Part shown: positions 1 to 64,000 of the stretch, piece by piece
Layout: every line of letters begins with the position of its first letter
How positions within the stretch are numbered: the stretch's first letter is position 1
Source: Mobula hypostoma
Taxonomy: Eukaryota
Direction: 5' to 3'
Length of the DNA: 64,000 nt
Assembly (NCBI RefSeq): GCF_963921235.1
Contig: NW_026948254.1
Coordinates: 124,001-188,000, forward strand
Position numbers and translations under genes: made by a program
Notes under the pieces: model-generated
What the model saw: the letters and a program-made list of their open reading frames with translations, nothing else
Databases searched by the model: none
Told to the model about the DNA's origin: nothing

Positions 1-1260
1 GAGATGGGTGAGGGAAGGGGAGGAAGGGGGTACGGGGAGAGGGAGGGGAGAGTCGGAAATGAGTGAGTGGAGGGAAGAGGGAAGAGGTGGGATTTGAGGG
101 AGATGGGGTGAGGGGAATGGGGAGGGAGAGGGGGGCACGGAGAGGGAAGGAAAAGTTGAGAATGAGTGCTGAGTAGAGGGAAGAGGAAGGAACTGGGATT
201 TGAGGGAGATGGGGTGAGGAGGATAGGGAGGACGAGGGAGGGGAGAGTCGGAAATCTGAGTGCAGTGGAGGGACGAGGTGGGGTTGGAGGGAGGAAGTGA
301 GTAAGGAGTGGAGGGTTGAAGGAGGAGAGTGGGATTTGAGGGAGATGGGGTGAGGGACGGGGAGGGAAGAAGGAGGGGAGGGGTGAGTGAGAAATGAGTA
401 AGGAGTGGTGGGAAGAGGGAGGGGTGGGACTCGAGTTAGGTGGGGTGAGGGGGAGGGGGAGGGGGAGAGTGCGAAGGAGTGGAGGGCAGAGGGGGGAGGT
501 GGGATTTGAGGGAGATGAGATGGATAGGGAGGAAGAGGGGGACTGAGAGGGAAGGGAGAGTCAGAAATGAGTAAGTGGAGTGGAGGGAGGAGGGGAATGA
601 GGGAGATGGGGTGAGGGAGGGGGAGGAAGAGTCGGAAATGAGTGAGTGGGGTGAAAAGGGAAGAGGTGGGATTTGAGGGAGATGGGGTGAAGATGATAGG
701 GGGAAGAGGGGAGATTGAGAAATGAGAACGGAGTGGAAGGAAGAGGGAGGAAGTGGGATTTCAGGGAGATGGGGTGAGGGGTATAGGGAGCAAGAGGGGA
801 GGGGAGAGTGAGAAGGAGCAGAGGGAAGAGGGAGGAGGTGGGATTTAAGGGGATAGGGTGGAAGAAAGTGGGGAGTGGAGGGAAGAGGGAGGGGTGGGAC
901 TTGAAGGGGGTAGGGAGGAAGAAGGGAGGGGGAGAGTGATCAGTGGCGGGCAGAGGGAGGAGGTGGGATTTGAGGGGGTAGGGAGGAAGAGGGGAGGGGG
1001 AGAGTGAGGAGTGGAGGGCAGAGGGAGGAGGTGGGATTTGAGGGGGTAGGGAGGAAGAGGGGGAGGGGGAGAGTGAGGAGTGGAAGGCAGAGGGAAGGGT
1101 GGGATTTAACGTGGGTTGGGAGGAAGAGGGGAGGTGGAGAGTGAGGAGTGGAGGGCAGAGGGAGCAGGTGGGATTTGAGTGGGGTGAGGGAATGGGGTGG
1201 ACGAGGAGGACGGGGAGAGGGGAGGCGGGTTGGAGGGGGCAGAAAATGAGTTACGGGATG
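1..1260. repeat. G-rich degenerate tandem repeat (~60-bp units containing GTGGGATTTGAGGG), G-quadruplex-prone
   Basis: Recurrent gtgggatttgaggg(ag/gg) motif and GGG tracts; almost no C on the + strand. Confidence 0.85.
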
Positions 1261-1305
1261 GAGGGAAGGCAGAGGAGGGGGATCTACGAGAGATGAGCCA
1301 CTTAC

Positions 1306-1680
1306 CCTTCGCACGGGACATGGAAGGGACGACCACCGGGGAGAGACGGTTCCCGTGAAAACTCGCTGTCGCTCGCCCCCCCGTGAAAAAGCGCGTTCGC
1401 TTACCTGCTGGTTCTCCGGCCCCTGGCTCGCCATCTCGTCCCGGGTGAGTCGCAGCCGCCGACGGTCAACCCGGCAGCCTCGGTGCGCTCGGAGTCGAGT
1501 GCGGGGCGGCGGACGCCGGACCGGGAGGGCGTTCCGACCGTCTGCGGGTGTTTCTGTGTGTGTGTGTGTATCTGTCACGGGACAGGCCGGGTCCCCGAGT
1601 GGGATATTTTCCACTTGTTTACCAGCGATCGCCTCTCTCCCCCTGGGGTTGACAACGGACTCGGGAGGAGGCTGGTAAAC
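1306..1680 (-). other. CpG-rich island with candidate short first coding exon(s) of an unidentified gene extending leftwards (MASQGPENQQ, 1434-1405)
   Basis: CpG-dense unique sequence; minus-strand acceptor cccgcag at 1542; ATG at 1434 followed by donor CAG|gtaagc at 1404; second donor AGG|gtaagt at 1305. Confidence 0.3.
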
Positions 1681-1819
1681 AGGGAGTCTCGAGGGAGCAG
1701 AGGTCAGGTCAGAGGGAGAGGGAGGGGGCGTCACGTTGAAAGAGAGAGATCACGGTGGGAGAGAGAGATCACGGTGTGAGAGAGAAAGGCTTTACACCGC
1801 TTACACTCCCCTGCAAACC

Positions 1820-2750
1820 CCCCCCCATCTCCGTCACCCCCACCCTCCCCTACACCCCTCCCCGTCTCCGCCACACCCTCCCTCCCCTACACCCCTCCCC
1901 GTCTCCGTCACCCCCTCCCTCCGCTACACCCCTCCCCGTCCCCCTCACTCTCTCCCTCCCCTACACCCCTCCCTGTCTCCGGCACCCCTCCCTCCCCTAC
2001 GCCCATCCCCGTCAACGGCACCCCCTCCCTCCCCTACACCCCTCCCCGTCGTCGTCACCCCCTCCCTCCCCTACACCCCTCCCCGTCGTCGTCACCCCCT
2101 CCCTCCCCTACACCCCTCCCCGTCGTCGTCACCCCCTCCCTCCCCTACACCCCTCCCCGTCTCCGTCACCCCCTCCCTCCCCTACACCCCTCCCCGTATC
2201 CGTCAGCCACTCACTCCCCTACAACCCTCACCGTCTCCGTCAGCCCCTCGCTCCCCTCCACCCCTCCCCGTTTCTGTCACCCCTTCCTCCCCTACACTCT
2301 TCAACGTCGCCGTCACCCCTCCCTCCCCTAAACCCCACCGCGTCTCCGTCACCTCCTCCCTCCCCTACATCCCTCCCCGTCTCCGCCACACCCTCCCTAC
2401 CCTACACCCCTCCCCCTCTCCGTCACCCCCTCCCTCCCCTACACCCCTCCCCGTCTCCGTCACCCCTCCCTCCCTACACCCCTCCCCGTCTCCGTCACCC
2501 CCTCCCTCCTCTACACCCCTCCCCGTCTCCGCCACACCCTCCCTCCCCTACACCCTCCCCGTCGTCGTCACACCCTCCCTCCCCTACACCCCTCCCCGTC
2601 GTCGTCACCTCCTCCCTCCCCTACACCCCTCCCCGTCTCCGTCACCCCTCCCTCCTCCTACACCCCTCCCCGTCTCCGTCACCCCCTCCCTCCCCCACAC
2701 CCCACCCCCGTCGTCGTCACCTCCTCCCTCCCCTACACCCCTCCCCGTCT
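1820..2750. repeat. C-rich minisatellite, ~37-bp unit (cctccctcccctacacccctccccgtc(t/g)(c/t)cgtcacc), ~25 copies
   Basis: Direct tandem periodicity of 37 bp (e.g. 2061 vs 2098). Confidence 0.92.
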
Positions 2751-4624
2751 AGAGGGAAGAGAATCAGAGAGAGAGGCGAGAGAGAGAAAGTGATGGAGAG
2801 CAGGAGGAAGTCAAAACGGAGAGAGTGAAGGAAGTGGGATGGGAGAGAGAGAGAAAGAAGGTGAAAATGGAGAGCGAAGAGTGAAAGTGGGAAGTGAAAG
2901 GGAGGAGGGATAGAGAGAAAGGGGCAAGAGAGAAGATAAGAGGGGAACTGAGAGAGGAAATGGAGAGGAGGATAGAGAGAGAAAGAAAGTGGAAAGGGAT
3001 AGAGTGGAGAGAGTTGACGGGGGGAAGTCGAAACGGAGCGAGTGCAAAGGCAGAGGAGCAGGGAAAGAGGGGAGGAAGAGAGAGGCGGAGAGAGGAAATG
3101 GAAAGTGAGGGAAAGACAAGACAGGGACAGAGAGGGGCAGAGACAGAGAGAGAGAAACAGAGGGAAGAGACTGAGAGAGGTGAGAGACAGACGGAGTTGA
3201 GAGAGAGGGAGGTGTTAGACAGAGAGAGGTGACAGACAAAGAGAGAGAGCTGAGAGAGAGACAGAGAGAGGGAGAAAGTGGAAAAGAGATAGGGGAGGGA
3301 GAGTGAGAGAAAGAGAGAGTGACGGAAAGGAAAGAGACTGGAAATAGAGGGCAGCGAGAGAGTGAGGAGTGAGTGTGAGAGTGAGTGAACGTAGCAAGGC
3401 AGAAGGGAGATCGGAGGGAGACAGAGGGAGAGGGAGTGATGGAGAGAGGTGAGAAACGGAATGAAATGTAAGGAGAGAGAGAGGGACGGAAAGGAGAAGG
3501 GGAGAGACAGAGCGAGAGAGAGGGAGAACGTGGAAAGGGAGAAGTAGAGGGAGACAGAGACAGCGAGAGAGAAAGGAGATAGAGACAGAGGATGGAAGGA
3601 GGTAGCAGCAGAGAGAAAGCGGAAATGTAGAGGAGCGAGTGAGAGAGAGAACGTGAAAACAGAGGGAGGGAGAGAGGGATGGAAAGAGAGAAGCCGGAGA
3701 GAGAGAGGGGGAGAGGAGTTGGAAAGGAAGGGGAGAGATAGAGAGAGAGGAGAGCGAGAGAGGTGAAATGGGAGAAGGGACAGCTGGAGAGGGGAAGAAA
3801 GAAAATAGAGAGGGAGAAGGGGTGGAGATAGACAGAGAGAGGAAGAGTGGTAAGGGAGAGGAGAGAGTCAGAGAGAAAGTGAAAAGGGAGAAGGACGAGT
3901 GAGAGAGGTGGAAGAAAGTGAAAAGGGAGAGAGGGAGGGGAAACAAAGGAAAGGAGAGGGAGGCGGAAAGGACGGAGGAGAGACGGGTGGAGAGAGAACT
4001 GGAAAGGGAGGGGGCGAGTGACGGGGACGAGGATGAAGGGGAAAAGTTGAAAAGGATGGCAGCGAGTGAGAAGGGGGGAGAGAGAGAGTGGAAAGGGAGA
4101 TGCGGGTTGGTCGTCCCAGGGATGGAAAGAGAAGTGGGAAAGAGATAGGGGAGAGACAGGGGAAGTGAAAATGGAGGCGAGACGGGGAGACCCAGAGGGG
4201 GAGAGAGAGACGGGGAGCGTGAGAGGGCCAAGACAGAAAAGACAGGAGCGGACAGAGGCAGAGGGAGAAGGTGTAGAGGAGGGATGAAGAAAAGGGGGAG
4301 AGATGGAGATCAGGGAAAAGGGAGGGGAAAGAGAGAGAGGGAACAGTCGGAGAAAGAGGGAGGAAGAGGAGGAACAGAAATGTGAGAGATGGCGGGTGAG
4401 AGACACGGCGATGGGGGATAAAGAGAGGGGGAAAGAGAGAGGGGGAGGGAGGGAGAGAAGAGGGGCAAGTAGTGAGAGGAAAGGAGAGAGAGAAGAGGGG
4501 AAGGAGAGACAGAGAGAAGGGGTGAAGGAGTGAGTGAGAAAGGGGAAGGAGAGAGAGCGAAGGGAGAGGAGAGAGAGAGGGGGAAGGAGAGAGAAAGCAG
4601 AAGGAGAGAGAGGGGGAAGAAGAA

Positions 4625-4669
<45 letters not shown>

Positions 4670-4690
4670 GTGAGAGAGAGAGAGAAAACA
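2750..4690. repeat. GA-rich low-complexity polypurine tract
   Basis: Almost exclusively G/A on the + strand, ending in (GA)n. Confidence 0.9.
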
Positions 4691-4956
4691 CGAAAGGTGT
4701 ATGGTAAAGCTCCCGGTGTGGGATAAGGAGACCGGGAACTGTAGTGTCAGACTCGCAATTCTGAGCAGATACAACTCCCTCCTCCTGCCCTCCTCGCGGC
4801 CTCTCACAACTCACCACGCTCCCTCTCCTTATCCTTTTCCTCAGCCCTCCCTCCCTATCGCCCCTCACCTCCCCCTCCGCCCCTCTCCCACACACAGTCC
4901 CTCGTTGCCGCCCCCTACTCGCTGACCCGCCTCTGCCCGAGGGGAACCGCACTCAC

Positions 4957-5076
4957 AGTGACGCCGGTCCGCCAGGGGGCGCCGATCAGCATGGCGTGAC
5001 CCAGCCGCCAGCGGGCGGTGAAGAGGATGCGCAGGCCGAGCAGAGCGCTGGAGATCCCCGAGGCCATTTGTCCGAA
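4957..5076 (-). CDS. Internal coding exon (120 nt, phase 0-0) of an MS4A/TMEM176 (CD20-domain)-like membrane protein: FGQMASGISSALLGLRILFTARWRLGHAMLIGAPWRTGVT
   Basis: Acceptor ccccgcag| and donor |gtgagt; translation resembles MS4A TM1 (Q-x-x-x-G) through the G-x-P-W-x-x-G start of TM2; not in the ORF track because the exon does not begin with its own start codon. Confidence 0.6.
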
Positions 5077-5691
5077 CTGCGGGGCAGAGACAGGGAGGGG
5101 AGGAGACAGGGAGAAGGGGTGAGAGAGAGCGGAGGGAGAGAGGGGGGAGGGAGGGGTTGAGACGTGCGCAAGAGGAGAGCGAAAGGGAGGGGGAGGGCGG
5201 TAGGGAGGTGAGGAGAGAGGGATGGTGGGAGAGAGAGGTGAAGGAGAGGCGGGAAAGAGGGGTAGTGGGTGAGAAGGAGAAGGTGGGGATGGTGGCAGAG
5301 AGGGGGAAAGAGTGGGGACAGAGTGAGATAGAGGGGGTGAGAGGGGGAAGACAGAGCAGCAAATAGTGCAGGGTCATTCGGCTACAAAGTAGGGCCGACT
5401 CTCATCCCTTGTGTCCACAAAATGCCCACAGTCATCAATTTTTCATCCATTCAGTACAGGGGGACCTCAGCGTATGAGAGTCGGACACGCACCGTGAACG
5501 GTGGGGGGTGTCGAGGGACAGAGGGACCTCGGTGTATGAAGGTAGGACAAACACTGTAAATGATGGGGAGTGTCGAGGGACGGAGGGTCCTTTTTATCCG
5601 AGGGTAGTACACCCTTCGTGAACGGTGGGGTTTATCCCTTCCCTCCCCCCGATATCGGCAGAAACCCGCGGCGGATCCCTGGCCCAGCCAC

Positions 5692-5880
5692 CGCCAGGTT
5701 TCTCAGCTTCCTCATGGTCGCCTCCCTCTCCGCCTCGGCCGCCTCTTCCTCGAGGCCGGGGATCAGGTAGGTCCCCGGCGGGAGCTGCGCGCTGGCGTAG
5801 GACGGCGGAAACCCCGGGATCTGGCACAGCGGCTCCGTCACCAGGATCGGCGTGTCCGCCTTCGCCGGGATCGGCGTCAT
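5692..5880 (-). CDS. First coding exon (63 codons) of the same MS4A/TMEM176-like gene: MTPIPAKADTP...PPSY...REATMRKLRNLA
   Basis: Pyrimidine tract plus cag acceptor just upstream of ATG 5880; GC-rich open frame; weak donor GCG|gtggct joins in frame to exon 4957-5076. Confidence 0.5.
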
Positions 5881-5971
5881 GGAGAGAGGCTGGGGGAGGA
5901 AGAAGAGGGTTTTGACTGGTTACTGTCCGTTAAATCCTCCCTCAATCCATCTTATATTCCCCTCCCCGTGT

Positions 5972-6725
5972 CATAGATCATAGAACATAGACCAGTACAG
6001 CACAGGAACAGGCCATTCGGCCCACAATGTTGTGCTGACCCAGCTAAAAAGCAGATCAAAAACACCCAAACACTAATCCCTCCTCTCTACACCGTCCTTA
6101 TCCCTTCATCTTCCTTACATCCACGTTCCTATCCAAACATCTCCTAAAAGCCTCTAATGTATTTGCCTCCACCATCAAAGCATTGCAGGACCACCACTCA
6201 CAGAGTAAAATATTTATCCTCACATCCCTCTTGAACCTACCCCCTCTCACCTTCGATGCCTGCCCTCTGGGATTAGACATTTCAACCCTGGGAAACAGAT
6301 ACACTCTGTCCACTCTATCTACGCCTCTCATAATCTTATAAACTTCTATCAGATCTCCCCTCGGCCTCCGGCGCTCCGGAAAACCGACCCAAGTTTACCC
6401 GGCCCCTCCTGAGAGCACATGCCCTCTAAACCGGGCAGCGTCCTGGTGAACCTAGACTGCAGCCTCTCCGAAGCCTCAGCATTTTCCTGTGGTGGGACGA
6501 TCAGAACTGTACACAATACTCCAGGTGTGGCCTAACCAGAGTTTGATAAGGTTGCAATATAACCTCCTGAATTTTGAACTCAAAGCCTCGACTAATACAA
6601 GCAAGGATCCCGTAGGCCTTCATAACCACCTAATCGACCTTTGTCGCCGCTTTCGAGGAGCCATGAACTTGGATTGCAAGGTCTCTCTGCTCAGCGACAC
6701 TGTGAAGGATCTTGCTCTTAACAGT
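5972..6725 (-). mobile_element. CR1 LINE 3' fragment (RT C-terminus and 3' UTR)
   Basis: Degenerate L.RP.LEYCVQFWSP, RGH..K..G.RF motifs; short-repeat tail at 5972-5990. Confidence 0.85.
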
Positions 6726-7067
6726 CAACATTAAACACTCCATCACTCGAATATCTCTCCCATTTTGCCCCCTCAACCCTCTCTGAATCCACTCTAATAT
6801 CTCCCCAGCTGCGTCGTCTAGGCATTCCTTATCTGCTCTAAAATCCCCCTGCTCTGAGTCCTCTGAACACCCCGCGAATCTGCTTTCTCATCCACAATTC
6901 TCCGCCTCCTGATCTTTGAAGTCCCTGCAATATCACCCTGTGACAGACGCCTGTAACCTCTTCCTTAATAGTCTGTAATATTGGCCGCACTCTTACCCCC
7001 CAATTCTCCCTGAATCGCCCAGTTACTCCCTCTACTGAGCCTGAAAGCCTGCCTGAAACTCCAGGTT

Positions 7068-7500
7068 AGACCATAAGACATAGGAGAAGAATTGGGCAAT
7101 TCCACCGTGGCTGATTTACACTCCCTCTCGACACCATTCTCATGCCTTCTCCCCGTAACCCTTAACCCGATAACTAATCAAGAATTTATCAACCTCCACT
7201 TTAAGTATACCCAACGACTTTGTCTCCACAGCCGCCCGTGGTAATGAAATCCACAGATTCACCAGCCATTTGCAAAATAAATTCCTCCTCATCTCTGTTC
7301 TAAGTGAAAGTCTGAGGCTGTGTGCTCTGGACTTAGACAAGCCCAACACAGTAAACATCCTCTCCACATCCACTCTCTCTGTGCCTTCTGATCCTAGACT
7401 CCTCCACTATAAGGAACATCCTCTCCACATCCACGCCATCTGTGTCCTCTGGTCCTAGACTCCCGCACTATAGGAAACATCCTCTCCACATCCATCTGTC
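7068..7500 (-). mobile_element. CR1 LINE 3' end with an internal ~55-bp triplication
   Basis: ORF 7140-7373 (RTEMRRN.F...VNLW.SLP..AVE) is CR1 ORF2 C-terminus; tail agaccataagacatagg. Confidence 0.85.
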
Positions 7501-7594
7501 GATTTCATCCATCAGGCGAATCAGCTGTTTTGCTCTTTGTAGTTTCGGAATGAACATAATGGGTCCCAAGGAGTAATTCCCTTGGCTGTTTATC

Positions 7595-7870
7595 CCGGTG
7601 AGGTGAAATTGGGTGATGTGGGGTATTATGAGGTCGGGTTTTATTGTTCCCGCGAGGTGAAATTAGTTGATGTGAGAATTATGAGGACGGGTTTTATTTT
7701 TTTCTGGCATTCCAGGCGATGTGAAATTGGGCGATGTGGAGAATTAGTGGACGTTTTTTTTTCTGACGTTCCAGGCTGAGTGAAATTGGGCGATTTGGGA
7801 ATGATGAGGGCGGGTTTTATTTTTCCTGGCCAGGTGAAATTTGGCGATGTGGAGAATTATCAGGACGCCA
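7595..7870. repeat. Degenerate ~58-bp tandem repeat (ggtgaaattgggcgatgtggagaattatgagg...)
   Basis: About five imperfect copies. Confidence 0.7.
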
Positions 7871-8189
7871 GGATGATCCAATGCAATTTGATGAATCTCG
7901 ATGTCTGTGAAAATTCATGGCAATTAAAAAAAAATAACGTGGACAAAAGGAATGTAGGGAAACGAAATGCTACCAAAATAGCGATTTGCATAATATACTG
8001 GAAATTCCTCGTGTGCCAATTCTCAGGTCACTTGCAACACTGTCCACTGTTCACGTGTAAATAGGGCAGCCAGTTAGATTCAGAGATGATCAGTTGATAT
8101 TCTCAGCAAGTAACTTTTATCCCACTGTCAGAGTAATGTTTTCCTACTCCAGCTTCGTCTCGACATTATGAGGCAAAAATTGGTGTATC

Positions 8190-8478
8190 GTGTGCAACTT
8201 GTGCTCCTTGCTTAAGAAATGCCTACTCGCAATAGAGGAATGTTCACCCTCTTGGCTTCTGACGTGGCGGGACTGTGACGGGAATTGGATTACGTGGACT
8301 GGACGCTCTGTCACCAAGCTGCTTCATTCAAACAATGACCTGAGCATTCATTCACACTGAGCAAGATAAAAGATTTACAAATATTGCAGATAATCTCCAT
8401 CTGAATCCACATGGTCGGCACAACATTGTGGGCCGAAGGGCCTGTAATGCGCTGTAGAGTTCTATGATTCTATGATTG
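8190..8478 (+). mobile_element. Old CR1 3' remnant
   Basis: gggccgaagggcctgt 3' UTR motif and ttctatgattctatgat tail. Confidence 0.6.
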
Positions 8479-8744
8479 ACTGTCTGGGTGCAGGGAATAT
8501 GTATCCTGCACCGTGCAGTCGAGGCCGATGAGGCAAAATTTCAGAAGAATAAATACACTGCTCACGACGGATATCAGACGAAACTCCTTAATGCTCGTGA
8601 TTGTTGAATCATTGGATTCCGATAGCTGTGAATCTGAGGTTAACAGTAACTCAACCTTACCCTTGATGGATAGTGGAGGACGATTAAGTTGGGGGTGCCT
8701 GATTGCGAATCATATTTTTATGTCATTCGTTTCTCTTTCTCCAG

Positions 8745-9625
8745 TGAATTTAGTGGCGGTTGTCATCCTGTCCCGGGGAAAGTGCGGTCTCTCCTGCACC
8801 ACACGGTACCCGGTGGGAATGGCAGCGGGGGATCTACTGGTCATTATCACTGAGGTCGTTTTGTATCAACTCAATAATCACTATTTTCCCGTTTGTTTCC
8901 TGAACGTCGCCTCTGTGTGCACTGTTCTCCGTGTCCTGTCCCGCGTTGCCGTGAACTGTTCCGTCTGGTTCACCGTCACTTTCACCTCCGATCGGTTTGT
9001 TGCCATTTGCTGTCAGAAACTGAAAACAAAGTACTGCCCGGGGAGAGCGGCGGCCGTGGTTCCAGCGCCATCTAGCGGTCTGTTCTGTCTGAAAACCGGC
9101 TCACTCTACTACACTAACAACATACCATGGTTGTATTATCCGAAGCCAAGTTACTTCACTGAACCGGCGTGGGTGGCGTATGACTGGTTTGACATCATTT
9201 AAACTCTGTTCTTCCCATTCGGGGGGATTCTGCTGCTCAACGCTCTGACAGTCTCACATTTCAGTGGTCAGTCGGGTCCGGAGGGGTCTGAGGGGTCAGA
9301 GCAAGGGGGTAAACAGCAGTGACCCGGAGATGGAGAGCGGGAAGAGGCCTGTGATTTTACTCTTCACCCTCTCCGGCAGCTTCATCCTCCTGTGGCTGAC
9401 GAATGTTGCAGAATTTATCTGTTATCACAACACCGGGATAGGAACACAGGGTATGATTCGGAAATTATTTTCGCCTATGCCGGATGTTTGCTAAGGAACT
9501 TCAGCTGCTGCACGAACACATTCATTTACGCCGCCACTCAGTCCAGATTCCGGGAGCAGGTGAAAAGCGTGGTGAAATATCCGTTCATTTCAGTACTCCG
9601 GTTCATTAACAGAGCAGCCCCCTAA
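8745..9625 (+). pseudogene. gpr139-like: GPR139-like class A GPCR pseudogene (copy A, exon 2 only)
   Basis: Acceptor ttctccag|TG AAT TTA; VNLVAVVILSRGKCGLS...SDRF...SDPEMES...CCTNTFIY...SRFR; in-frame TAA at 9200-9202, frameshifts near 9260 and 9450, deletions; no exon 1 found. Confidence 0.88.
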
Positions 9626-9866
9626 GGAAGCACAAACCTGATCACAGTCAGACCCGCTTCTCCCGACTTCTATCCTCTCTTCCCTAAGGTGACGCAGCTG
9701 GCTGAATATCGACGGACCGTATAGCTACGATGTCCATACAGTAAGCATTGTCACTCTCTTTCGACCGCACGTCTGGGAACGTGAAACTGTATATCCACTT
9801 CCATCGGATTCTCAGTCCCCAGGTCAATGTGTCAGGTGAATGACATCATCCTGCAGTCTCCGGGAA

Positions 9867-10110
9867 CAGTGACTCTCCCCCCACACTGCCCTCTGTCGGA
9901 GACCCCGTCCTCTCAGTGACCCTCCCCCCCACACTGCCCTCTGTCAGAGACCCCATCCTCTCAGTGACCCTCCCCCCACACTGCCCTCTGTCGGAGACTC
10001 CGTCCTCTCAGTGACCCTCCCCCCACACTGCCTTCTGTCGGAGACCCCGTCCTCTCAGTGACTCTCCCCCACACTGCCCTCCTTCGGATACTCTGAACTC
10101 TCAGTGACAA
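9867..10110. repeat. 47-bp minisatellite, ~5 copies (cagtgaccctccccccacactgccctctgtcggagaccccgtcctct)
   Basis: Unit starts at 9867, 9914, 9962, 10009, 10056, 10102. Confidence 0.92.
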
Positions 10111-10177
10111 TGAAGAGGTTCCACTTTCTCCTCAGTCCCCAGATACAGCGATTCTGTGTCCACAATTGAAAACAATA

Positions 10178-10790
10178 GAATCAGAATCAGAAGCAGGTTT
10201 ATGATCACCGGCATGTGACGTGAAATTTGTTAAATTACCAGCAGCAGTTCAATGCAATACATAATCTAGCAGAGAGAGAGAAAATAATAATAATACATGA
10301 AAAACATAATAAATAAACAAGTATATCAATTACGTATAGAGGGGATTTTTTTAAAGTATGCAAATACTGTATATTAAAAAAAAAGCTAGGTGGTGTCCAA
10401 TGCTTCAATGTCCATTTAGGAATCGGATGGCAGAGGGGAAGATGTTGTTCCTGAATCGCTGAGTGTGTGCCTTCAGGCTTCTGTACCTCCTCCCTGATGG
10501 TAACAGTGAGAAAAGGGCATTCTCTGGGAGCTGGAGGTCCTTAATAATGGACGCTGCCTTTCTGAGACACCGCTCCCTAAACATGTCCTGGGTACTTTGT
10601 AGTCCTGGGTACATCTTCGTCCCCAAGATAGAGCTGACTGGATTTACAACCTGCTGCATCTTCTATCGGTCCTGAGCAGTAGCCCCTCCATACCAGTGAT
10701 GCAGCCTGTCAGAATGCTCTCCACGGTACCACTATAGATGTTCCTGAGTGTATTTGTTGACATGCCAAATCCCTTCAACTCCCGATAAGA
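10178..10790 (-). mobile_element. Rex1/Babar-type LINE 3' fragment with (GATTCT)n tail
   Basis: ORF 10405-10659 (RKAASIIKD...LFSLLPSGRRYRSL..HT.RFRN..FP.AIR.LN); tail repeat at 10178-10195. Confidence 0.88.
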
Positions 10791-10974
10791 TAAAGTATAT
10801 TACCAATCAGAGTTACAAATTACAGCAATTCTCTAATATCTATAATGTCTGATGATGGTGGCCCTGCAGCCCTTCTTCCCGTTAAGTGTGACCAACCGAC
10901 CCTTGTACCAGGTGGTTGACACTACATCTGTTGTAGTGGTGACCATAACCCGTCCATCCAGTGGCGCAGAAACT

Positions 10975-11420
10975 CCGTTCATTGTTCCCGGTGGTTGTGA
11001 AGCCTCAGCCGTTGATCTATGTGGTGTTGAACCTGCATTAATTGTTCCCGGTGGTAGTGAAGCCTCAGCCATTGGTCCGTATGGTGTTGAACGTCCATCC
11101 AATGTTCCTTGTGTGAGTGACCAACAATCCATTGATCCCGCCGGGCTGACCATCAGTCCAATGTACCCGGTGGGGATGACCCAACGTCATTGATCCTTGT
11201 GGAGGGGGTGGGGTGACCAGACATCCAATTTTGCCGATGGAAGTTACCCTTCCATCCATTGATCCCGGTGAGGTGACGACCCATCCTTGTCTCCCGGTTC
11301 TGTGTCCCTACATCCATTGCTCTTGGAGGATTTGACCTTTCATCAATTATTCCCGGTGGAGGTGACGCTCCATCCACTCTTCCCTATGGATGTGACGCTT
11401 CATACACTGTTCCTGATAGA
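10975..11420. repeat. Degenerate 30-bp tandem repeat (10-codon period, S/T-P-P-G-T-M-D-G-like on the minus strand)
   Basis: ccattg(t/a)tcccggtgg recurring every 30 bp. Confidence 0.65.
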
Positions 11421-11899
11421 GGCTTGTCTTTGTTCATTTTATCTGATATCAACTCATAATGTCTGTCGCCATGGAGACGACGCCGGCAGTATCGGCCGTC
11501 ACTAACACTGAGTCCAACGTACGTCACTTTTCCTGCAGTCCGACTCTCAGTTACTTTGGTCGAAAGAGCAACTTACAGCCTCAAAATAAATGCTCAAACA
11601 CACAAGTAATGGCATTAATCGCACTCGGGGACCATTGTTTCGTTGAAACGTCGCCCCGACTGCTCAGACGCCTCCCACATCCGCAGGCTCCAGCGCTGGG
11701 CACCGACTGCTCAGACAACGCAGCTGATAATATCCAACCTAAAGGGGAAATCACAAATGATGCGTCAATAGCTCGTTATTACTTGTTTACTAGCTACTCT
11801 ATATATAGAATTGTAACATTATGCATCTCGCAACTGATCACTACTCATTTAGTCGACCGCAATATACTTACAGGTGCATAAAGGATGCGGTAATAGTGC

Positions 11900-13225
11900 G
11901 GAAGCATGTAACGAACAAACGATAATAGATTCCGTAATTCTAAATCATATCCGGCGGAAAATCAGAAAGCTTTCCTGTTGCTATATTGACTCACAAAGGC
12001 ATTAGACTTGTCCCACACTCATGGAGAATAGACGCTCTTAAAATATATAAACTGCACCCAGTCCTTGAGAAATTCTTTCAACATGTGGAAGCATTAGCGT
12101 ACTGTAATTACTGTAGCGAACAAACACAATAGAACAACCACGGTTATCAAAATAAACCAAGGTGTTTTTTTTTTCCCGGGCGACTGTGTAAATCCACTGT
12201 GGCTCTCTCCCGTTTTACACCCGCAATCTAATTTACTGAATCGGACGAAAAATGACATCAATTCAGAAACAATGGAGTCGATTATACTTTAATACCCTTT
12301 CTATACATGGTTGATTTGAAATTATTTGCTCCTTCATCAATGAAGAGAAAACAACTAATTCAAATAGCAGTACTATTTTCGAACGTTATAATTATGAACT
12401 TTGGACTGGATGAGTGTCGAGAATTTAACATACAGAAAGGTGCAACCGAGCTAATAGAATATAAGCCACAGCAGCGGGATACAATACAACCGATGGACGA
12501 ATATGGGGTGTAAATATCTGGTATATCAACAATGAATGAAAACAGATCATAGTTTCCTAAGGGAAAACATTTTGACAGAATTTACTTCAAGGTTTCAGAA
12601 AATCTGTTAAACGCAGCTCAACAGTAAAGATACAACAAAGGCGATACACACTTTCACTACACCCATATTAACGCATCATTTTGTCATAATATCCGCAACA
12701 GATCTGGAAATTTAAAAAGAAAAGTAAGAATTGAAATGGGATTTTTTTAGGTAAAAAATGTATATTCGAATTCGCTTAGATTAACTCTATTTATTATAGA
12801 AGAGGGACGAGGAATAACAGACATTAAACATTTACTGACGATACAACGACAGTCAGATACAACTTCTGACAATATATTTTCATCAACGAAAACCGTATTC
12901 AGCATTCGACGCGAGCACAGGCAATTCTGATAAGAAGTACAAACCACTGAACTGAAATGAGAGCACAACTCAGAAGTAAAGAAGTAATTATGAACATTGA
13001 AAAAAAAGTTATCTAATGGAAGAGCATGGCCCATGATGGGAGACTCCTCCCCCCACGATCTGAGCAGACTGGATTTACACAGGGAACCGTCGAACGCCCG
13101 GGTAAAAGTTGGAGACTTCCCAGAAACAAAGAGTTTCTTGTGGCAATGCAGGACCAAGTGGTTAACACACACACACACAAATCAAACATACTTATAAAAG
13201 ACAACACAATCAGCATGATAAATTA
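11900..13225 (+). mobile_element. Degenerate R4/Dong-clade non-LTR retrotransposon, RT region
   Basis: Remnant motifs YID..KA.D.VPHSW, GD..SPLW, LYM(D)DLKLFA, FGLD.C, GRGI, FPET..FLVAMQDQVVNT; many stops and frameshifts. Confidence 0.75.
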
Positions 13226-13229
13226 GAAA

Positions 13230-13233
<4 letters not shown>

Positions 13234-13289
<56 letters not shown>
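13234..13289. repeat. (GA)n microsatellite
   Basis: Perfect GA run. Confidence 0.95.
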
Positions 13290-13291
<2 letters not shown>

Positions 13292-13616
13292 TAGAGGAGA
13301 TTTACAATGATGTTGCCAGGATTGAAGGTCTTACGTTATGAAAACAGGTTGGGTGAACTCGGCCTTTTCTCCTTGGAGCGACGGAGGATGAGAGGCGACC
13401 TGACAGAGGTGTATAAAATAATGAGAGGTATTGATAGCGAGGGGCTTCTTTTGCCCAAGGACTGAAATGGCTAACAGGAGGGGGCATAGTTTCAATGTGT
13501 TTAGAAATAGGTATCGAGGGGATTTCCGGGGTATTTTTTTTTTTCACACCAGAGTGGTGGATGCGGAGAATGCACGGCCTGCGGCGGTGGTGGAAGCGGA
13601 TACAATAGGGTCTTTT

Positions 13617-13718
13617 TAAGTCCTGACGAAGGGTCTCGGCCTGAAACGTCGACTGCACCTCTTCATAGAGATGCTGCCTGGCCTGCTGCGTTCACCAGCA
13701 ACTTGTATGTGTGTTGCC
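13617..13718 (+). mobile_element. Penelope-like pLTR mini-insertion carrying a hammerhead ribozyme motif
   Basis: 10-bp TSD agggtctttt at 13607-13616 and 13719-13728. Confidence 0.8.
13619..13654 (+). ncRNA. Minimal type I hammerhead ribozyme motif
   Basis: AGTC-CTGACGA-AGG-gtctcgg-CCT-GAAA-CG-TC-GACT: stem I AGTC/GACT, intact CUGAnGA and GAAA core, stem II AGG/CCT, GUC cleavage triplet. Confidence 0.75.
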
Positions 13719-14249
13719 AGGGTCTTTTCAGAGCCTCTTAGATAAGTACACGGAGCTTTAAAAACTAGAGAGCTATGCGCTTGGGAAATTCTAGGCAGTG
13801 TCTCGAGTAGGTTACATGGATGACACAGCATTGTGGGACGAAGGGTCTGTAACGTGCTGTAGATTTTTATTTTCTCTGTTCTGTGGAGCATGATGGGGAA
13901 CGTCTTCATCCGATGGTGGTGGGAATATGTGACAACTTGCAAGAGGATGCGGATACTGTTTCCCCATGTATCAATATATGAATTAGTAGGTTATGGTTGG
14001 CTTTGGTGTGGTTTCAGATCGATAGGATTAGCCAGAGTAACAGTTCAGCACAGACTAGCCAGGCCGAATCGTCTATTTTCCGCAGTGGTGTTATATGCTT
14101 CTATGATTTTAAATTGAAATTGAACCGACGCAGACATCTCCACCCAGCACATTCTGACACCAGGGTGCTGTTTCCAGCGCGGCGACAAATAAATGTACTG
14201 TATGCACAGTATATGTAAATCAACGATGTATAAAGTTTGGAATAAATAT

Positions 14250-14485
14250 AATCCCTCCATCCCTCCCCCACCTGTCTTCTCCAATCTTTTCGGATGTCCC
14301 CCTCCCCCTCCCACTTTCAAATCTCTTACTAGCTCTTCTTTCAGTTAGTCCTGACGAAGGGTCTCGGCCCGAAACGTCGACTGTACCTCTTCCTAGAGAT
14401 GCTGCCTGGCCTGCTCCGTTCACCAGCAACTTTTATGTGTGTTGCTTGAATTTCCAGCATCTGCAGATTTCCTGGTGTTTGCGTT
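14250..14485 (+). mobile_element. Penelope-like pLTR fragment
   Basis: Same family as 13617 and 27525; imperfect TSD aataaata(t/a)aatc. Confidence 0.8.
14347..14382 (+). ncRNA. Minimal type I hammerhead ribozyme motif
   Basis: AGTC-CTGACGA-A-GGG-tctcgg-CCC-GAAA-CG-TC-GACT. Confidence 0.72.
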
Positions 14486-15949
14486 AATAAATAAAATCAC
14501 TTATTTATTGTTTGATTTGTTTATTCTATCTTAATTGTTCGAATCTATCTTTGTTCTCTTTTGCTTATTGGAACACAACCGCAATCACATATTTCCATCC
14601 AATCTTTGCATTTTTTTTTCTTTTAACCGATTCCCGATGTATGAAATAATCAAAGCCAGCTATTTCTCCAATCTTTGCGGCAAGTGTGAAAACTTATCAC
14701 AGCAAGAAGGCCAAAAACACAAAGACCCCAGGGTTCCCTGTGACTGGAGTAGAGAACTACAACTACCGTGAGGTGCTCCGACGCCACCGGAAGTTCCGCT
14801 CCCTTTCAAGTCACCAGCAGTTCAGGAGAAGCAAACGCACAGGCGCCCGTGTCTTTATAAATTTACCAGTATATCATCGTTACCAGTATATCCGTGGTAA
14901 TGTTTTCATCTAATCTGACTGTAATAGTCTCATTTCTTACCGCCGCACATTCATTGAAATCATCGGTTATTTAATGAACACTTGCCTTTTGGTGGACTGT
15001 GTTACAAGACAGAGGCAGGGTTTGCAATCAGCTTTACAAACTATTATCTTACTGTCCGATTTGTAACGAATTCATTTTACTACTGCGTCATTTATTTCAT
15101 CGCTGCGTCACTTTGATCAGCGAAACCCCTTAAATTTGCGACTTTTCCAGCTGGTGATTTTGCAGAGACTTCCGGATGACGGAATACGAAACAGGTAAGC
15201 GAGCACCGCAGAGCATAACTATGCAAAGTGTCGGGACGCAATTACATTAAAACAAGGAGTAATGGCGGAGAGGCACAGGAACTCGGAGCGGGGGAATGAG
15301 AAACTAGCAATTATGTAAAAATGACTGTACAAGCGTGGCTGACGGATGGTGAGACGGGCAGCTCGGCTCTCCGCTGCACCATTGCTCTGATGGAGGTGAA
15401 ATGGACGGTAGTTGCGTCACTGACGGTAGTTCACAGGAAGTACGTACGTCACAAAGGATGGGACCCAGTGACGTAATTGGGGAACAAGTCAGAAATACGG
15501 AAGGGAAGATCACAATGACAACACAACAGGGCACTCAATCGTTAGCTCGATGTAGAGGGGAAAATTTGGAGGAATTCAGAGATAGGTGTATGAATAATAA
15601 TAGGGTGTAATACTTCGTGAGTTTATCTTCTTAAATACTGCCCGAGATAGCCTAAGTGCCAGCTGTTTGGATTGGTAACAATGTGTTATGAGCCCCCAGG
15701 AATGCTTTGTGAATTAAGATGTACATGATTATGAAAATCAGACGGTGACCCTCGATCACTTGTGAGGGAATGAGACTGTCCCCGTGGCTTATGTGTCCGT
15801 GGGGGCTCATTTGTGACCAATGGCCATCACTCTAAACGATCACAGGTTGTTAGAGAGAAAAGATGGAACAGACGTTGAAGTCAAACACCTGAATGGTCGA
15901 ACACTAATTCCGGTGGCATAAGGCAGGAAGTTGCAAATGTTATATTAGT

Positions 15950-17450
15950 AAACGCTGCACATGTGTGAAGCTTTTGAGAAAACATGGGTGTCAGAATGCT
16001 CAGGTTAGAGTAAAGGGCAGCGCTGGAATAAGCAGGCAAGCTCTTTTTACAATGACCATTAAGGGTAATATTAGGAACAATACGGAGATGAGGTATCTTC
16101 TGGATATACGCAGCCGGGATCAATCAGTTCCTTGTTCAGTAGAAGGAACATGACAGTACCTGAGTAGGACAAGGGTTGGCCAAGAAATGCTCCTTACTGA
16201 AAAGATCAAAGAGAAACCGAAACGATTGATTTTAGAAGTGTGACTGCAGGGAATAGACGCCGTTAACATAAATGCTGATCTATCTGTAGAACCACAGGAA
16301 ATGGTCGAACTGTTAAATGAACGCATCTCATCTATAATTACATGTGAGACGGACATTGTGAGTTCACTGGAGGGGTCTATTGCACGTGAGAGCAAATCAA
16401 CATTAGAAAGGTTGAAGTTCTGGAGTTCTTCATGAATATGGTCTCCAAATTTGAGGAAGGACATTCTTACTACTGAGGGAGTGCAGCGTAGGTTCAGGAG
16501 GTTAATTCTTGGGATGGCGGGACTGTCATACGTTGAAAGATTGGAACGATTGGGCTTGTGTACACTGGACTATAGTTGGATGAGAAGGGATCTGATTGAA
16601 AGATATAAGATTGTTTAAGGGATTTGACACGCTAGAGGCAGGAAACATGTTCCAGAGGCCACAATTTGAGAAGAAGGGATAGGCCATTCAGAACGGAGTT
16701 GAGGAATTTTTTTTTTTTCACCCAGAGAGTTGTGGATCTGTGGAATGCTCTGCCTCAGAAGGCAGTGGAGGCCGATTCTCTGGATGCTTTCAAGAAAGCG
16801 TTAGATAGAGCTCTTAATGATAGCGGAGTGAAGGGATATGGAGATAAGGCAGGAACGGGGTACTGATTGTGGATGATCAGCCATGATCACAGTGAATGGT
16901 GGTGCTGGCTCGAAGAGCCGAATGACCTTCTCCTGCACCTATGGTCTATTGTATATTGTATATCCTACTATCTTCGCCTACTCTATCCTATGGGGAAACA
17001 AAGCACAGATTGTTGTGCCTTTGGAAGCGATCTTTGTGCCCTCCTTATCAAACAGTAATGAATGGAAAGGATGGCGGATGGACAATGTTGTGTCGCAATG
17101 TAAGACACAGATAAGCCGGGAACTACTGCAGATGAGCTTCACAACAGTGCAGGGTCAGACAATGGATGGGATTCAGATGGACAGGATTTACCTGAAGAGA
17201 CAAGTGGTGTCGCCGGCAGGGGTCAGTTTGACCGAGTGGGCAATGCAGTGACAGGTGGAATACAGTGTATGAAGGTGTGGGGTAGGACTTAAGAAAGAAA
17301 GATTAATGCGCAAAGAAGTTTCTAATTGCGGAGGTAATTCAGAAAAAAAAAGATTCATATGAAGTGACGAGTCCCAGCTCTGGATTTACTGAAGGCTAAC
17401 GTGCAGGGCAATTGCTTAGTAAAGAAGCGAATGCAATGCTGGCAGAGGAG
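15950..17450 (+). mobile_element. CR1 LINE fragments (younger 3' end at ~16410-16958 among older remnants)
   Basis: WSPNLRKDILT.EGVQRRF; RRRDRPFRTELRN.FFTQRVVDLWNALPQKAVEA; ctattgtatattgta tail. Confidence 0.8.
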
Positions 17451-18581
17451 TCGCATTTGATGCCACCGATGGCGCGGAGGTCCGGTTCGTGGGTGAAGTT
17501 AAAGAAAATAAAGTTTGATTGTTAATTCGTGAGGGGGTTCACAGTTTCTTGGTGAATAGACTTGGGATGAGAAAGAGATTACCTGAGAAAGAACAGCAGA
17601 AGAGCTCGATGGAGCGAATGAGCGGATTGTGCTTCTGTATCCTGTGGTTTAATGGTCTGATTCCGAGTCGTTCGACCGTCAGTATTGACCATCGAGCCTT
17701 CGCCCAAAGTCTTAATAAACTGTCTATCGACAGCTTCTGTATCCTGTGGTTTAATGCCGTGTCATTTGACCGTCGGTGTTAACCATCGGGCCTTCGACCG
17801 AAGCCTCAATAAGCTGTCTATCGACAGCTTCGATCGCTTTGCCTTCATGAACGGTCTTGTTACCTGCTAAAAGACACCCAGGGAAATGAGGAAGGAAGAC
17901 TTCCTTCCTCACAACGTCATGCAAGTCACCATCAGCTACAGACTTTCTGCAGGTGATATTTGGACCTTGGAGAGACACTGCCTGTGCAGGGAGACACATC
18001 ACAATGTTGATACCAACTGACTGGACAGGCACACTCACAGCTGAAGTGAGGATCTCTGTACACGCCAGTGTTGTCTGCTCATAGTGTTTCAAAGACCGTG
18101 CCGATGTTGGAGGCAATCAGCTAAGTCTCTTTGTGGCGCTGTCTGTTCAGTCTGCGTACGGGCCAGGCTCGATCTGATTTCCGGAGCGCTCAGTGTGGAT
18201 TCCGCCCGTTCTCCTAGTGACGGCAGTATTTCCGCTAGTTTCCAGTTGTTCCGTTTCCTCTCCGTCACCGAGTGCAACGGCTTTTAGGCCACTCGACCGG
18301 TGAGTATTTACACCGGAGGGTGGGATTCGTTATCGAAAGTGTCGTGGCGGTGACGACAGCCGGAATATAGCGAAAGAGAATAAAACAATAAAAGGTAGGT
18401 TGAGTTTAATAGTTGATAGAAGGGTTACGTGGTGGGCTGTGGGTGCGGGAGGGGATGTTTCCGAGCTGCGTCTTTCTCGGAATCTAAACCAATTTTATTC
18501 TCGCATGTGCCACGATCTTCGGTGCCCGCCGGTTCTGTAACGTCAAGACAGAAAGAAAACAGCGACCGCCTCGGAGAGGCA

Positions 18582-19492
18582 TTAGATATTGCGTTTGTTA
18601 ATCATTTGAGTAATTGACGTGAGAGGATATTTCGCTGCGCTGATGAACTGCTCTCTGAACTTTGTCTGCGTTACCCCATAAATAAAAGTGTTTGTACAGC
18701 AACTTAATAACATCAGCATGTAACCGGTGTGTTCAACTATGTATTCCGTAACGTTGTAACTATTCTGATCCAACTCGGCGATGGTGTTATACAGGAATTC
18801 GGCGACATTTAGGGACCACAGAGTGATGAAGCTTCCGGAGATGGTGAGAAGTAAAATCACAGACCTCCTCCTGCTCTCCATCTCCGGGTCACTACGGTTA
18901 TCTCCCTTGGTATGGCCCCTCAGCCCCTTACGGACGCGACTTGTCACTAGGATGTGTCTGACTGTCAGAGCGTTGAACAGTAGTATTAACACGAACGGGA
19001 GTAACGGCGTTAGGACGGTGGAAAACATTCTATATCCCACCCACCCGGGATCCTCAAAGTAGGCCGGCTTTCGAATACAGTCCCAGGGTATATTGTCAAT
19101 CACGTTAACAGGACGAAATATAAAGAAGATGGGCACATTTTTAAAAAAGAACAAAACACCGGTTGTTGTCAGAATCACAGCCGCAGTTTTCCCGGTGCAA
19201 TACTTTGCTTTCAGCTTCTGCCTACAGATGGCGACAAACCGATCAAATGTAAAAGTGACGGTGAACCAGACAGAACAGTCAGTGGCTGCCTCTCCCAGGG
19301 CAGAGATCACACTGCATACGGGGGTGATGTCCAGGAAAGTCCCGGGGAAGTAATAATAACTGACCCGCCACAATATGACCGGAAAGACGATGGTTAGTAG
19401 ATCCGCCGTAGCCATGGCCACCAGGTAGCGGGTGGTGCAGGTGGAGATGCCGCACTTTCCCCGGGACAGGATCACAATCGCCACTAAATTCA
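18582..19492 (-). CDS. gpr139-like: GPR139-like class A GPCR copy B, exon 2 (911 nt; spliced product 325 aa)
   Basis: Intact frame covering late TM1 to TM7; acceptor cccccag|TG AAT; TFDRFVAIC, Cys in TM3 and ECL2, CCTNTFIY, helix-8 KFR. Confidence 0.92.
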
Positions 19493-20532
19493 CTGGGGGA
19501 ACAGCAAAAATAATGAGTGAATTACTGTCTCGCCGCTCCATGTGCTAGATGAGTTGGAAATTGAGAAGAATACTCGGTACTGGAATAGGAACTTTGTTTT
19601 GGAATCGTTAACTGATCACCGAAAGTGCTTTGTAGAAATCAATATCATTCTCCCATCATCACCTTTTCTACTGAAGCTTGGATACCTCGGCCGCATTCTC
19701 AGCGGTAGTGATCGCCGCCTTCCCGTGAGCTATGATCTGCCCGGTCCTTCCTTCTCATTCCATTTAAGAATTTCAAATGAATTTAGTTTTTTAGTTCGAT
19801 TGTTTTCGCTTCCCCCTCAGTTCCCGTTTGCACACGGGGCCTCGGCTGGCTCGCTTCTTTTAAAATCTGCAAGTAATATTTGTTGGGGTTCCTACACCAA
19901 TTCTTTTCTGATCGGTGTCAGTATGTAGGATCAGAAAGTTCCAATTTTCGCTTTTACATATTGTGTCTGACCGGATGAACATTTCAGATATTTTGCTTGT
20001 TAGTGCTCAAAATATCCAATTTCTAAAGCATAGAAAATATAGTTACTTCGAATCATCTTCCTGTCTTAGATGTCGCTCCAAATCACTGCAGTGTTTTTCT
20101 AAATGCGAAGCTTATTGTTCCAGAGCCCCTGACGGAAATCGCTGTATTGGCTCCTAACTCCAATCGCTTCACGGAACAGTTCATGGAAACAATCCCTGGT
20201 GCACTAAAATCGCGCATAGACCCTGATTTAAATGTTGGAAACTCCCGATAGTTTGAAGTCCAAGTCATAAGTTTTGTCTACCTCTCTCCCCTGAATCTCA
20301 CTGGCGAGCCGCTTCCCGCGTTTCCTTCACACTTACAGCGATTTGATAAAGCACAAAGCAATGTCTTTACATTTGAATTTAAAGCAGGTTGCACTATTGA
20401 TATGGAATAATACCGAGCGCGCTGGATTATGGGGGTTTACATTGACAGCGGCATCACAACGCTGTCGGTAAATGAACGAGTCCAAAGACTGTACACACAG
20501 AACTGCAAAAGTTAATTCGCCTATGTTCTCAC

Positions 20533-20599
20533 CAGGAACACCAATAACGGCAATGATCATGTGACATATCTTCCTCACAAGGTAAAATGTTTCAAGCAT
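20533..20599 (-). CDS. gpr139-like: GPR139-like copy B, exon 1 (MLETFYLVRKICHMIIAVIGVP, phase 1)
   Basis: 67 nt, donor G|gtgaga; G+TG rebuilds Val in frame with exon 2; same geometry in copies C and D. Confidence 0.88.
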
Positions 20600-20835
20600 A
20601 CTGTGTGAGACTCAGCCTGTCTTCCAGCTGCCCGCGATCTCGCTGAAGAAACTCTGAGCTGATGAATCTCCACGGTCATTCATTTATACTCGCTCCAGCA
20701 CACTGAATATTCAATACTACACAAGGCTGACGTGTCTTCCAACAGCTGGGATAAAAATAAAAATAATATAATTCAAGTGAAATCCCAACTGTGATGAGGT
20801 ATGGATAGCTTGACACGAAATTGCAAAATCTCAAT
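20600..20835 (-). promoter_or_regulatory. Conserved proximal promoter/5' UTR of copy B
   Basis: TATAAAT at 20682-20688 (minus), TGACGTGT at 20728-20735, TGAATATTCA palindrome; highly similar upstream of copies C and D. Confidence 0.7.
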
Positions 20836-20924
20836 GACGACACGACATAACGGAGAAGTCAGTGAATATAGTTGTGAAACCTTCTCAGGCTGAACTCTAG
20901 GTTTCATAATTGCTGTTGTGGAAG

Positions 20925-21050
20925 CAGCTAACCCTTTCCTCTCCAGCTCTGAGGAGCGTCTCGGCCCGAAGCATCGACTATTTAATTATTCATTTCCATA
21001 AATGCTACCTGGTCTGCGGAGCTCCTCATGCGATTTGTACGTGTCAAAAC
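20925..21050 (+). mobile_element. Old Penelope-like pLTR remnant with decayed hammerhead core
   Basis: ctgaggagcgtctcggcccgaagcatcgact...atgctacctggtctgc. Confidence 0.55.
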
Positions 21051-21149
21051 ATTTTTCAGAGGAATGTTCGAGTAGCAATGCATCACCTGAGGCTTAATAG
21101 AAGTTGAGTAATGCAATAAGCATTGATCCGAAAGATAAGAGTAATTCAA

Positions 21150-21622
21150 AAATGGAAAGTTTTAAAAAGAAGAAAATTCTTGTTTTTTAATGGCCGAGTC
21201 AAAGTTCGGAACTTAATCAGTAGAAATGTTGTGGATGGACATGAAGCGAGTAGTCCTTGCAAGGAAACCTAGCAACTCGTCACAGCTGAAGCCACTTTGT
21301 AAGGAGGTATCCGTTAAATTTCCTCCAGGTCAATTTTTTGGACTGATCAATTGCTGCCGGGAACGTTTGTTGGAAAGTACTGCTGTGCAAGGGGGGTCAC
21401 ACGTGTTACTGAAAGCAAAGGTTCACATGTTTTTCCAACAGTTGCATTAATATTGGATCATTTGCCTCAATAAATAATTGTATAAGTCTCATGTCTTTTT
21501 GTGTTATTTATTTAATTGGGTTCTCTTTATCTAGTTAGGGACCTGTGTGAAGATCTGATCACATTTTCGGCCATATTTATGTAGAAAGAGAGAAAGTTCT
21601 ACAGGGTTCACAAGCCACTGTA
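21150..21622 (+). mobile_element. Tc1/mariner DNA transposon 3' fragment
   Basis: WPSQS.(D)LN..EMLW.D.KR.V.ARKPSN...LK..CKE motif; ends ...cactg+ta. Confidence 0.82.
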
Positions 21623-21886
21623 CTTAGGCATATTAACTTATTTGACATTTTGAATTGCACTTTCACTATAAAGATAATACGACATTGTATATTCGTATTT
21701 CGTGACGTGCTACCTCTATGTACCTGTGTATTGAATGATCTGAATTGAGTAGCACATAAGAAGGGCGCTCGCTGTGTCTGTATAATTGTTGAGGTAATAA
21801 GGTAGTGGGTCGTTGGTTATGGGTAGTGTCACGTGACAGACCAACTTTTTTTTTTGGGAGGGAGGTGTTACATACCCCGTGGGTAT

Positions 21887-22910
21887 TGTCACGTATCCCG
21901 TGACGGGTTAAAGAACCAGCAGAAATAGAAAGCACTTTGGAGTCCAGTATTGCTATTAACTAATACTATTTATTAGTAACTACGCAATACAGTAATTTAA
22001 ATGCAGGTATATCAAACAGAATNNNNNNNNNNNNNNNNNNNNNNNNNNNNNNNNNNNNNNNNNNNNNNNNNNNNNNNNNNNNNNNNNNNNNNNNNNNNNN
22101 NNNNNNNNNNNNNNNNNNNNNNNNNNNNNNNNNNNNNNNNNNNNNNNNNNNNNNNNNNNNNNNNNNNNNNNNNNNNNNNNNNNNNNNNNNNNNNNNNNNN
22201 NNNNNNNNNNNNNNNNNNNNNNNNNNNNNNNNNNNNNNNNNNNNNNNNNNTTCTTCAACTCTTGGGGTAAGCAAGTAGTCTTAAGATGATGAGTAAAGTT
22301 CAGTTCAGTTCCTGGTATTGTGCTGAGTACTGCTGGAGAGAAAGAGAAGGAGAGCTTTGAATCTCCAGGTGAGCTGATGCCGTTGATCTTCCCTTTGTCC
22401 TCCGAAATCCTTTAGAAGTCAACGACTGTGAGCACAACAAAGGGGGCCGTTCTTCTGTGGTTGAATTGTCAACCCAGGCGAGGATTGGACACACGAATAA
22501 CTGCCCACCGGTCACACCCTTTCTATACTGCAAGAACAACTGATCGATCCGCCTGATCCATCCTCCAAAATTCTCCCTTTCTGTGGGCACAACGAAGTTC
22601 ATTCAGTGTCCAAAGCCATGTGCCCGTAGGTCTATCATCTGACCTATTTATCTCACTGCGCTGAATACCAACTGTCTCTCAAACAGCTCCTCCCTTCTCT
22701 CTCTGTAAGAACGTACATGCAGGAAATGTCCCTGTAGAATGTATAAGTAAACTGTGAGCGGTCTTTGTCTCTCTCGCTCTCTCTCTCCCTCTCTTTCTCC
22801 CTCTCTTTCCCTTTCTTTCTCTGTCTTTTTAACAAGGTGTCTAGTGTATGGCACCTCATTCTCTCTCTTTTCAAAAGCACAGTTGATAGGGGTAACACAG
22901 GACCCCGTCA
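21887..22910 (-). mobile_element. Gypsy-type LTR, spanning an N gap
   Basis: Begins TGTCACGTATCCCGTGACGGG; homologous to solo LTR 60572-61497; no clear TSD. Confidence 0.6.
22023..22250. other. Assembly gap
   Basis: Run of N. Confidence 0.99.
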
Positions 22911-25599
22911 TTGAAAAAAAATGTATCAATTTGTCAGATGGTCATCGAAGGGCTGATAAGGGGTGGTGATACGTGGTGATTAACTCCCATGGGTGAGTAG
23001 GGCTGGGATATTCTCAAAGAGTGATGGGTTTCCAAAGAGTGCTGATGTAGAGACGGACAAGGAAATGGAAGTTCAAACATCAGTGAAAATAGGCATACGG
23101 TTTGATAATGTGGTGTTCAGTACATTCCGAAAACCTGCCTTCAGTGACGATAACAATCATAATGTATAATATTGGTCTGATTAGAACATTAATGTTTCTT
23201 CAGTGAAGGGTGTGATAGCAGAGGAGCCGATGCAGAGGGATTTCGCCATGAAGCTGCAGAAAGCGGAACATTTCAGATATTCAGGGATCAGACTCTTCTT
23301 AAAACGGAGGAGGAACAGGTGTTTCATAGAGAATTATTAGCGACATTCATGTGTTCAGTAGTAGTAGACATTCTCTATATCAGATGCTTCGAATATGAAG
23401 GGAATAGGTTCAGTGGAAGTGGAAGTTTATGCTAAGTTAGCGTAAGTTATTGATTTTCCTGATTTCATTATGATGTGAGGAAATGACACAGCAACTTCAA
23501 TGTATCTGTACCGACCTCGGCTACTGTACTTACAGCGGTCACAGTGATGTCTCCCCTACACAAGAAAATAAAAGAGAGCGGCTGTGTGTACTTGGTCTGT
23601 TCCCTGTTTATTTGCACTATATTACTTAATCCACTGATACACAAACTTTTTGTCTCTGTCTCCAACACTCTCCACTGCCATCACGAGGCAGCACTTAAAT
23701 TCGAGGATCGGCACCTCATCTTCCAAATGGACACATTGCGACGATCGGGAATGCGCTGTACTTTGTTTTCGTCCGCTGGCAGAACTTCCCTCTGATTGTT
23801 TCTATGGTGATGTCCAGGTCCCCCTCTCGCCCCGGCAAGATAAAATCCTAAAGAACCACTCCGTGTTCTAATTTATTGTTCACCGCCCTGCAATCTTCAT
23901 GTTGGAACTTGGCACATTTACACTCTTGACCCATTTCCAAGGGTGAGTGTTAACTAGTTTTGCTTACTACGGAGACTTTTCCAATGGATAAGTTCTACCA
24001 GTCTATTTTTCTTTTTCAGACCTTGAAACAACATCTGTTTCGCGATTCACGCTGGAAAGAAATAATGGGTCATAATTTGCCAAACGTCTATGGTCAGAGC
24101 AAGCCGATCTATGGCAGCGAATAATGTGGAGGCATTGCTTGGCGTGGTGTAGTGGCGGATGAATGATATCTAAAAGTGTGCGAGATTTCCTCCAGGATGA
24201 AATGCACATTGTCACAAGCGGCAGAGAAATCACTTTTGTGTACACCGACTGTGTGTTCCTTACACTCCACGAACAGTCATAGAATAGGAAAGGAAATAAC
24301 CAGGAAAATAATTTTACACTGACAAGGCGTCCCACTTGATCCTGATGAAATCTTCGTGTTTCTGACATAGGGTCATCATCTTCTACGACGGTTGCCATCC
24401 TCAGAGTTGTTGCTACTGGTACTCCTGAAATCAGATATTTGTATTCATTTCCTTATCAGATCAATCTGTTAAGATTAATTTTCGTTGACTCTATCTGTAG
24501 GGCTTTCCCCCCACGCTTGTGATCCAAGTAATTAATTTTTCTCCTGTCAATCTGTTTTAAACGAGACCAACTAGGTTAGCCAAACACTTGGCTCAGACCA
24601 CCAGGTGACATGCTGTTCCTTCGGCTAGTTTGTTTCTTTTTTTTTTCTTCTCATCTGAAAATAGTCTCTGGTTTAGCAGATCAGAAGCAATGAGAAAACT
24701 ATAAGGATAATATGACTAAACAAAACTCAATGTGTCCACCTGTAATAGCTCTGATTAAGTCTTCACTGAGTGACAATAAATATTTTTTTTCCCCATTGCC
24801 TAGTTCCACTGCCTTTGCCTCGCTCCTGTTTACTGATCTGCAGATTACAGTTCTTTCTGGAGAACGCATCTGTCTGTATGTCTATTCATCCATCTATTTG
24901 CAGTATCTATATCTATCCATCTATCTATCTGTCTATCTATCTATCCGTCTGTCTATCTACCTACCTGTATCTCTCTCTTCTTGTTCCCTGCCCGATTGCT
25001 CCTCTCTCGACCTGTCTAACCGTATTTTGTTCATCTGTTGCTGCACCAGAAATTGCAGCTTTGATCGCAAGGAGATGGACATTGATTGACTGTTATGGAG
25101 ATGGAAATGCCTCTTTTCTCAATCCTACTGGATCGATGTCCACAAGATGGAAATGCTGTGCTGTGGGAATGACGGCAGTTCACCATTCCATTGCCGCTTC
25201 AAGGCATTTACAAAGTCGGACTGAATCTCATGATCCATTAGCCAGCGATTCGGCAGTCTGCAATCTCTCACTTGGTGTCCCAGGTGTAACTGCATTGATG
25301 ATATATGGTTTGGTGGATATAGAGTGGCAAAAGTAAGTGAAGGTTCATGCCAACTGGCTGAGAAAATGAAGCACAGTGATGGACAATCAACTCAGATGAA
25401 AATATAAGTTCTCAGCCCCAATGAGTTGGCTGGACATACAACGGAATAACGTAAACAGAATGATTCAAGGGCAGATGAAGATTAACACCAAGAACCCTGC
25501 AGTCCATTTACAGGGAAGAGCTCCACTCTGATTGTCCCAACTGATCAGCGACTAGCATTCGGGTTCCGGCACTCCAGTTCCCCGCAGTGTGGGTAGATG

Positions 25600-26500
25600 C
25601 CGCTGTCCGTTCTCTAATCGCTTCGATCACCAGAACGGGAAGGAACCGTCGCGCACACCCTTGTCTCCCGATGCTCCTTTGGTCTCAGTATCCGAAAATG
25701 ACGAGGAGGCTGTCCTCAAGCAAGTGAATACAAGGTAAGCATCCGTTTCGGACGAAGCACTTGGCCGAGTACTGATGACCTTTTCCGGAAAAAGGTCTGG
25801 CTGTTGCATTTACGCAAATCTTCAGCCTCCCTCTGCGCAGTGTGTGGTACCCAACTGCTTTAAGCAGGCTTTCATTACACCAGTGCCGAAGATGAACACG
25901 GTAACGTGTCAAAATATTATCGTCCAGTAGCACTTACTTCCACAATAAAATAATTCTGAGAGACTGGTGTTGAAACATGTCAGCTCCTGTTTGAATGACT
26001 ATGTATCCGCTCCAGTTCGTCTGCCGCAGCAACAGGTCTACAGCAGATGCCATCTCCTTCTCTCTTCATGCAACCCTGGAACATCTGGACACCAAAGAGG
26101 CTTACATCATGACGCCGTTTACCGAATGCAGCTCGGAATTTAACACTATTATCCTCTTCTCAACGATCAGTAACACCAGGATCTGGGCCTCAATACCCGC
26201 TTGTGCAAATCGATCATAAATATAACATAGTCAGCTCCGATTTGCAAAATCATCACCTCCACGATCTCCATCAGCACAGCAGCGGCAATGTGTAACTAGC
26301 CCCCTTCTTCTCTCGCTTTACAAGTATGACTGTGTGGCTAAGCACAGCTCCAACACCATATTCAAGTTTGCCGATGACACCACCGGCGTGATCTGTATCA
26401 AATTGAGAGATGAATCACCAGACAGAAGGAGATTGAAATCCTGGCTGAGCGGTGTCATCAGACTCTCACTCAATATCAATAAGACCAAGGAACTGTGTCT
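25600..26500 (+). mobile_element. Old Rex1/Babar-type LINE RT fragment
   Basis: YRPVALTS, PLQF..RSNRSTADAIS..LH..LEHLD, SS.FNTI, KFADDT. Confidence 0.8.
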
Positions 26501-27107
26501 CCAAGTTCGGGTATGGCCCAAATGCCGAGCGGGAGACACTTAGACAGATAGACACAGGACCAGGCAGGCAGAGGACAGGAGGACAGGCTGAGCACTCAGT
26601 GCTTAATCGTAAGAGTTCCAGCTTCAGTAGTTCAGTTTGTTATTTCGCCTTTCGGTTGCGTTTGGTCGTCTTGTTTATCTGGATTGGTTCATTCTCCACC
26701 TTACTCTGCATTTCGCGCCACCACCATCCATAGTTTTTTCGCTACATCCACAGGATTATCAGGCTTGCATATGTTAACCAATCTCAAGATCCTTGTGACG
26801 TTCATCCTGCAAATGAAACAACACTTGATCAGGAAGTGAAGGACTTTTGAATGGAATTCGACCAACAAGCTGATTTGTGGACGAGAACGAACGAACCTTG
26901 ACTGATCCCCCCGCATATCTTTTGAATTTTGGAGGAAAGTGCAACGCAATTATGGCACGTCGAACATGATACATGGGGAAAGACAGAGATCATTATCTAA
27001 TATGACCATTGAAACTATGTGGTCGCATTTTTTAACGCTGCGACACCTCGTCTCCATTTGCAATTACATTATTTTTTTCTCGTTAATACTCGCGCATACT
27101 CACAAAC

Positions 27108-27263
27108 NNNNNNNNNNNNNNNNNNNNNNNNNNNNNNNNNNNNNNNNNNNNNNNNNNNNNNNNNNNNNNNNNNNNNNNNNNNNNNNNNNNNNNNNNNNNN
27201 NNNNNNNNNNNNNNNNNNNNNNNNNNNNNNNNNNNNNNNNNNNNNNNNNNNNNNNNNNNNNNN
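27108..27263. other. Assembly gap (probably a CA microsatellite, by homology with 58547-58610)
   Basis: Run of N preceded by ctcgttaatac...cacaaac, matching the reverse complement of the (TG)n flank near 58610. Confidence 0.9.
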
Positions 27264-27524
27264 GGTAGGTGAAATGGAATCGATCTCTGCTTTAATTGTT
27301 GTACTTGAAGATGTTTTGCTTATTTAACTACAATTTCGCGCATCAAATCAATGTTTTTGTTTAAAGAATCTAAATGTAATGAGCACAGACAGGTACCTCT
27401 ATGGATTCCGTTATCTACTAAGACACAGGTCCATGGAGAGTCCCGCGTCTAAAAAATTACAAGTTACTGCGACCTCGTAGTTAGTCACTTCGTCTAACGT
27501 GACCGGAAAATGTATTTATTATCA

Positions 27525-27742
27525 ACACACATCAAAGTTGCTGGTGAACGCAGCAGGCCAGGCAGCATCTATAGGAAGAGGCGCAGTCGACGTTTCAGGC
27601 CGAGACCCTAGTCCTGACGAAGGGTCTCGGCCTGAAACGTCGACTGCGCCTCTTCCTATAGATGCTGCCTGGCCTGCTGCGTTCACCAGCAACTTTGATG
27701 TGTGTTGCTTGAATTTCCAGCATCTGCAGAATTCCTGTTGTT
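27525..27742 (+). mobile_element. Penelope-like insertion with inverted pLTR forming an 87-bp perfect hairpin
   Basis: Arms 27523-27609 and 27621-27707; 14-bp TSD tgtatttattatca at 27511-27524 and 27743-27756. Confidence 0.88.
27610..27645 (+). ncRNA. Minimal type I hammerhead ribozyme motif
   Basis: AGTC-CTGACGA-AGG-gtctcgg-CCT-GAAA-CG-TC-GACT. Confidence 0.72.
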
Positions 27743-28240
27743 TGTATTTATTATCATCTCGTTTCAATTACAAAGTTCATTTTTAACGAGAACGTGCTTT
27801 TGTAGAGTGTACTGTTAAGCAAAGCGATATCAAGCAATCGTCCTTCGTAAACATTCTTCCACTTACTGGCCTTTAGCGGATTTACTAAAACTACTAACGT
27901 AATTTTCTTCATCACTGAGATAGTTTGAACAACAAAACATTTGAAATGTGCAGGTGGCTGTGAATAGTAATTATTATGGAAACTTGCATATAGACATATG
28001 ACCGATGTATCGGTTGATTGTCATCTCCAGCTTCCAGGCTACGAATGCGCTGATAAAGAGTTCATTTTGTGAGGGAAAGGTTTGTACGATAGAGAATGGA
28101 GAACATCACCGCACTTCATAGGGAGGATATCGTTTTGGAGTGAGCAACCAATTGGTCTTCTCGGAGAAATTTAATCCAGAATGGTCACTTTGAAGTAGAT
28201 GTGTAAATTTATTATCAAAGCAGCTATATGTCACCGTATA

Positions 28241-28788
28241 CAGTGAAACCCGGATTTTGCACGCCCCGATTTAACGCGAATTCGGATATAACACGATGTG
28301 TCATTGGACTCCATGTCCATCCATGTCCATGTCCATCCACACTCCCCCTTCTCCATCCTTGTATCCCTTTTGCCAATCAACTTCCCGGCTCTTGGCTTCT
28401 TCCCTCATCCTCCTGTCTTCTATCATTTTGGGTCTGTCCGCCCCCCCCAACTTTCAAATCATTTACTATCTCTTTTTTTCCGTTACTCCTCACGAAGGGT
28501 CTCGACCAGATGCTGCCTGGCCTGCTGCGTTCCACCAGCAGTTTGTGTGAGTCACTGGACCTTTCTCTAGCAGAAACAAACTGCTAGAAAAAGAAAACCT
28601 TTTTCTGTGAAAGATAAGCTTCACGCACTTGACGCAAAAGTCATACTCAAGATGCACGAGGCCTGAACCAACACTCCGTGGCTGGAAATCTCACGAAGAA
28701 AAGTTACGAGCGTCGCTTTGCAAAGTTGAAGAAGAAGCAGGTCTAAAAGCCAAACGCCAAACGATCGTGTTATAACGGGATTTCACTG
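28241..28788. mobile_element. Non-autonomous Tigger/pogo-like DNA element, with a Penelope fragment nested at ~28305-28550
   Basis: TA|CAGTGAAACCC ... GGGATTTCACTG|TA terminal inverted repeats with TA duplication. Confidence 0.65.
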
Positions 28789-28989
28789 TACGTACAAGAC
28801 TGAGATTCATTTTCTGAATTTCATAAACAATGAACCCAGTAAACATAATCAATGTCCAGACGTCGACACGGAAGCGTCGAAATTCTGGCTCTGAGATGTA
28901 GATGTAGATGTAGAATATTATTGAAAATACATAACAAAATACCAAAAAATTCAAGGTAAATGCCGGAAATTCCAAAAGAAGCTAGAAAC

Positions 28990-29605
28990 AATTGAACACA
29001 CTCCATGACCCTGGAGCAGTTTAACTCAATCTGATGACATACACAGGCAAAATCAAATTAATAGCATCATTCACCAAAATACTGGTTTAAAATATAAACT
29101 CATTAAAAGACACCATACCTTACTATAAACACAATCTGTCCCACTTTTAGTGTCAGAGTCCTACTCATTATACCACGACCGATTGTGGAGCGCAGAATCC
29201 ATAATAATCGTCCAGATGTAATATTACTGCATAAACACGCAGGAACAACGTACTTAACAGATATAGCCATTCTAAAAACATATAACATTCAGAAATCAAT
29301 AAGTGAAAACCACCGGAGACATGTCGAATTCAAAGGAGAAATTGAAAGACTATGGGCAAGAACAGGACAAATTCTGTCCCAATAGAAATACCCACAAGTG
29401 GTTTCACACCAAAAGGCCCTGCACACTAGCACTAAACAATTAGGGCTACACAACAATATCTGTGTAAGTATTCAGAAAGCTACTAAACTAACCAACACTA
29501 GAATAGTCCGGAGGTTCCTAGCATTTAAGAAACGAGTGTGCTTGGCTATGCCCATGTACCACAGGTTCTGAACTTTGAAAACATAATAATAAATGATAAA
29601 TAAGC
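28990..29605 (+). mobile_element. R4/Dong-clade retrotransposon 3' end (restriction-like endonuclease remnant)
   Basis: IHNNRPDVIL..K...TYLTDIAI...EIERLW (PD-D/ExK-type); TAA-rich tail near 29585. Confidence 0.72.
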
Positions 29606-29609
29606 AATA

Positions 29610-31400
29610 CATATCAAGAAAAGCAGATACAGAGTTCTTGAAAGTCAGTCCATAGCCTCTGGGAACAGTTCGGAGATGGGGTGAGGGAAGTTGATTGAAA
29701 TAATCCCCACTAGTTCAAGGGCTAATGGTTGAGGGGTAAGAACCTGCTGCAGGAGGCGCTGAAGCTCCTATACCTTTTTCCATACAGAAGCAGCAGGAAG
29801 AGAAGAAGGCCTTGATGGTGTGGGTCACTGATGGTAGATGCTGCTTTCCTGCGACAGCGCTCCGTGCCGATGTGCTCAATGGTCGGGAAGGGCTTCTCCT
29901 AGGCACCGGTATAATTAAAGCCTGCTTGAAGCAGGTATGTTCCTCAGACTGCCTATGCGAGAGATTAAAGATATCAATGAAAAGTCCAGACAGTTGCTCA
30001 ACACACGCCATTCGTACTCGCCCAGGTACTCAATCTCGGCCGGATGATTACCGTTGGTTCACTTTCCTGAATGATTCTGTCATGTCAGCAGTGACAGGTT
30101 CATCGGGGGCTGTGAGTGTTCTTGAAGACTCCTGCATGTCTTGACGGCCAGAGGGCATGTCGAGAAGGCATTAGGATCATCTGCAGGCAATGCCTTGTTT
30201 TCATCTATGTCGCTTGGCTTCACTTTGTAGGAAGTGATTGCATTCAAGCCCTGCCATAGCTGTCGAGCATTTGTCAGTGATTCAGGTTTGGCCCGCAGTA
30301 GCTTGCGGATCTTATGGTTCTGACTGGGGAAGAAGATGAATGACTTGGTGGGGACACACTCGTTTACGACTGTTTTTATAAAGTCCGAGACAACCACGGT
30401 GATGATCATTCCGATCCTTTGATGAGCCCTTAAACACGGCCAAGTTCACCGACTCGAACCAATCCTACAGCTGCTCGTGTACCTCCCGGGACCACGCTTC
30501 TGATGTCTAATCACCGGAGCCTTTCTGATTTCCTTATTCCTGAATGCAGGGAGGAGATGTACAGCCAAGTGATCAGATTTCCCGAAGTGTGGTCCAGGAA
30601 CAGTTGGCATCGCTAATCGTGGTATAGCAATACCTGGATGTGTTGTGACCCTTGGAGTTGCAGGTTACATTTTGGAGATAATTGGCAGGAAAATTTATTC
30701 AAACAAGCCTGATTGAAGTCGGCGACAATAATTTTAAAGACTGATTGAAGCGAACGAATGATTTGAAGGGTTCGTGCTACGCTGCTTCTTGTTTGCTGAC
30801 GATATCATTCAATACCTCGAGTGCTTGCCTGAGGTAGGCATTTGTCGGCATGTAAACTGGAACAGCAAGAAGAACGCTCTTGGTAGTTGGTCATTAAAGG
30901 TATCAGCTTTGGGAAACACGAGTGCGACAAGACAGCTGCGTCTTAGCAACTCAAAGAGTTTATACTGAACGACAAACCCTGACCTTTTGTCTTCTCCGAA
31001 TCAGCAGTCCATTCCATACTGTGTATCGAGAAACCTCCAGTCTTACCGACGGAAACGGCGGGTCTTGAGTAAGCCGTGTCTTCTTTAAGCGGGAAATGCA
31101 GCAAATTCTCATTTCTCTCCGACACAACGATCTATCTATAAGGTAGTTAATCGTGTTCGTCGGCCAGTACATTTGCTGAGAAGATGCAGGTTAGAGGAGC
31201 TTCATTCCTTTGCTTTTCTTCCTGGGTTACAGTCATCACCCCCCACCCCGCTTAGGTTTATGGCGACGTACCTTGGATAGCTTAAAGGTCTGGTACCTGC
31301 AAGGCTCACAGTTAAACGAACCAAATCATTCAGAAAATCGTGAAACCGCTAGTTCGTTAAGATGGTTCAAAAGTACAGTGTGTTAACTGAAGGGAATTTG
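29610..31400 (-). mobile_element. Old Rex1/Babar-type LINE fragments (endonuclease to RT region)
   Basis: ACVEQL.G.F.DIFNLS...CFKQA.IIPVP; LWQGL.AIT.YK; GKSDH motif. Confidence 0.72.
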
Positions 31401-31869
31401 CAGGCTGCCGTCTGTCGTGAAATTAGTTCAGATGTATAGTTAGAAGTTCTGTCAGCTGCCGCAACACGGCTCTGTGTTCCACCTGCACCATCTCACACAA
31501 AAGATCGTTTTCTAGTCGAACAAGGGGTTTTTAGAGGAGAAGCTGTAGAACTGAACAGACCTGAATGACTTTATCCTTTCTGTTATTGGAGTAGATGACA
31601 ACGCAGCATATCTCGGAGTGTCTCATTAATGAAGCCATGGAAAACGGCTAGAATGTTGGAAAGTCGGAAGTGCATCACCTTGTGCCCAGCGGACGTTATG
31701 AACGCTATGTTCCATATTCACCAGCCTTCAGCAGCAACCCCCCCCCCCCCACCAACTCCAGCCCCACACACCGCCCCCCACACCACCACCTGGCGGATGT
31801 TGATCGGATTTCTGCAGATCTGGACCACACGGTGTGTGTGAATTTGCTGTCCATGAGGGCATAGGTTTG

Positions 31870-33686
31870 TGTATCGTTACAGTGATCCTGGTGAGTCCAC
31901 CGTTGTCACTGCAGAGACGAAGATACTGCAAGTTCGGACAACTGGCTAGGCAGATGAAGCCGCGCTTTACCGCTTCGGCCATGCCGTGATAGATAGTTTC
32001 GGTCAGTGAAGGTGTGAGGGAGAAGAGAGTGCCGCGGGAATGGGAGATGTCCGGAAGGAGGCCATGTCTGTGAGGTGACAGGGCGTTTGCTTCTCTATTA
32101 CTGAAAGCGATGGCTAAGTTGTGATAGTCCTGTGCAGGTTCGGTGACGGCCGGGGTTCACTCCGTTTCCACGGATTTATTGGGCGGAGTCAACTGAGGTT
32201 GCAGGCCGGGATTCCGGCAGGTGGGTCTCCAACTCCACAGGCAAAGTGAGGGTCTTGAGTGGGCAGCCAAGAGTAACACAAGGTGAAAGGAGTGTTGGGT
32301 GAGGAATTGAATGGACTCATGGTGAACAAACCATGTGGGCGCCCGACCTGTCTCAGATCCCAAGGACGGTTCGTCAATGGCCGCGATGTCGATGGCGTGA
32401 GGGACAGATTCGGTTGGGCGTCCAAGCTGCACACACACTGTCCGATTCAGAAAGTAATCTGCTGCGCCGGTATCCAGCAGAGACTTCTTCGCCTGTAGAG
32501 CCGACGGACTGTGGGCAAGGACAGAAGGAGTGAGACGGGCTCTGGTAATGGAACGAGGAGCTGGGAAGAGCCGACTCGGTTGATATTTGATGCGTTGGTG
32601 GTCGGCTCCACCGTATTAGCTACGCAGGTTTTTGTTTCCTCCACCAACGCTCGGACTCTTGGGGGTGTTAAACAATCTCTCCCTAACACCGTGGGTCCTG
32701 GAGCCATTGGTGATGAGGCTCGTTCCATAAGATCGCTGTCAATACGGAGAGTCCGATTGATGAGGTTTCGCAGGTCAGTGGGCAACTCCCAGGTAAACAG
32801 ATCATACTTCAATTTCTCCGAGAGGCTGTGATGGAAATGGACAAGCGGCCCCTCCGCTATTCTAGCCGAACCCCGGGGCGAGGCTCCTGGACTGCACGGC
32901 ACGATCCGTGTCGCAGGTGAAGTGTCAGGTCCGCTGCCTCCTTTGCACATCTCGGATGGTCGGGAGGCGCAGCGCATGTCAGCGGTGACATCCTCATATT
33001 TATTGCAAATGCTGTCTTCATAAGCGGTCGCCCACCTCGTGCATTCAAGAGATGGACAAGGAAGACGACCTTGACACGGTGTATGAACATAGAGAAGTTG
33101 GAGCTCGAAGTGTAAGACGCTCTGGGACGGGAAATTGCAGCATCGGGTTAGAGATCCGTCAAAGCTTTCGGGCAGCAGAATCCTCGGTTCAGAGGAAGAA
33201 TGCTGACGAACCCGGAGCTCATACACCGAGGCGGAGACTTCGCTGAGAGCGATGGACTGTAGTTACCGGTTTCCTGCTGCTTCTGATTGTGTGTTCATGT
33301 CGGCGGACGATTTCCTTCAGGCGAACATACTTTTAGGTCAATCGACGTTTCTCTCATCCTGTCAGGAAATGAAGAGGAGTTTTGGCGTAAAGCTGAACAG
33401 CGGAGACGATTCAGCAGTATTGATAAGATTAATCAGAAACCGCATCATAACGAGCCACGAAGGGCCAGGAAGCAAGGGAGAACAGAAACTAAGTACAACA
33501 TGCAACAGGGTCATCTTCAGGCAGGGAGGGTGAAAGCTCGGAGCAACTGGTTCAGGCCGGCTAGTTGGATGAGTGAACAGGGACTGTGGATGAGAATTGA
33601 GGTTAAATGGACACTGATATCTGAACAGCTCCATTTTCCTGGCGACACCCCTCTGCATCAGCTCCATTGCAATCACATCCCTGACC
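31870..33686 (-). mobile_element. Ty3/Gypsy (Sushi-like) LTR retrotransposon fragment: 5' LTR (33360-33686), degenerate gag and protease
   Basis: EPRI..PE.FDG...C..F..Q..LHF, RWATA, LINRTLRIDS gag motifs; HHESIQF and WL.TQDP protease motifs; LTR bounded by TGTCAGG...CCTGAC. Confidence 0.78.
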
Positions 33687-33824
33687 GATGGGGAGCAGAA
33701 AATTACCATATGCTAATCAGGCAATAGTATCTTTTATATATTACTGCACCATGACGTTTCCCGTCAGTGAAGGTACATTATCAATCCGCTCACTACCGTC
33801 ATTGATGTTTGGAATTCCATTACC

Positions 33825-35742
33825 TTGTGCGTCTTAGAAACGCAGCGTCCAATATTACGGACCTCCGGCACCCAGGCCGTGCCCTTTTTCTCACTGTTAC
33901 CATCAGGGAGGAGGTACAGAAGCCTGAAGGCACACACTCATATAGTCATAATCATAGTCATAGTCATAGTCATACTTTATTGATCCCGGGGGAAATTGGT
34001 TTTCGTTACAGTTGCACCATAAATAAAAAATAGTAATAGAACCATAAATAGTTAAATAGTAATATGTAAATTATGCCAGTAAATTATGAAGTAAGTCCAG
34101 GACCAGCCTATCGGCACAGGGTGTCTGACCCTCCAAGGGAGGAGTTGTAAAGTTTGATGGCCACAGGCAGGAATGACTTCTTATGACGCTCTGTGCTGCA
34201 TCTCGGTGGAATGAGTCTCTGGCTGAATGTACTCCTGTGCCCACCCAGTACATTATGTAGTGGATGGGAGACATTGTCCAAGATGGCATGCAACTTAGAC
34301 AGCATCCTCTTTTCAGACACCACCGTCAGAGAGTCCAGTTCCATCCCCACAACATCACTGGCCTTACGAATGAGTTTATTGATTCTGTTGGTGTCTGCTA
34401 CGCTCAGCCTGCTGCCCCAGCACACAACAGCAAACACGATAGCACTGGCCACCATAGACTCGTAGAACATCCTCAGCATCGTCCGGCAGATGTTAAAGGA
34501 CCTCAGTCTCCTCAGGAAATAAAGACGGCTCTGACCCTCCTTGTAGACAGCCTCAGTTTTCTTTGACCAGTCCAGTTTATTCTCAATACGTATCCCCAGG
34601 TATTTGTAATCCTCCACCATGTCAGCACTGACCCCCTGGATGGAAACAGGGGTCACCAGTATCTTAGCTCTTCTCAGGTCCACCACCAGCTCCTTAGTCT
34701 TTTTCACATTAAGCTGCAGATAATTCTGCTCACACCATGTGACAACGTTTCCTACCGTAGCCCTGTACTCAGCCTCACCTCCCTTGCTAATGCATCCAGC
34801 TATGGCAGAGTCATCCGAAAACTTCTGAACATGACAAGACTCTGTGCAGTAGTTGAAGTCCGAGATGTAAATGGTGAAGAGAAAGGGAGACAAGACAGTC
34901 CCCTGTGGAGCCCCAGTGCTGCTGATCACTCTGTCTGACACACAGTGTTGCAAGCACACATACTGTGGTCTGCCAGTCAGGTAATCAAGAACCCATGACA
35001 CCAGGAAAACATCCACCTGCATCGCTGTCAGCTTCTCCCCCAGCAGAGCAGGCCGGATGGTATTGAACGCACTGGAGAAGTCAAAAAACATGACCCTCAC
35101 AGTGCTCGCTGGCTTGTCCAGGTGGGTGTAGACACGGTTCAGCAGGTAGACGATGGCATCCTCAACTCCTAGTCGGGGCTGGTAGGCGAACTGGAGGGGA
35201 CCTAAGTCTGGCCTGACCATAGGCCGGAGCAGCTCCAGAACAAGTCTCTCCAGGATGTTCATGATGTGGGAGGTCAATGCCACCGGTCTGTAGTCATAGA
35301 GGCCGCTGGGGCGCGGCGTCTTCGGCACAGGGACCAGGCAGGATGTCTTCCACAGCACAGGAACACTCCGGAGCCTCAGGCTCATGTTGAATACATGGCG
35401 AAGTACTCCACATAGCTGAGGGGCACAGGCTTTGAGCACACAGGCACACGCTCAGTGATTCAGGTACATTTTCTTCCCCTCTGCCTTCCGATTCCCAAAT
35501 GAACAATGTTTGGTCAATACCTCAGTATGTTTTAATATTCAGTATTTCTGTTTTTGCACGTTTTTTAAAAAAAAATTCAATATACGGAACCGATTTACTT
35601 GTTTATTTACTGTTAATATTACATTATTTGTTGTTATTGTTATTCTTTCCCTGCTACTTCATGTTAGCATGGAACTGCTGCTGCCAAGTTAACAAATTTC
35701 ACGTCACCTGCCGGTGATAATAAACCTGATTCTGATTCTGAA
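33825..35742 (+). mobile_element. Rex1-type 3' fragment with (GATTCT)n tail, split by a younger Rex1 insertion
   Basis: Halves 33825-33940 and 35442-35742 join into a continuous 3' end; aataaacctgattctgattctga tail. Confidence 0.78.
33941..35441 (-). mobile_element. Young 5'-truncated Rex1/Babar LINE with an uninterrupted 443-codon RT ORF (34108-35439)
   Basis: DYRPVALTSH, LQFAYQ, FFDFSSAFNTI, GAPQGTVLSPFLF, KFSDD; AATAAA plus (GACTAT)n tail; 13-bp TSD aggcacac(a/g)ctca at 33928-33940 and 35442-35454. Confidence 0.95.
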
Positions 35743-36229
35743 TCCGCACTCACGAGAACCCGGTCACACTCTGTGAATATCTTAGCGATACTCACCCATG
35801 ACGATAATCACCACATACCTCAATATTGATCCCGATCTGCCGTTCAGTATCCATCTAATGAAATTAATCCCATAACCCAGGACCCATGATTTATTACTGC
35901 AACGAGTATCTAGTCACAGTGGAAGTCTTTTCTTGTGTGTCAGACCACTCAATACATAAGCACTTCGTCAGAAACAAACCACAGAATATAGAATACTGTG
36001 TAGTATTCCCAGTGGAAATGCTGGTCGGTTCGTCGAATATGTAAATCCGTCTACCTACCTCACTATTAACAACGCTACCATTTTTTTTCATCTACAAAAC
36101 AACTGTCATTGTTGGTGCAAACGTAATGAATGCTGATGCTCTGTCGGTTGAAGCATTTTCACCATTACCAGGGTCATGTGTAGGGTGATTGAATGACTTT
36201 GCTTCATACCGGTGCGGACATGTGACGGG

Positions 36230-36900
36230 CTGCACCAGTGCTGGAGGAACGCAGCCGGTCAGGAAATGAATGAGCAGTTGAGGTTGCGGGTGCGAACCTA
36301 AAACAAAGCTGGATTATATAAAAAAAAAGGAGGAAGATGCCGAAAAAAGAATGTTTGGGGTCGCGGGAGGAAGACAAGCCGGAAGGTGATAGGTGAAGTC
36401 AGTTGATTGGAGTAACGTGACCAAGTAAGAGGCTGGGAGGTAATTAGCGGAAAAGGCAAAGTGCTTGAGAAGAAGGAACCTGACAGGAGAGGAGAGCGGA
36501 TCGTGGGTGAAAGGGAAGGAGGAGAGGCATCCGGGGGAGAGGAAAGACAGATGAGGAGAAGAGTAAGAGTCAGAGTGGAGAATTGCAGAAGAGGGAAGGG
36601 AGAGACGGAAATTTTGGGAGATGGAGATATCCATGTCCATGCCATAAGACAGGAGGCTATTTTGACGGAATAAAACATGTTACTCCTCCAATGAGAGATT
36701 GGCCATATCGTGGTAGAAGAGGAGGTTATAGATATGTCAGACCGGCAATGGGGATAGAAATGGAAACGGTTGGCTACTGGAATATTTTGTCGTTGGAGCT
36801 GATGTGCCGACAGTCGGCCAGAGAGAGGTCTGTTCGTATATTGCCACAGATGCCGCCTGACATGTTGACTTCAATCCAGTATTTTGTATGTGTTGCAATT
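36230..36900 (-). mobile_element. Old Penelope-like element fragment
   Basis: ggaggaacgcagccggtcagg terminus, purine-rich pLTR body similar to 63270-63640, short inverted terminus at ~36845-36895. Confidence 0.6.
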
Positions 36901-37204
36901 CATTCGATGAACGATCTGGTGGGTTGACTATCTTCGTAAGCCTGGATGCGATATTAGTTTGAGACCCTTCACTATATTACACGGACATACAAACAATTTA
37001 ATCTGCTTTATATAATTTTATTGTAAGATCTATCACCGAAACAATTCTCAGGGTGAAACAGACAGCCAATGACAATACAACATTGGTCTCTGATGTCCGT
37101 GTCCATGGAGACAAGGAATGACACGATCAACAATAACAATCATGAATCTGAGAGGTGAGTCTGAGCGTTTTTCGCAACAACATTCACCGACTATGAATCG
37201 TTTT

Positions 37205-37439
37205 AGAGATTTTGCAATTCCGTGTCAAGCTATCCATACCTCATCACATTTGGGAATTTACTTGAATGACATCATGATTATTTTTATCCCAGCTGTTGGA
37301 AGACACGTCAGCCTTGTGTAATATTGAATATTCAGTGTGCCGGAGCGAGTATAAATGAATGAGCGTGGAGATTCATCAGCTCAGAGTTTCCTTCAGCGAG
37401 ATCCGGGGCAGCTGGAAGACAGGTTGAATGTCACACAAT
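37205..37439 (+). promoter_or_regulatory. Conserved proximal promoter/5' UTR of copy C
   Basis: CAGCTG 37290-37295, ACACGTCA 37303-37310, TGAATATTCA, TATAAAT 37350-37356. Confidence 0.7.
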
Positions 37440-37506
37440 ATGCTTGAAACATTTTTCCGTGTGAGAAAGATATACTTCTTGATCATTGCAGTTATTGGTG
37501 TTCCCG
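37440..37506 (+). CDS. gpr139-like: GPR139-like copy C, exon 1 (MLETFFRVRKIYFLIIAVIGVP, phase 1)
   Basis: 67 nt, donor G|gtaaga; an in-frame upstream ATG also exists at 37428. Confidence 0.88.
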
Positions 37507-38841
37507 GTAAGAACAGAGGCGAACTAACATTTGCTGTCCTGTGTGAGCGGTCTTTGGACTCGTTCAGTTACCGACAGCGTTGTGATGCCGGTGTATCAGT
37601 GAGTGCGATGCGGACATTGTAACGAACTCTGTGTTCAATCCGTGACCTCGACTGAAAATAAACCGGCAGTTGAAACGGCTGTAGAGCGGATGATAGAATG
37701 GATAGATCCATTTTGCAGATCCATGACCGACAGTTGTGATTTATCAATGCAAAGCCTCTGTCAAAGTAAACTCCGATAATCCAGCGCGCTCGGCATCTTT
37801 ACGGGCTACATGGTGATATTCTGAATCAATAGCGTTACATGCTTCACATTCAGATTTATCGTATTGCGCTGTGTTTTCAAAAACTTGCTTCAAGTTGGAC
37901 GGGATCGCGGAAGCGGGTCGCCGGCGAGATTCAGCGGAGAACGGTAGACATCACTTGTGAGTTAGACTCCGAACCATCGTGAGATTCCAAAGTTCAAACA
38001 AGGGTCTGTTTGCGCTTTAGTGCACCAGGGTTTGTTTCCATGCCCCACGATACGTGTAGTGAAGAGAGAGTTAAGAGCCAACCCAGCAGTGTCTGTTGGA
38101 GTCGGACGGGATAAGGTACATACGATACTCCACTCTGGAACGATAAGCTTCACAGCATTTAAAATAATGCTACAGTAATTTTGGAGCAACGCCTCAAACA
38201 GCGAATATCTTGAAAAATATACATTGGCTTTCCTATGGAAACTGGATGGTTTAAGCACTAGCGTTCAAAATACATGAAAACCATTTCAAATCGGGAATTA
38301 GAACTTCCTGATTGCAATCGACCGCAGTCAAGCGTAGTTGCAGAATTTTAAAGAAGCGAAGCGACAGAGGTCGCTGTTCGCGGATGGCAAACGGGAGTTG
38401 GGGAGGAGGAGAAGACATGTGAATGGGAGACAGAGGTGGAGGGAGCGGGGCTTCGCTGCATGGGCCGATTCCAGAATGTATGTGACAGAAACGTAGCAAA
38501 CATCGTCGATCAGAAATTTCCGATGTATCCAAGCTTCATAGATGTCAAAAACTTGATGGTTGGAGATTTGTAATGATTTCTCCAAACCAGAGAATATTCC
38601 CCGATTCGTTGACAATGCCTCCTTCCCAAACCCTGCTCCTCTTCCTGGACCGAGTACTGTTACCATTCACCCAGCATGTAACTGTAAGAGGCATCTACGA
38701 GTCCCACTTTACACCTGTTAAACTCCAGAAATGCGTTGTCTCCAAACTTTGATTGTTCTCAATTTTTATGCACTTCTCTTGCGCTGAGACCCGTGTGGCG
38801 GCGGGATAGTAATTCGCTCATTATTTCTGCTGTTTCTCCAG

Positions 38842-39749
38842 TGAATTTAGTGGCGATTGTGATCCTGTCCCGGGGAAAGTACGGCCTCTCCACCTGCACC
38901 ACTCGCTACCTGGTGGCCATGGCAACGGATCTACTGACCATCATCTTTCAGGTTATATTGGGGCGGGTCTTTAACGATTACTTGCTCGGGACGTTTCTGG
39001 ACATCACCGCCGTATGCAGTGTGAACTATGTCCCCTTAAGGGCTGCCACTGACTGTTCTGTCTGGTTCACCGTCACCTTTACGTTTGATCGGTTTGTCGC
39101 CATCTGTTGCCAGAAGCTGAAAGCAAAATATTGCACCGGGAAAACTGCGGCTGTAGTTTTGACAACAACCGGCGTTCTTTTCTGTTTTAAAAATGTGCCC
39201 TACTTCTTTATGTATCGACCAATGAAAGTAATTGATAATATACCCTGGGGCTGCATTCGTAAATCGAGTTATTATACGGATCGCAGGTGGGTGGGATATA
39301 GCTGGCTTTCTACCGTTCCAGCGCCATTGCTCCCGTTCGTGTTAATACTCCTGTTCAACACTCTGACAGTCAGACACATTTTAGTGACTAGTCGCGTCCG
39401 TAAGGGGCTGAGGGGTCAGAGCAAGGAGGAGAACCGCAGTGACCCGGAGATGGAGAGCAGGAGGAGGTCTGTGATCTTACTTCTCACCGTCTCCGGAAGC
39501 TTCATCACCCTGTGGTCAGTAAAAGTTGCCGAATTCCTTTATTACACCATTGCTGGATTGGATCAGAATAGTTACAACGATTCGGAATATATATTTCAAC
39601 ATTCTGGATACATGCTGATGATATTAAGTTGCTGCACAAACACGTTTATTTATGGGGTAACTCAGTCCAAGTTCAGAGAGCAGTTCATCAGCGCAGTGAA
39701 ATATCCGCTCACGTCAATTATTCAACTAGTTAATAAACAAAACATCTAA
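38842..39749 (+). CDS. gpr139-like: GPR139-like class A GPCR copy C, exon 2 (908 nt; spliced product 324 aa)
   Basis: Acceptor tttctccag|TG AAT; open frame with TFDRFVAICC and CCTNTFIY; one-codon deletion in TM2 relative to B and D. Confidence 0.9.
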
Positions 39750-41519
39750 GCTCGCAGTTCTTTTTTTCGTCTTGACACTACGGAACTGGCGGTCAGCGGA
39801 GAGCGCGGCAGCTGCGAGAGTTGTTGAGAGATCGAGCGAAACCCGGATCCGGAACAGACACTTCGGCAACTGCAGCCTGCGACTTCCACCTCCTACCAAT
39901 TATTAAACTCAAACTACCTTTAATTTGTATTTTTAACTATATTTCCGCTGCCGTTACCGCCACATGTCGATCGATAAAAAATCTCGCCCTCCTCACTGAT
40001 CAAGCGATCGGCATATCCGTTGCTTGTCGTTGACGGTGAGGAAACGGAGCACCGAGCGGAAATACTGCCGTCACAAGGAGTCCGGGCGCAATTCACACTG
40101 AGCGCACCGAGGATCAGCTCGGGACTGCTCCGTGCTTGCAGTCAGTAGACAACACCGCGGTGAGATTTAACTGTGTGCATCCGACATCGGATCGGCACGT
40201 CCCTCAACACGCTACAAGCAGACTACGCTCACATTTACAGATATTTAACCTTCAAGATTCGTGCTTATCTGTATCAAATGAGTAGTTTGTATCAATTTCC
40301 CGATGTGTGCACCTGCCCAGGGAATGCCTGCACTAGGTCCAATTATCATCTGCAAAAAGTCTATTTCTAAAGATGACCGGAATTACTTTGTGAGAAAAGA
40401 ACGTTTCTTCCTCATTTCCCAGGGTGCCTGGCGGGGAGGGGTGGGTAACAAAAAAATGATAATAACTTTTAAAGACTTCTCAATTGGTAAAAGCTTTCCG
40501 ACTATTCTAGTGGGGGTTAGTACTGGTGGTTTTGGACATTTGCATAAATGCTGCCGTTACTATTGTGCAGTGACTTTGTAGATATTACTGTCGGTACAAT
40601 TTATACGCTGTTCATGCCATAGTCTATGAACTTTCCCCTTTAAGTCAGCATAGTTCTGCTGATTTCACTTCTGGATTTCAGAATGTTGTGTATGTTTGGA
40701 ATGGATCCATTAAGGAAGTTGTTTGTTTTTTTGTTTGTTTGTTTGTCCTGTGACATTCTATCGGGACGGTTAGTATGAATATGAATATGAAATAATGGAT
40801 CTGTCATCATATCAATGTCATCATATCATATCGGGCTCTCAAACTGAATGAGGATTGCATTTATAGTATAGCATCCTTTATGAGTTTGTCTTTTAAAGCA
40901 AGACTTTGGTGAATGATGTTTGCCTCTTGGTTCTGCCTGTGTAAGTAATCAGATTGAACTAAACTGTTGCGAGATCCTTTGATCTCTCACAGACTTCTCA
41001 ATTCAATTCAGTTCAATTTAAGTCTAATTGTCATTTATCCACATATGAATACTCATGAATACAGCCAAACGAGACAACTTTGCCACGGGGTCAAGGTGCG
41101 AGCCCACGTTACCAACACTCACTCACAGTAAGCACGGAAGATCATTATCACGTAATGAGAGTCCCAAACCCACATAGAATATCAGTAAAACACACAGCGA
41201 CGCAGGATAGATGCAGTTTAACATCGGACTCCCCAGTCCACCGATATCATCTGTGGACTGTCACCTAGACGACCGACTCCGACCAGGCGAATCCGTGGCT
41301 TTGAGGCCCAGTCCTCGCATTTACAAAGCACAACGAGACAAATATATATGTATATATTCCGGACCCAATATGATTGAGTTCAACTTGAAATTACATAGTG
41401 GAAAGAAAAGTCTGATGTAGCAGAATTTCAATGGAGTAAGGGAAATTACAGTGGTATGAGAGAGGAGTTGGCCAAAGTAAACTGGAAGGAGCTGCTGGCA
41501 GGCATGTCAGCAGAGCAGC

Positions 41520-42786
41520 AAATGGCGCGCAGAGAGCGACAGAGACTGGGGAGCGGAGCCGACGAGTCGGTGAGACGAGGGAGAGAGAGCGACTAGGACT
41601 ATGGAGAGAGCAACGGAGGGATGGACAGATTCGGAGACGAAAAGGAGTCTGCGGTGAGAGAGAGACCGACGCAGACATAGTGGGGGATATGAGAGAGCCT
41701 GGCAGAACAGACACGGGCGACAGAGAGACTTTGGAAAGAGTTTGACGAAGGGGGTGGAGATGCTTGTGGGAAAGGAGATTGCGAAAGAGAGCCGAAGGGA
41801 GAGAGACGAGGAGAGAGAGTCGGACGCGAGAGAGACACTGGGAGAGGATACGTCACGGAGGGAGAGCGTAGGAGAGACGGAGTGGCCAGGTAGAGAGTGT
41901 CTGGGAGCAGCGGGAGAGAGGGGCTGGAAAGCGGGAGAGACTGAGGACGGAGAACATCAGGAAGAGACTGACTGGGTGACTGGAGTGCTGAAGAGAGTGA
42001 GACCGGGGCTGGATGTGGCGACGAGAGAGAGTATGTTGGGGAGTGGGGGGGGGGTGTGGGGGAGAGCATGAGGAGATTAAGAGGGACCTTAAATGCAGAT
42101 AGTGGCCATGGTGAGCAAAGAGATTGGGGTGGGTAGAGATGTTAGGTGTGGATAAAGATTTGGCTTGAGAAGAGAGTTCGGAGTGGGGATGGAACTTGGG
42201 TTGATGAGAGACCAGGATGAGGAGAGAGACCGAGACAGAGAGAGAAGCAAGAGAGGTTGAAACCTGGGATGGAAATTGAGGGGAGAAAGAGAATGGAGTA
42301 TAGAGAGTCTGGAGGACAGAGAGATGGGTGGGAATAGGTAGGGGTTGAGAATGAGCGAGAAAGAGAGAGAATGTGCTGGAAAGAGAGAGCCGGTAGAAGT
42401 GACTGTGCGAAAAAGAGACTGGTGAGATGGCGAAGAACCTAGGGTTCAGAGAAAGACGGATGGGGAGACACACTGGAGGTTATAGTCTGGGGGACAGAAG
42501 AACGATGAGGTAAATGGGGAGAGAAAGCGGGGGAGAGAGACGGTCGAGATAGGCAGAGGGAGAATAGGATGCGAGAGAAACTGTGGGAGAGAGAGAAAGA
42601 CGGGGAAGTAAGAAAGACTGGGTAGAGGGAGAGTGACGTAGAGAGAGAGTAGGGAGAGTTGGTCTGGTGGATAGAGAGATGGGGGGAGAGTGGGTAGAGA
42701 GAGAGACTAGCCGAGGAAGGCTGAGGGGATAGATAGAGTCGGATGATAGACATTGTGGGTTCCGGGAGATGCTGAGAGAGAGCGAG

Positions 42787-42866
<80 letters not shown>

Positions 42867-44210
42867 GCGAGAGAGTAGGCAGAGTGAGGTAGAAAGTAGA
42901 GAGAGAGTGGGGGACGTGAAATACTAGGAGATAAGACAGCGGGGAGAGAGCCTGCGGAGAGAGAAATTATGGGGAGACATAGTCTGGGGAGAAGGAGATT
43001 GGAGGAGAAAGACGACATAGGAGTGCTAGTGGCGTGAGAGATCCTGGGGTGAGAGAGCGAGAGAGACAGACTGAGGGGTGAGAGAGAGAGAGACTGAGGG
43101 GTGAGAGAGAGAGAGAGAGACTGAGGGATGAGAGAGAGAGAGACTGAGGGGTGAGAGAGAGAGAGAGAGACTGAGGGATGAGAGAGAGAGAGAGACTGAG
43201 GAGTGAGAGAGACAGAGACTGGGGGTGAGAGAGAGAGAGACTGAGGAGTGAGAGAGACAGAGACTGGGGGGTGAGAGAGAGAGAGACTGAGGGGTTGAGG
43301 GAATGACTGCGGATTCAGACAAACTGGGCAGGAAGAGCCTTGGGGAAAGAGAACGCGGAACGGGAGAGACGAGGGGAGCGACACTGGGGAGCGACAGAGC
43401 CAGGGCAGAAGGCGTGAGAGAAAAACGAGGGACACAAAGGGTCGGGGAAGATAAGATGTGGAAGGAGAGAGAGAGCTGGAGGCGAAAGAGACGGGGGGCA
43501 CTGCAGGAAGAAACGGGAGCGGGTGAACGTACAGAGAACAGCGAGAGAGAGAGAGAGGTGGAGACTCAACGAGAAGACTGGGAGAAAGAAGGAATTTGGG
43601 GGACAGAGGGTCCGGGATGCTGAGGAGAGTGAAAGTAGGGAGGGAGAGTGAGACGCAGAGAGAGACTGTGGATTGAGAGAAAGAGCAGGGGAGAGAGACG
43701 GTGGACTTGAACGGGGACAGAGATCGGGCTGAGGAGAGAGACCTGCAGGACAGATGGTTCGAAAGATCGGAGTGTGGAAGGAAATTGGGGTGGGAAAGGC
43801 ACTGGAAGGAGAGAGATCAGATGTCAAAAGCGACGGATGGTGGGACGGTAGAGGCAGCCAGAGGAAAAATGTGGTGGGAGGGGGAGAGAAGAAAGAGAGA
43901 GAGAGAGACGCGCGTAGGAAAGGCGGACTGGAGAGAGGGTGAGACGGGGAGAGAGAATATCGATAGAACACGAGAGGGAGGCCGGAGGGAGTGATTTGTC
44001 GGGGGTTGTTGAGACAGTTGGAGAGAGACCTCAGGTCTGGAGAGAGACGCAGGTGACTGACTGGGAGATGATAGAGACTAGGAGAAAGCCCGGTGGAGGT
44101 GAGGCGAGAGACTAGATGTTAGAAAGAGCCGGCAGAGCAAGAGACTGGAGGAGGGCGATAGAGAGACTGGGGGCTGAGTGAGAGACTGGGATGAGGGAAG
44201 ATAGGGCATT
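41520..44210. repeat. GA-rich low-complexity block with (GT)n(GA)n (42788-42865) and a gactgagggg(t)(ga)n tandem array (43045-43295); short CR1 fragments on both sides
   Basis: Direct inspection. Confidence 0.88.
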
Positions 44211-45339
44211 GTGAGTCAAAGAAAAGGCTTATGTACCGTGAGTCATTAGAGGGTTTTCATACCAGCACGCCATTTTAGGATTTTACAGCTTCCATTGCAA
44301 AATCACTCTACAACATCCATCCAGCCCTTTCCGTCTCGGTCTGACCACTCCCTCCCTGTCACATTGATCACACTCTCCACCCCTTTTCGCGATCTCCATT
44401 TCGCGACCCGCCACTCTTTCTCTCCCGAACACCCCCACCTGCATCCCCTCCTCCGACCTATCCTTCACTCTCTCCTTCTCTCCGGCTAACCGGAGAAATC
44501 GCCCTCCCTGCCCTCCTTGGCCCCCCTTGTCCTTCCCGAACGGGACGGTGTCTGCCTGCTGGCGAGAGGTGGATTGCCCCGGGTAGGACGCGGACGGGAT
44601 ACAGGCAGCCCTCTCTCCAGTCTGCAGTCGGATTTAGAGTCGTAGCCGGAGCGCAGTGCAGCCTAGAGCCGGGCCGGACTGGAAGTGGGTAGGGAGAATC
44701 CGGCCCATGTCGCTGTCCTTGTACCGTGAAGTACCCGTTCCTCCTCCACCCTCCCGCTCCCTTCTACTCCCTATTCAATACGGTGATTCGCCTGTGCCGA
44801 CCCTCATCCGAACACAAAACGCCCCCGACCTCCTGCCTCTGTCCCAGGCTATAAGGGTGCTGAGGGCGCAGGAGCGTCCCGAGTGTGTGCGCAGACGGGC
44901 CTCGCTTGCGAGGCGTTTCGGGTCGATAGGTCCTGAGGCCGAAGAGGCTGTGGGAAGCTGAGAGAAGGTTGGAGATTTACCTCACCCCCGTGATCCATGG
45001 GGGAGAGCCGGCCCGGTAGGTGTGTGATCAGAAGTCCCGGCACTCGTGGGTTTGGCGGTGCTCCTGGGCTCGGTGATTCCGTAGCCTGGAGGGCAAAGGA
45101 AGGGTGGGGTGAGAGCATGGGAATGCGGAGTCCGGCCGGTAGGGGGAGCTACTGGATGGAGGGATGGGGTGGGCGAGCTCGATTTGTCATTTCAACTATT
45201 TATGGAACAACACAAACCTAACACTTGTGAAAAATAGAGAAAAAAAATCGTATTTTAGTGTACCTCACTCTGCACTGGCACCCGCCTTCCGTAACCGGGG
45301 ACACACACTAATCCTAGAGACTCGTGCCTGTACCAAAAT

Positions 45340-45600
45340 AATGCCAACATCTCGCTATGGCTCCCCAGCCTCGTGTCACCCCAAACTAACCCCACTGCCC
45401 CATTAAGTCCCAGCTTATTCCCCACAGCATTGTGTCAGTCCTTAAACTAATCCCTCTGCCCCGCTCTCTCCCCACACCCCCGTGTCAGTCCCCAAACGAA
45501 TCACTTCACCGCGATCACTCTCTACGAACCTATGTCAGTCCCTGAACTAATCACACTGTCGTGCTCTCTCCCCACACCCCCGTGTCAGTCTCCAAAGACA
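45340..45600. repeat. Degenerate ~55-bp tandem repeat (cgtgtcagtccccaaactaatc...)
   Basis: About five imperfect copies. Confidence 0.7.
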
Positions 45601-45805
45601 TTAATTGGCTAAATGTAATTATAATCCTATTAGACTCGAATATCCGAGCTAAAACAGGGAAAGGGTGCGCTCTGGAAAATGCATAACGGAAGTGAGAAGT
45701 TGTTTTAGGCAGCACCTACATAGGGTGCAGGATAGGTGGATAGTTTGGCAAGAGATGTAGATCATCTAATCAAGAGGGGGAGAAAAAGCCGACCAGGTTT
45801 AGAAA

Positions 45806-45991
45806 CACACACAAAAATTGCCGGGGAATGCAGCAGGCCAGGCAGCATCTATAGGAAGAGATACAGTCGACGTTTCGGGCCGAGACCCTTCGTCAGGACC
45901 TCTTCCTATAGATGTTGCCTGGCCTGCTGCGTTCACCAGCAATTTTTGTGTGTGTTGCTTGAAATTCCAGCATCTGCAGATTTCCTCGTGC
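45806..45991. mobile_element. Penelope-like insertion with inverted arms around a minus-strand hammerhead
   Basis: 13-bp TSD ccaggtttagaaa at 45793-45805 and 45992-46004. Confidence 0.85.
45865..45900 (-). ncRNA. Minimal type I hammerhead ribozyme motif
   Basis: Reverse complement reads GGTC-CTGACGA-A-GGG-tctcgg-CCC-GAAA-CG-TC-GACT. Confidence 0.7.
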
Positions 45992-47395
45992 CCAGGTTTA
46001 GAAAGCTAGGATCGGACACGGCTGTAGAGTTACAAGGCAGCCAGGGACGAACTGAAGAATGGAATTAGGAGAACAAGAAACCTCTCCAGAAGGCCTACAG
46101 GAGGATTAAGGAAAACCCGACGACATTCTAGATGTATGTGAAGAAGAGGGTGACTAGAGTGAGAGTAGGACAGGTCAGGGATAGAGATGAAACATATGGC
46201 TGGAGTTGGTGGAGGTGGGACAAGTCCTTAATGAGGAGTTTACTTCAATTTTCACCAGTGAGAATTCCTGGCGTTCCTGAGGAAGCGTTAACAGGGCTTA
46301 TGTGCGGCAACAGGACGAGGTTAAAAAAGAGGATGTTCAGGAACTTCTGAGAATCATTCGGAGAGATAAGTCCTCTTGTGAAGTTGCGAGAAACCCCAGG
46401 TTACTGGGGGAAGCGGAGGGAGAGAATGCTGCGCCCTTGACGAGTATCTTTGCGTCATCACTGCCGCACATGCAGTATCAGGGGATCGGAAATGGAAATA
46501 TGATCCCTTTGCTCAGGAAACGGAATAAGGATACCCTTGTAAATTATAGCCCAGTGAGTCCTACTTCAGTCATGGGCAAATTACTGGAGAACATTCTTAG
46601 AAACCGAATTTGCCAGGTTTGGAAGAACAAGATTTGGGAGAGTCAGACTGGTTTGGAAGGGGCAGGTCATGGCTCACTGACTAGTTCAATTCTGTGAGGA
46701 CGTGACAAAGCACATTGGTTAAAGTAGTAAAGTTGATCTGGTATAAATAGATTTTAATAAAGCATTTGCTACGGTTAACCATGGTAGGACCGTGCATAGC
46801 GTCAGAGGCTTGGTATCCAGGGAGAGCTGGCTGGTGGATTCAGGACTGACGCCCACAGAAGCCAGACTGTAGTTGTGGATGGAGCGTTTTCTCCCTGGAT
46901 GTCGGTGACCAGTGGAATCGTGCAGAGATCTGTTCTGAGACCCTGCAGTGAGCAGTTTGAGACACCCGCTTTTTGTGTTTTTATGAACGATTTGGCTGAG
47001 GAAGTGGAAGGGTGTATTATTGTATTTACAATGATGTGGAGGTTGGTGGAATTATGGATAGTATAGAAGTTTGTCACAGATTACAACAGGACAGTGACAG
47101 GATGCAGAGCAGCGCTGAGAAGTTACAGATGGAGTTCAACCCGAAAGGTACGAAATGGTTCACTTTGGGAGAATGGATTTGAAGGCAGAGGTATTACTTG
47201 CGTTAGTCAACCGAGAGCCGCCCATTAGTACGAGTTCCATAATAGAAACTGAGTGGTGAGACTCTCTCCAATTAGGCGAGGGACGCTCATCGGTACGAGA
47301 CCACACTAGGCACAGAGCGGCTCACTGTAAGAGCAGAAGGAAGTGTTATTGACAGGTGAGCTTGAACACATCCGCTGTTCCGCACATACTTAGTT

Positions 47396-48923
47396 GTGGA
47401 GATTGCGGAGGCATTAACAATGATCTTTCAAAAGTCGATAGATTCTGGCATGGTTCTGGAGGACTGGAAGATTGCAAATGTCACTCCGTTATTTAAGAAG
47501 GGGGCAAGGAAGCAAAGGGGAAATTATAGACCTGTTAGCTTGACATCGGTGGTTGGGAAGTTGTTGGAGTCGATTATCAAATATGAGGTTACAGAGTACC
47601 TGGAGGCATATGACAAGATAGGCAGAACTCAGCATGGATTCCTTAAAGGAAAATCCTGCCTGACAAACCTATTACAATTTTTTGAGGAAATTACAAGTAG
47701 GCTAGACAAGGGAGATGTAGTGGATGTTGTATATTTGGATTTTCAGAAGGCCTTTGACAAGGTGCCACACATGAGGCTACTTAACAAGATAAGAGCCCAT
47801 GGAATTACGGGAAAGTTACATACGTGGACAGAGCATTGGCTGATTGGCAGGAAACAGAGAGTGGGAATAAAGGGATCCTATTCTGGTTGGCTGCCGGTTA
47901 CCAGTGGTGTTCCACAGGGGTCCGTGTTGGGGCCGCTTCTTTTTACATTGTACATCAACGATTTGGATTATGGAATAGATGGGGCTTTGTGTCTAAGTTT
48001 GCTGACGATACAAAGATAGGTGGAGGGGCCGGTAGTGCTGAGGAAACAGCGAGTCTCAAGAGAGACTTGGATAGATTGGAAGAATGGGCAGAGAAGTGGC
48101 AAATGAAATACAATGTTGGAAATTGTATGGTTATGCACTTTGGCAGAAAAATTAAACGGGCAGACTATTATTTAAATGATGAAAGAATTCAAAGTTCTGA
48201 GATGCAACGGGACTTGTGAGTCTTTGTACAGGATATCCTTAAGGTTAACCTCCAGGTTGAGTCGGTGGTGAAGAAGGCGAATGCAATGTTAGCATTCATT
48301 TCTAGAGGAATAAAGTATCGGATCAGGGATGTGATGTTGAGGCTCTATAAGGCGCTGGTGAGACCTCACTTGGAGTACTGCGGCCAGCTTTGGTCTCCTT
48401 ATTTAAGAAAGGATGCGCTGACGTTGGAGAGGGTACAGAGAAGATTCACTAGAATGATTCCGGGAATGAGAGGGTTAACACATGAGGAACGTTTGTCCGC
48501 TCTTGGACTGTATTCCTTGGAGTTTAGAAAAATGAGGGGAGGCCTCATAGAAACATTTCGAATATTGAAAGGCATGGACAGAGTGGATGTGGCAAAGATG
48601 TTTCCCATGATGCGGGAGTCTAGTACGAGAGGGCATGACTTAAGGATTGAAGGGCACCCATTCAGAACAGAGATGCGAAGATTTTTTTTTGCCAGGGGGT
48701 GGTGAATCTATGGAATTTGTTGCCACGGGCAGCAGTGGAGGGCAAGTCATTGGGTGCATTTAAGTCAGAGATTGATAGGTATCTGAGTAGCCAGGGCATC
48801 AAAGGTTCTGGTGAGAAGGCGGGGGAGTGGGATTAAATGGATCAGCTCATGATAAAATGGCGGAGCAGACTCGATTTGTCGAATGGCCGACTTCTGCTCC
48901 TTTGTCTTATGGTCTTATGGTCT
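47396..48923 (+). mobile_element. Younger 5'-truncated CR1 LINE (RT with frameshift and stop, 3' UTR)
   Basis: DWKIANVTPLFKKG, NYRPVSLTSVVGK, QHGF, YLDFQKAFDKVPH, SGVPQGSVLGP, KFADDTK; gtcttatg tail. Confidence 0.95.
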
Positions 48924-50357
48924 AAACATCGTCTTCTTCCTTGTTAAATATTTTATCAGTTTTCAGACGAACGTCACGGGGACGTAGGAGCCTGATGATC
49001 TTTGTGAAGTCCTTCCAGGTTGTGGAGTGCAGGATACAATGTTAATCTTCATCCTGTCCGGAAATATACTTTTGTTATATTCTCCCATTGTCTGTCAATG
49101 ACATTTATGTTCATTTGAGTTGATTGTCCACTCACTGTACTCAGCCATTGCTCGTGAACCTTCACTGACGTTTTGCTCTCTATGTCCGCTTGTGAATACG
49201 TCATCAATGCGTCTGAAATTGAGACAGCAGCTGAGTGATTGCACTCTGTCGACTCGCTGGTTAATGGATTATGAAATGACTTTGAAGTGACCTCTGATTG
49301 GGAAACTGACGTCGTACCCATGTCAAAGCAGATCTATCCAGTTGGATTGCGGGGGAAACTTTTCTGTCTCCAAAACTGCTTCTCATTGTTCATCTCATTG
49401 TGTAATCCATTCCATCAAAGTCACAATATATAACACATCAGTTGGAGGGAAACAGACAGACGGATAGACAGACACACAGATATACAGATGGACGGGTAGA
49501 CAGATAGGGATGTTGTCCAGTAGCAGCTACAGCCTGCAAGAGCAATGTAAATAGAGAAAGAAACAGTCTTTGTTCTTGGCATGTAGTTGCAGGAATTGAA
49601 TCTTCCATTTGGTGAGGCTGCTCTTGCAGCCGCCATTTGGTGAACTATTTCTTGCTCAGTGAAGAATTAATCAGAGCAACTGAACGTTTGTTTTATTATT
49701 TGTGCTGACGACCTTCTGAACCTGAGACCATGTCCATATAAGCCTCTGCTTGTATTGTTAAATGGCAGGCTTCCGGAAGGAACAGTCTGTGTTCTGGTCA
49801 CCTGGGTCAGCTGTTCGGCTACCCTGGTTGATCTGGTCTGAACCTGTCTAGGTGGAAAGGACAAAGTAAATTGCCCGGATCACATCTGTGCGAAAGAACC
49901 ACGAAACAATACTGTTTACAGCTTTGTGTCAGATCCAGTGAGAAGCTGACAAACGTCAGTCAGAAGCGCCGGCGACATAGGATTCAAAACATAACAGATT
50001 GATATGATAAGGAAAAGGATAGGAATAGAGGGTTTCAGGAGTACAGGCAACTCTGTGGAGACCAACAATCGGAGAAGTGATTACCTCAAGTCAGAAACGT
50101 GCATCGGGATCAAGTGAAACATCTGGCCAGCGTAGGCCACTTTTCCCGGTGTGCTACCTTTCCTCTTTTTAATGTTTTTGGAGAGTTAGCGGAATGTAGC
50201 AGATATTTAGTCTACATGCATTTCGCGGCCAACTCAAGCATGGGATATTTAATCCTGCATGTGTTTGAGAAGTGACTCAGATATCAGACCACCACATCAA
50301 CAAATACCTCTACTTTATTCACTTCCATGGATTGGCCTGTTTTGGCCACACACATCA

Positions 50358-51540
50358 AAATCAGAATCAGCTTTATTATCACCGGCATGTGATGTGAACT
50401 TAGCAGCAGCAGTTTAATGCAATACATAATTTAGCAGAGAGAAAACACAATAATAAATAAATTAAAAGCAATAATACTTAATAAGTAAATCAATTATGGT
50501 ATACATATACGTATTGAATAGATAAAAACTGTGCAAAAACAGAAAAAACAGAAATGAGGTATTGTCCAAAGATTCAATGCCCATTTAGGAATCGGATAGC
50601 AGAGGGGAGAAGCTGTTCCTGAATCGCAGAGTGTGTGCCTTCAGGCTTCTGTACCTCCGACCTGATGGTAACTGTGAGAAAAGGACATGCCCTGGGTGCT
50701 GGAGGCCCTTAATAATGGTGACTTTCTGAGACACCGCTCCCTAAAGATGCCCTGGGTACTTTGTAGGCCAGTACCCAAGATGAAGCTGACTCGACTTACA
50801 ACTCTCTGCAGCTTCTTTCTGTCCTCTGCCGTAGCCCCTCTATACCAGGCATTGATGCAGCCTGTCAGAATGCTCCCCACTGTACAGCTATAGAAGTTTT
50901 TTGAGTATGTTTGTTGACATGCCAAATCTCTCCAAACTCCTACTGAACTATAGCCGCTGTCTTGCCTTCTTTATAACTACATCTGTATGTTGGGACCAGG
51001 TTAGATCCTCAGAGATCTTGGTACCCAGGAACTTGAAACTGCTCACTGTGACCACTTCTGATCCCTCTGTGAGGATTGGTATGTGTTCCGTCTTCAATGA
51101 GCTCTTTGGTCTTACTGACGTTGAGTGCCGGGCTGTGCTGCGGCACCATTCCACTTGTTGGCATATCTCACTCCTGTACGCCCGCTCGTCACACCCTGAG
51201 ATTCTACCAACAATGGTTGTATCGTCAGCAGATTTATAGATGATATTTGAGCCACACAGTCATGTGTATATAAAGAGTAGAGCAGTGGGATAAGCACACA
51301 CCTCTGAGTGTCCGGTGTTGATCATCAGCGAAGAGGATATGTTATCACCACTCCTCACAGACTGTGGTCTTCCGGTTAGGAAGTGGAGGACCCAATTGCA
51401 GAGCGAGGTACAGAGGCCCAGGTTCTGCAACTTCTCAATCAGGTTAGTGCGAATGATGGTATTAAATGCTGAGCTGCAGTCGACGAAAAGCATCCTAAAG
51501 TAGGTGTTTGTTTTGTTCAGGTGGTCGTTTGATAATTTAT
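50358..51540 (-). mobile_element. Rex1/Babar-type LINE 3' fragment with (GATTCT)n tail
   Basis: [43 protein letters not shown]. Confidence 0.9.
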
Positions 51541-51577
51541 GATCCATTATTTTTCCTCCAGAGTGAGTCGCGTGACA

Positions 51578-52736
51578 GCGAGCACTGTGAGGGTCATGTT
51601 TTTTTGACTTCTCCAGTCCTTTCAACACCATCCGCCCTGCTCTGCTGGGGGAGAAGCTGACAGCGATGCAGGTGGATGCTTTCCTGGTGTCATGGATTCT
51701 TGATTACCTGACTGGCAGACCACAGCTACGTATGCTTGCAACACTGTGTGTCCGACAGAGTGAATCAGCAGCACTGGGGCTCCACGGGGAAATGTCTTGT
51801 CTCTCTTTCTCTTCACCATTTACACCTCGGACTTCAACTACTGCACAGAGTCTTGTCACCTTCAGAAGTTTTGCGATGACTCTGCCATAGTTGGATGCAT
51901 CAGCAAGGGAGGCGAGGCTGAGTACAGGGCTACGGTAGGAAACTTTGTCACATGGTGTGAGCAGAATTATCTGCAGCTTAATGTGAAAAACACTAAGGAG
52001 CTGGTGGTAGACCTGAGGAGAGCTAAGGTACTGGTGATCCCTGTTTCCATCCAGGGGGTCAGTGTGGACATGCTGGAGGATTGCAAATACCTGGGGATAC
52101 GAACTGACAATAAACTGGACTGGTCAAAGAACACTGAGGCTGTCTCCAGGAAGGGTCAAAGCCGTCTCGACTTCCTGAGGAGACTGAGGTCCTGTAACAT
52201 CTGCCGGACGATGCTGACGATGTTGTACGAGTCTGTGGTGGCCAGTGCGATCATGTTTGCTGTTGTGTGCTAGGGCAGCAGGCTGAGGGTGGTAGGGACC
52301 AACAGAATCAACAAACTCATTCGTAAGGCCAGTGATGTTGTGGGGATGGAATTGGACTCTCTGACAGTGGTGTCTGAAAAGAGGATGCTGTCTAAGTTGC
52401 ATGCCATCTTGGACAATGTCTCCCATCCACTACATAATGTATTGGTTGGGCACAGGAGTACATTCAGCCAGAGACTCATTCCACCGAGATGCAACACAGA
52501 GCGTCATAGGAAGTCATTCTTGCTTGTGGCCATCAAACTTTACAACTCCTCCCTTGGAGGGTCAGACACTCTGAGCCAATAGGCTGGTCCTGGACGTATT
52601 TCCTGTCATAATTTACATATCACTATTTAACTGTTTATGGTTTTATTACTATTTAATTATTTATGATACAACTGTAACGAAAACCAAATTCCCTCGGGAT
52701 CAATAAAGAATGACTACGACTATGACTATGACTATG
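51578..52736 (+). mobile_element. Rex1/Babar LINE 3' fragment of the same young subfamily as 33941-35441
   Basis: Near-identical to the reverse complement of 33945-35105, with frameshifts and a stop; (GACTAT)n tail. Confidence 0.93.
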
Positions 52737-53369
52737 TCTACAAGTCCCAAAGTCTAAAACAGAAACATAGACCACCAGGAATTATCCAGTGAAACTATCT
52801 GCGTGGAAAGAAAATCTAGCTGACACTCACCCTCGGAAATAAGTCAAGATTATTAACGTGACTATTTCCAACTTGGAGAAAGAAAAAAAAAGTAAAACAC
52901 GGAACTTTAGTCGTTCTCTCTGAAGCGTGAAATCCTAGCCGTTCTTTAGGGTTCCGTCGTATCGGAGCGAGAAACTGACACGGGCATCATCATAGCAGCA
53001 ACGAGAGGTCAGTTTAGACGGTGTAAGACAAAGGAACACAGCTTATTTCAGCTCGTTGTAAGGTGTCCGCTTGGAAGATGAGATGTCCTTCCTCTCTTCT
53101 CTGTTTGGCCTAACTATGGCAGTGGACAAGTCAGAGTAAAATATCCGAATGTCACTGTATTAAGCAGTAAATTGTGATGGACAACAGCTCAGGATCAGTC
53201 AGGTCGACCGTGTGCCCGAATTCTGCAGAACGAGCACCCAAACTCGGTTGTTTTGTTTTTTTTTCTCTCTAATTTAGTGGAGACATCACTGTCACCACTG
53301 AAAGTGCAGTAGCCTAGGTCGGCAGGTACGCGTCTAAATCGCAGCGTCAATTACTTACATCGACATGAA

Positions 53370-53905
53370 ACGAATAAAGCTGCTGATTCAATTCTATTCA
53401 GGAATAATCCAGTCTGTTCTCTGTCCGTCCATCACTGTCTGGTTTGGATCAGCTACCAAACAAGACGAGAATAGACTCCAAAGAACCGTCGGGGCTGCGG
53501 AAAGGATTATTGGTGTGAAGCTGCCCTCGATCCAGGACTTATATGCATCTAGAGTCAGGGAGCGAGAAAGCAGCATCATTGTAGACCCATCACACCCTGG
53601 ACATCACCTGTCCCAACTCCTTCCTTCTGGTAGGCGCTTTAGATCACTGTATGCCAGGACAAATAGGTACAAGAACAGTTTATTTCCGTATGCCATCAGT
53701 CTTATGAACAATTGAATTTTAGTCTATTATAAACCAAGTCCACCTGTACATACACAGGTATACCTCATTGTATATAGTTCACGATTATTTGCACTATTGT
53801 TTTGTTTGCTTTTTGATTCTGTACAGCGAGAGCTCAGGGAAACCGGCATCAAATTCCCTGTATGTGTCCACATACTTGGCGATAATAAAGGATTCTGATT
53901 CTGAT
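53370..53905 (+). mobile_element. Rex1-type LINE 3' fragment
   Basis: FY..IIQSVL..SITVWFG...RLQR....AERIIG..LPS..DLY...DPSHPGH.L..LLPSGRR; aataaaggattctgattctga tail. Confidence 0.88.
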
Positions 53906-54964
53906 AAAGATAACACCTCACGCTAATTTATACTACAAAATACGCATCCAATAATCCTATGTTCTTCGTATGAGATTTCCATGATATGGAGAAATGGTTA
54001 TAACTAGTGAACACATGCAGGTTTCTAATAATTATTAAACTACGAATGAAGCATCTGTTCCTCCTCCGCATCAAGGAGAGAATGAAAGATTCATCGCTGA
54101 TATCTAAGATATTCCACGTTCGGCAACTTTCTGGTGAAATACTTTTGGATCCTCTCCACCGCAACACGCACTTTACTTATGGAGAACAGAAAGGTCACGA
54201 TACATTAATCAGGCCAATATTAGATATTATTGTATCATGACCTTTCCCGTCAGTGAACGCGGGTATTCGGTATGTACTGAACACCACATTATCAATCCGT
54301 ACCGCTGCTTTCGCTGATGTTTGGACTTCCATTTCCTTGTCCGTCTCTACATCAGCACTCTCGAGAACCCCGTCACTCTTCGTGAATATCCGTGCCCTAT
54401 TCATCCATGGAAGGAAACCAATACGTACTGTACCTCAATACTGACCCCAATCAGCCCTTTGCTGACCATCAGTCAAACTGATCAATTTCAGCCCATAACC
54501 GACGGCCTGTGAGCTGATAACTGCACCGAGTGTACAGACAGTCAAAGGATCTTAAAGCCAATCAGTCCAGACCATTCAATACATAAGCACATCGATGTAA
54601 CACGACAAGAAAAAAAAACAGAATATGCGATATTGTGTTTTATTTACAGCGCAAGTGCAGTTCAGATGGTGAAATATGTAAATATCGCTGTCTACCCCAC
54701 CGTCAACAACGCTCCCAATTTTGTTCATCCGCAAAGCAATTGTCTTTGTTGGTATAAATGTAATGAATGCAGATGCTCGGCCCGTTTAAGTATTTGCGCC
54801 CATTCGAGGGTCCTGTGCACGGTGATGGAATTACTTTGCTTCATACTGCTACGAGGCCTTGATGGCAGCCGGTTCGGCAATAACAATCAATACACCGAGA
54901 GGTGGGCCTGGAGTGTTTCACAACAACATTCACTGACTTTTCAGATCGTCATTTCTCCGTCTTT

Positions 54965-55197
54965 GCGATGTTGCAATTTCGCATCAAGCTAGTCATACCT
55001 CATCACAATTGGGACTTTACTTGACTGACATCATGTTTATTTTTACCCCGGCTGTTGGAAGACACGTCAGCCTTGTGTAGTATTGAATATTCAGCGTGCT
55101 GGAGCGAGTATAAATGAATGAGCGTGGAGATTCATCAGCTCAGAGTTTCTTCAGCGAGATCGCGGGCAGCTGGGAGTCAGGCTGAATCTTTCACAGA
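54965..55197 (+). promoter_or_regulatory. Conserved proximal promoter/5' UTR of copy D
   Basis: ACACGTCA 55062-55069, TGAATATTCA, TATAAAT 55109-55115. Confidence 0.7.
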
Positions 55198-55264
55198 ATG
55201 CTTGAAACATTTTACCGTGTGAGAAAGATATGGTACATGGTCATTGCCGTTACTGGTGTTCCTG
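55198..55264 (+). CDS. gpr139-like: GPR139-like copy D, exon 1 (MLETFYRVRKIWYMVIAVTGVP, phase 1)
   Basis: 67 nt, donor G|gtaaga. Confidence 0.88.
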
Positions 55265-56674
55265 GTAAGAACATAGGCGAACTAATATTTGCAGTTCTTT
55301 GTGCGCGGTCTTTGGACTTGTTCCTTTACCGACATGAATGCGGGTGTATCAGTGAGTGCGCAGCAGACGTTGTGACAAAAACTTTGTGTTCGTTCAGAAG
55401 TTCCCTTGAAGTTTCAGCTGTGGCCTCCGCTGAAAATAAACCGGCAGCTGAAACTGATATAGAGTGGGATATCGGGGAAAAGGCTTCATTTTGCTGAATC
55501 ATGACAAGCAGTTTTGGATTATCATTGCAAAGCTGTTGTTAAAATAAGCTCCGATAATCCGGTGCGCTCGGCACCTTCACCGGCTGCTTTGTGTTATTCC
55601 GAATCAATAGCGCAACATGCGTTAAATACAAATTTAAAGGTATTGCTTTGTGTTTTAAGAAGTTGCTGCAAGTTTGAAGGGAACTTGAGAAGCGAATCCC
55701 CGGTGAGATTCAGGAGAGCACGGTAGATATCACTTGTGACTTAGACTCCGCACCATCGGGAGTTTCCACGATTCAAATTAGGGTCTGCACGCGATATAGT
55801 GAACCAGGAATTTTTCCACGTCCCATTATCAGAGAAATGAAGAGGGAATTAAGAGAGAACCCTGCTGGTGTCAGTTAGAGTTCAGACGGGATAAGTTTCA
55901 TGCAATTCTCCGATCTGGAAGAACAAACATTGAAATATTTAGAATAACGCTGCAGTAATTTGGAGCAAACCCTAACAGGCACATGCTTTGATGTACATAT
56001 TCTGTTTTCTCCTTTGGAAATTGGATGGATTAAACACTAACTTCTAACATATTTGAAACATTCAGCGAGTCAGGCAAAATCTTTAAAAGCGAAAATTGAA
56101 CTTTCTCTTCAGTTTCCTTGAAAACAACGTGAAGGAACACTCGCAAGAGTGGCTACAGAATTCATAAGTAGCTAGCCAAGGGAGGCCACGGTGGGCGGGT
56201 GACAAACAGAAGTCGAGGAGGATAGGAAGATAATACAACGGGAGAATGAACTTTGCTGGGAAATTTGTAAATAGGCAGCGGTGTGGGAGCGGGGTTCTGC
56301 GCATGCGGAGAATGCCGGAACACAGGTGACGGTATCGCGGCAATCAGAATCGCTGAGCAAGTTGCCGAGCGACCAAGCTTTAGAAATCAGTCGAAAACCT
56401 AATGGTGGGTGTTGGAAATTGATACCCCCAAAGCACCCTGAGCGATCAGTTGACAGAGCCTCCTTCCCAAATTCTGCTCCTCCTCGAGTACTGCACCCTT
56501 TTCACCAGAATGCACGTGTATGAGGCTTCTGCGACCCCCGCATTACACCTTAGAAACCTCCAGAAGCCAGCTGTCTGGAAAGTTTTAATGTTCTCCATTT
56601 ACAGCTAATCTCCACACTGAGAACCATGGAGTGGCGAGATAATAATTCACTCATTCTTTTTGCTATTCCCGCAG

Positions 56675-57585
56675 TGAACGTTGTGGCGATTGTGATCCTG
56701 TCCCGGGGAAAGTGCGGTCTCTCTACCTGCACCACTCGCTACCTGGTGGCCATGGCAACGGCGGATCTAATGACCATCGTCTTTCCGGTGATATTGTGGC
56801 GGGTCAGTTATTATTACTTCCCTGGGACTTTCCTGGACATCACCCCCGTATGCAGTGTGATCTCTGCCCTGGGAGAGGCAGCCACTGACTGTTCTGTCTG
56901 GTTCACCGTCACTTTTACATTTGATCGGTTTGTCGCCATCTGTTGCCAGAAGCAGAAAGCAAAGTATTGCACCGGGAAAACTGCGGCTGTGGTTCTGACA
57001 ACAATCGGTGTTTTGCTTGGTTTTAAAAATATGGCCAACGCCTTTGTATATTTTCCTGTGAAAGTGATTGACAATATACCCTGGGACTGTATTACAAAGT
57101 CGGATTACTTTACAGATCCCGGCTGGCTGGGATATAGGTGGCTTTCGACAGTTCTAAGGCCATTGATCCCCTTCGTATTTATACTAATGCTCAACGCTCT
57201 GACAGTCAGGCACATTTTGGTGACTAGTCGCGTCCGTAAGGGGCTGAGGGGTCAGAGCAAGGCGGAGAACCGCAGTGACCCGGAGATGGAGAGCAGGAGG
57301 AGGTCTGTGATCTTACTTCTCACCATCTCCGGAAGCTTCATCATCCTGTGGTCGGTGAATGTTGTCGAATTCCTTTATAGCGTCATTGCCGGATTGGATC
57401 AAACTGAGTACAATGGCTCTCAATGCATTTTTCAACACACCGGATACATGCTGATGATATTAAGTTGCTGCACAAACACTTTTATTTATGGGGTAACTCA
57501 GTCCAAATTCAGAGAGCAGTTCGTCAACGCAGCGAGATATCCACTCGTGTCAATTATTCAATTAATTCATATACAAATTATTTAA
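56675..57585 (+). CDS. gpr139-like: GPR139-like class A GPCR copy D, exon 2 (911 nt; spliced product 325 aa)
   Basis: Acceptor ttcccgcag|TG AAC; intact frame with TFDRFVAICC, PWDC and CCTNTFIY. Confidence 0.92.
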
Positions 57586-58546
57586 GTTCTCAGAGACTAA
57601 CGCAGGGTTCTCCATCTTGACACTGCAGAAATGGCGGTCAACAGAGGACGAGGTTTAGAGCCCGAGAGACACAGCACGGGAACCCGCAGCTCACGAACTC
57701 CACCTCCTACCGATCATTAAACCAATCTGACAGGTTGTTTTTATGTTTATTTCACCATATTCCCGCTCCGGTCATTGCCACATCCATTTCGATAATGATA
57801 GGGTGAGCCAGGATCTCAGGACATTTGCATAAAAATGAAATGAAAAAGAAATACTACATTGCATACAGTTACAGTTAGCCTTGCACTGGTCCTGCTCATT
57901 AGGATAAAGTTGTTACAGCAAAAATGTTAAGCACTGCAGAACTCATGTATTCTGTCCATAATTGTGCAATATTATGTGGCTGACTAAGTCCAGGGAAGAA
58001 CCATTCCGGCCCGCCGAACCCGTGAGATTGAGACGACTGTCCCAAACCGAAACCCGGTTTGTGTGGATGCTCTGTAATTTGCTGCCCTGTTGCAACTCAG
58101 TGCCAAGAAATTACAGAGAGGACACTGCAGATTTTAGGGGATTCACTGGCCAAACTGTCTCACAATCGGCTTTAGGGCAGTAAGTACAATAATATTTAGG
58201 CAAGACTACAGCAAACATCACTTTGTCTTCCATTGCATTCACGTTACACGAAGTCAGTAACTGTGAGATATTATCGCTATTTATTTTCAGACAAGAGGAT
58301 GTTTATTTACTCTTCGTGGAGGTGCATTGGGGTAGCACCACAGAATGTGCTGACCTTATCCAATTGAAAGTGAATCTTGGCGGGTCAGTGCGTTAAGTCT
58401 TCGTCCATTACCTTCGAATTCTATAAAACAAAATAGTGCCTGCGATTGATAAATTTGTACGCAGGTGTTGCTGAATGTATACAAGTAATTCAAGATCAAA
58501 ACTTGAAAAGTTAGAAATGCATTATGCTTCAGCTAACGTGCATGTT

Positions 58547-58561
58547 ATGTGTGTGTGTTTA

Positions 58562-58595
<34 letters not shown>

Positions 58596-58610
58596 TGTGT
58601 GTGTGTGTGT
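58547..58610. repeat. (TG)n microsatellite
   Basis: Direct inspection. Confidence 0.95.
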
Positions 58611-59275
58611 TTTAACGAGTATAATCAGTATTATTACAGATGCAGACGGAGTGTCGCAGCGTGTGAAAGTGCGACCACATAGGTTCAGCGATCCCAGTAG
58701 ATCTTGACCTCAGGGCTTTCACTGTGCAGAATTTTCGGCATACGATAATCCGTGCTTCCAATGGGAGATTTATTTTCCTCCAAAGTGCACAAGACGTGCG
58801 TGGGGTCAGTGAAGATTGGTTCGTTCGCGCCCACAATCAGGTTGTTGGTTGGGGTCCATTCAAAAGCCCCAATTTCCTGGTCAGTTTTGTACCATTGCTA
58901 GTTCGAACGTCACAGGGGCCTCGTGATTGGGTGACATATGATCTTGTGGATGTATCGAGAGGGCTGTAGATGGCGGTGAACAGAAATGCAAAGGAAGGTC
59001 TAGAATTAACTTAGACAAAGACTCGAAATAAACAAGATGCCACAAACCCAATCAAAAAAAAATAAATAAATCACAGGCAGAAGTAATTGAAATTAAACTC
59101 TTACGATTGAGCACTGAGTGCTCAGCACGAGACTTTTAGGCATAGACTTTCCATGTTTGAATGTGGTGGGCAATAACTGGCAGTCTGAGTCTTAAAGGGA
59201 CAGCGGCATCTAACCATACTCCGGGGAGCTGGAGTGCCAGAACCTCGATGTTCAGTCTGGACAATGACAGAGGAG

Positions 59276-59416
59276 TAAACAACAGGAATTCTGCAGATGC
59301 TGTAAATTCAAGGAACACACATCAACGTTGCTGGTGAACGCAGCAGGCCTTACTCACTCTTCCTTCAGTTTGTCCTGACGAAGGGTCTCGGCCTGAAACG
59401 TCGACTGCACCTCTTC
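59276..59416 (+). mobile_element. Penelope-like mini-insertion (inverted terminus plus hammerhead-bearing segment)
   Basis: 14-bp TSD caatgacagaggag at 59262-59275 and 59417-59430. Confidence 0.85.
59372..59405 (+). ncRNA. Minimal type I hammerhead ribozyme motif
   Basis: GTC-CTGACGA-AGG-gtctcgg-CCT-GAAA-CG-TC-GAC. Confidence 0.68.
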
Positions 59417-60571
59417 CAATGACAGAGGAGCTTTTCCCTGCTTGTGAACCGCGGAGTGTTTGACGTTAATCTACATCCTCTCTTGAACCATTCTTTTTCT
59501 TTACGTTATTCCGTTGTATGTCCACAACGTCAAATTAGGGCTGAGAATTTGTATTTTCGTTTGAAATGATTTCCAGTCTCTGTCCTTCATTTTCTCAGGC
59601 AATTCACGTTAAGCTTCACTTTCTGTTTGCATGCTATGTCCAACAAACAATATATCACCAACGCAGTTAAAACTGGGAGGCTCAGAGAGAGATTGCACTC
59701 TGCCGACTCGCCGGCGATTTCGATACTGAACCGCCGCCGGCCTTTGCAAATGCCCTTGAAGTGACAATAGAGCGGTAAACTGACGTCATTCCCACGTCAC
59801 AGCGCATCCGTCCGGTAACACTGAGAAAAGATGCATTTCCGTCTCCATAACGATTTTTCATCGCCCATCTCCTTGTGAAATCCGCTCGATCAAAGTGGCA
59901 GTATCTGGCACAGCAGCAAATGAACAGAGAGACAGAGAGACAGACAAAGAAACGAGTAGGCAGCGCATAGACAGACTGACAGGCGAATCGATAGACAGAT
60001 AGACAGTGGACCTGGACAAAGAAAAAAAAATGTTCTTGCCATGAAGTCGCAGGAATGGCGGTTCTTATTCAGAAATTGCTTAATCAGAGCACTCCAATTG
60101 GGCCCAATTTGTTTTGGTTTTAGTTATTGCTGATCGTCTGATAAACCTGAGACCATTTTCAGACAAGGAAAAAATCACAATGATAGGCTTGTAGACAGAA
60201 CAGACTGTGGCCCGCTGGTCTGAGCCCAGTGTTTGGCTAACCTGGTTGGACTAGACTGAAGCAGTCTGAGTGGGGAAATGACCTGAATCACACGTCTGGG
60301 GCAAAGAGCCATGAAGTTTGATTTAGCGAAACTGAAGCTGAGAAGAGTGATCTGAAAAAGGAAAAAGATCGGACTAGAGGATTTCAGCGACAGCAGCGAC
60401 AACTCTGTGCAGAGCACCCAGCGCAGGAGTGGGTGACCCCGAGTCATAAACTGCGGGATTACAATAGGATGACGAGTAAGACATGGCCAGCCTAGTCTCC
60501 TTTTCCCGGGTGTTAACGTTCGTATTCTTTGACTGTTTGTGAAGGGTACGGGAAACCTGGTTAGTGTCCAC

Positions 60572-61497
60572 TGTTACGTACCCCGTAACTGAGTTGCCAA
60601 ACCAGCAGAAATGGACCACTCAGTTGGAGTCTGGATTACTGGAACTAAGAAAGTTTTATTAAAGAAATAAGCAACACAGTACTCTAATAGTAAGGATATA
60701 AATGCAACAGTTCAGCAATGATAAACACCCATGTACACAGATATAGGATAATAGGATCAATCAAGCTCTATCGTCGTCTAGGGGTAAATGACCAGTTTCA
60801 AAGTGACGCAAAGTTCAGTTCAATTGAATTCAGTTCAGTTCACGGTAATCACTGCCGTGCCATTGGACGGGGGTGAGGAGAGAGAGAGAGGGAAGCCGAA
60901 TGAATATTCAAATCGGCTTCCACACAGACCTTCGATATTCCTCGCAGTCAGCTTTCGGGCGAGCCCTTTGTAATGTCTTCTGAGGTCACCAACTGTGACC
61001 CCTCCGTTTCAGATACGACCGTTACTCTGCAGTGAACCTGGCACCCAGGCAAGGGCGGACACACACCAGGTTCCCGCCGATCGTACCTTTCCACCCTGTG
61101 CGTCTATGGCTTGGTCCCGCGACCAGCCCTCCAAAAGACTCACACCGACTTGTGGGAGGCGCACCGCTTCCAGGGTCTCGTTACCTCGTGGTGTCGTGTG
61201 TGTCGCCTTAGCGAACCTGTCCCTTTTTATCCCCCTGCTGGGGTATCGCCTGTCCATCACACTTCAAACAGTTCAGGGTTCAAACGGAGCCGATCTTGAC
61301 AAATACCCAGACTGGTGTCTCCTTCCGTTAAACTCTCTCGTCTCTTCATTAACATTTCCAAATGCTGCTCCATTGTCTTATTTATCTCTCTTTCTCCTGA
61401 AGACAGGTGGCAGATCAACTGTTGATCTCACTGGTGCCAGCTCAGGGCAGTTAACATCTTAATCTATGTGTACTTTTTGTAACCCTCTTTCGTCACA
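60572..61497 (-). mobile_element. Gypsy-type solo LTR (926 bp)
   Basis: TGTTACG...CGTCACA termini; 4-bp TSD CCAC at 60568-60571 and 61498-61501; AATAAA on the minus strand near 60657; removing it restores continuity with the paralogous site at 24180-24270. Confidence 0.88.
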
Positions 61498-63269
61498 CCA
61501 CACAGAAACTTTCACCACCGCTTTCAACCAGATGCATTTCATCCGCGAAGAACTCGCGTACGGTTTTTTTTAGATCTGATTCACTTGCCATTATACCACG
61601 TCTCAAACATGAGGAAAGGATTTGTCCCTTTTCTCAGATCGGCCTGTCTTACCATAGACATCTGGCACTGTTTTAACCGGGGTGAGTAATGTGACAGATA
61701 TTCTTCCAGGATCTGAAACAGAAACACAGACTAGTAGAAATCATCCAGTGAAACAGACACCGTTGAAAGAGAAACCAGTTAATACTCACCCTCGGAACTG
61801 AGTCAAGAGTGTAAGCGCGTCAATTTTCAACGTGGAGATTACGGGGCGATGAAAGATAAACTAGACCGTGGAGATTTATTCATTCATTGTGGAGCGTGAA
61901 AGACTGGGTTTTATGTACTGGGGCAGAACAGGAACATGGGCGTCACCATAGAAACGACGAGTGGGCGGTTCAGCCGGTGTAAGAAAGAAACATTCCACCT
62001 CACACACGATCCAGTCCAGTCGGAAGACGGGATTCCGCTCTGCTCATTTTTGTTCCGCCTCACGATGGCGCTGGAGAAGGTCGCAAAAAGATGCCCGAAT
62101 GCCAGTGGATTAAACATTAAACTGTGATGAAGCAGGAAGCTCAGGGAGAACCATAAAGACCGGCAGGGAAGTATGCCGTAGTCAGAGCACAGAAACTTTC
62201 ATTTCTAATTCAGTGGATACGTCATTGTGAAATTGAGAGTGCAGTAGGCTTAAAGTCTGCAAGTTTGCAACTAAATCGCTGCGTCAAATACCTACAGCAG
62301 AAGGAATCGAAGAAAGTCATCATGTTACGCCACACTATGCAAAATCTTACATTTCTACTAAACCCGTGCCCTTCGTATTAGATGTATCTGATACGGAGAA
62401 ATGGTTACCACTACTGAACACATGTATGCCGCTAATATTAAAAAAAACACATCTGTGTGAAGCACCTCTTCCTTCTCCGCAGTTATCTGAATTGTTCGAT
62501 TCCCGGCAACCGGTCTGCAGCGTCTCCACTGTAATGACATTCTTCACTTATGGGGAACAGAAAGATTACGATATTCTAATCAGATCAATATTGTATATTA
62601 CTGCATCGTCACCTTTCCCCTCAGTGAAGTCAGGTATTCGGAATGTATCGATCATGACATTATCAATCGGCTTTCATACATTTAGTGATCTTTGAACTTC
62701 CATTCCCTTGTTTTTCGCTACATCAACTCTGGCGAGAAACCCGTCACTCTTTGTGAATATCCAGCCCTACTCACCCATGGTAGGTAATGAGCACACACCT
62801 CAATATTGATTCCTGACTGCACCTCGATGACTACCTGACACACTGATCAATTTAAACCCATACCCAACGACCTGTTGGCTTATTCCTGTAATGAATATCT
62901 AGACGCAGTGAAATGTTCTTCTTGTGTGCTATTCAGTTCAGACTATTCGCTACATCGAAGCACCAGGCCAGGAAAAACAGTCCAAAAGCTGAATTGACAA
63001 TGATGTGTCACATTTACAATGGAAATGCAGTTCAGGTTGCTAAATTTGTAAATACGGCTACCTACCTCACTGTCAACAACGCTACCAGTTTGGTGCATCT
63101 GCAAAACATTGTCACTGCTGGTACAAATGCAATGATTGCAGACGCTCTGTCGATTTAACCATTTGCACCAACCCGAGGGTCGTGTGTACGATGATTGAAT
63201 TACTGTGCTTCATACCGGCGCGAACTTTGATGGGAGCTGGTTTACCATACGGGCGGCTGCATCCATTTC

Positions 63270-63640
63270 CTGCACACGGAGGAACTCAGCAGGTCAGGCA
63301 GCATCGGTGGAAATGATTTCGGGCCGTTCCCCTTCAGCGGGTCTCCAGTGGAAGCGGGAAGATAGCAGAATAAGAAGGTTGGGGGGAGGGGAAGCTGGGA
63401 TACCTGGAAGATAAGACAGGAGGTGAAGGCAGATGGGTGCGCAAGGGGGACGAAATAAGTGGCTGGGACGTGATACGTCGAAAATGCAGAGCTGGAGAAG
63501 AAGGAATCTGACAGGAGAGGAGAGTGGATCATCGGAGCAAGAGAAGGCCGAGATGCATCTGGTGAGGTGTCAGGCAGTTGACGAGAAGTGTAAGAGTCCA
63601 GAGAGGGGAAATGAAGAAGAGCGAGAGCGGAGTGGAAAAT
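63270..63640 (-). mobile_element. Old Penelope-like pLTR fragment
   Basis: ggaggaactcagcaggtcaggcagcatc terminus; ggagaagaaggaatctgacaggagaggagag shared with ~36470. Confidence 0.62.
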
Positions 63641-64000
63641 GAAGACGAGGGAGAGCGGAGTGGGAAATGAAGACGGGGGAGAGCGGAGTGGGAAATGAAG
63701 ACGGGGGAGAACGGAGTGGGAAATGAAGACGGGGGAGAGCGGAGTGGGAAATGAAGACGGGGGAGAGCGGAGTGGGAAATGAAGAAGAGGGAGAGCGGAG
63801 TGGGAAATGAAGACGGGGGAGAGCGGAGTGGGAAATGAAGAAGAGGGAGAGCGGAGTGGGAAATGAAGACGGGGGAGAGCGGAGTGGGAAATGAAGACGG
63901 GGGAGAGCGGAGTGGGAAATGAAGACGGGGGAGAGCGGAGTGGGAAATGAAGACGAGGGAGAGCGGAGTGGGAAATGAAGACGGGGGAGAGCGGAGTGGG
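63620..64000. repeat. 28-bp minisatellite (tgggaaatgaagacgggggagagcggag)n, at least 13 copies, running off the window
   Basis: Period of 28 bp (63661 vs 63689). Confidence 0.95.

Follow-up and report, generated by a model that had tools for sequence, protein, structure and literature searches.

A tandem cluster from a very large, elasmobranch-specific family of orphan class A GPCRs: a candidate ligand-diverse sensor repertoire

A 64-kb stretch of the Mobula hypostoma genome (the window, to whose numbering all positions refer) carries several similar genes for seven-transmembrane (7TM) receptors, which raises the question of what family they belong to and what that family might do. The first-pass annotation had read the locus as three intact two-exon 7TM genes, one pseudogene and a probable fifth cassette. 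Searches with tblastn and a family HMM found exactly four copies in the window, and with the spliced models they bear out the intact genes, A, B and C, and the pseudogene, D (Table 1). In each intact gene exon 1 contributes 22 codons and one nucleotide, the donor is GGTAAG or GGTGAG, the acceptor has the form (Y)nCAG, and the phase-1 intron is 1.0-1.4 kb long. The product of gene C is 100% identical to the Mobula hypostoma protein P0012, and the gene span is 2388 bp in both. Two N gaps, at 22023-22250 and 27108-27263, separate A from B; no gene model or 5' cassette extends across either. D and A are on one contig and B and C on another, so how the first pair is oriented relative to the second hinges on scaffold joins. 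The intergenic DNA is rich in reverse-transcriptase fragments and minisatellites.

Table 1. Positions of the receptor genes and associated features in the window.
Feature	Positions	Strand	Basis
Pseudogene D, exon-2 remnant, splice acceptor kept	8745..9616	+	tblastn; HMM match split over two frames
Gene A exon 2, TM1 (second half) to stop	18582..19492	-	ORF; acceptor CAG/TG; spliced model 325 aa; Pfam 7tm_1 E 2.9e-22
Gene A exon 1 coding part, 22 codons + 1 nt	20533..20599	-	donor GGTGAG
Gene A conserved 5' cassette (5'UTR + proximal promoter)	20600..20922	-	sequence identity to B and C cassettes
Gene B conserved 5' cassette	37127..37439	+	sequence identity between copies
Gene B exon 1 coding part	37440..37506	+	spliced model
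Gene B exon 2, ORF intact	38842..39749	+	spliced model 324 aa
Gene C conserved 5' cassette	54878..55197	+	sequence identity between copies
Gene C exon 1 coding part	55198..55264	+	spliced model
Gene C exon 2	56675..57585	+	spliced model 325 aa
Gene-conversion tract in C	56824..56943	+	120 nt identical to A 19343-19224; sliding-window identity, longest identical run
Copy of gene B far-upstream flank	62733..63624	+	blastn, 68% identical to 35753-36596

All three intact products are rhodopsin-class (class A) GPCRs. They match Pfam PF00001 (7tm_1) with E values of 2.9e-22 (A), 2.4e-15 (B) and 9e-20 (C), and the class A microswitches N24 (N1.50), D53 (D2.50), C82/C161 (C3.25-ECL2) and W248 (W6.48) are invariant or nearly so. 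Two others take variant forms: D106-R107-F108 gives DRF for DRY, and N290...Y294 reads N-T-F-I-Y, the proline being absent. An AF2 model of moderate confidence (pTM 0.66, pLDDT 69) has seven TM helices and helix 8. Foldseek matched it to many class A receptors at TM scores of 0.7-0.75 and 15-20% identity, and the fold resembles that of peptide-, chemokine- and opioid-type receptors; the searches of Swiss-Prot models and the PDB returned generic peptide-receptor matches that did not tell families apart.

NCBI names members of the family 'probable GPR139', but their identity to human GPR139 is only ~20%. A single gene scores GPR139 at E 7e-10 and the ghrelin receptor at 7e-9, while the family profile, run against solved receptors, gives GPR139 at 2.5e-15 (~20% identity) and the next match at 6e-9. 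The earlier description of the genes as GPR139/GPR142-like therefore holds in so far as GPR139 is the best match, but that match is of ~20% identity only and the true sister is an orphan receptor of amphibians and sturgeon. The best explanation, and on the whole a probable one, is that the family's tie to the GPR139/142 supergroup is only a loose one. That these genes are true orthologues or co-orthologues of GPR139/GPR142, sensing aromatic amino acids like the mammalian receptors, is very improbable. The NCBI naming, the rank of GPR139 among solved structures and the proline-free N-x-x-x-Y motif of TM7 common to both speak for it; against it stand the low identity, the nearly equal score of the ghrelin receptor with a single sequence, the hundreds of clusters, among 612 at E<=1e-10, that score above GPR139, the nearest kin, which are other non-mammalian orphans, and the pocket positions, which differ between copies instead of being fixed. 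The GPR139/GPR142 contacts for aromatic agonists, which we take to be 3.33, 5.43, 6.51 and 7.38, do not appear to be conserved in the family; 3.33 and 6.51 are among its most variable positions (entropy digits 9 and 7), and W6.48 alone is fixed.

The family itself is a very large lineage-specific expansion, restricted to elasmobranchs in the databases searched. Database matches numbered 1,915 proteins at E<=1e-3, the best 120 of which are all elasmobranch (11 species), and the family profile matched 131 clusters of 50% identity at E<=1e-30 and 612 at E<=1e-10, figures that uphold the expansion proposed from the window. The divergent subfamilies are likewise all elasmobranch, and shark and ray members share 65-70% protein identity. 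In a tree built without bona fide GPR139 or GPR142 sequences, the elasmobranch family is monophyletic (99/92), its sister is a clade of amphibian and sturgeon orphans (100/99), and a further orphan encoded next to TMEM183A forms a separate, next-closest clade. We found no description of the expansion in the literature searched, which does not span all journals. The database label 'GPR139' is thus misleading and hides a massive lineage-specific expansion of vertebrate GPCRs, even if the family should prove non-sensory.

The copies differ in age and condition. In D the reading frame is broken by an in-frame stop (9200-9202), by the loss of 2 nt near 9254 and by one extra nucleotide near 9425, and upstream of it no exon 1 or 5' cassette is recognisable. 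D derives from a different, older subfamily: it has ~44% protein and ~72% DNA identity to A, B and C, and its place in the tree is in the core clade, outside the batoid subclade. Gene B has one codon deleted in TM2 (AMATDLL against AMATADLL) and a Cys36Tyr change in ICL1. It may be a disguised pseudogene, although it departs at three of 99 family-conserved sites, within the range of the family (mean 2, maximum 8), and its unusual TM2-TM3 motif recurs in the paralog P0008. As for the supposed fifth cassette, six-frame translations searched with the family HMM, and nhmmer searches with the 5' cassette, revealed no such coding copy in the window. A copy of the far-upstream flank of B does lie near the right-hand edge (Table 1), but neither coding sequence nor a 5' cassette was matched between it and the window end. 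This flank may precede a fifth gene starting beyond the window, whose exon 1 would then fall ~470 bp past its end.

The 5' cassettes of A, B and C are 86-88% identical and their introns 70-73%. Between B and C the homology extends further upstream, broken by an insertion, which fits an old segmental duplication. Spread by a transposable element was rejected: the homology between copies spans 5' cassette, intron, exon 2 and variable flank without shared sharp ends. The 120-nt tract common to A and C, which was also compared with Mobula birostris relatives, runs from the end of ECL1 through the whole of TM3, takes in pocket sites 3.29, 3.32 and 3.33, and sits within a longer stretch of 95-100% identity (codons ~51-110). 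It marks gene conversion between A and C in a segment that helps to form the pocket. Birth-and-death evolution, as first suggested for the locus, agrees with clustered copies and a pseudogene, but it is not the sole process, since gene conversion acts too.

Transcription is seen in one public run. In run X7, contig 24 spans 55066-55264 and continues directly at the start of exon 2, and so represents a family transcript with correct splicing; at least 55066-55197 of the C cassette is accordingly transcribed in a relative. The same run holds a second exon-1-like loose end at the same exon-2 acceptor. The run search turned up none recorded as RNA. Four presumed-RNA runs gave exon-only coverage of the genes, a pattern that conservation-filtered DNA could produce as well, which leaves the X7 splice joint as the sole evidence of transcription.

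The motifs quoted in the first-pass annotation are present as written: SRGKCGLSTCTTRY in ICL1, SRVRKGLRG..DPEMESRRRS in ICL3, and the variants KNVPIFFIFRP, KNVPYFFMYRP and KNMANAFVYFP. Its picture of near-invariant intracellular loops and a variable ligand-facing surface is confirmed by entropy over 63 members, which averages 1.70 bits at pocket positions, set by generic numbering and not by model coordinates, against 1.14 at other outer-helix sites (Mann-Whitney p=0.0012) and 0.56 in the cytoplasmic half (p=3e-16). Even between deeply diverged subfamilies the cytoplasmic motifs do not vary. For A, B and C omega is 0.33-0.44 overall, indicating that purifying selection acts on the intact copies; pN/pS, from these three coding sequences only, is 0.43-0.91 for pocket codons (pooled 0.65) and 0.33 for the cytoplasmic half. 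The expected excess of non-synonymous change at the pocket was absent from the codons of A, B and C, in which no site class has omega>1, and relaxed constraint would explain the variable pocket no less well than diversifying selection. Synonymous divergence among the three genes is ~2x higher in the outer than in the cytoplasmic half, so part of their 'invariant loops' signal reflects gene conversion or nucleotide-level constraint in addition to selection on the protein.

These values bear on whether the expansion is largely neutral, a product of segmental duplication in a repeat-rich region followed by relaxed drift, with the pocket as the least constrained part and most members redundant or decaying. 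An omega that is high for a GPCR with no class above 1, a pseudogene among four copies, the codon deletion in TM2 of B and the repeats filling the intergenic DNA are consistent with such drift. Yet the ORFs are intact and keep their identity between sharks and rays, the cytoplasmic motifs persist across subfamilies, the 5' cassette is far better conserved than the intron, a family member's transcript is correctly spliced, and variability is focused on pocket-facing positions and not on all outer-helix positions. We consider a largely neutral origin quite unlikely.

We favour, as the probable reading, a single tandem cluster belonging to a very large elasmobranch-specific family of orphan class A GPCRs that would serve as a ligand-diverse sensor repertoire. 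The founder would have been an ancient jawed-vertebrate gene, still single-copy in amphibians and sturgeon, and the cluster would have been shaped by local duplication and inversion, by the decay of copies into pseudogenes and by gene conversion among paralogs. All members keep ICL1, the DRF motif with ICL2, DPEMESRR in ICL3, NTFIY in TM7 and helix 8; from this common cytoplasmic face and the conserved 5' cassette we infer the same transducer under common regulation. The residues of the canonical orthosteric pocket, at 3.29, 3.32, 3.33, the two positions that follow the ECL2 cysteine, 6.51, 7.35, 7.39, 7.42 and 7.43, vary between copies, so each copy would bind a different small ligand or peptide and the copies together would make up the repertoire. 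Ligand diversity, the common transducer and any sensory role are thus deductions from sequence, and as a candidate for an undescribed sensory receptor repertoire the family is credible but unproven.

Where such a repertoire would act is a separate matter. Cartilaginous fishes have keen chemical senses but very few odorant receptors of the canonical kind, and one description calls their nose a de facto vomeronasal organ (PMC10116579). It is conceivable, if doubtful, that the family supplies the large chemoreceptor repertoire that sharks and rays seem to lack, independently evolved, working in olfactory, gustatory or solitary chemosensory cells and offsetting the near-absence of canonical odorant receptors. 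In a survey of catshark olfactory epithelium, the 50 genes most specific to it included no GPCR (PMC11979771), a weak counter-argument because receptor genes are lowly expressed. Alternatively, the family might face inwards, as an immune or neuro-immune set comparable to the chemokine, formyl-peptide or MRGPR expansions, its pocket variation driven by pathogens or by the diversity of endogenous peptides. The fold is like that of peptide, chemokine and opioid-type receptors and the GPR139 supergroup was ancestrally peptide-activated (PMC8557429), but the structural matches are generic to class A (TM ~0.7, 15-20% identity) and single out no one family, and immune GPCRs do not usually number in the hundreds; we judge an internal role unlikely. 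Under the ligand-diverse reading that we prefer, a fixed signalling face joined to a hypervariable pocket makes the family a candidate for a sensory or immune repertoire that has been overlooked.

Among known systems, human GPR139 (PDB 7VUG) resembles the family in its TM7 N-x-x-x-Y without proline and its retained W6.48. GPR139 is ~20% identical to it, human GPR139 and GPR142 are single genes, and the GPR139 pocket residues are not conserved in the family. Known GPR139 agonists are aromatic amino acids and ACTH/MSH peptides. Mammalian GPR139 is reviewed chiefly in literature on the habenula. The GPR139 supergroup is sister to protostome receptors of the MIP, proctolin and FMRFamide type (PMC8557429), a kinship with which the Atlas neighbours of the family agree.

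Sharks carry the TMEM183A-adjacent orphan (P0232 in Latimeria, P0288 in Scyliorhinus canicula) in addition to the expanded family. It is one gene, conserved from sharks to reptiles (non-mammalian jawed vertebrates) and auto-named GPR139 or GPR142; the family profile matches the Latimeria member at E 1e-45, but the orphan has ERF against the family's DRF and lacks DPEM in ICL3. It probably corresponds to a 'GPR210' group among those that PMC6504862 places under GPR139/GPR142.

The large copy number in one lineage, clustering, the pseudogene and pocket variability are traits that the family has in common with the OR, TAAR, V1R and T2R families. Lineage-specific expansions of class A chemoreceptors are also known from invertebrates (PMC11886862), and these, like ORs and TAARs, share with the family a small size (~325 aa), short termini, hundreds of copies, clusters with pseudogenes, a constant cytoplasmic side, a variable pocket and gene conversion. 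Kinship with ORs and TAARs does not extend beyond class A, however: the elasmobranch genes have a phase-1 intron within the TM1 coding sequence, and their N-terminus is without a glycosylation site, an N-x-S/T site lying in ECL3 instead.

The closest relatives remain the 'probable GPR139' orphans of amphibians and sturgeon (P0229 in Pleurodeles, P0422 in Xenopus tropicalis, P0438 in Acipenser). These share with the family DRF/DRY, 'VAICC' or 'VIVCC' and the ICL3 pattern RVRxGL...DPEM..RR.S, and are of similar length (~340 aa), though only 32-33% identical to it. They are likewise orphans, with one per species among the matches listed and no expansion, and as single-copy relatives they offer a route toward the family's ligand.

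The window holds exactly four receptor copies, a count on which tblastn with long ORFs and a family HMM run on the six-frame translation agree. Together with spliced models, these searches bear out the three intact two-exon 7TM genes (A, B and C) and one pseudogene (D) of the first-pass annotation. In A, B and C, exon 1 encodes 22 residues (MLETF[YF].VRKI...GVP) plus one base, and a phase 1 intron of 1.0-1.4 kb lies within TM1, with a GGTAAG or GGTGAG donor and an acceptor made of a pyrimidine tract followed by CAG. The product of C is 100% identical to the annotated Mobula hypostoma protein P0012, and both genes span 2388 bp. D is interrupted by an in-frame stop at 9200, has lost 2 nt near 9254 and has gained 1 nt near 9425, lesions that jointly shift ICL3 and TM6 into another frame; upstream of it, neither an exon 1 nor the conserved 5' cassette preceding the ATG of the intact genes is recognisable. 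The probable fifth cassette once proposed was not found as a coding copy within the 64-kb window, where only a copy of B's far-upstream flank is present; judging by this flank, the next gene may start ~470 bp beyond the window end. Two N gaps touch no gene model. D and A lie on one contig and B and C on another, so only the orientation of one pair to the other depends on the scaffold.

Features of the receptor array and its surroundings (window coordinates)
Feature	Position	Strand	Remark
Minisatellite arrays, long, purine- or pyrimidine-rich	1-5400; 41600-44000; 63606-64000
Minisatellite, 37-bp unit x25	1817-2750
Pseudogene D	8745-9616	+	stop and frameshifts
Tandem repeat, 47-bp unit, 5 copies	9867-10108		89% matches; ~250 bp downstream of D
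Gene A exon 2	19492-18582	-	product 325 aa
Gene A exon 1, coding	20599-20533	-	spliced model
GCTG(TT)GGAAGACA-like element, distal copy	20733-20748 (-); 37290-37305 (+)		~140 nt upstream of ATG
GCTG(TT)GGAAGACA-like element, proximal copy			~25 nt upstream of each ATG
N gaps	22023-22250; 27108-27263
Reverse-transcriptase ORFs/fragments	34108-35439 (-); 47396-48705 (+); 51260-52273
Gene B exon 1, coding	37440-37506	+	spliced model
Gene B exon 2	38842-39749	+	product 324 aa
Gene C exon 1, coding	55198-55264	+	spliced model
Gene C exon 2	56675-57585	+	product 325 aa
Perfect 120-nt run, A = C	C 56824-56943; A 19343-19224	C +, A -	within codons about 51-110
Copy of B's far-upstream flank	62733-63624
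Minisatellite, 28-bp unit x14	63606-64000

Gene B has lost a codon in TM2, directly before D2.50, a deletion private to it, and has a Cys36Tyr substitution in ICL1. Its odd TM2-TM3 sequence (VILGRVFN.YL.G...NYVPLRAATDC) is common to the M. hypostoma paralog P0008, and this part of B is therefore a subfamily trait rather than decay. The database protein nearest to A is P0001, encoded on another M. hypostoma contig and only 95% identical. P0001 is annotated as a single-exon protein of 319 aa whose start is the in-frame ATG in the region where the intron meets exon 2, so exon 1 is probably missing, through faulty gene models, from some of the annotated family members. Non-LTR retrotransposon reverse-transcriptase ORFs and fragments (Pfam RVT_1, ALKBH8_N-like tail) fill the inter-gene space, and on both strands the minisatellite arrays give rise to long proline/serine/leucine-rich ORFs that are spurious.

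Every copy matches Pfam 7tm_1. The AF2 model (pLDDT 69, pTM 0.66) shows an ordinary seven-helix receptor fold plus helix 8. The family has 1,915 database matches at E<=1e-3, the best 120 of which all come from 11 elasmobranch species, sharks and rays alike; the expansion suspected at first is upheld, as a very large and lineage-specific one. When 50%-identity representatives were searched exhaustively with the family profile, 131 clusters reached E<=1e-30; every divergent cluster that was looked up was elasmobranch too, from catsharks, bamboo and zebra sharks, Mustelus, little skate or a stingray.

Among the best 120 of the 1,915 matches, nearly all are automatically named 'probable G-protein coupled receptor 139'. 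Judged by sequence comparison, this name is a mere best-hit label. Against the solved GPR139 a single family gene scores E 7e-10, and against the ghrelin receptor 7e-9; the separation improves with the family profile (2.5e-15 and 6e-9). The earlier description 'GPR139/GPR142-like' holds only in this sense: GPR139 has the proline-less TM7 motif in common with the family, but identity is only ~20% and two groups of non-elasmobranch genes are far closer. We consider it very improbable that the family is orthologous to GPR139/GPR142 and shares their aromatic-amino-acid pharmacology. Its Atlas neighbours are FMRFamide-receptor-like and GHSR-like clusters, in agreement with PMC8557429, where GPR139/142 come out as sister to the MIP, proctolin and FMRFamide-type receptors of protostomes.

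One of the closer groups is an orphan with a single copy in amphibians and sturgeon; its identity to the family is 32-33%. The second orphan ranges from sharks and coelacanth through teleosts and amphibians to reptiles, and its gene models are sometimes fused with TMEM183A; we take it to be probably one of the 'GPR210' groups. Groups of that name are noted in PMC6504862. In a maximum-likelihood tree the elasmobranch family is monophyletic (ultrafast bootstrap 99, SH-aLRT 92), with the amphibian and sturgeon clade as its sister (100/99) and the second orphan clade separate. Family and sister have DRF/DRY and the ICL3 motif RVRxGL...DPEM..RR.S in common, neither of which occurs in the second orphan clade. 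A clade restricted to myliobatiform rays (100/99) contains A, B and C; D lies in the core clade outside the batoid subclade, and is thus a remnant of an older lineage.

Shannon entropy was computed over 63 family members. Generic class-A numbering was anchored at N24 (1.50), D53 (2.50), R107 (3.50), P188 (5.50), W248 (6.48) and N290 (7.49), the TM4 anchor I133 (4.50) being approximate because the family has no tryptophan there. As the canonical pocket we assumed 33 positions, listed beforehand from general knowledge of class-A structures and not from AF2 model coordinates. Five regions stand out by very low entropy: ICL1, the DRF/ICL2 region, C-terminal ICL3, TM7 (SCCTNTFIY) and helix 8. High values occur in the N-terminus, at the end of TM4 together with ECL2, and in the upper parts of TM3, TM5, TM6 (with ECL3) and TM7. 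Pocket positions average 1.70 bits, against 1.14 for other outer-half helix positions (Mann-Whitney p=0.0012), 1.28 for extracellular loops and 0.56 for the cytoplasmic half (p=3e-16), confirming the near-invariant intracellular and variable ligand-facing sides described initially. Single-site variability peaks at 3.29, 3.32, 3.33, both of the residues that follow the ECL2 cysteine, 6.51, 7.35, 7.39, 7.42 and 7.43. ECL3 of A, B and C (residues about 269-271) bears a conserved N-x-S/T sequon (NVT, NDS, NGS), and none was seen in their ~10-residue N-terminus, an arrangement unusual for class-A receptors.

Pairwise omega among A, B and C is 0.33, 0.40 and 0.44 (Nei-Gojobori). Pooled pN/pS is 0.65 for pocket codons (range 0.43-0.91), 0.54 for other outer-helix codons, 0.32 for extracellular loops and 0.33 for the cytoplasmic half, indicating that all three genes are under purifying selection, with the pocket as the least constrained class. 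The excess of non-synonymous change anticipated at pocket sites was not found: no site class reaches omega>1 in these three sequences, which are too few for a site-level test. Synonymous divergence in the outer half is roughly twice that of the cytoplasmic half, so the near-identity of the loops among these three genes does not stem from protein-level selection alone.

Over codons about 51-110 the nucleotide identity of A and C reaches 95-100%; elsewhere it is 70-85% in their variable regions and 70-73% in their introns. At 86% background identity, the chance of their perfect 120-nt run is about 1e-8. Over codons 50-112 (TM2-TM3), C equals its Mobula birostris counterpart at 60/63 residues, while the TM3 pocket segment differs between A and its closest M. 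birostris relative. This suggests, on orthology assignments that are unproven, that a C-type donor converted the A lineage. Pocket-forming segments are thus carried from one paralog to another by gene conversion.

Across A, B and C, the 300 bp preceding the ATG agree at 86-88% of positions, clearly more than the introns do (70-73%). This cassette contains a TATAAA motif positioned between two copies of a GCTG(TT)GGAAGACA-like element, each with an E-box-like CAGCTG inside. A contig from the public sequencing run X7 covers 55066 to exactly 55264, exon 1 included, and then passes into exon 2, with eleven bases matching the exon-2 start of a paralog; the junction is the predicted splice. This acceptor also has a second loose end, which bears another exon-1-like sequence. 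At least one relative therefore transcribes members of the family and splices them correctly, and, given the start at 55066, much of the '5' cassette' is 5'UTR. This spliced transcript begins upstream of TATAAA. Three other runs gave exon-only coverage, which conserved DNA could equally produce and which was not counted as transcription.

On balance we favour a functional, ligand-diverse receptor repertoire. Hundreds of receptors would retain a common signalling interface and a common regulatory cassette and differ in the pocket, in an array renewed through duplication, conversion and loss. A role as environmental chemoreceptors is a tentative possibility for such a repertoire, and one as internal or immune sensors is less probable still. 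A third reading, largely redundant copies, seems rather improbable. The genes are already visible in NCBI annotation; the full-text literature searched, including work on the catshark sensory genome, the shark nose and vertebrate GPCR cartography, yielded no description of the expansion. While the family and its placement appear undescribed, the lineage-specific expansion of class-A receptors is itself a well-known kind of system.
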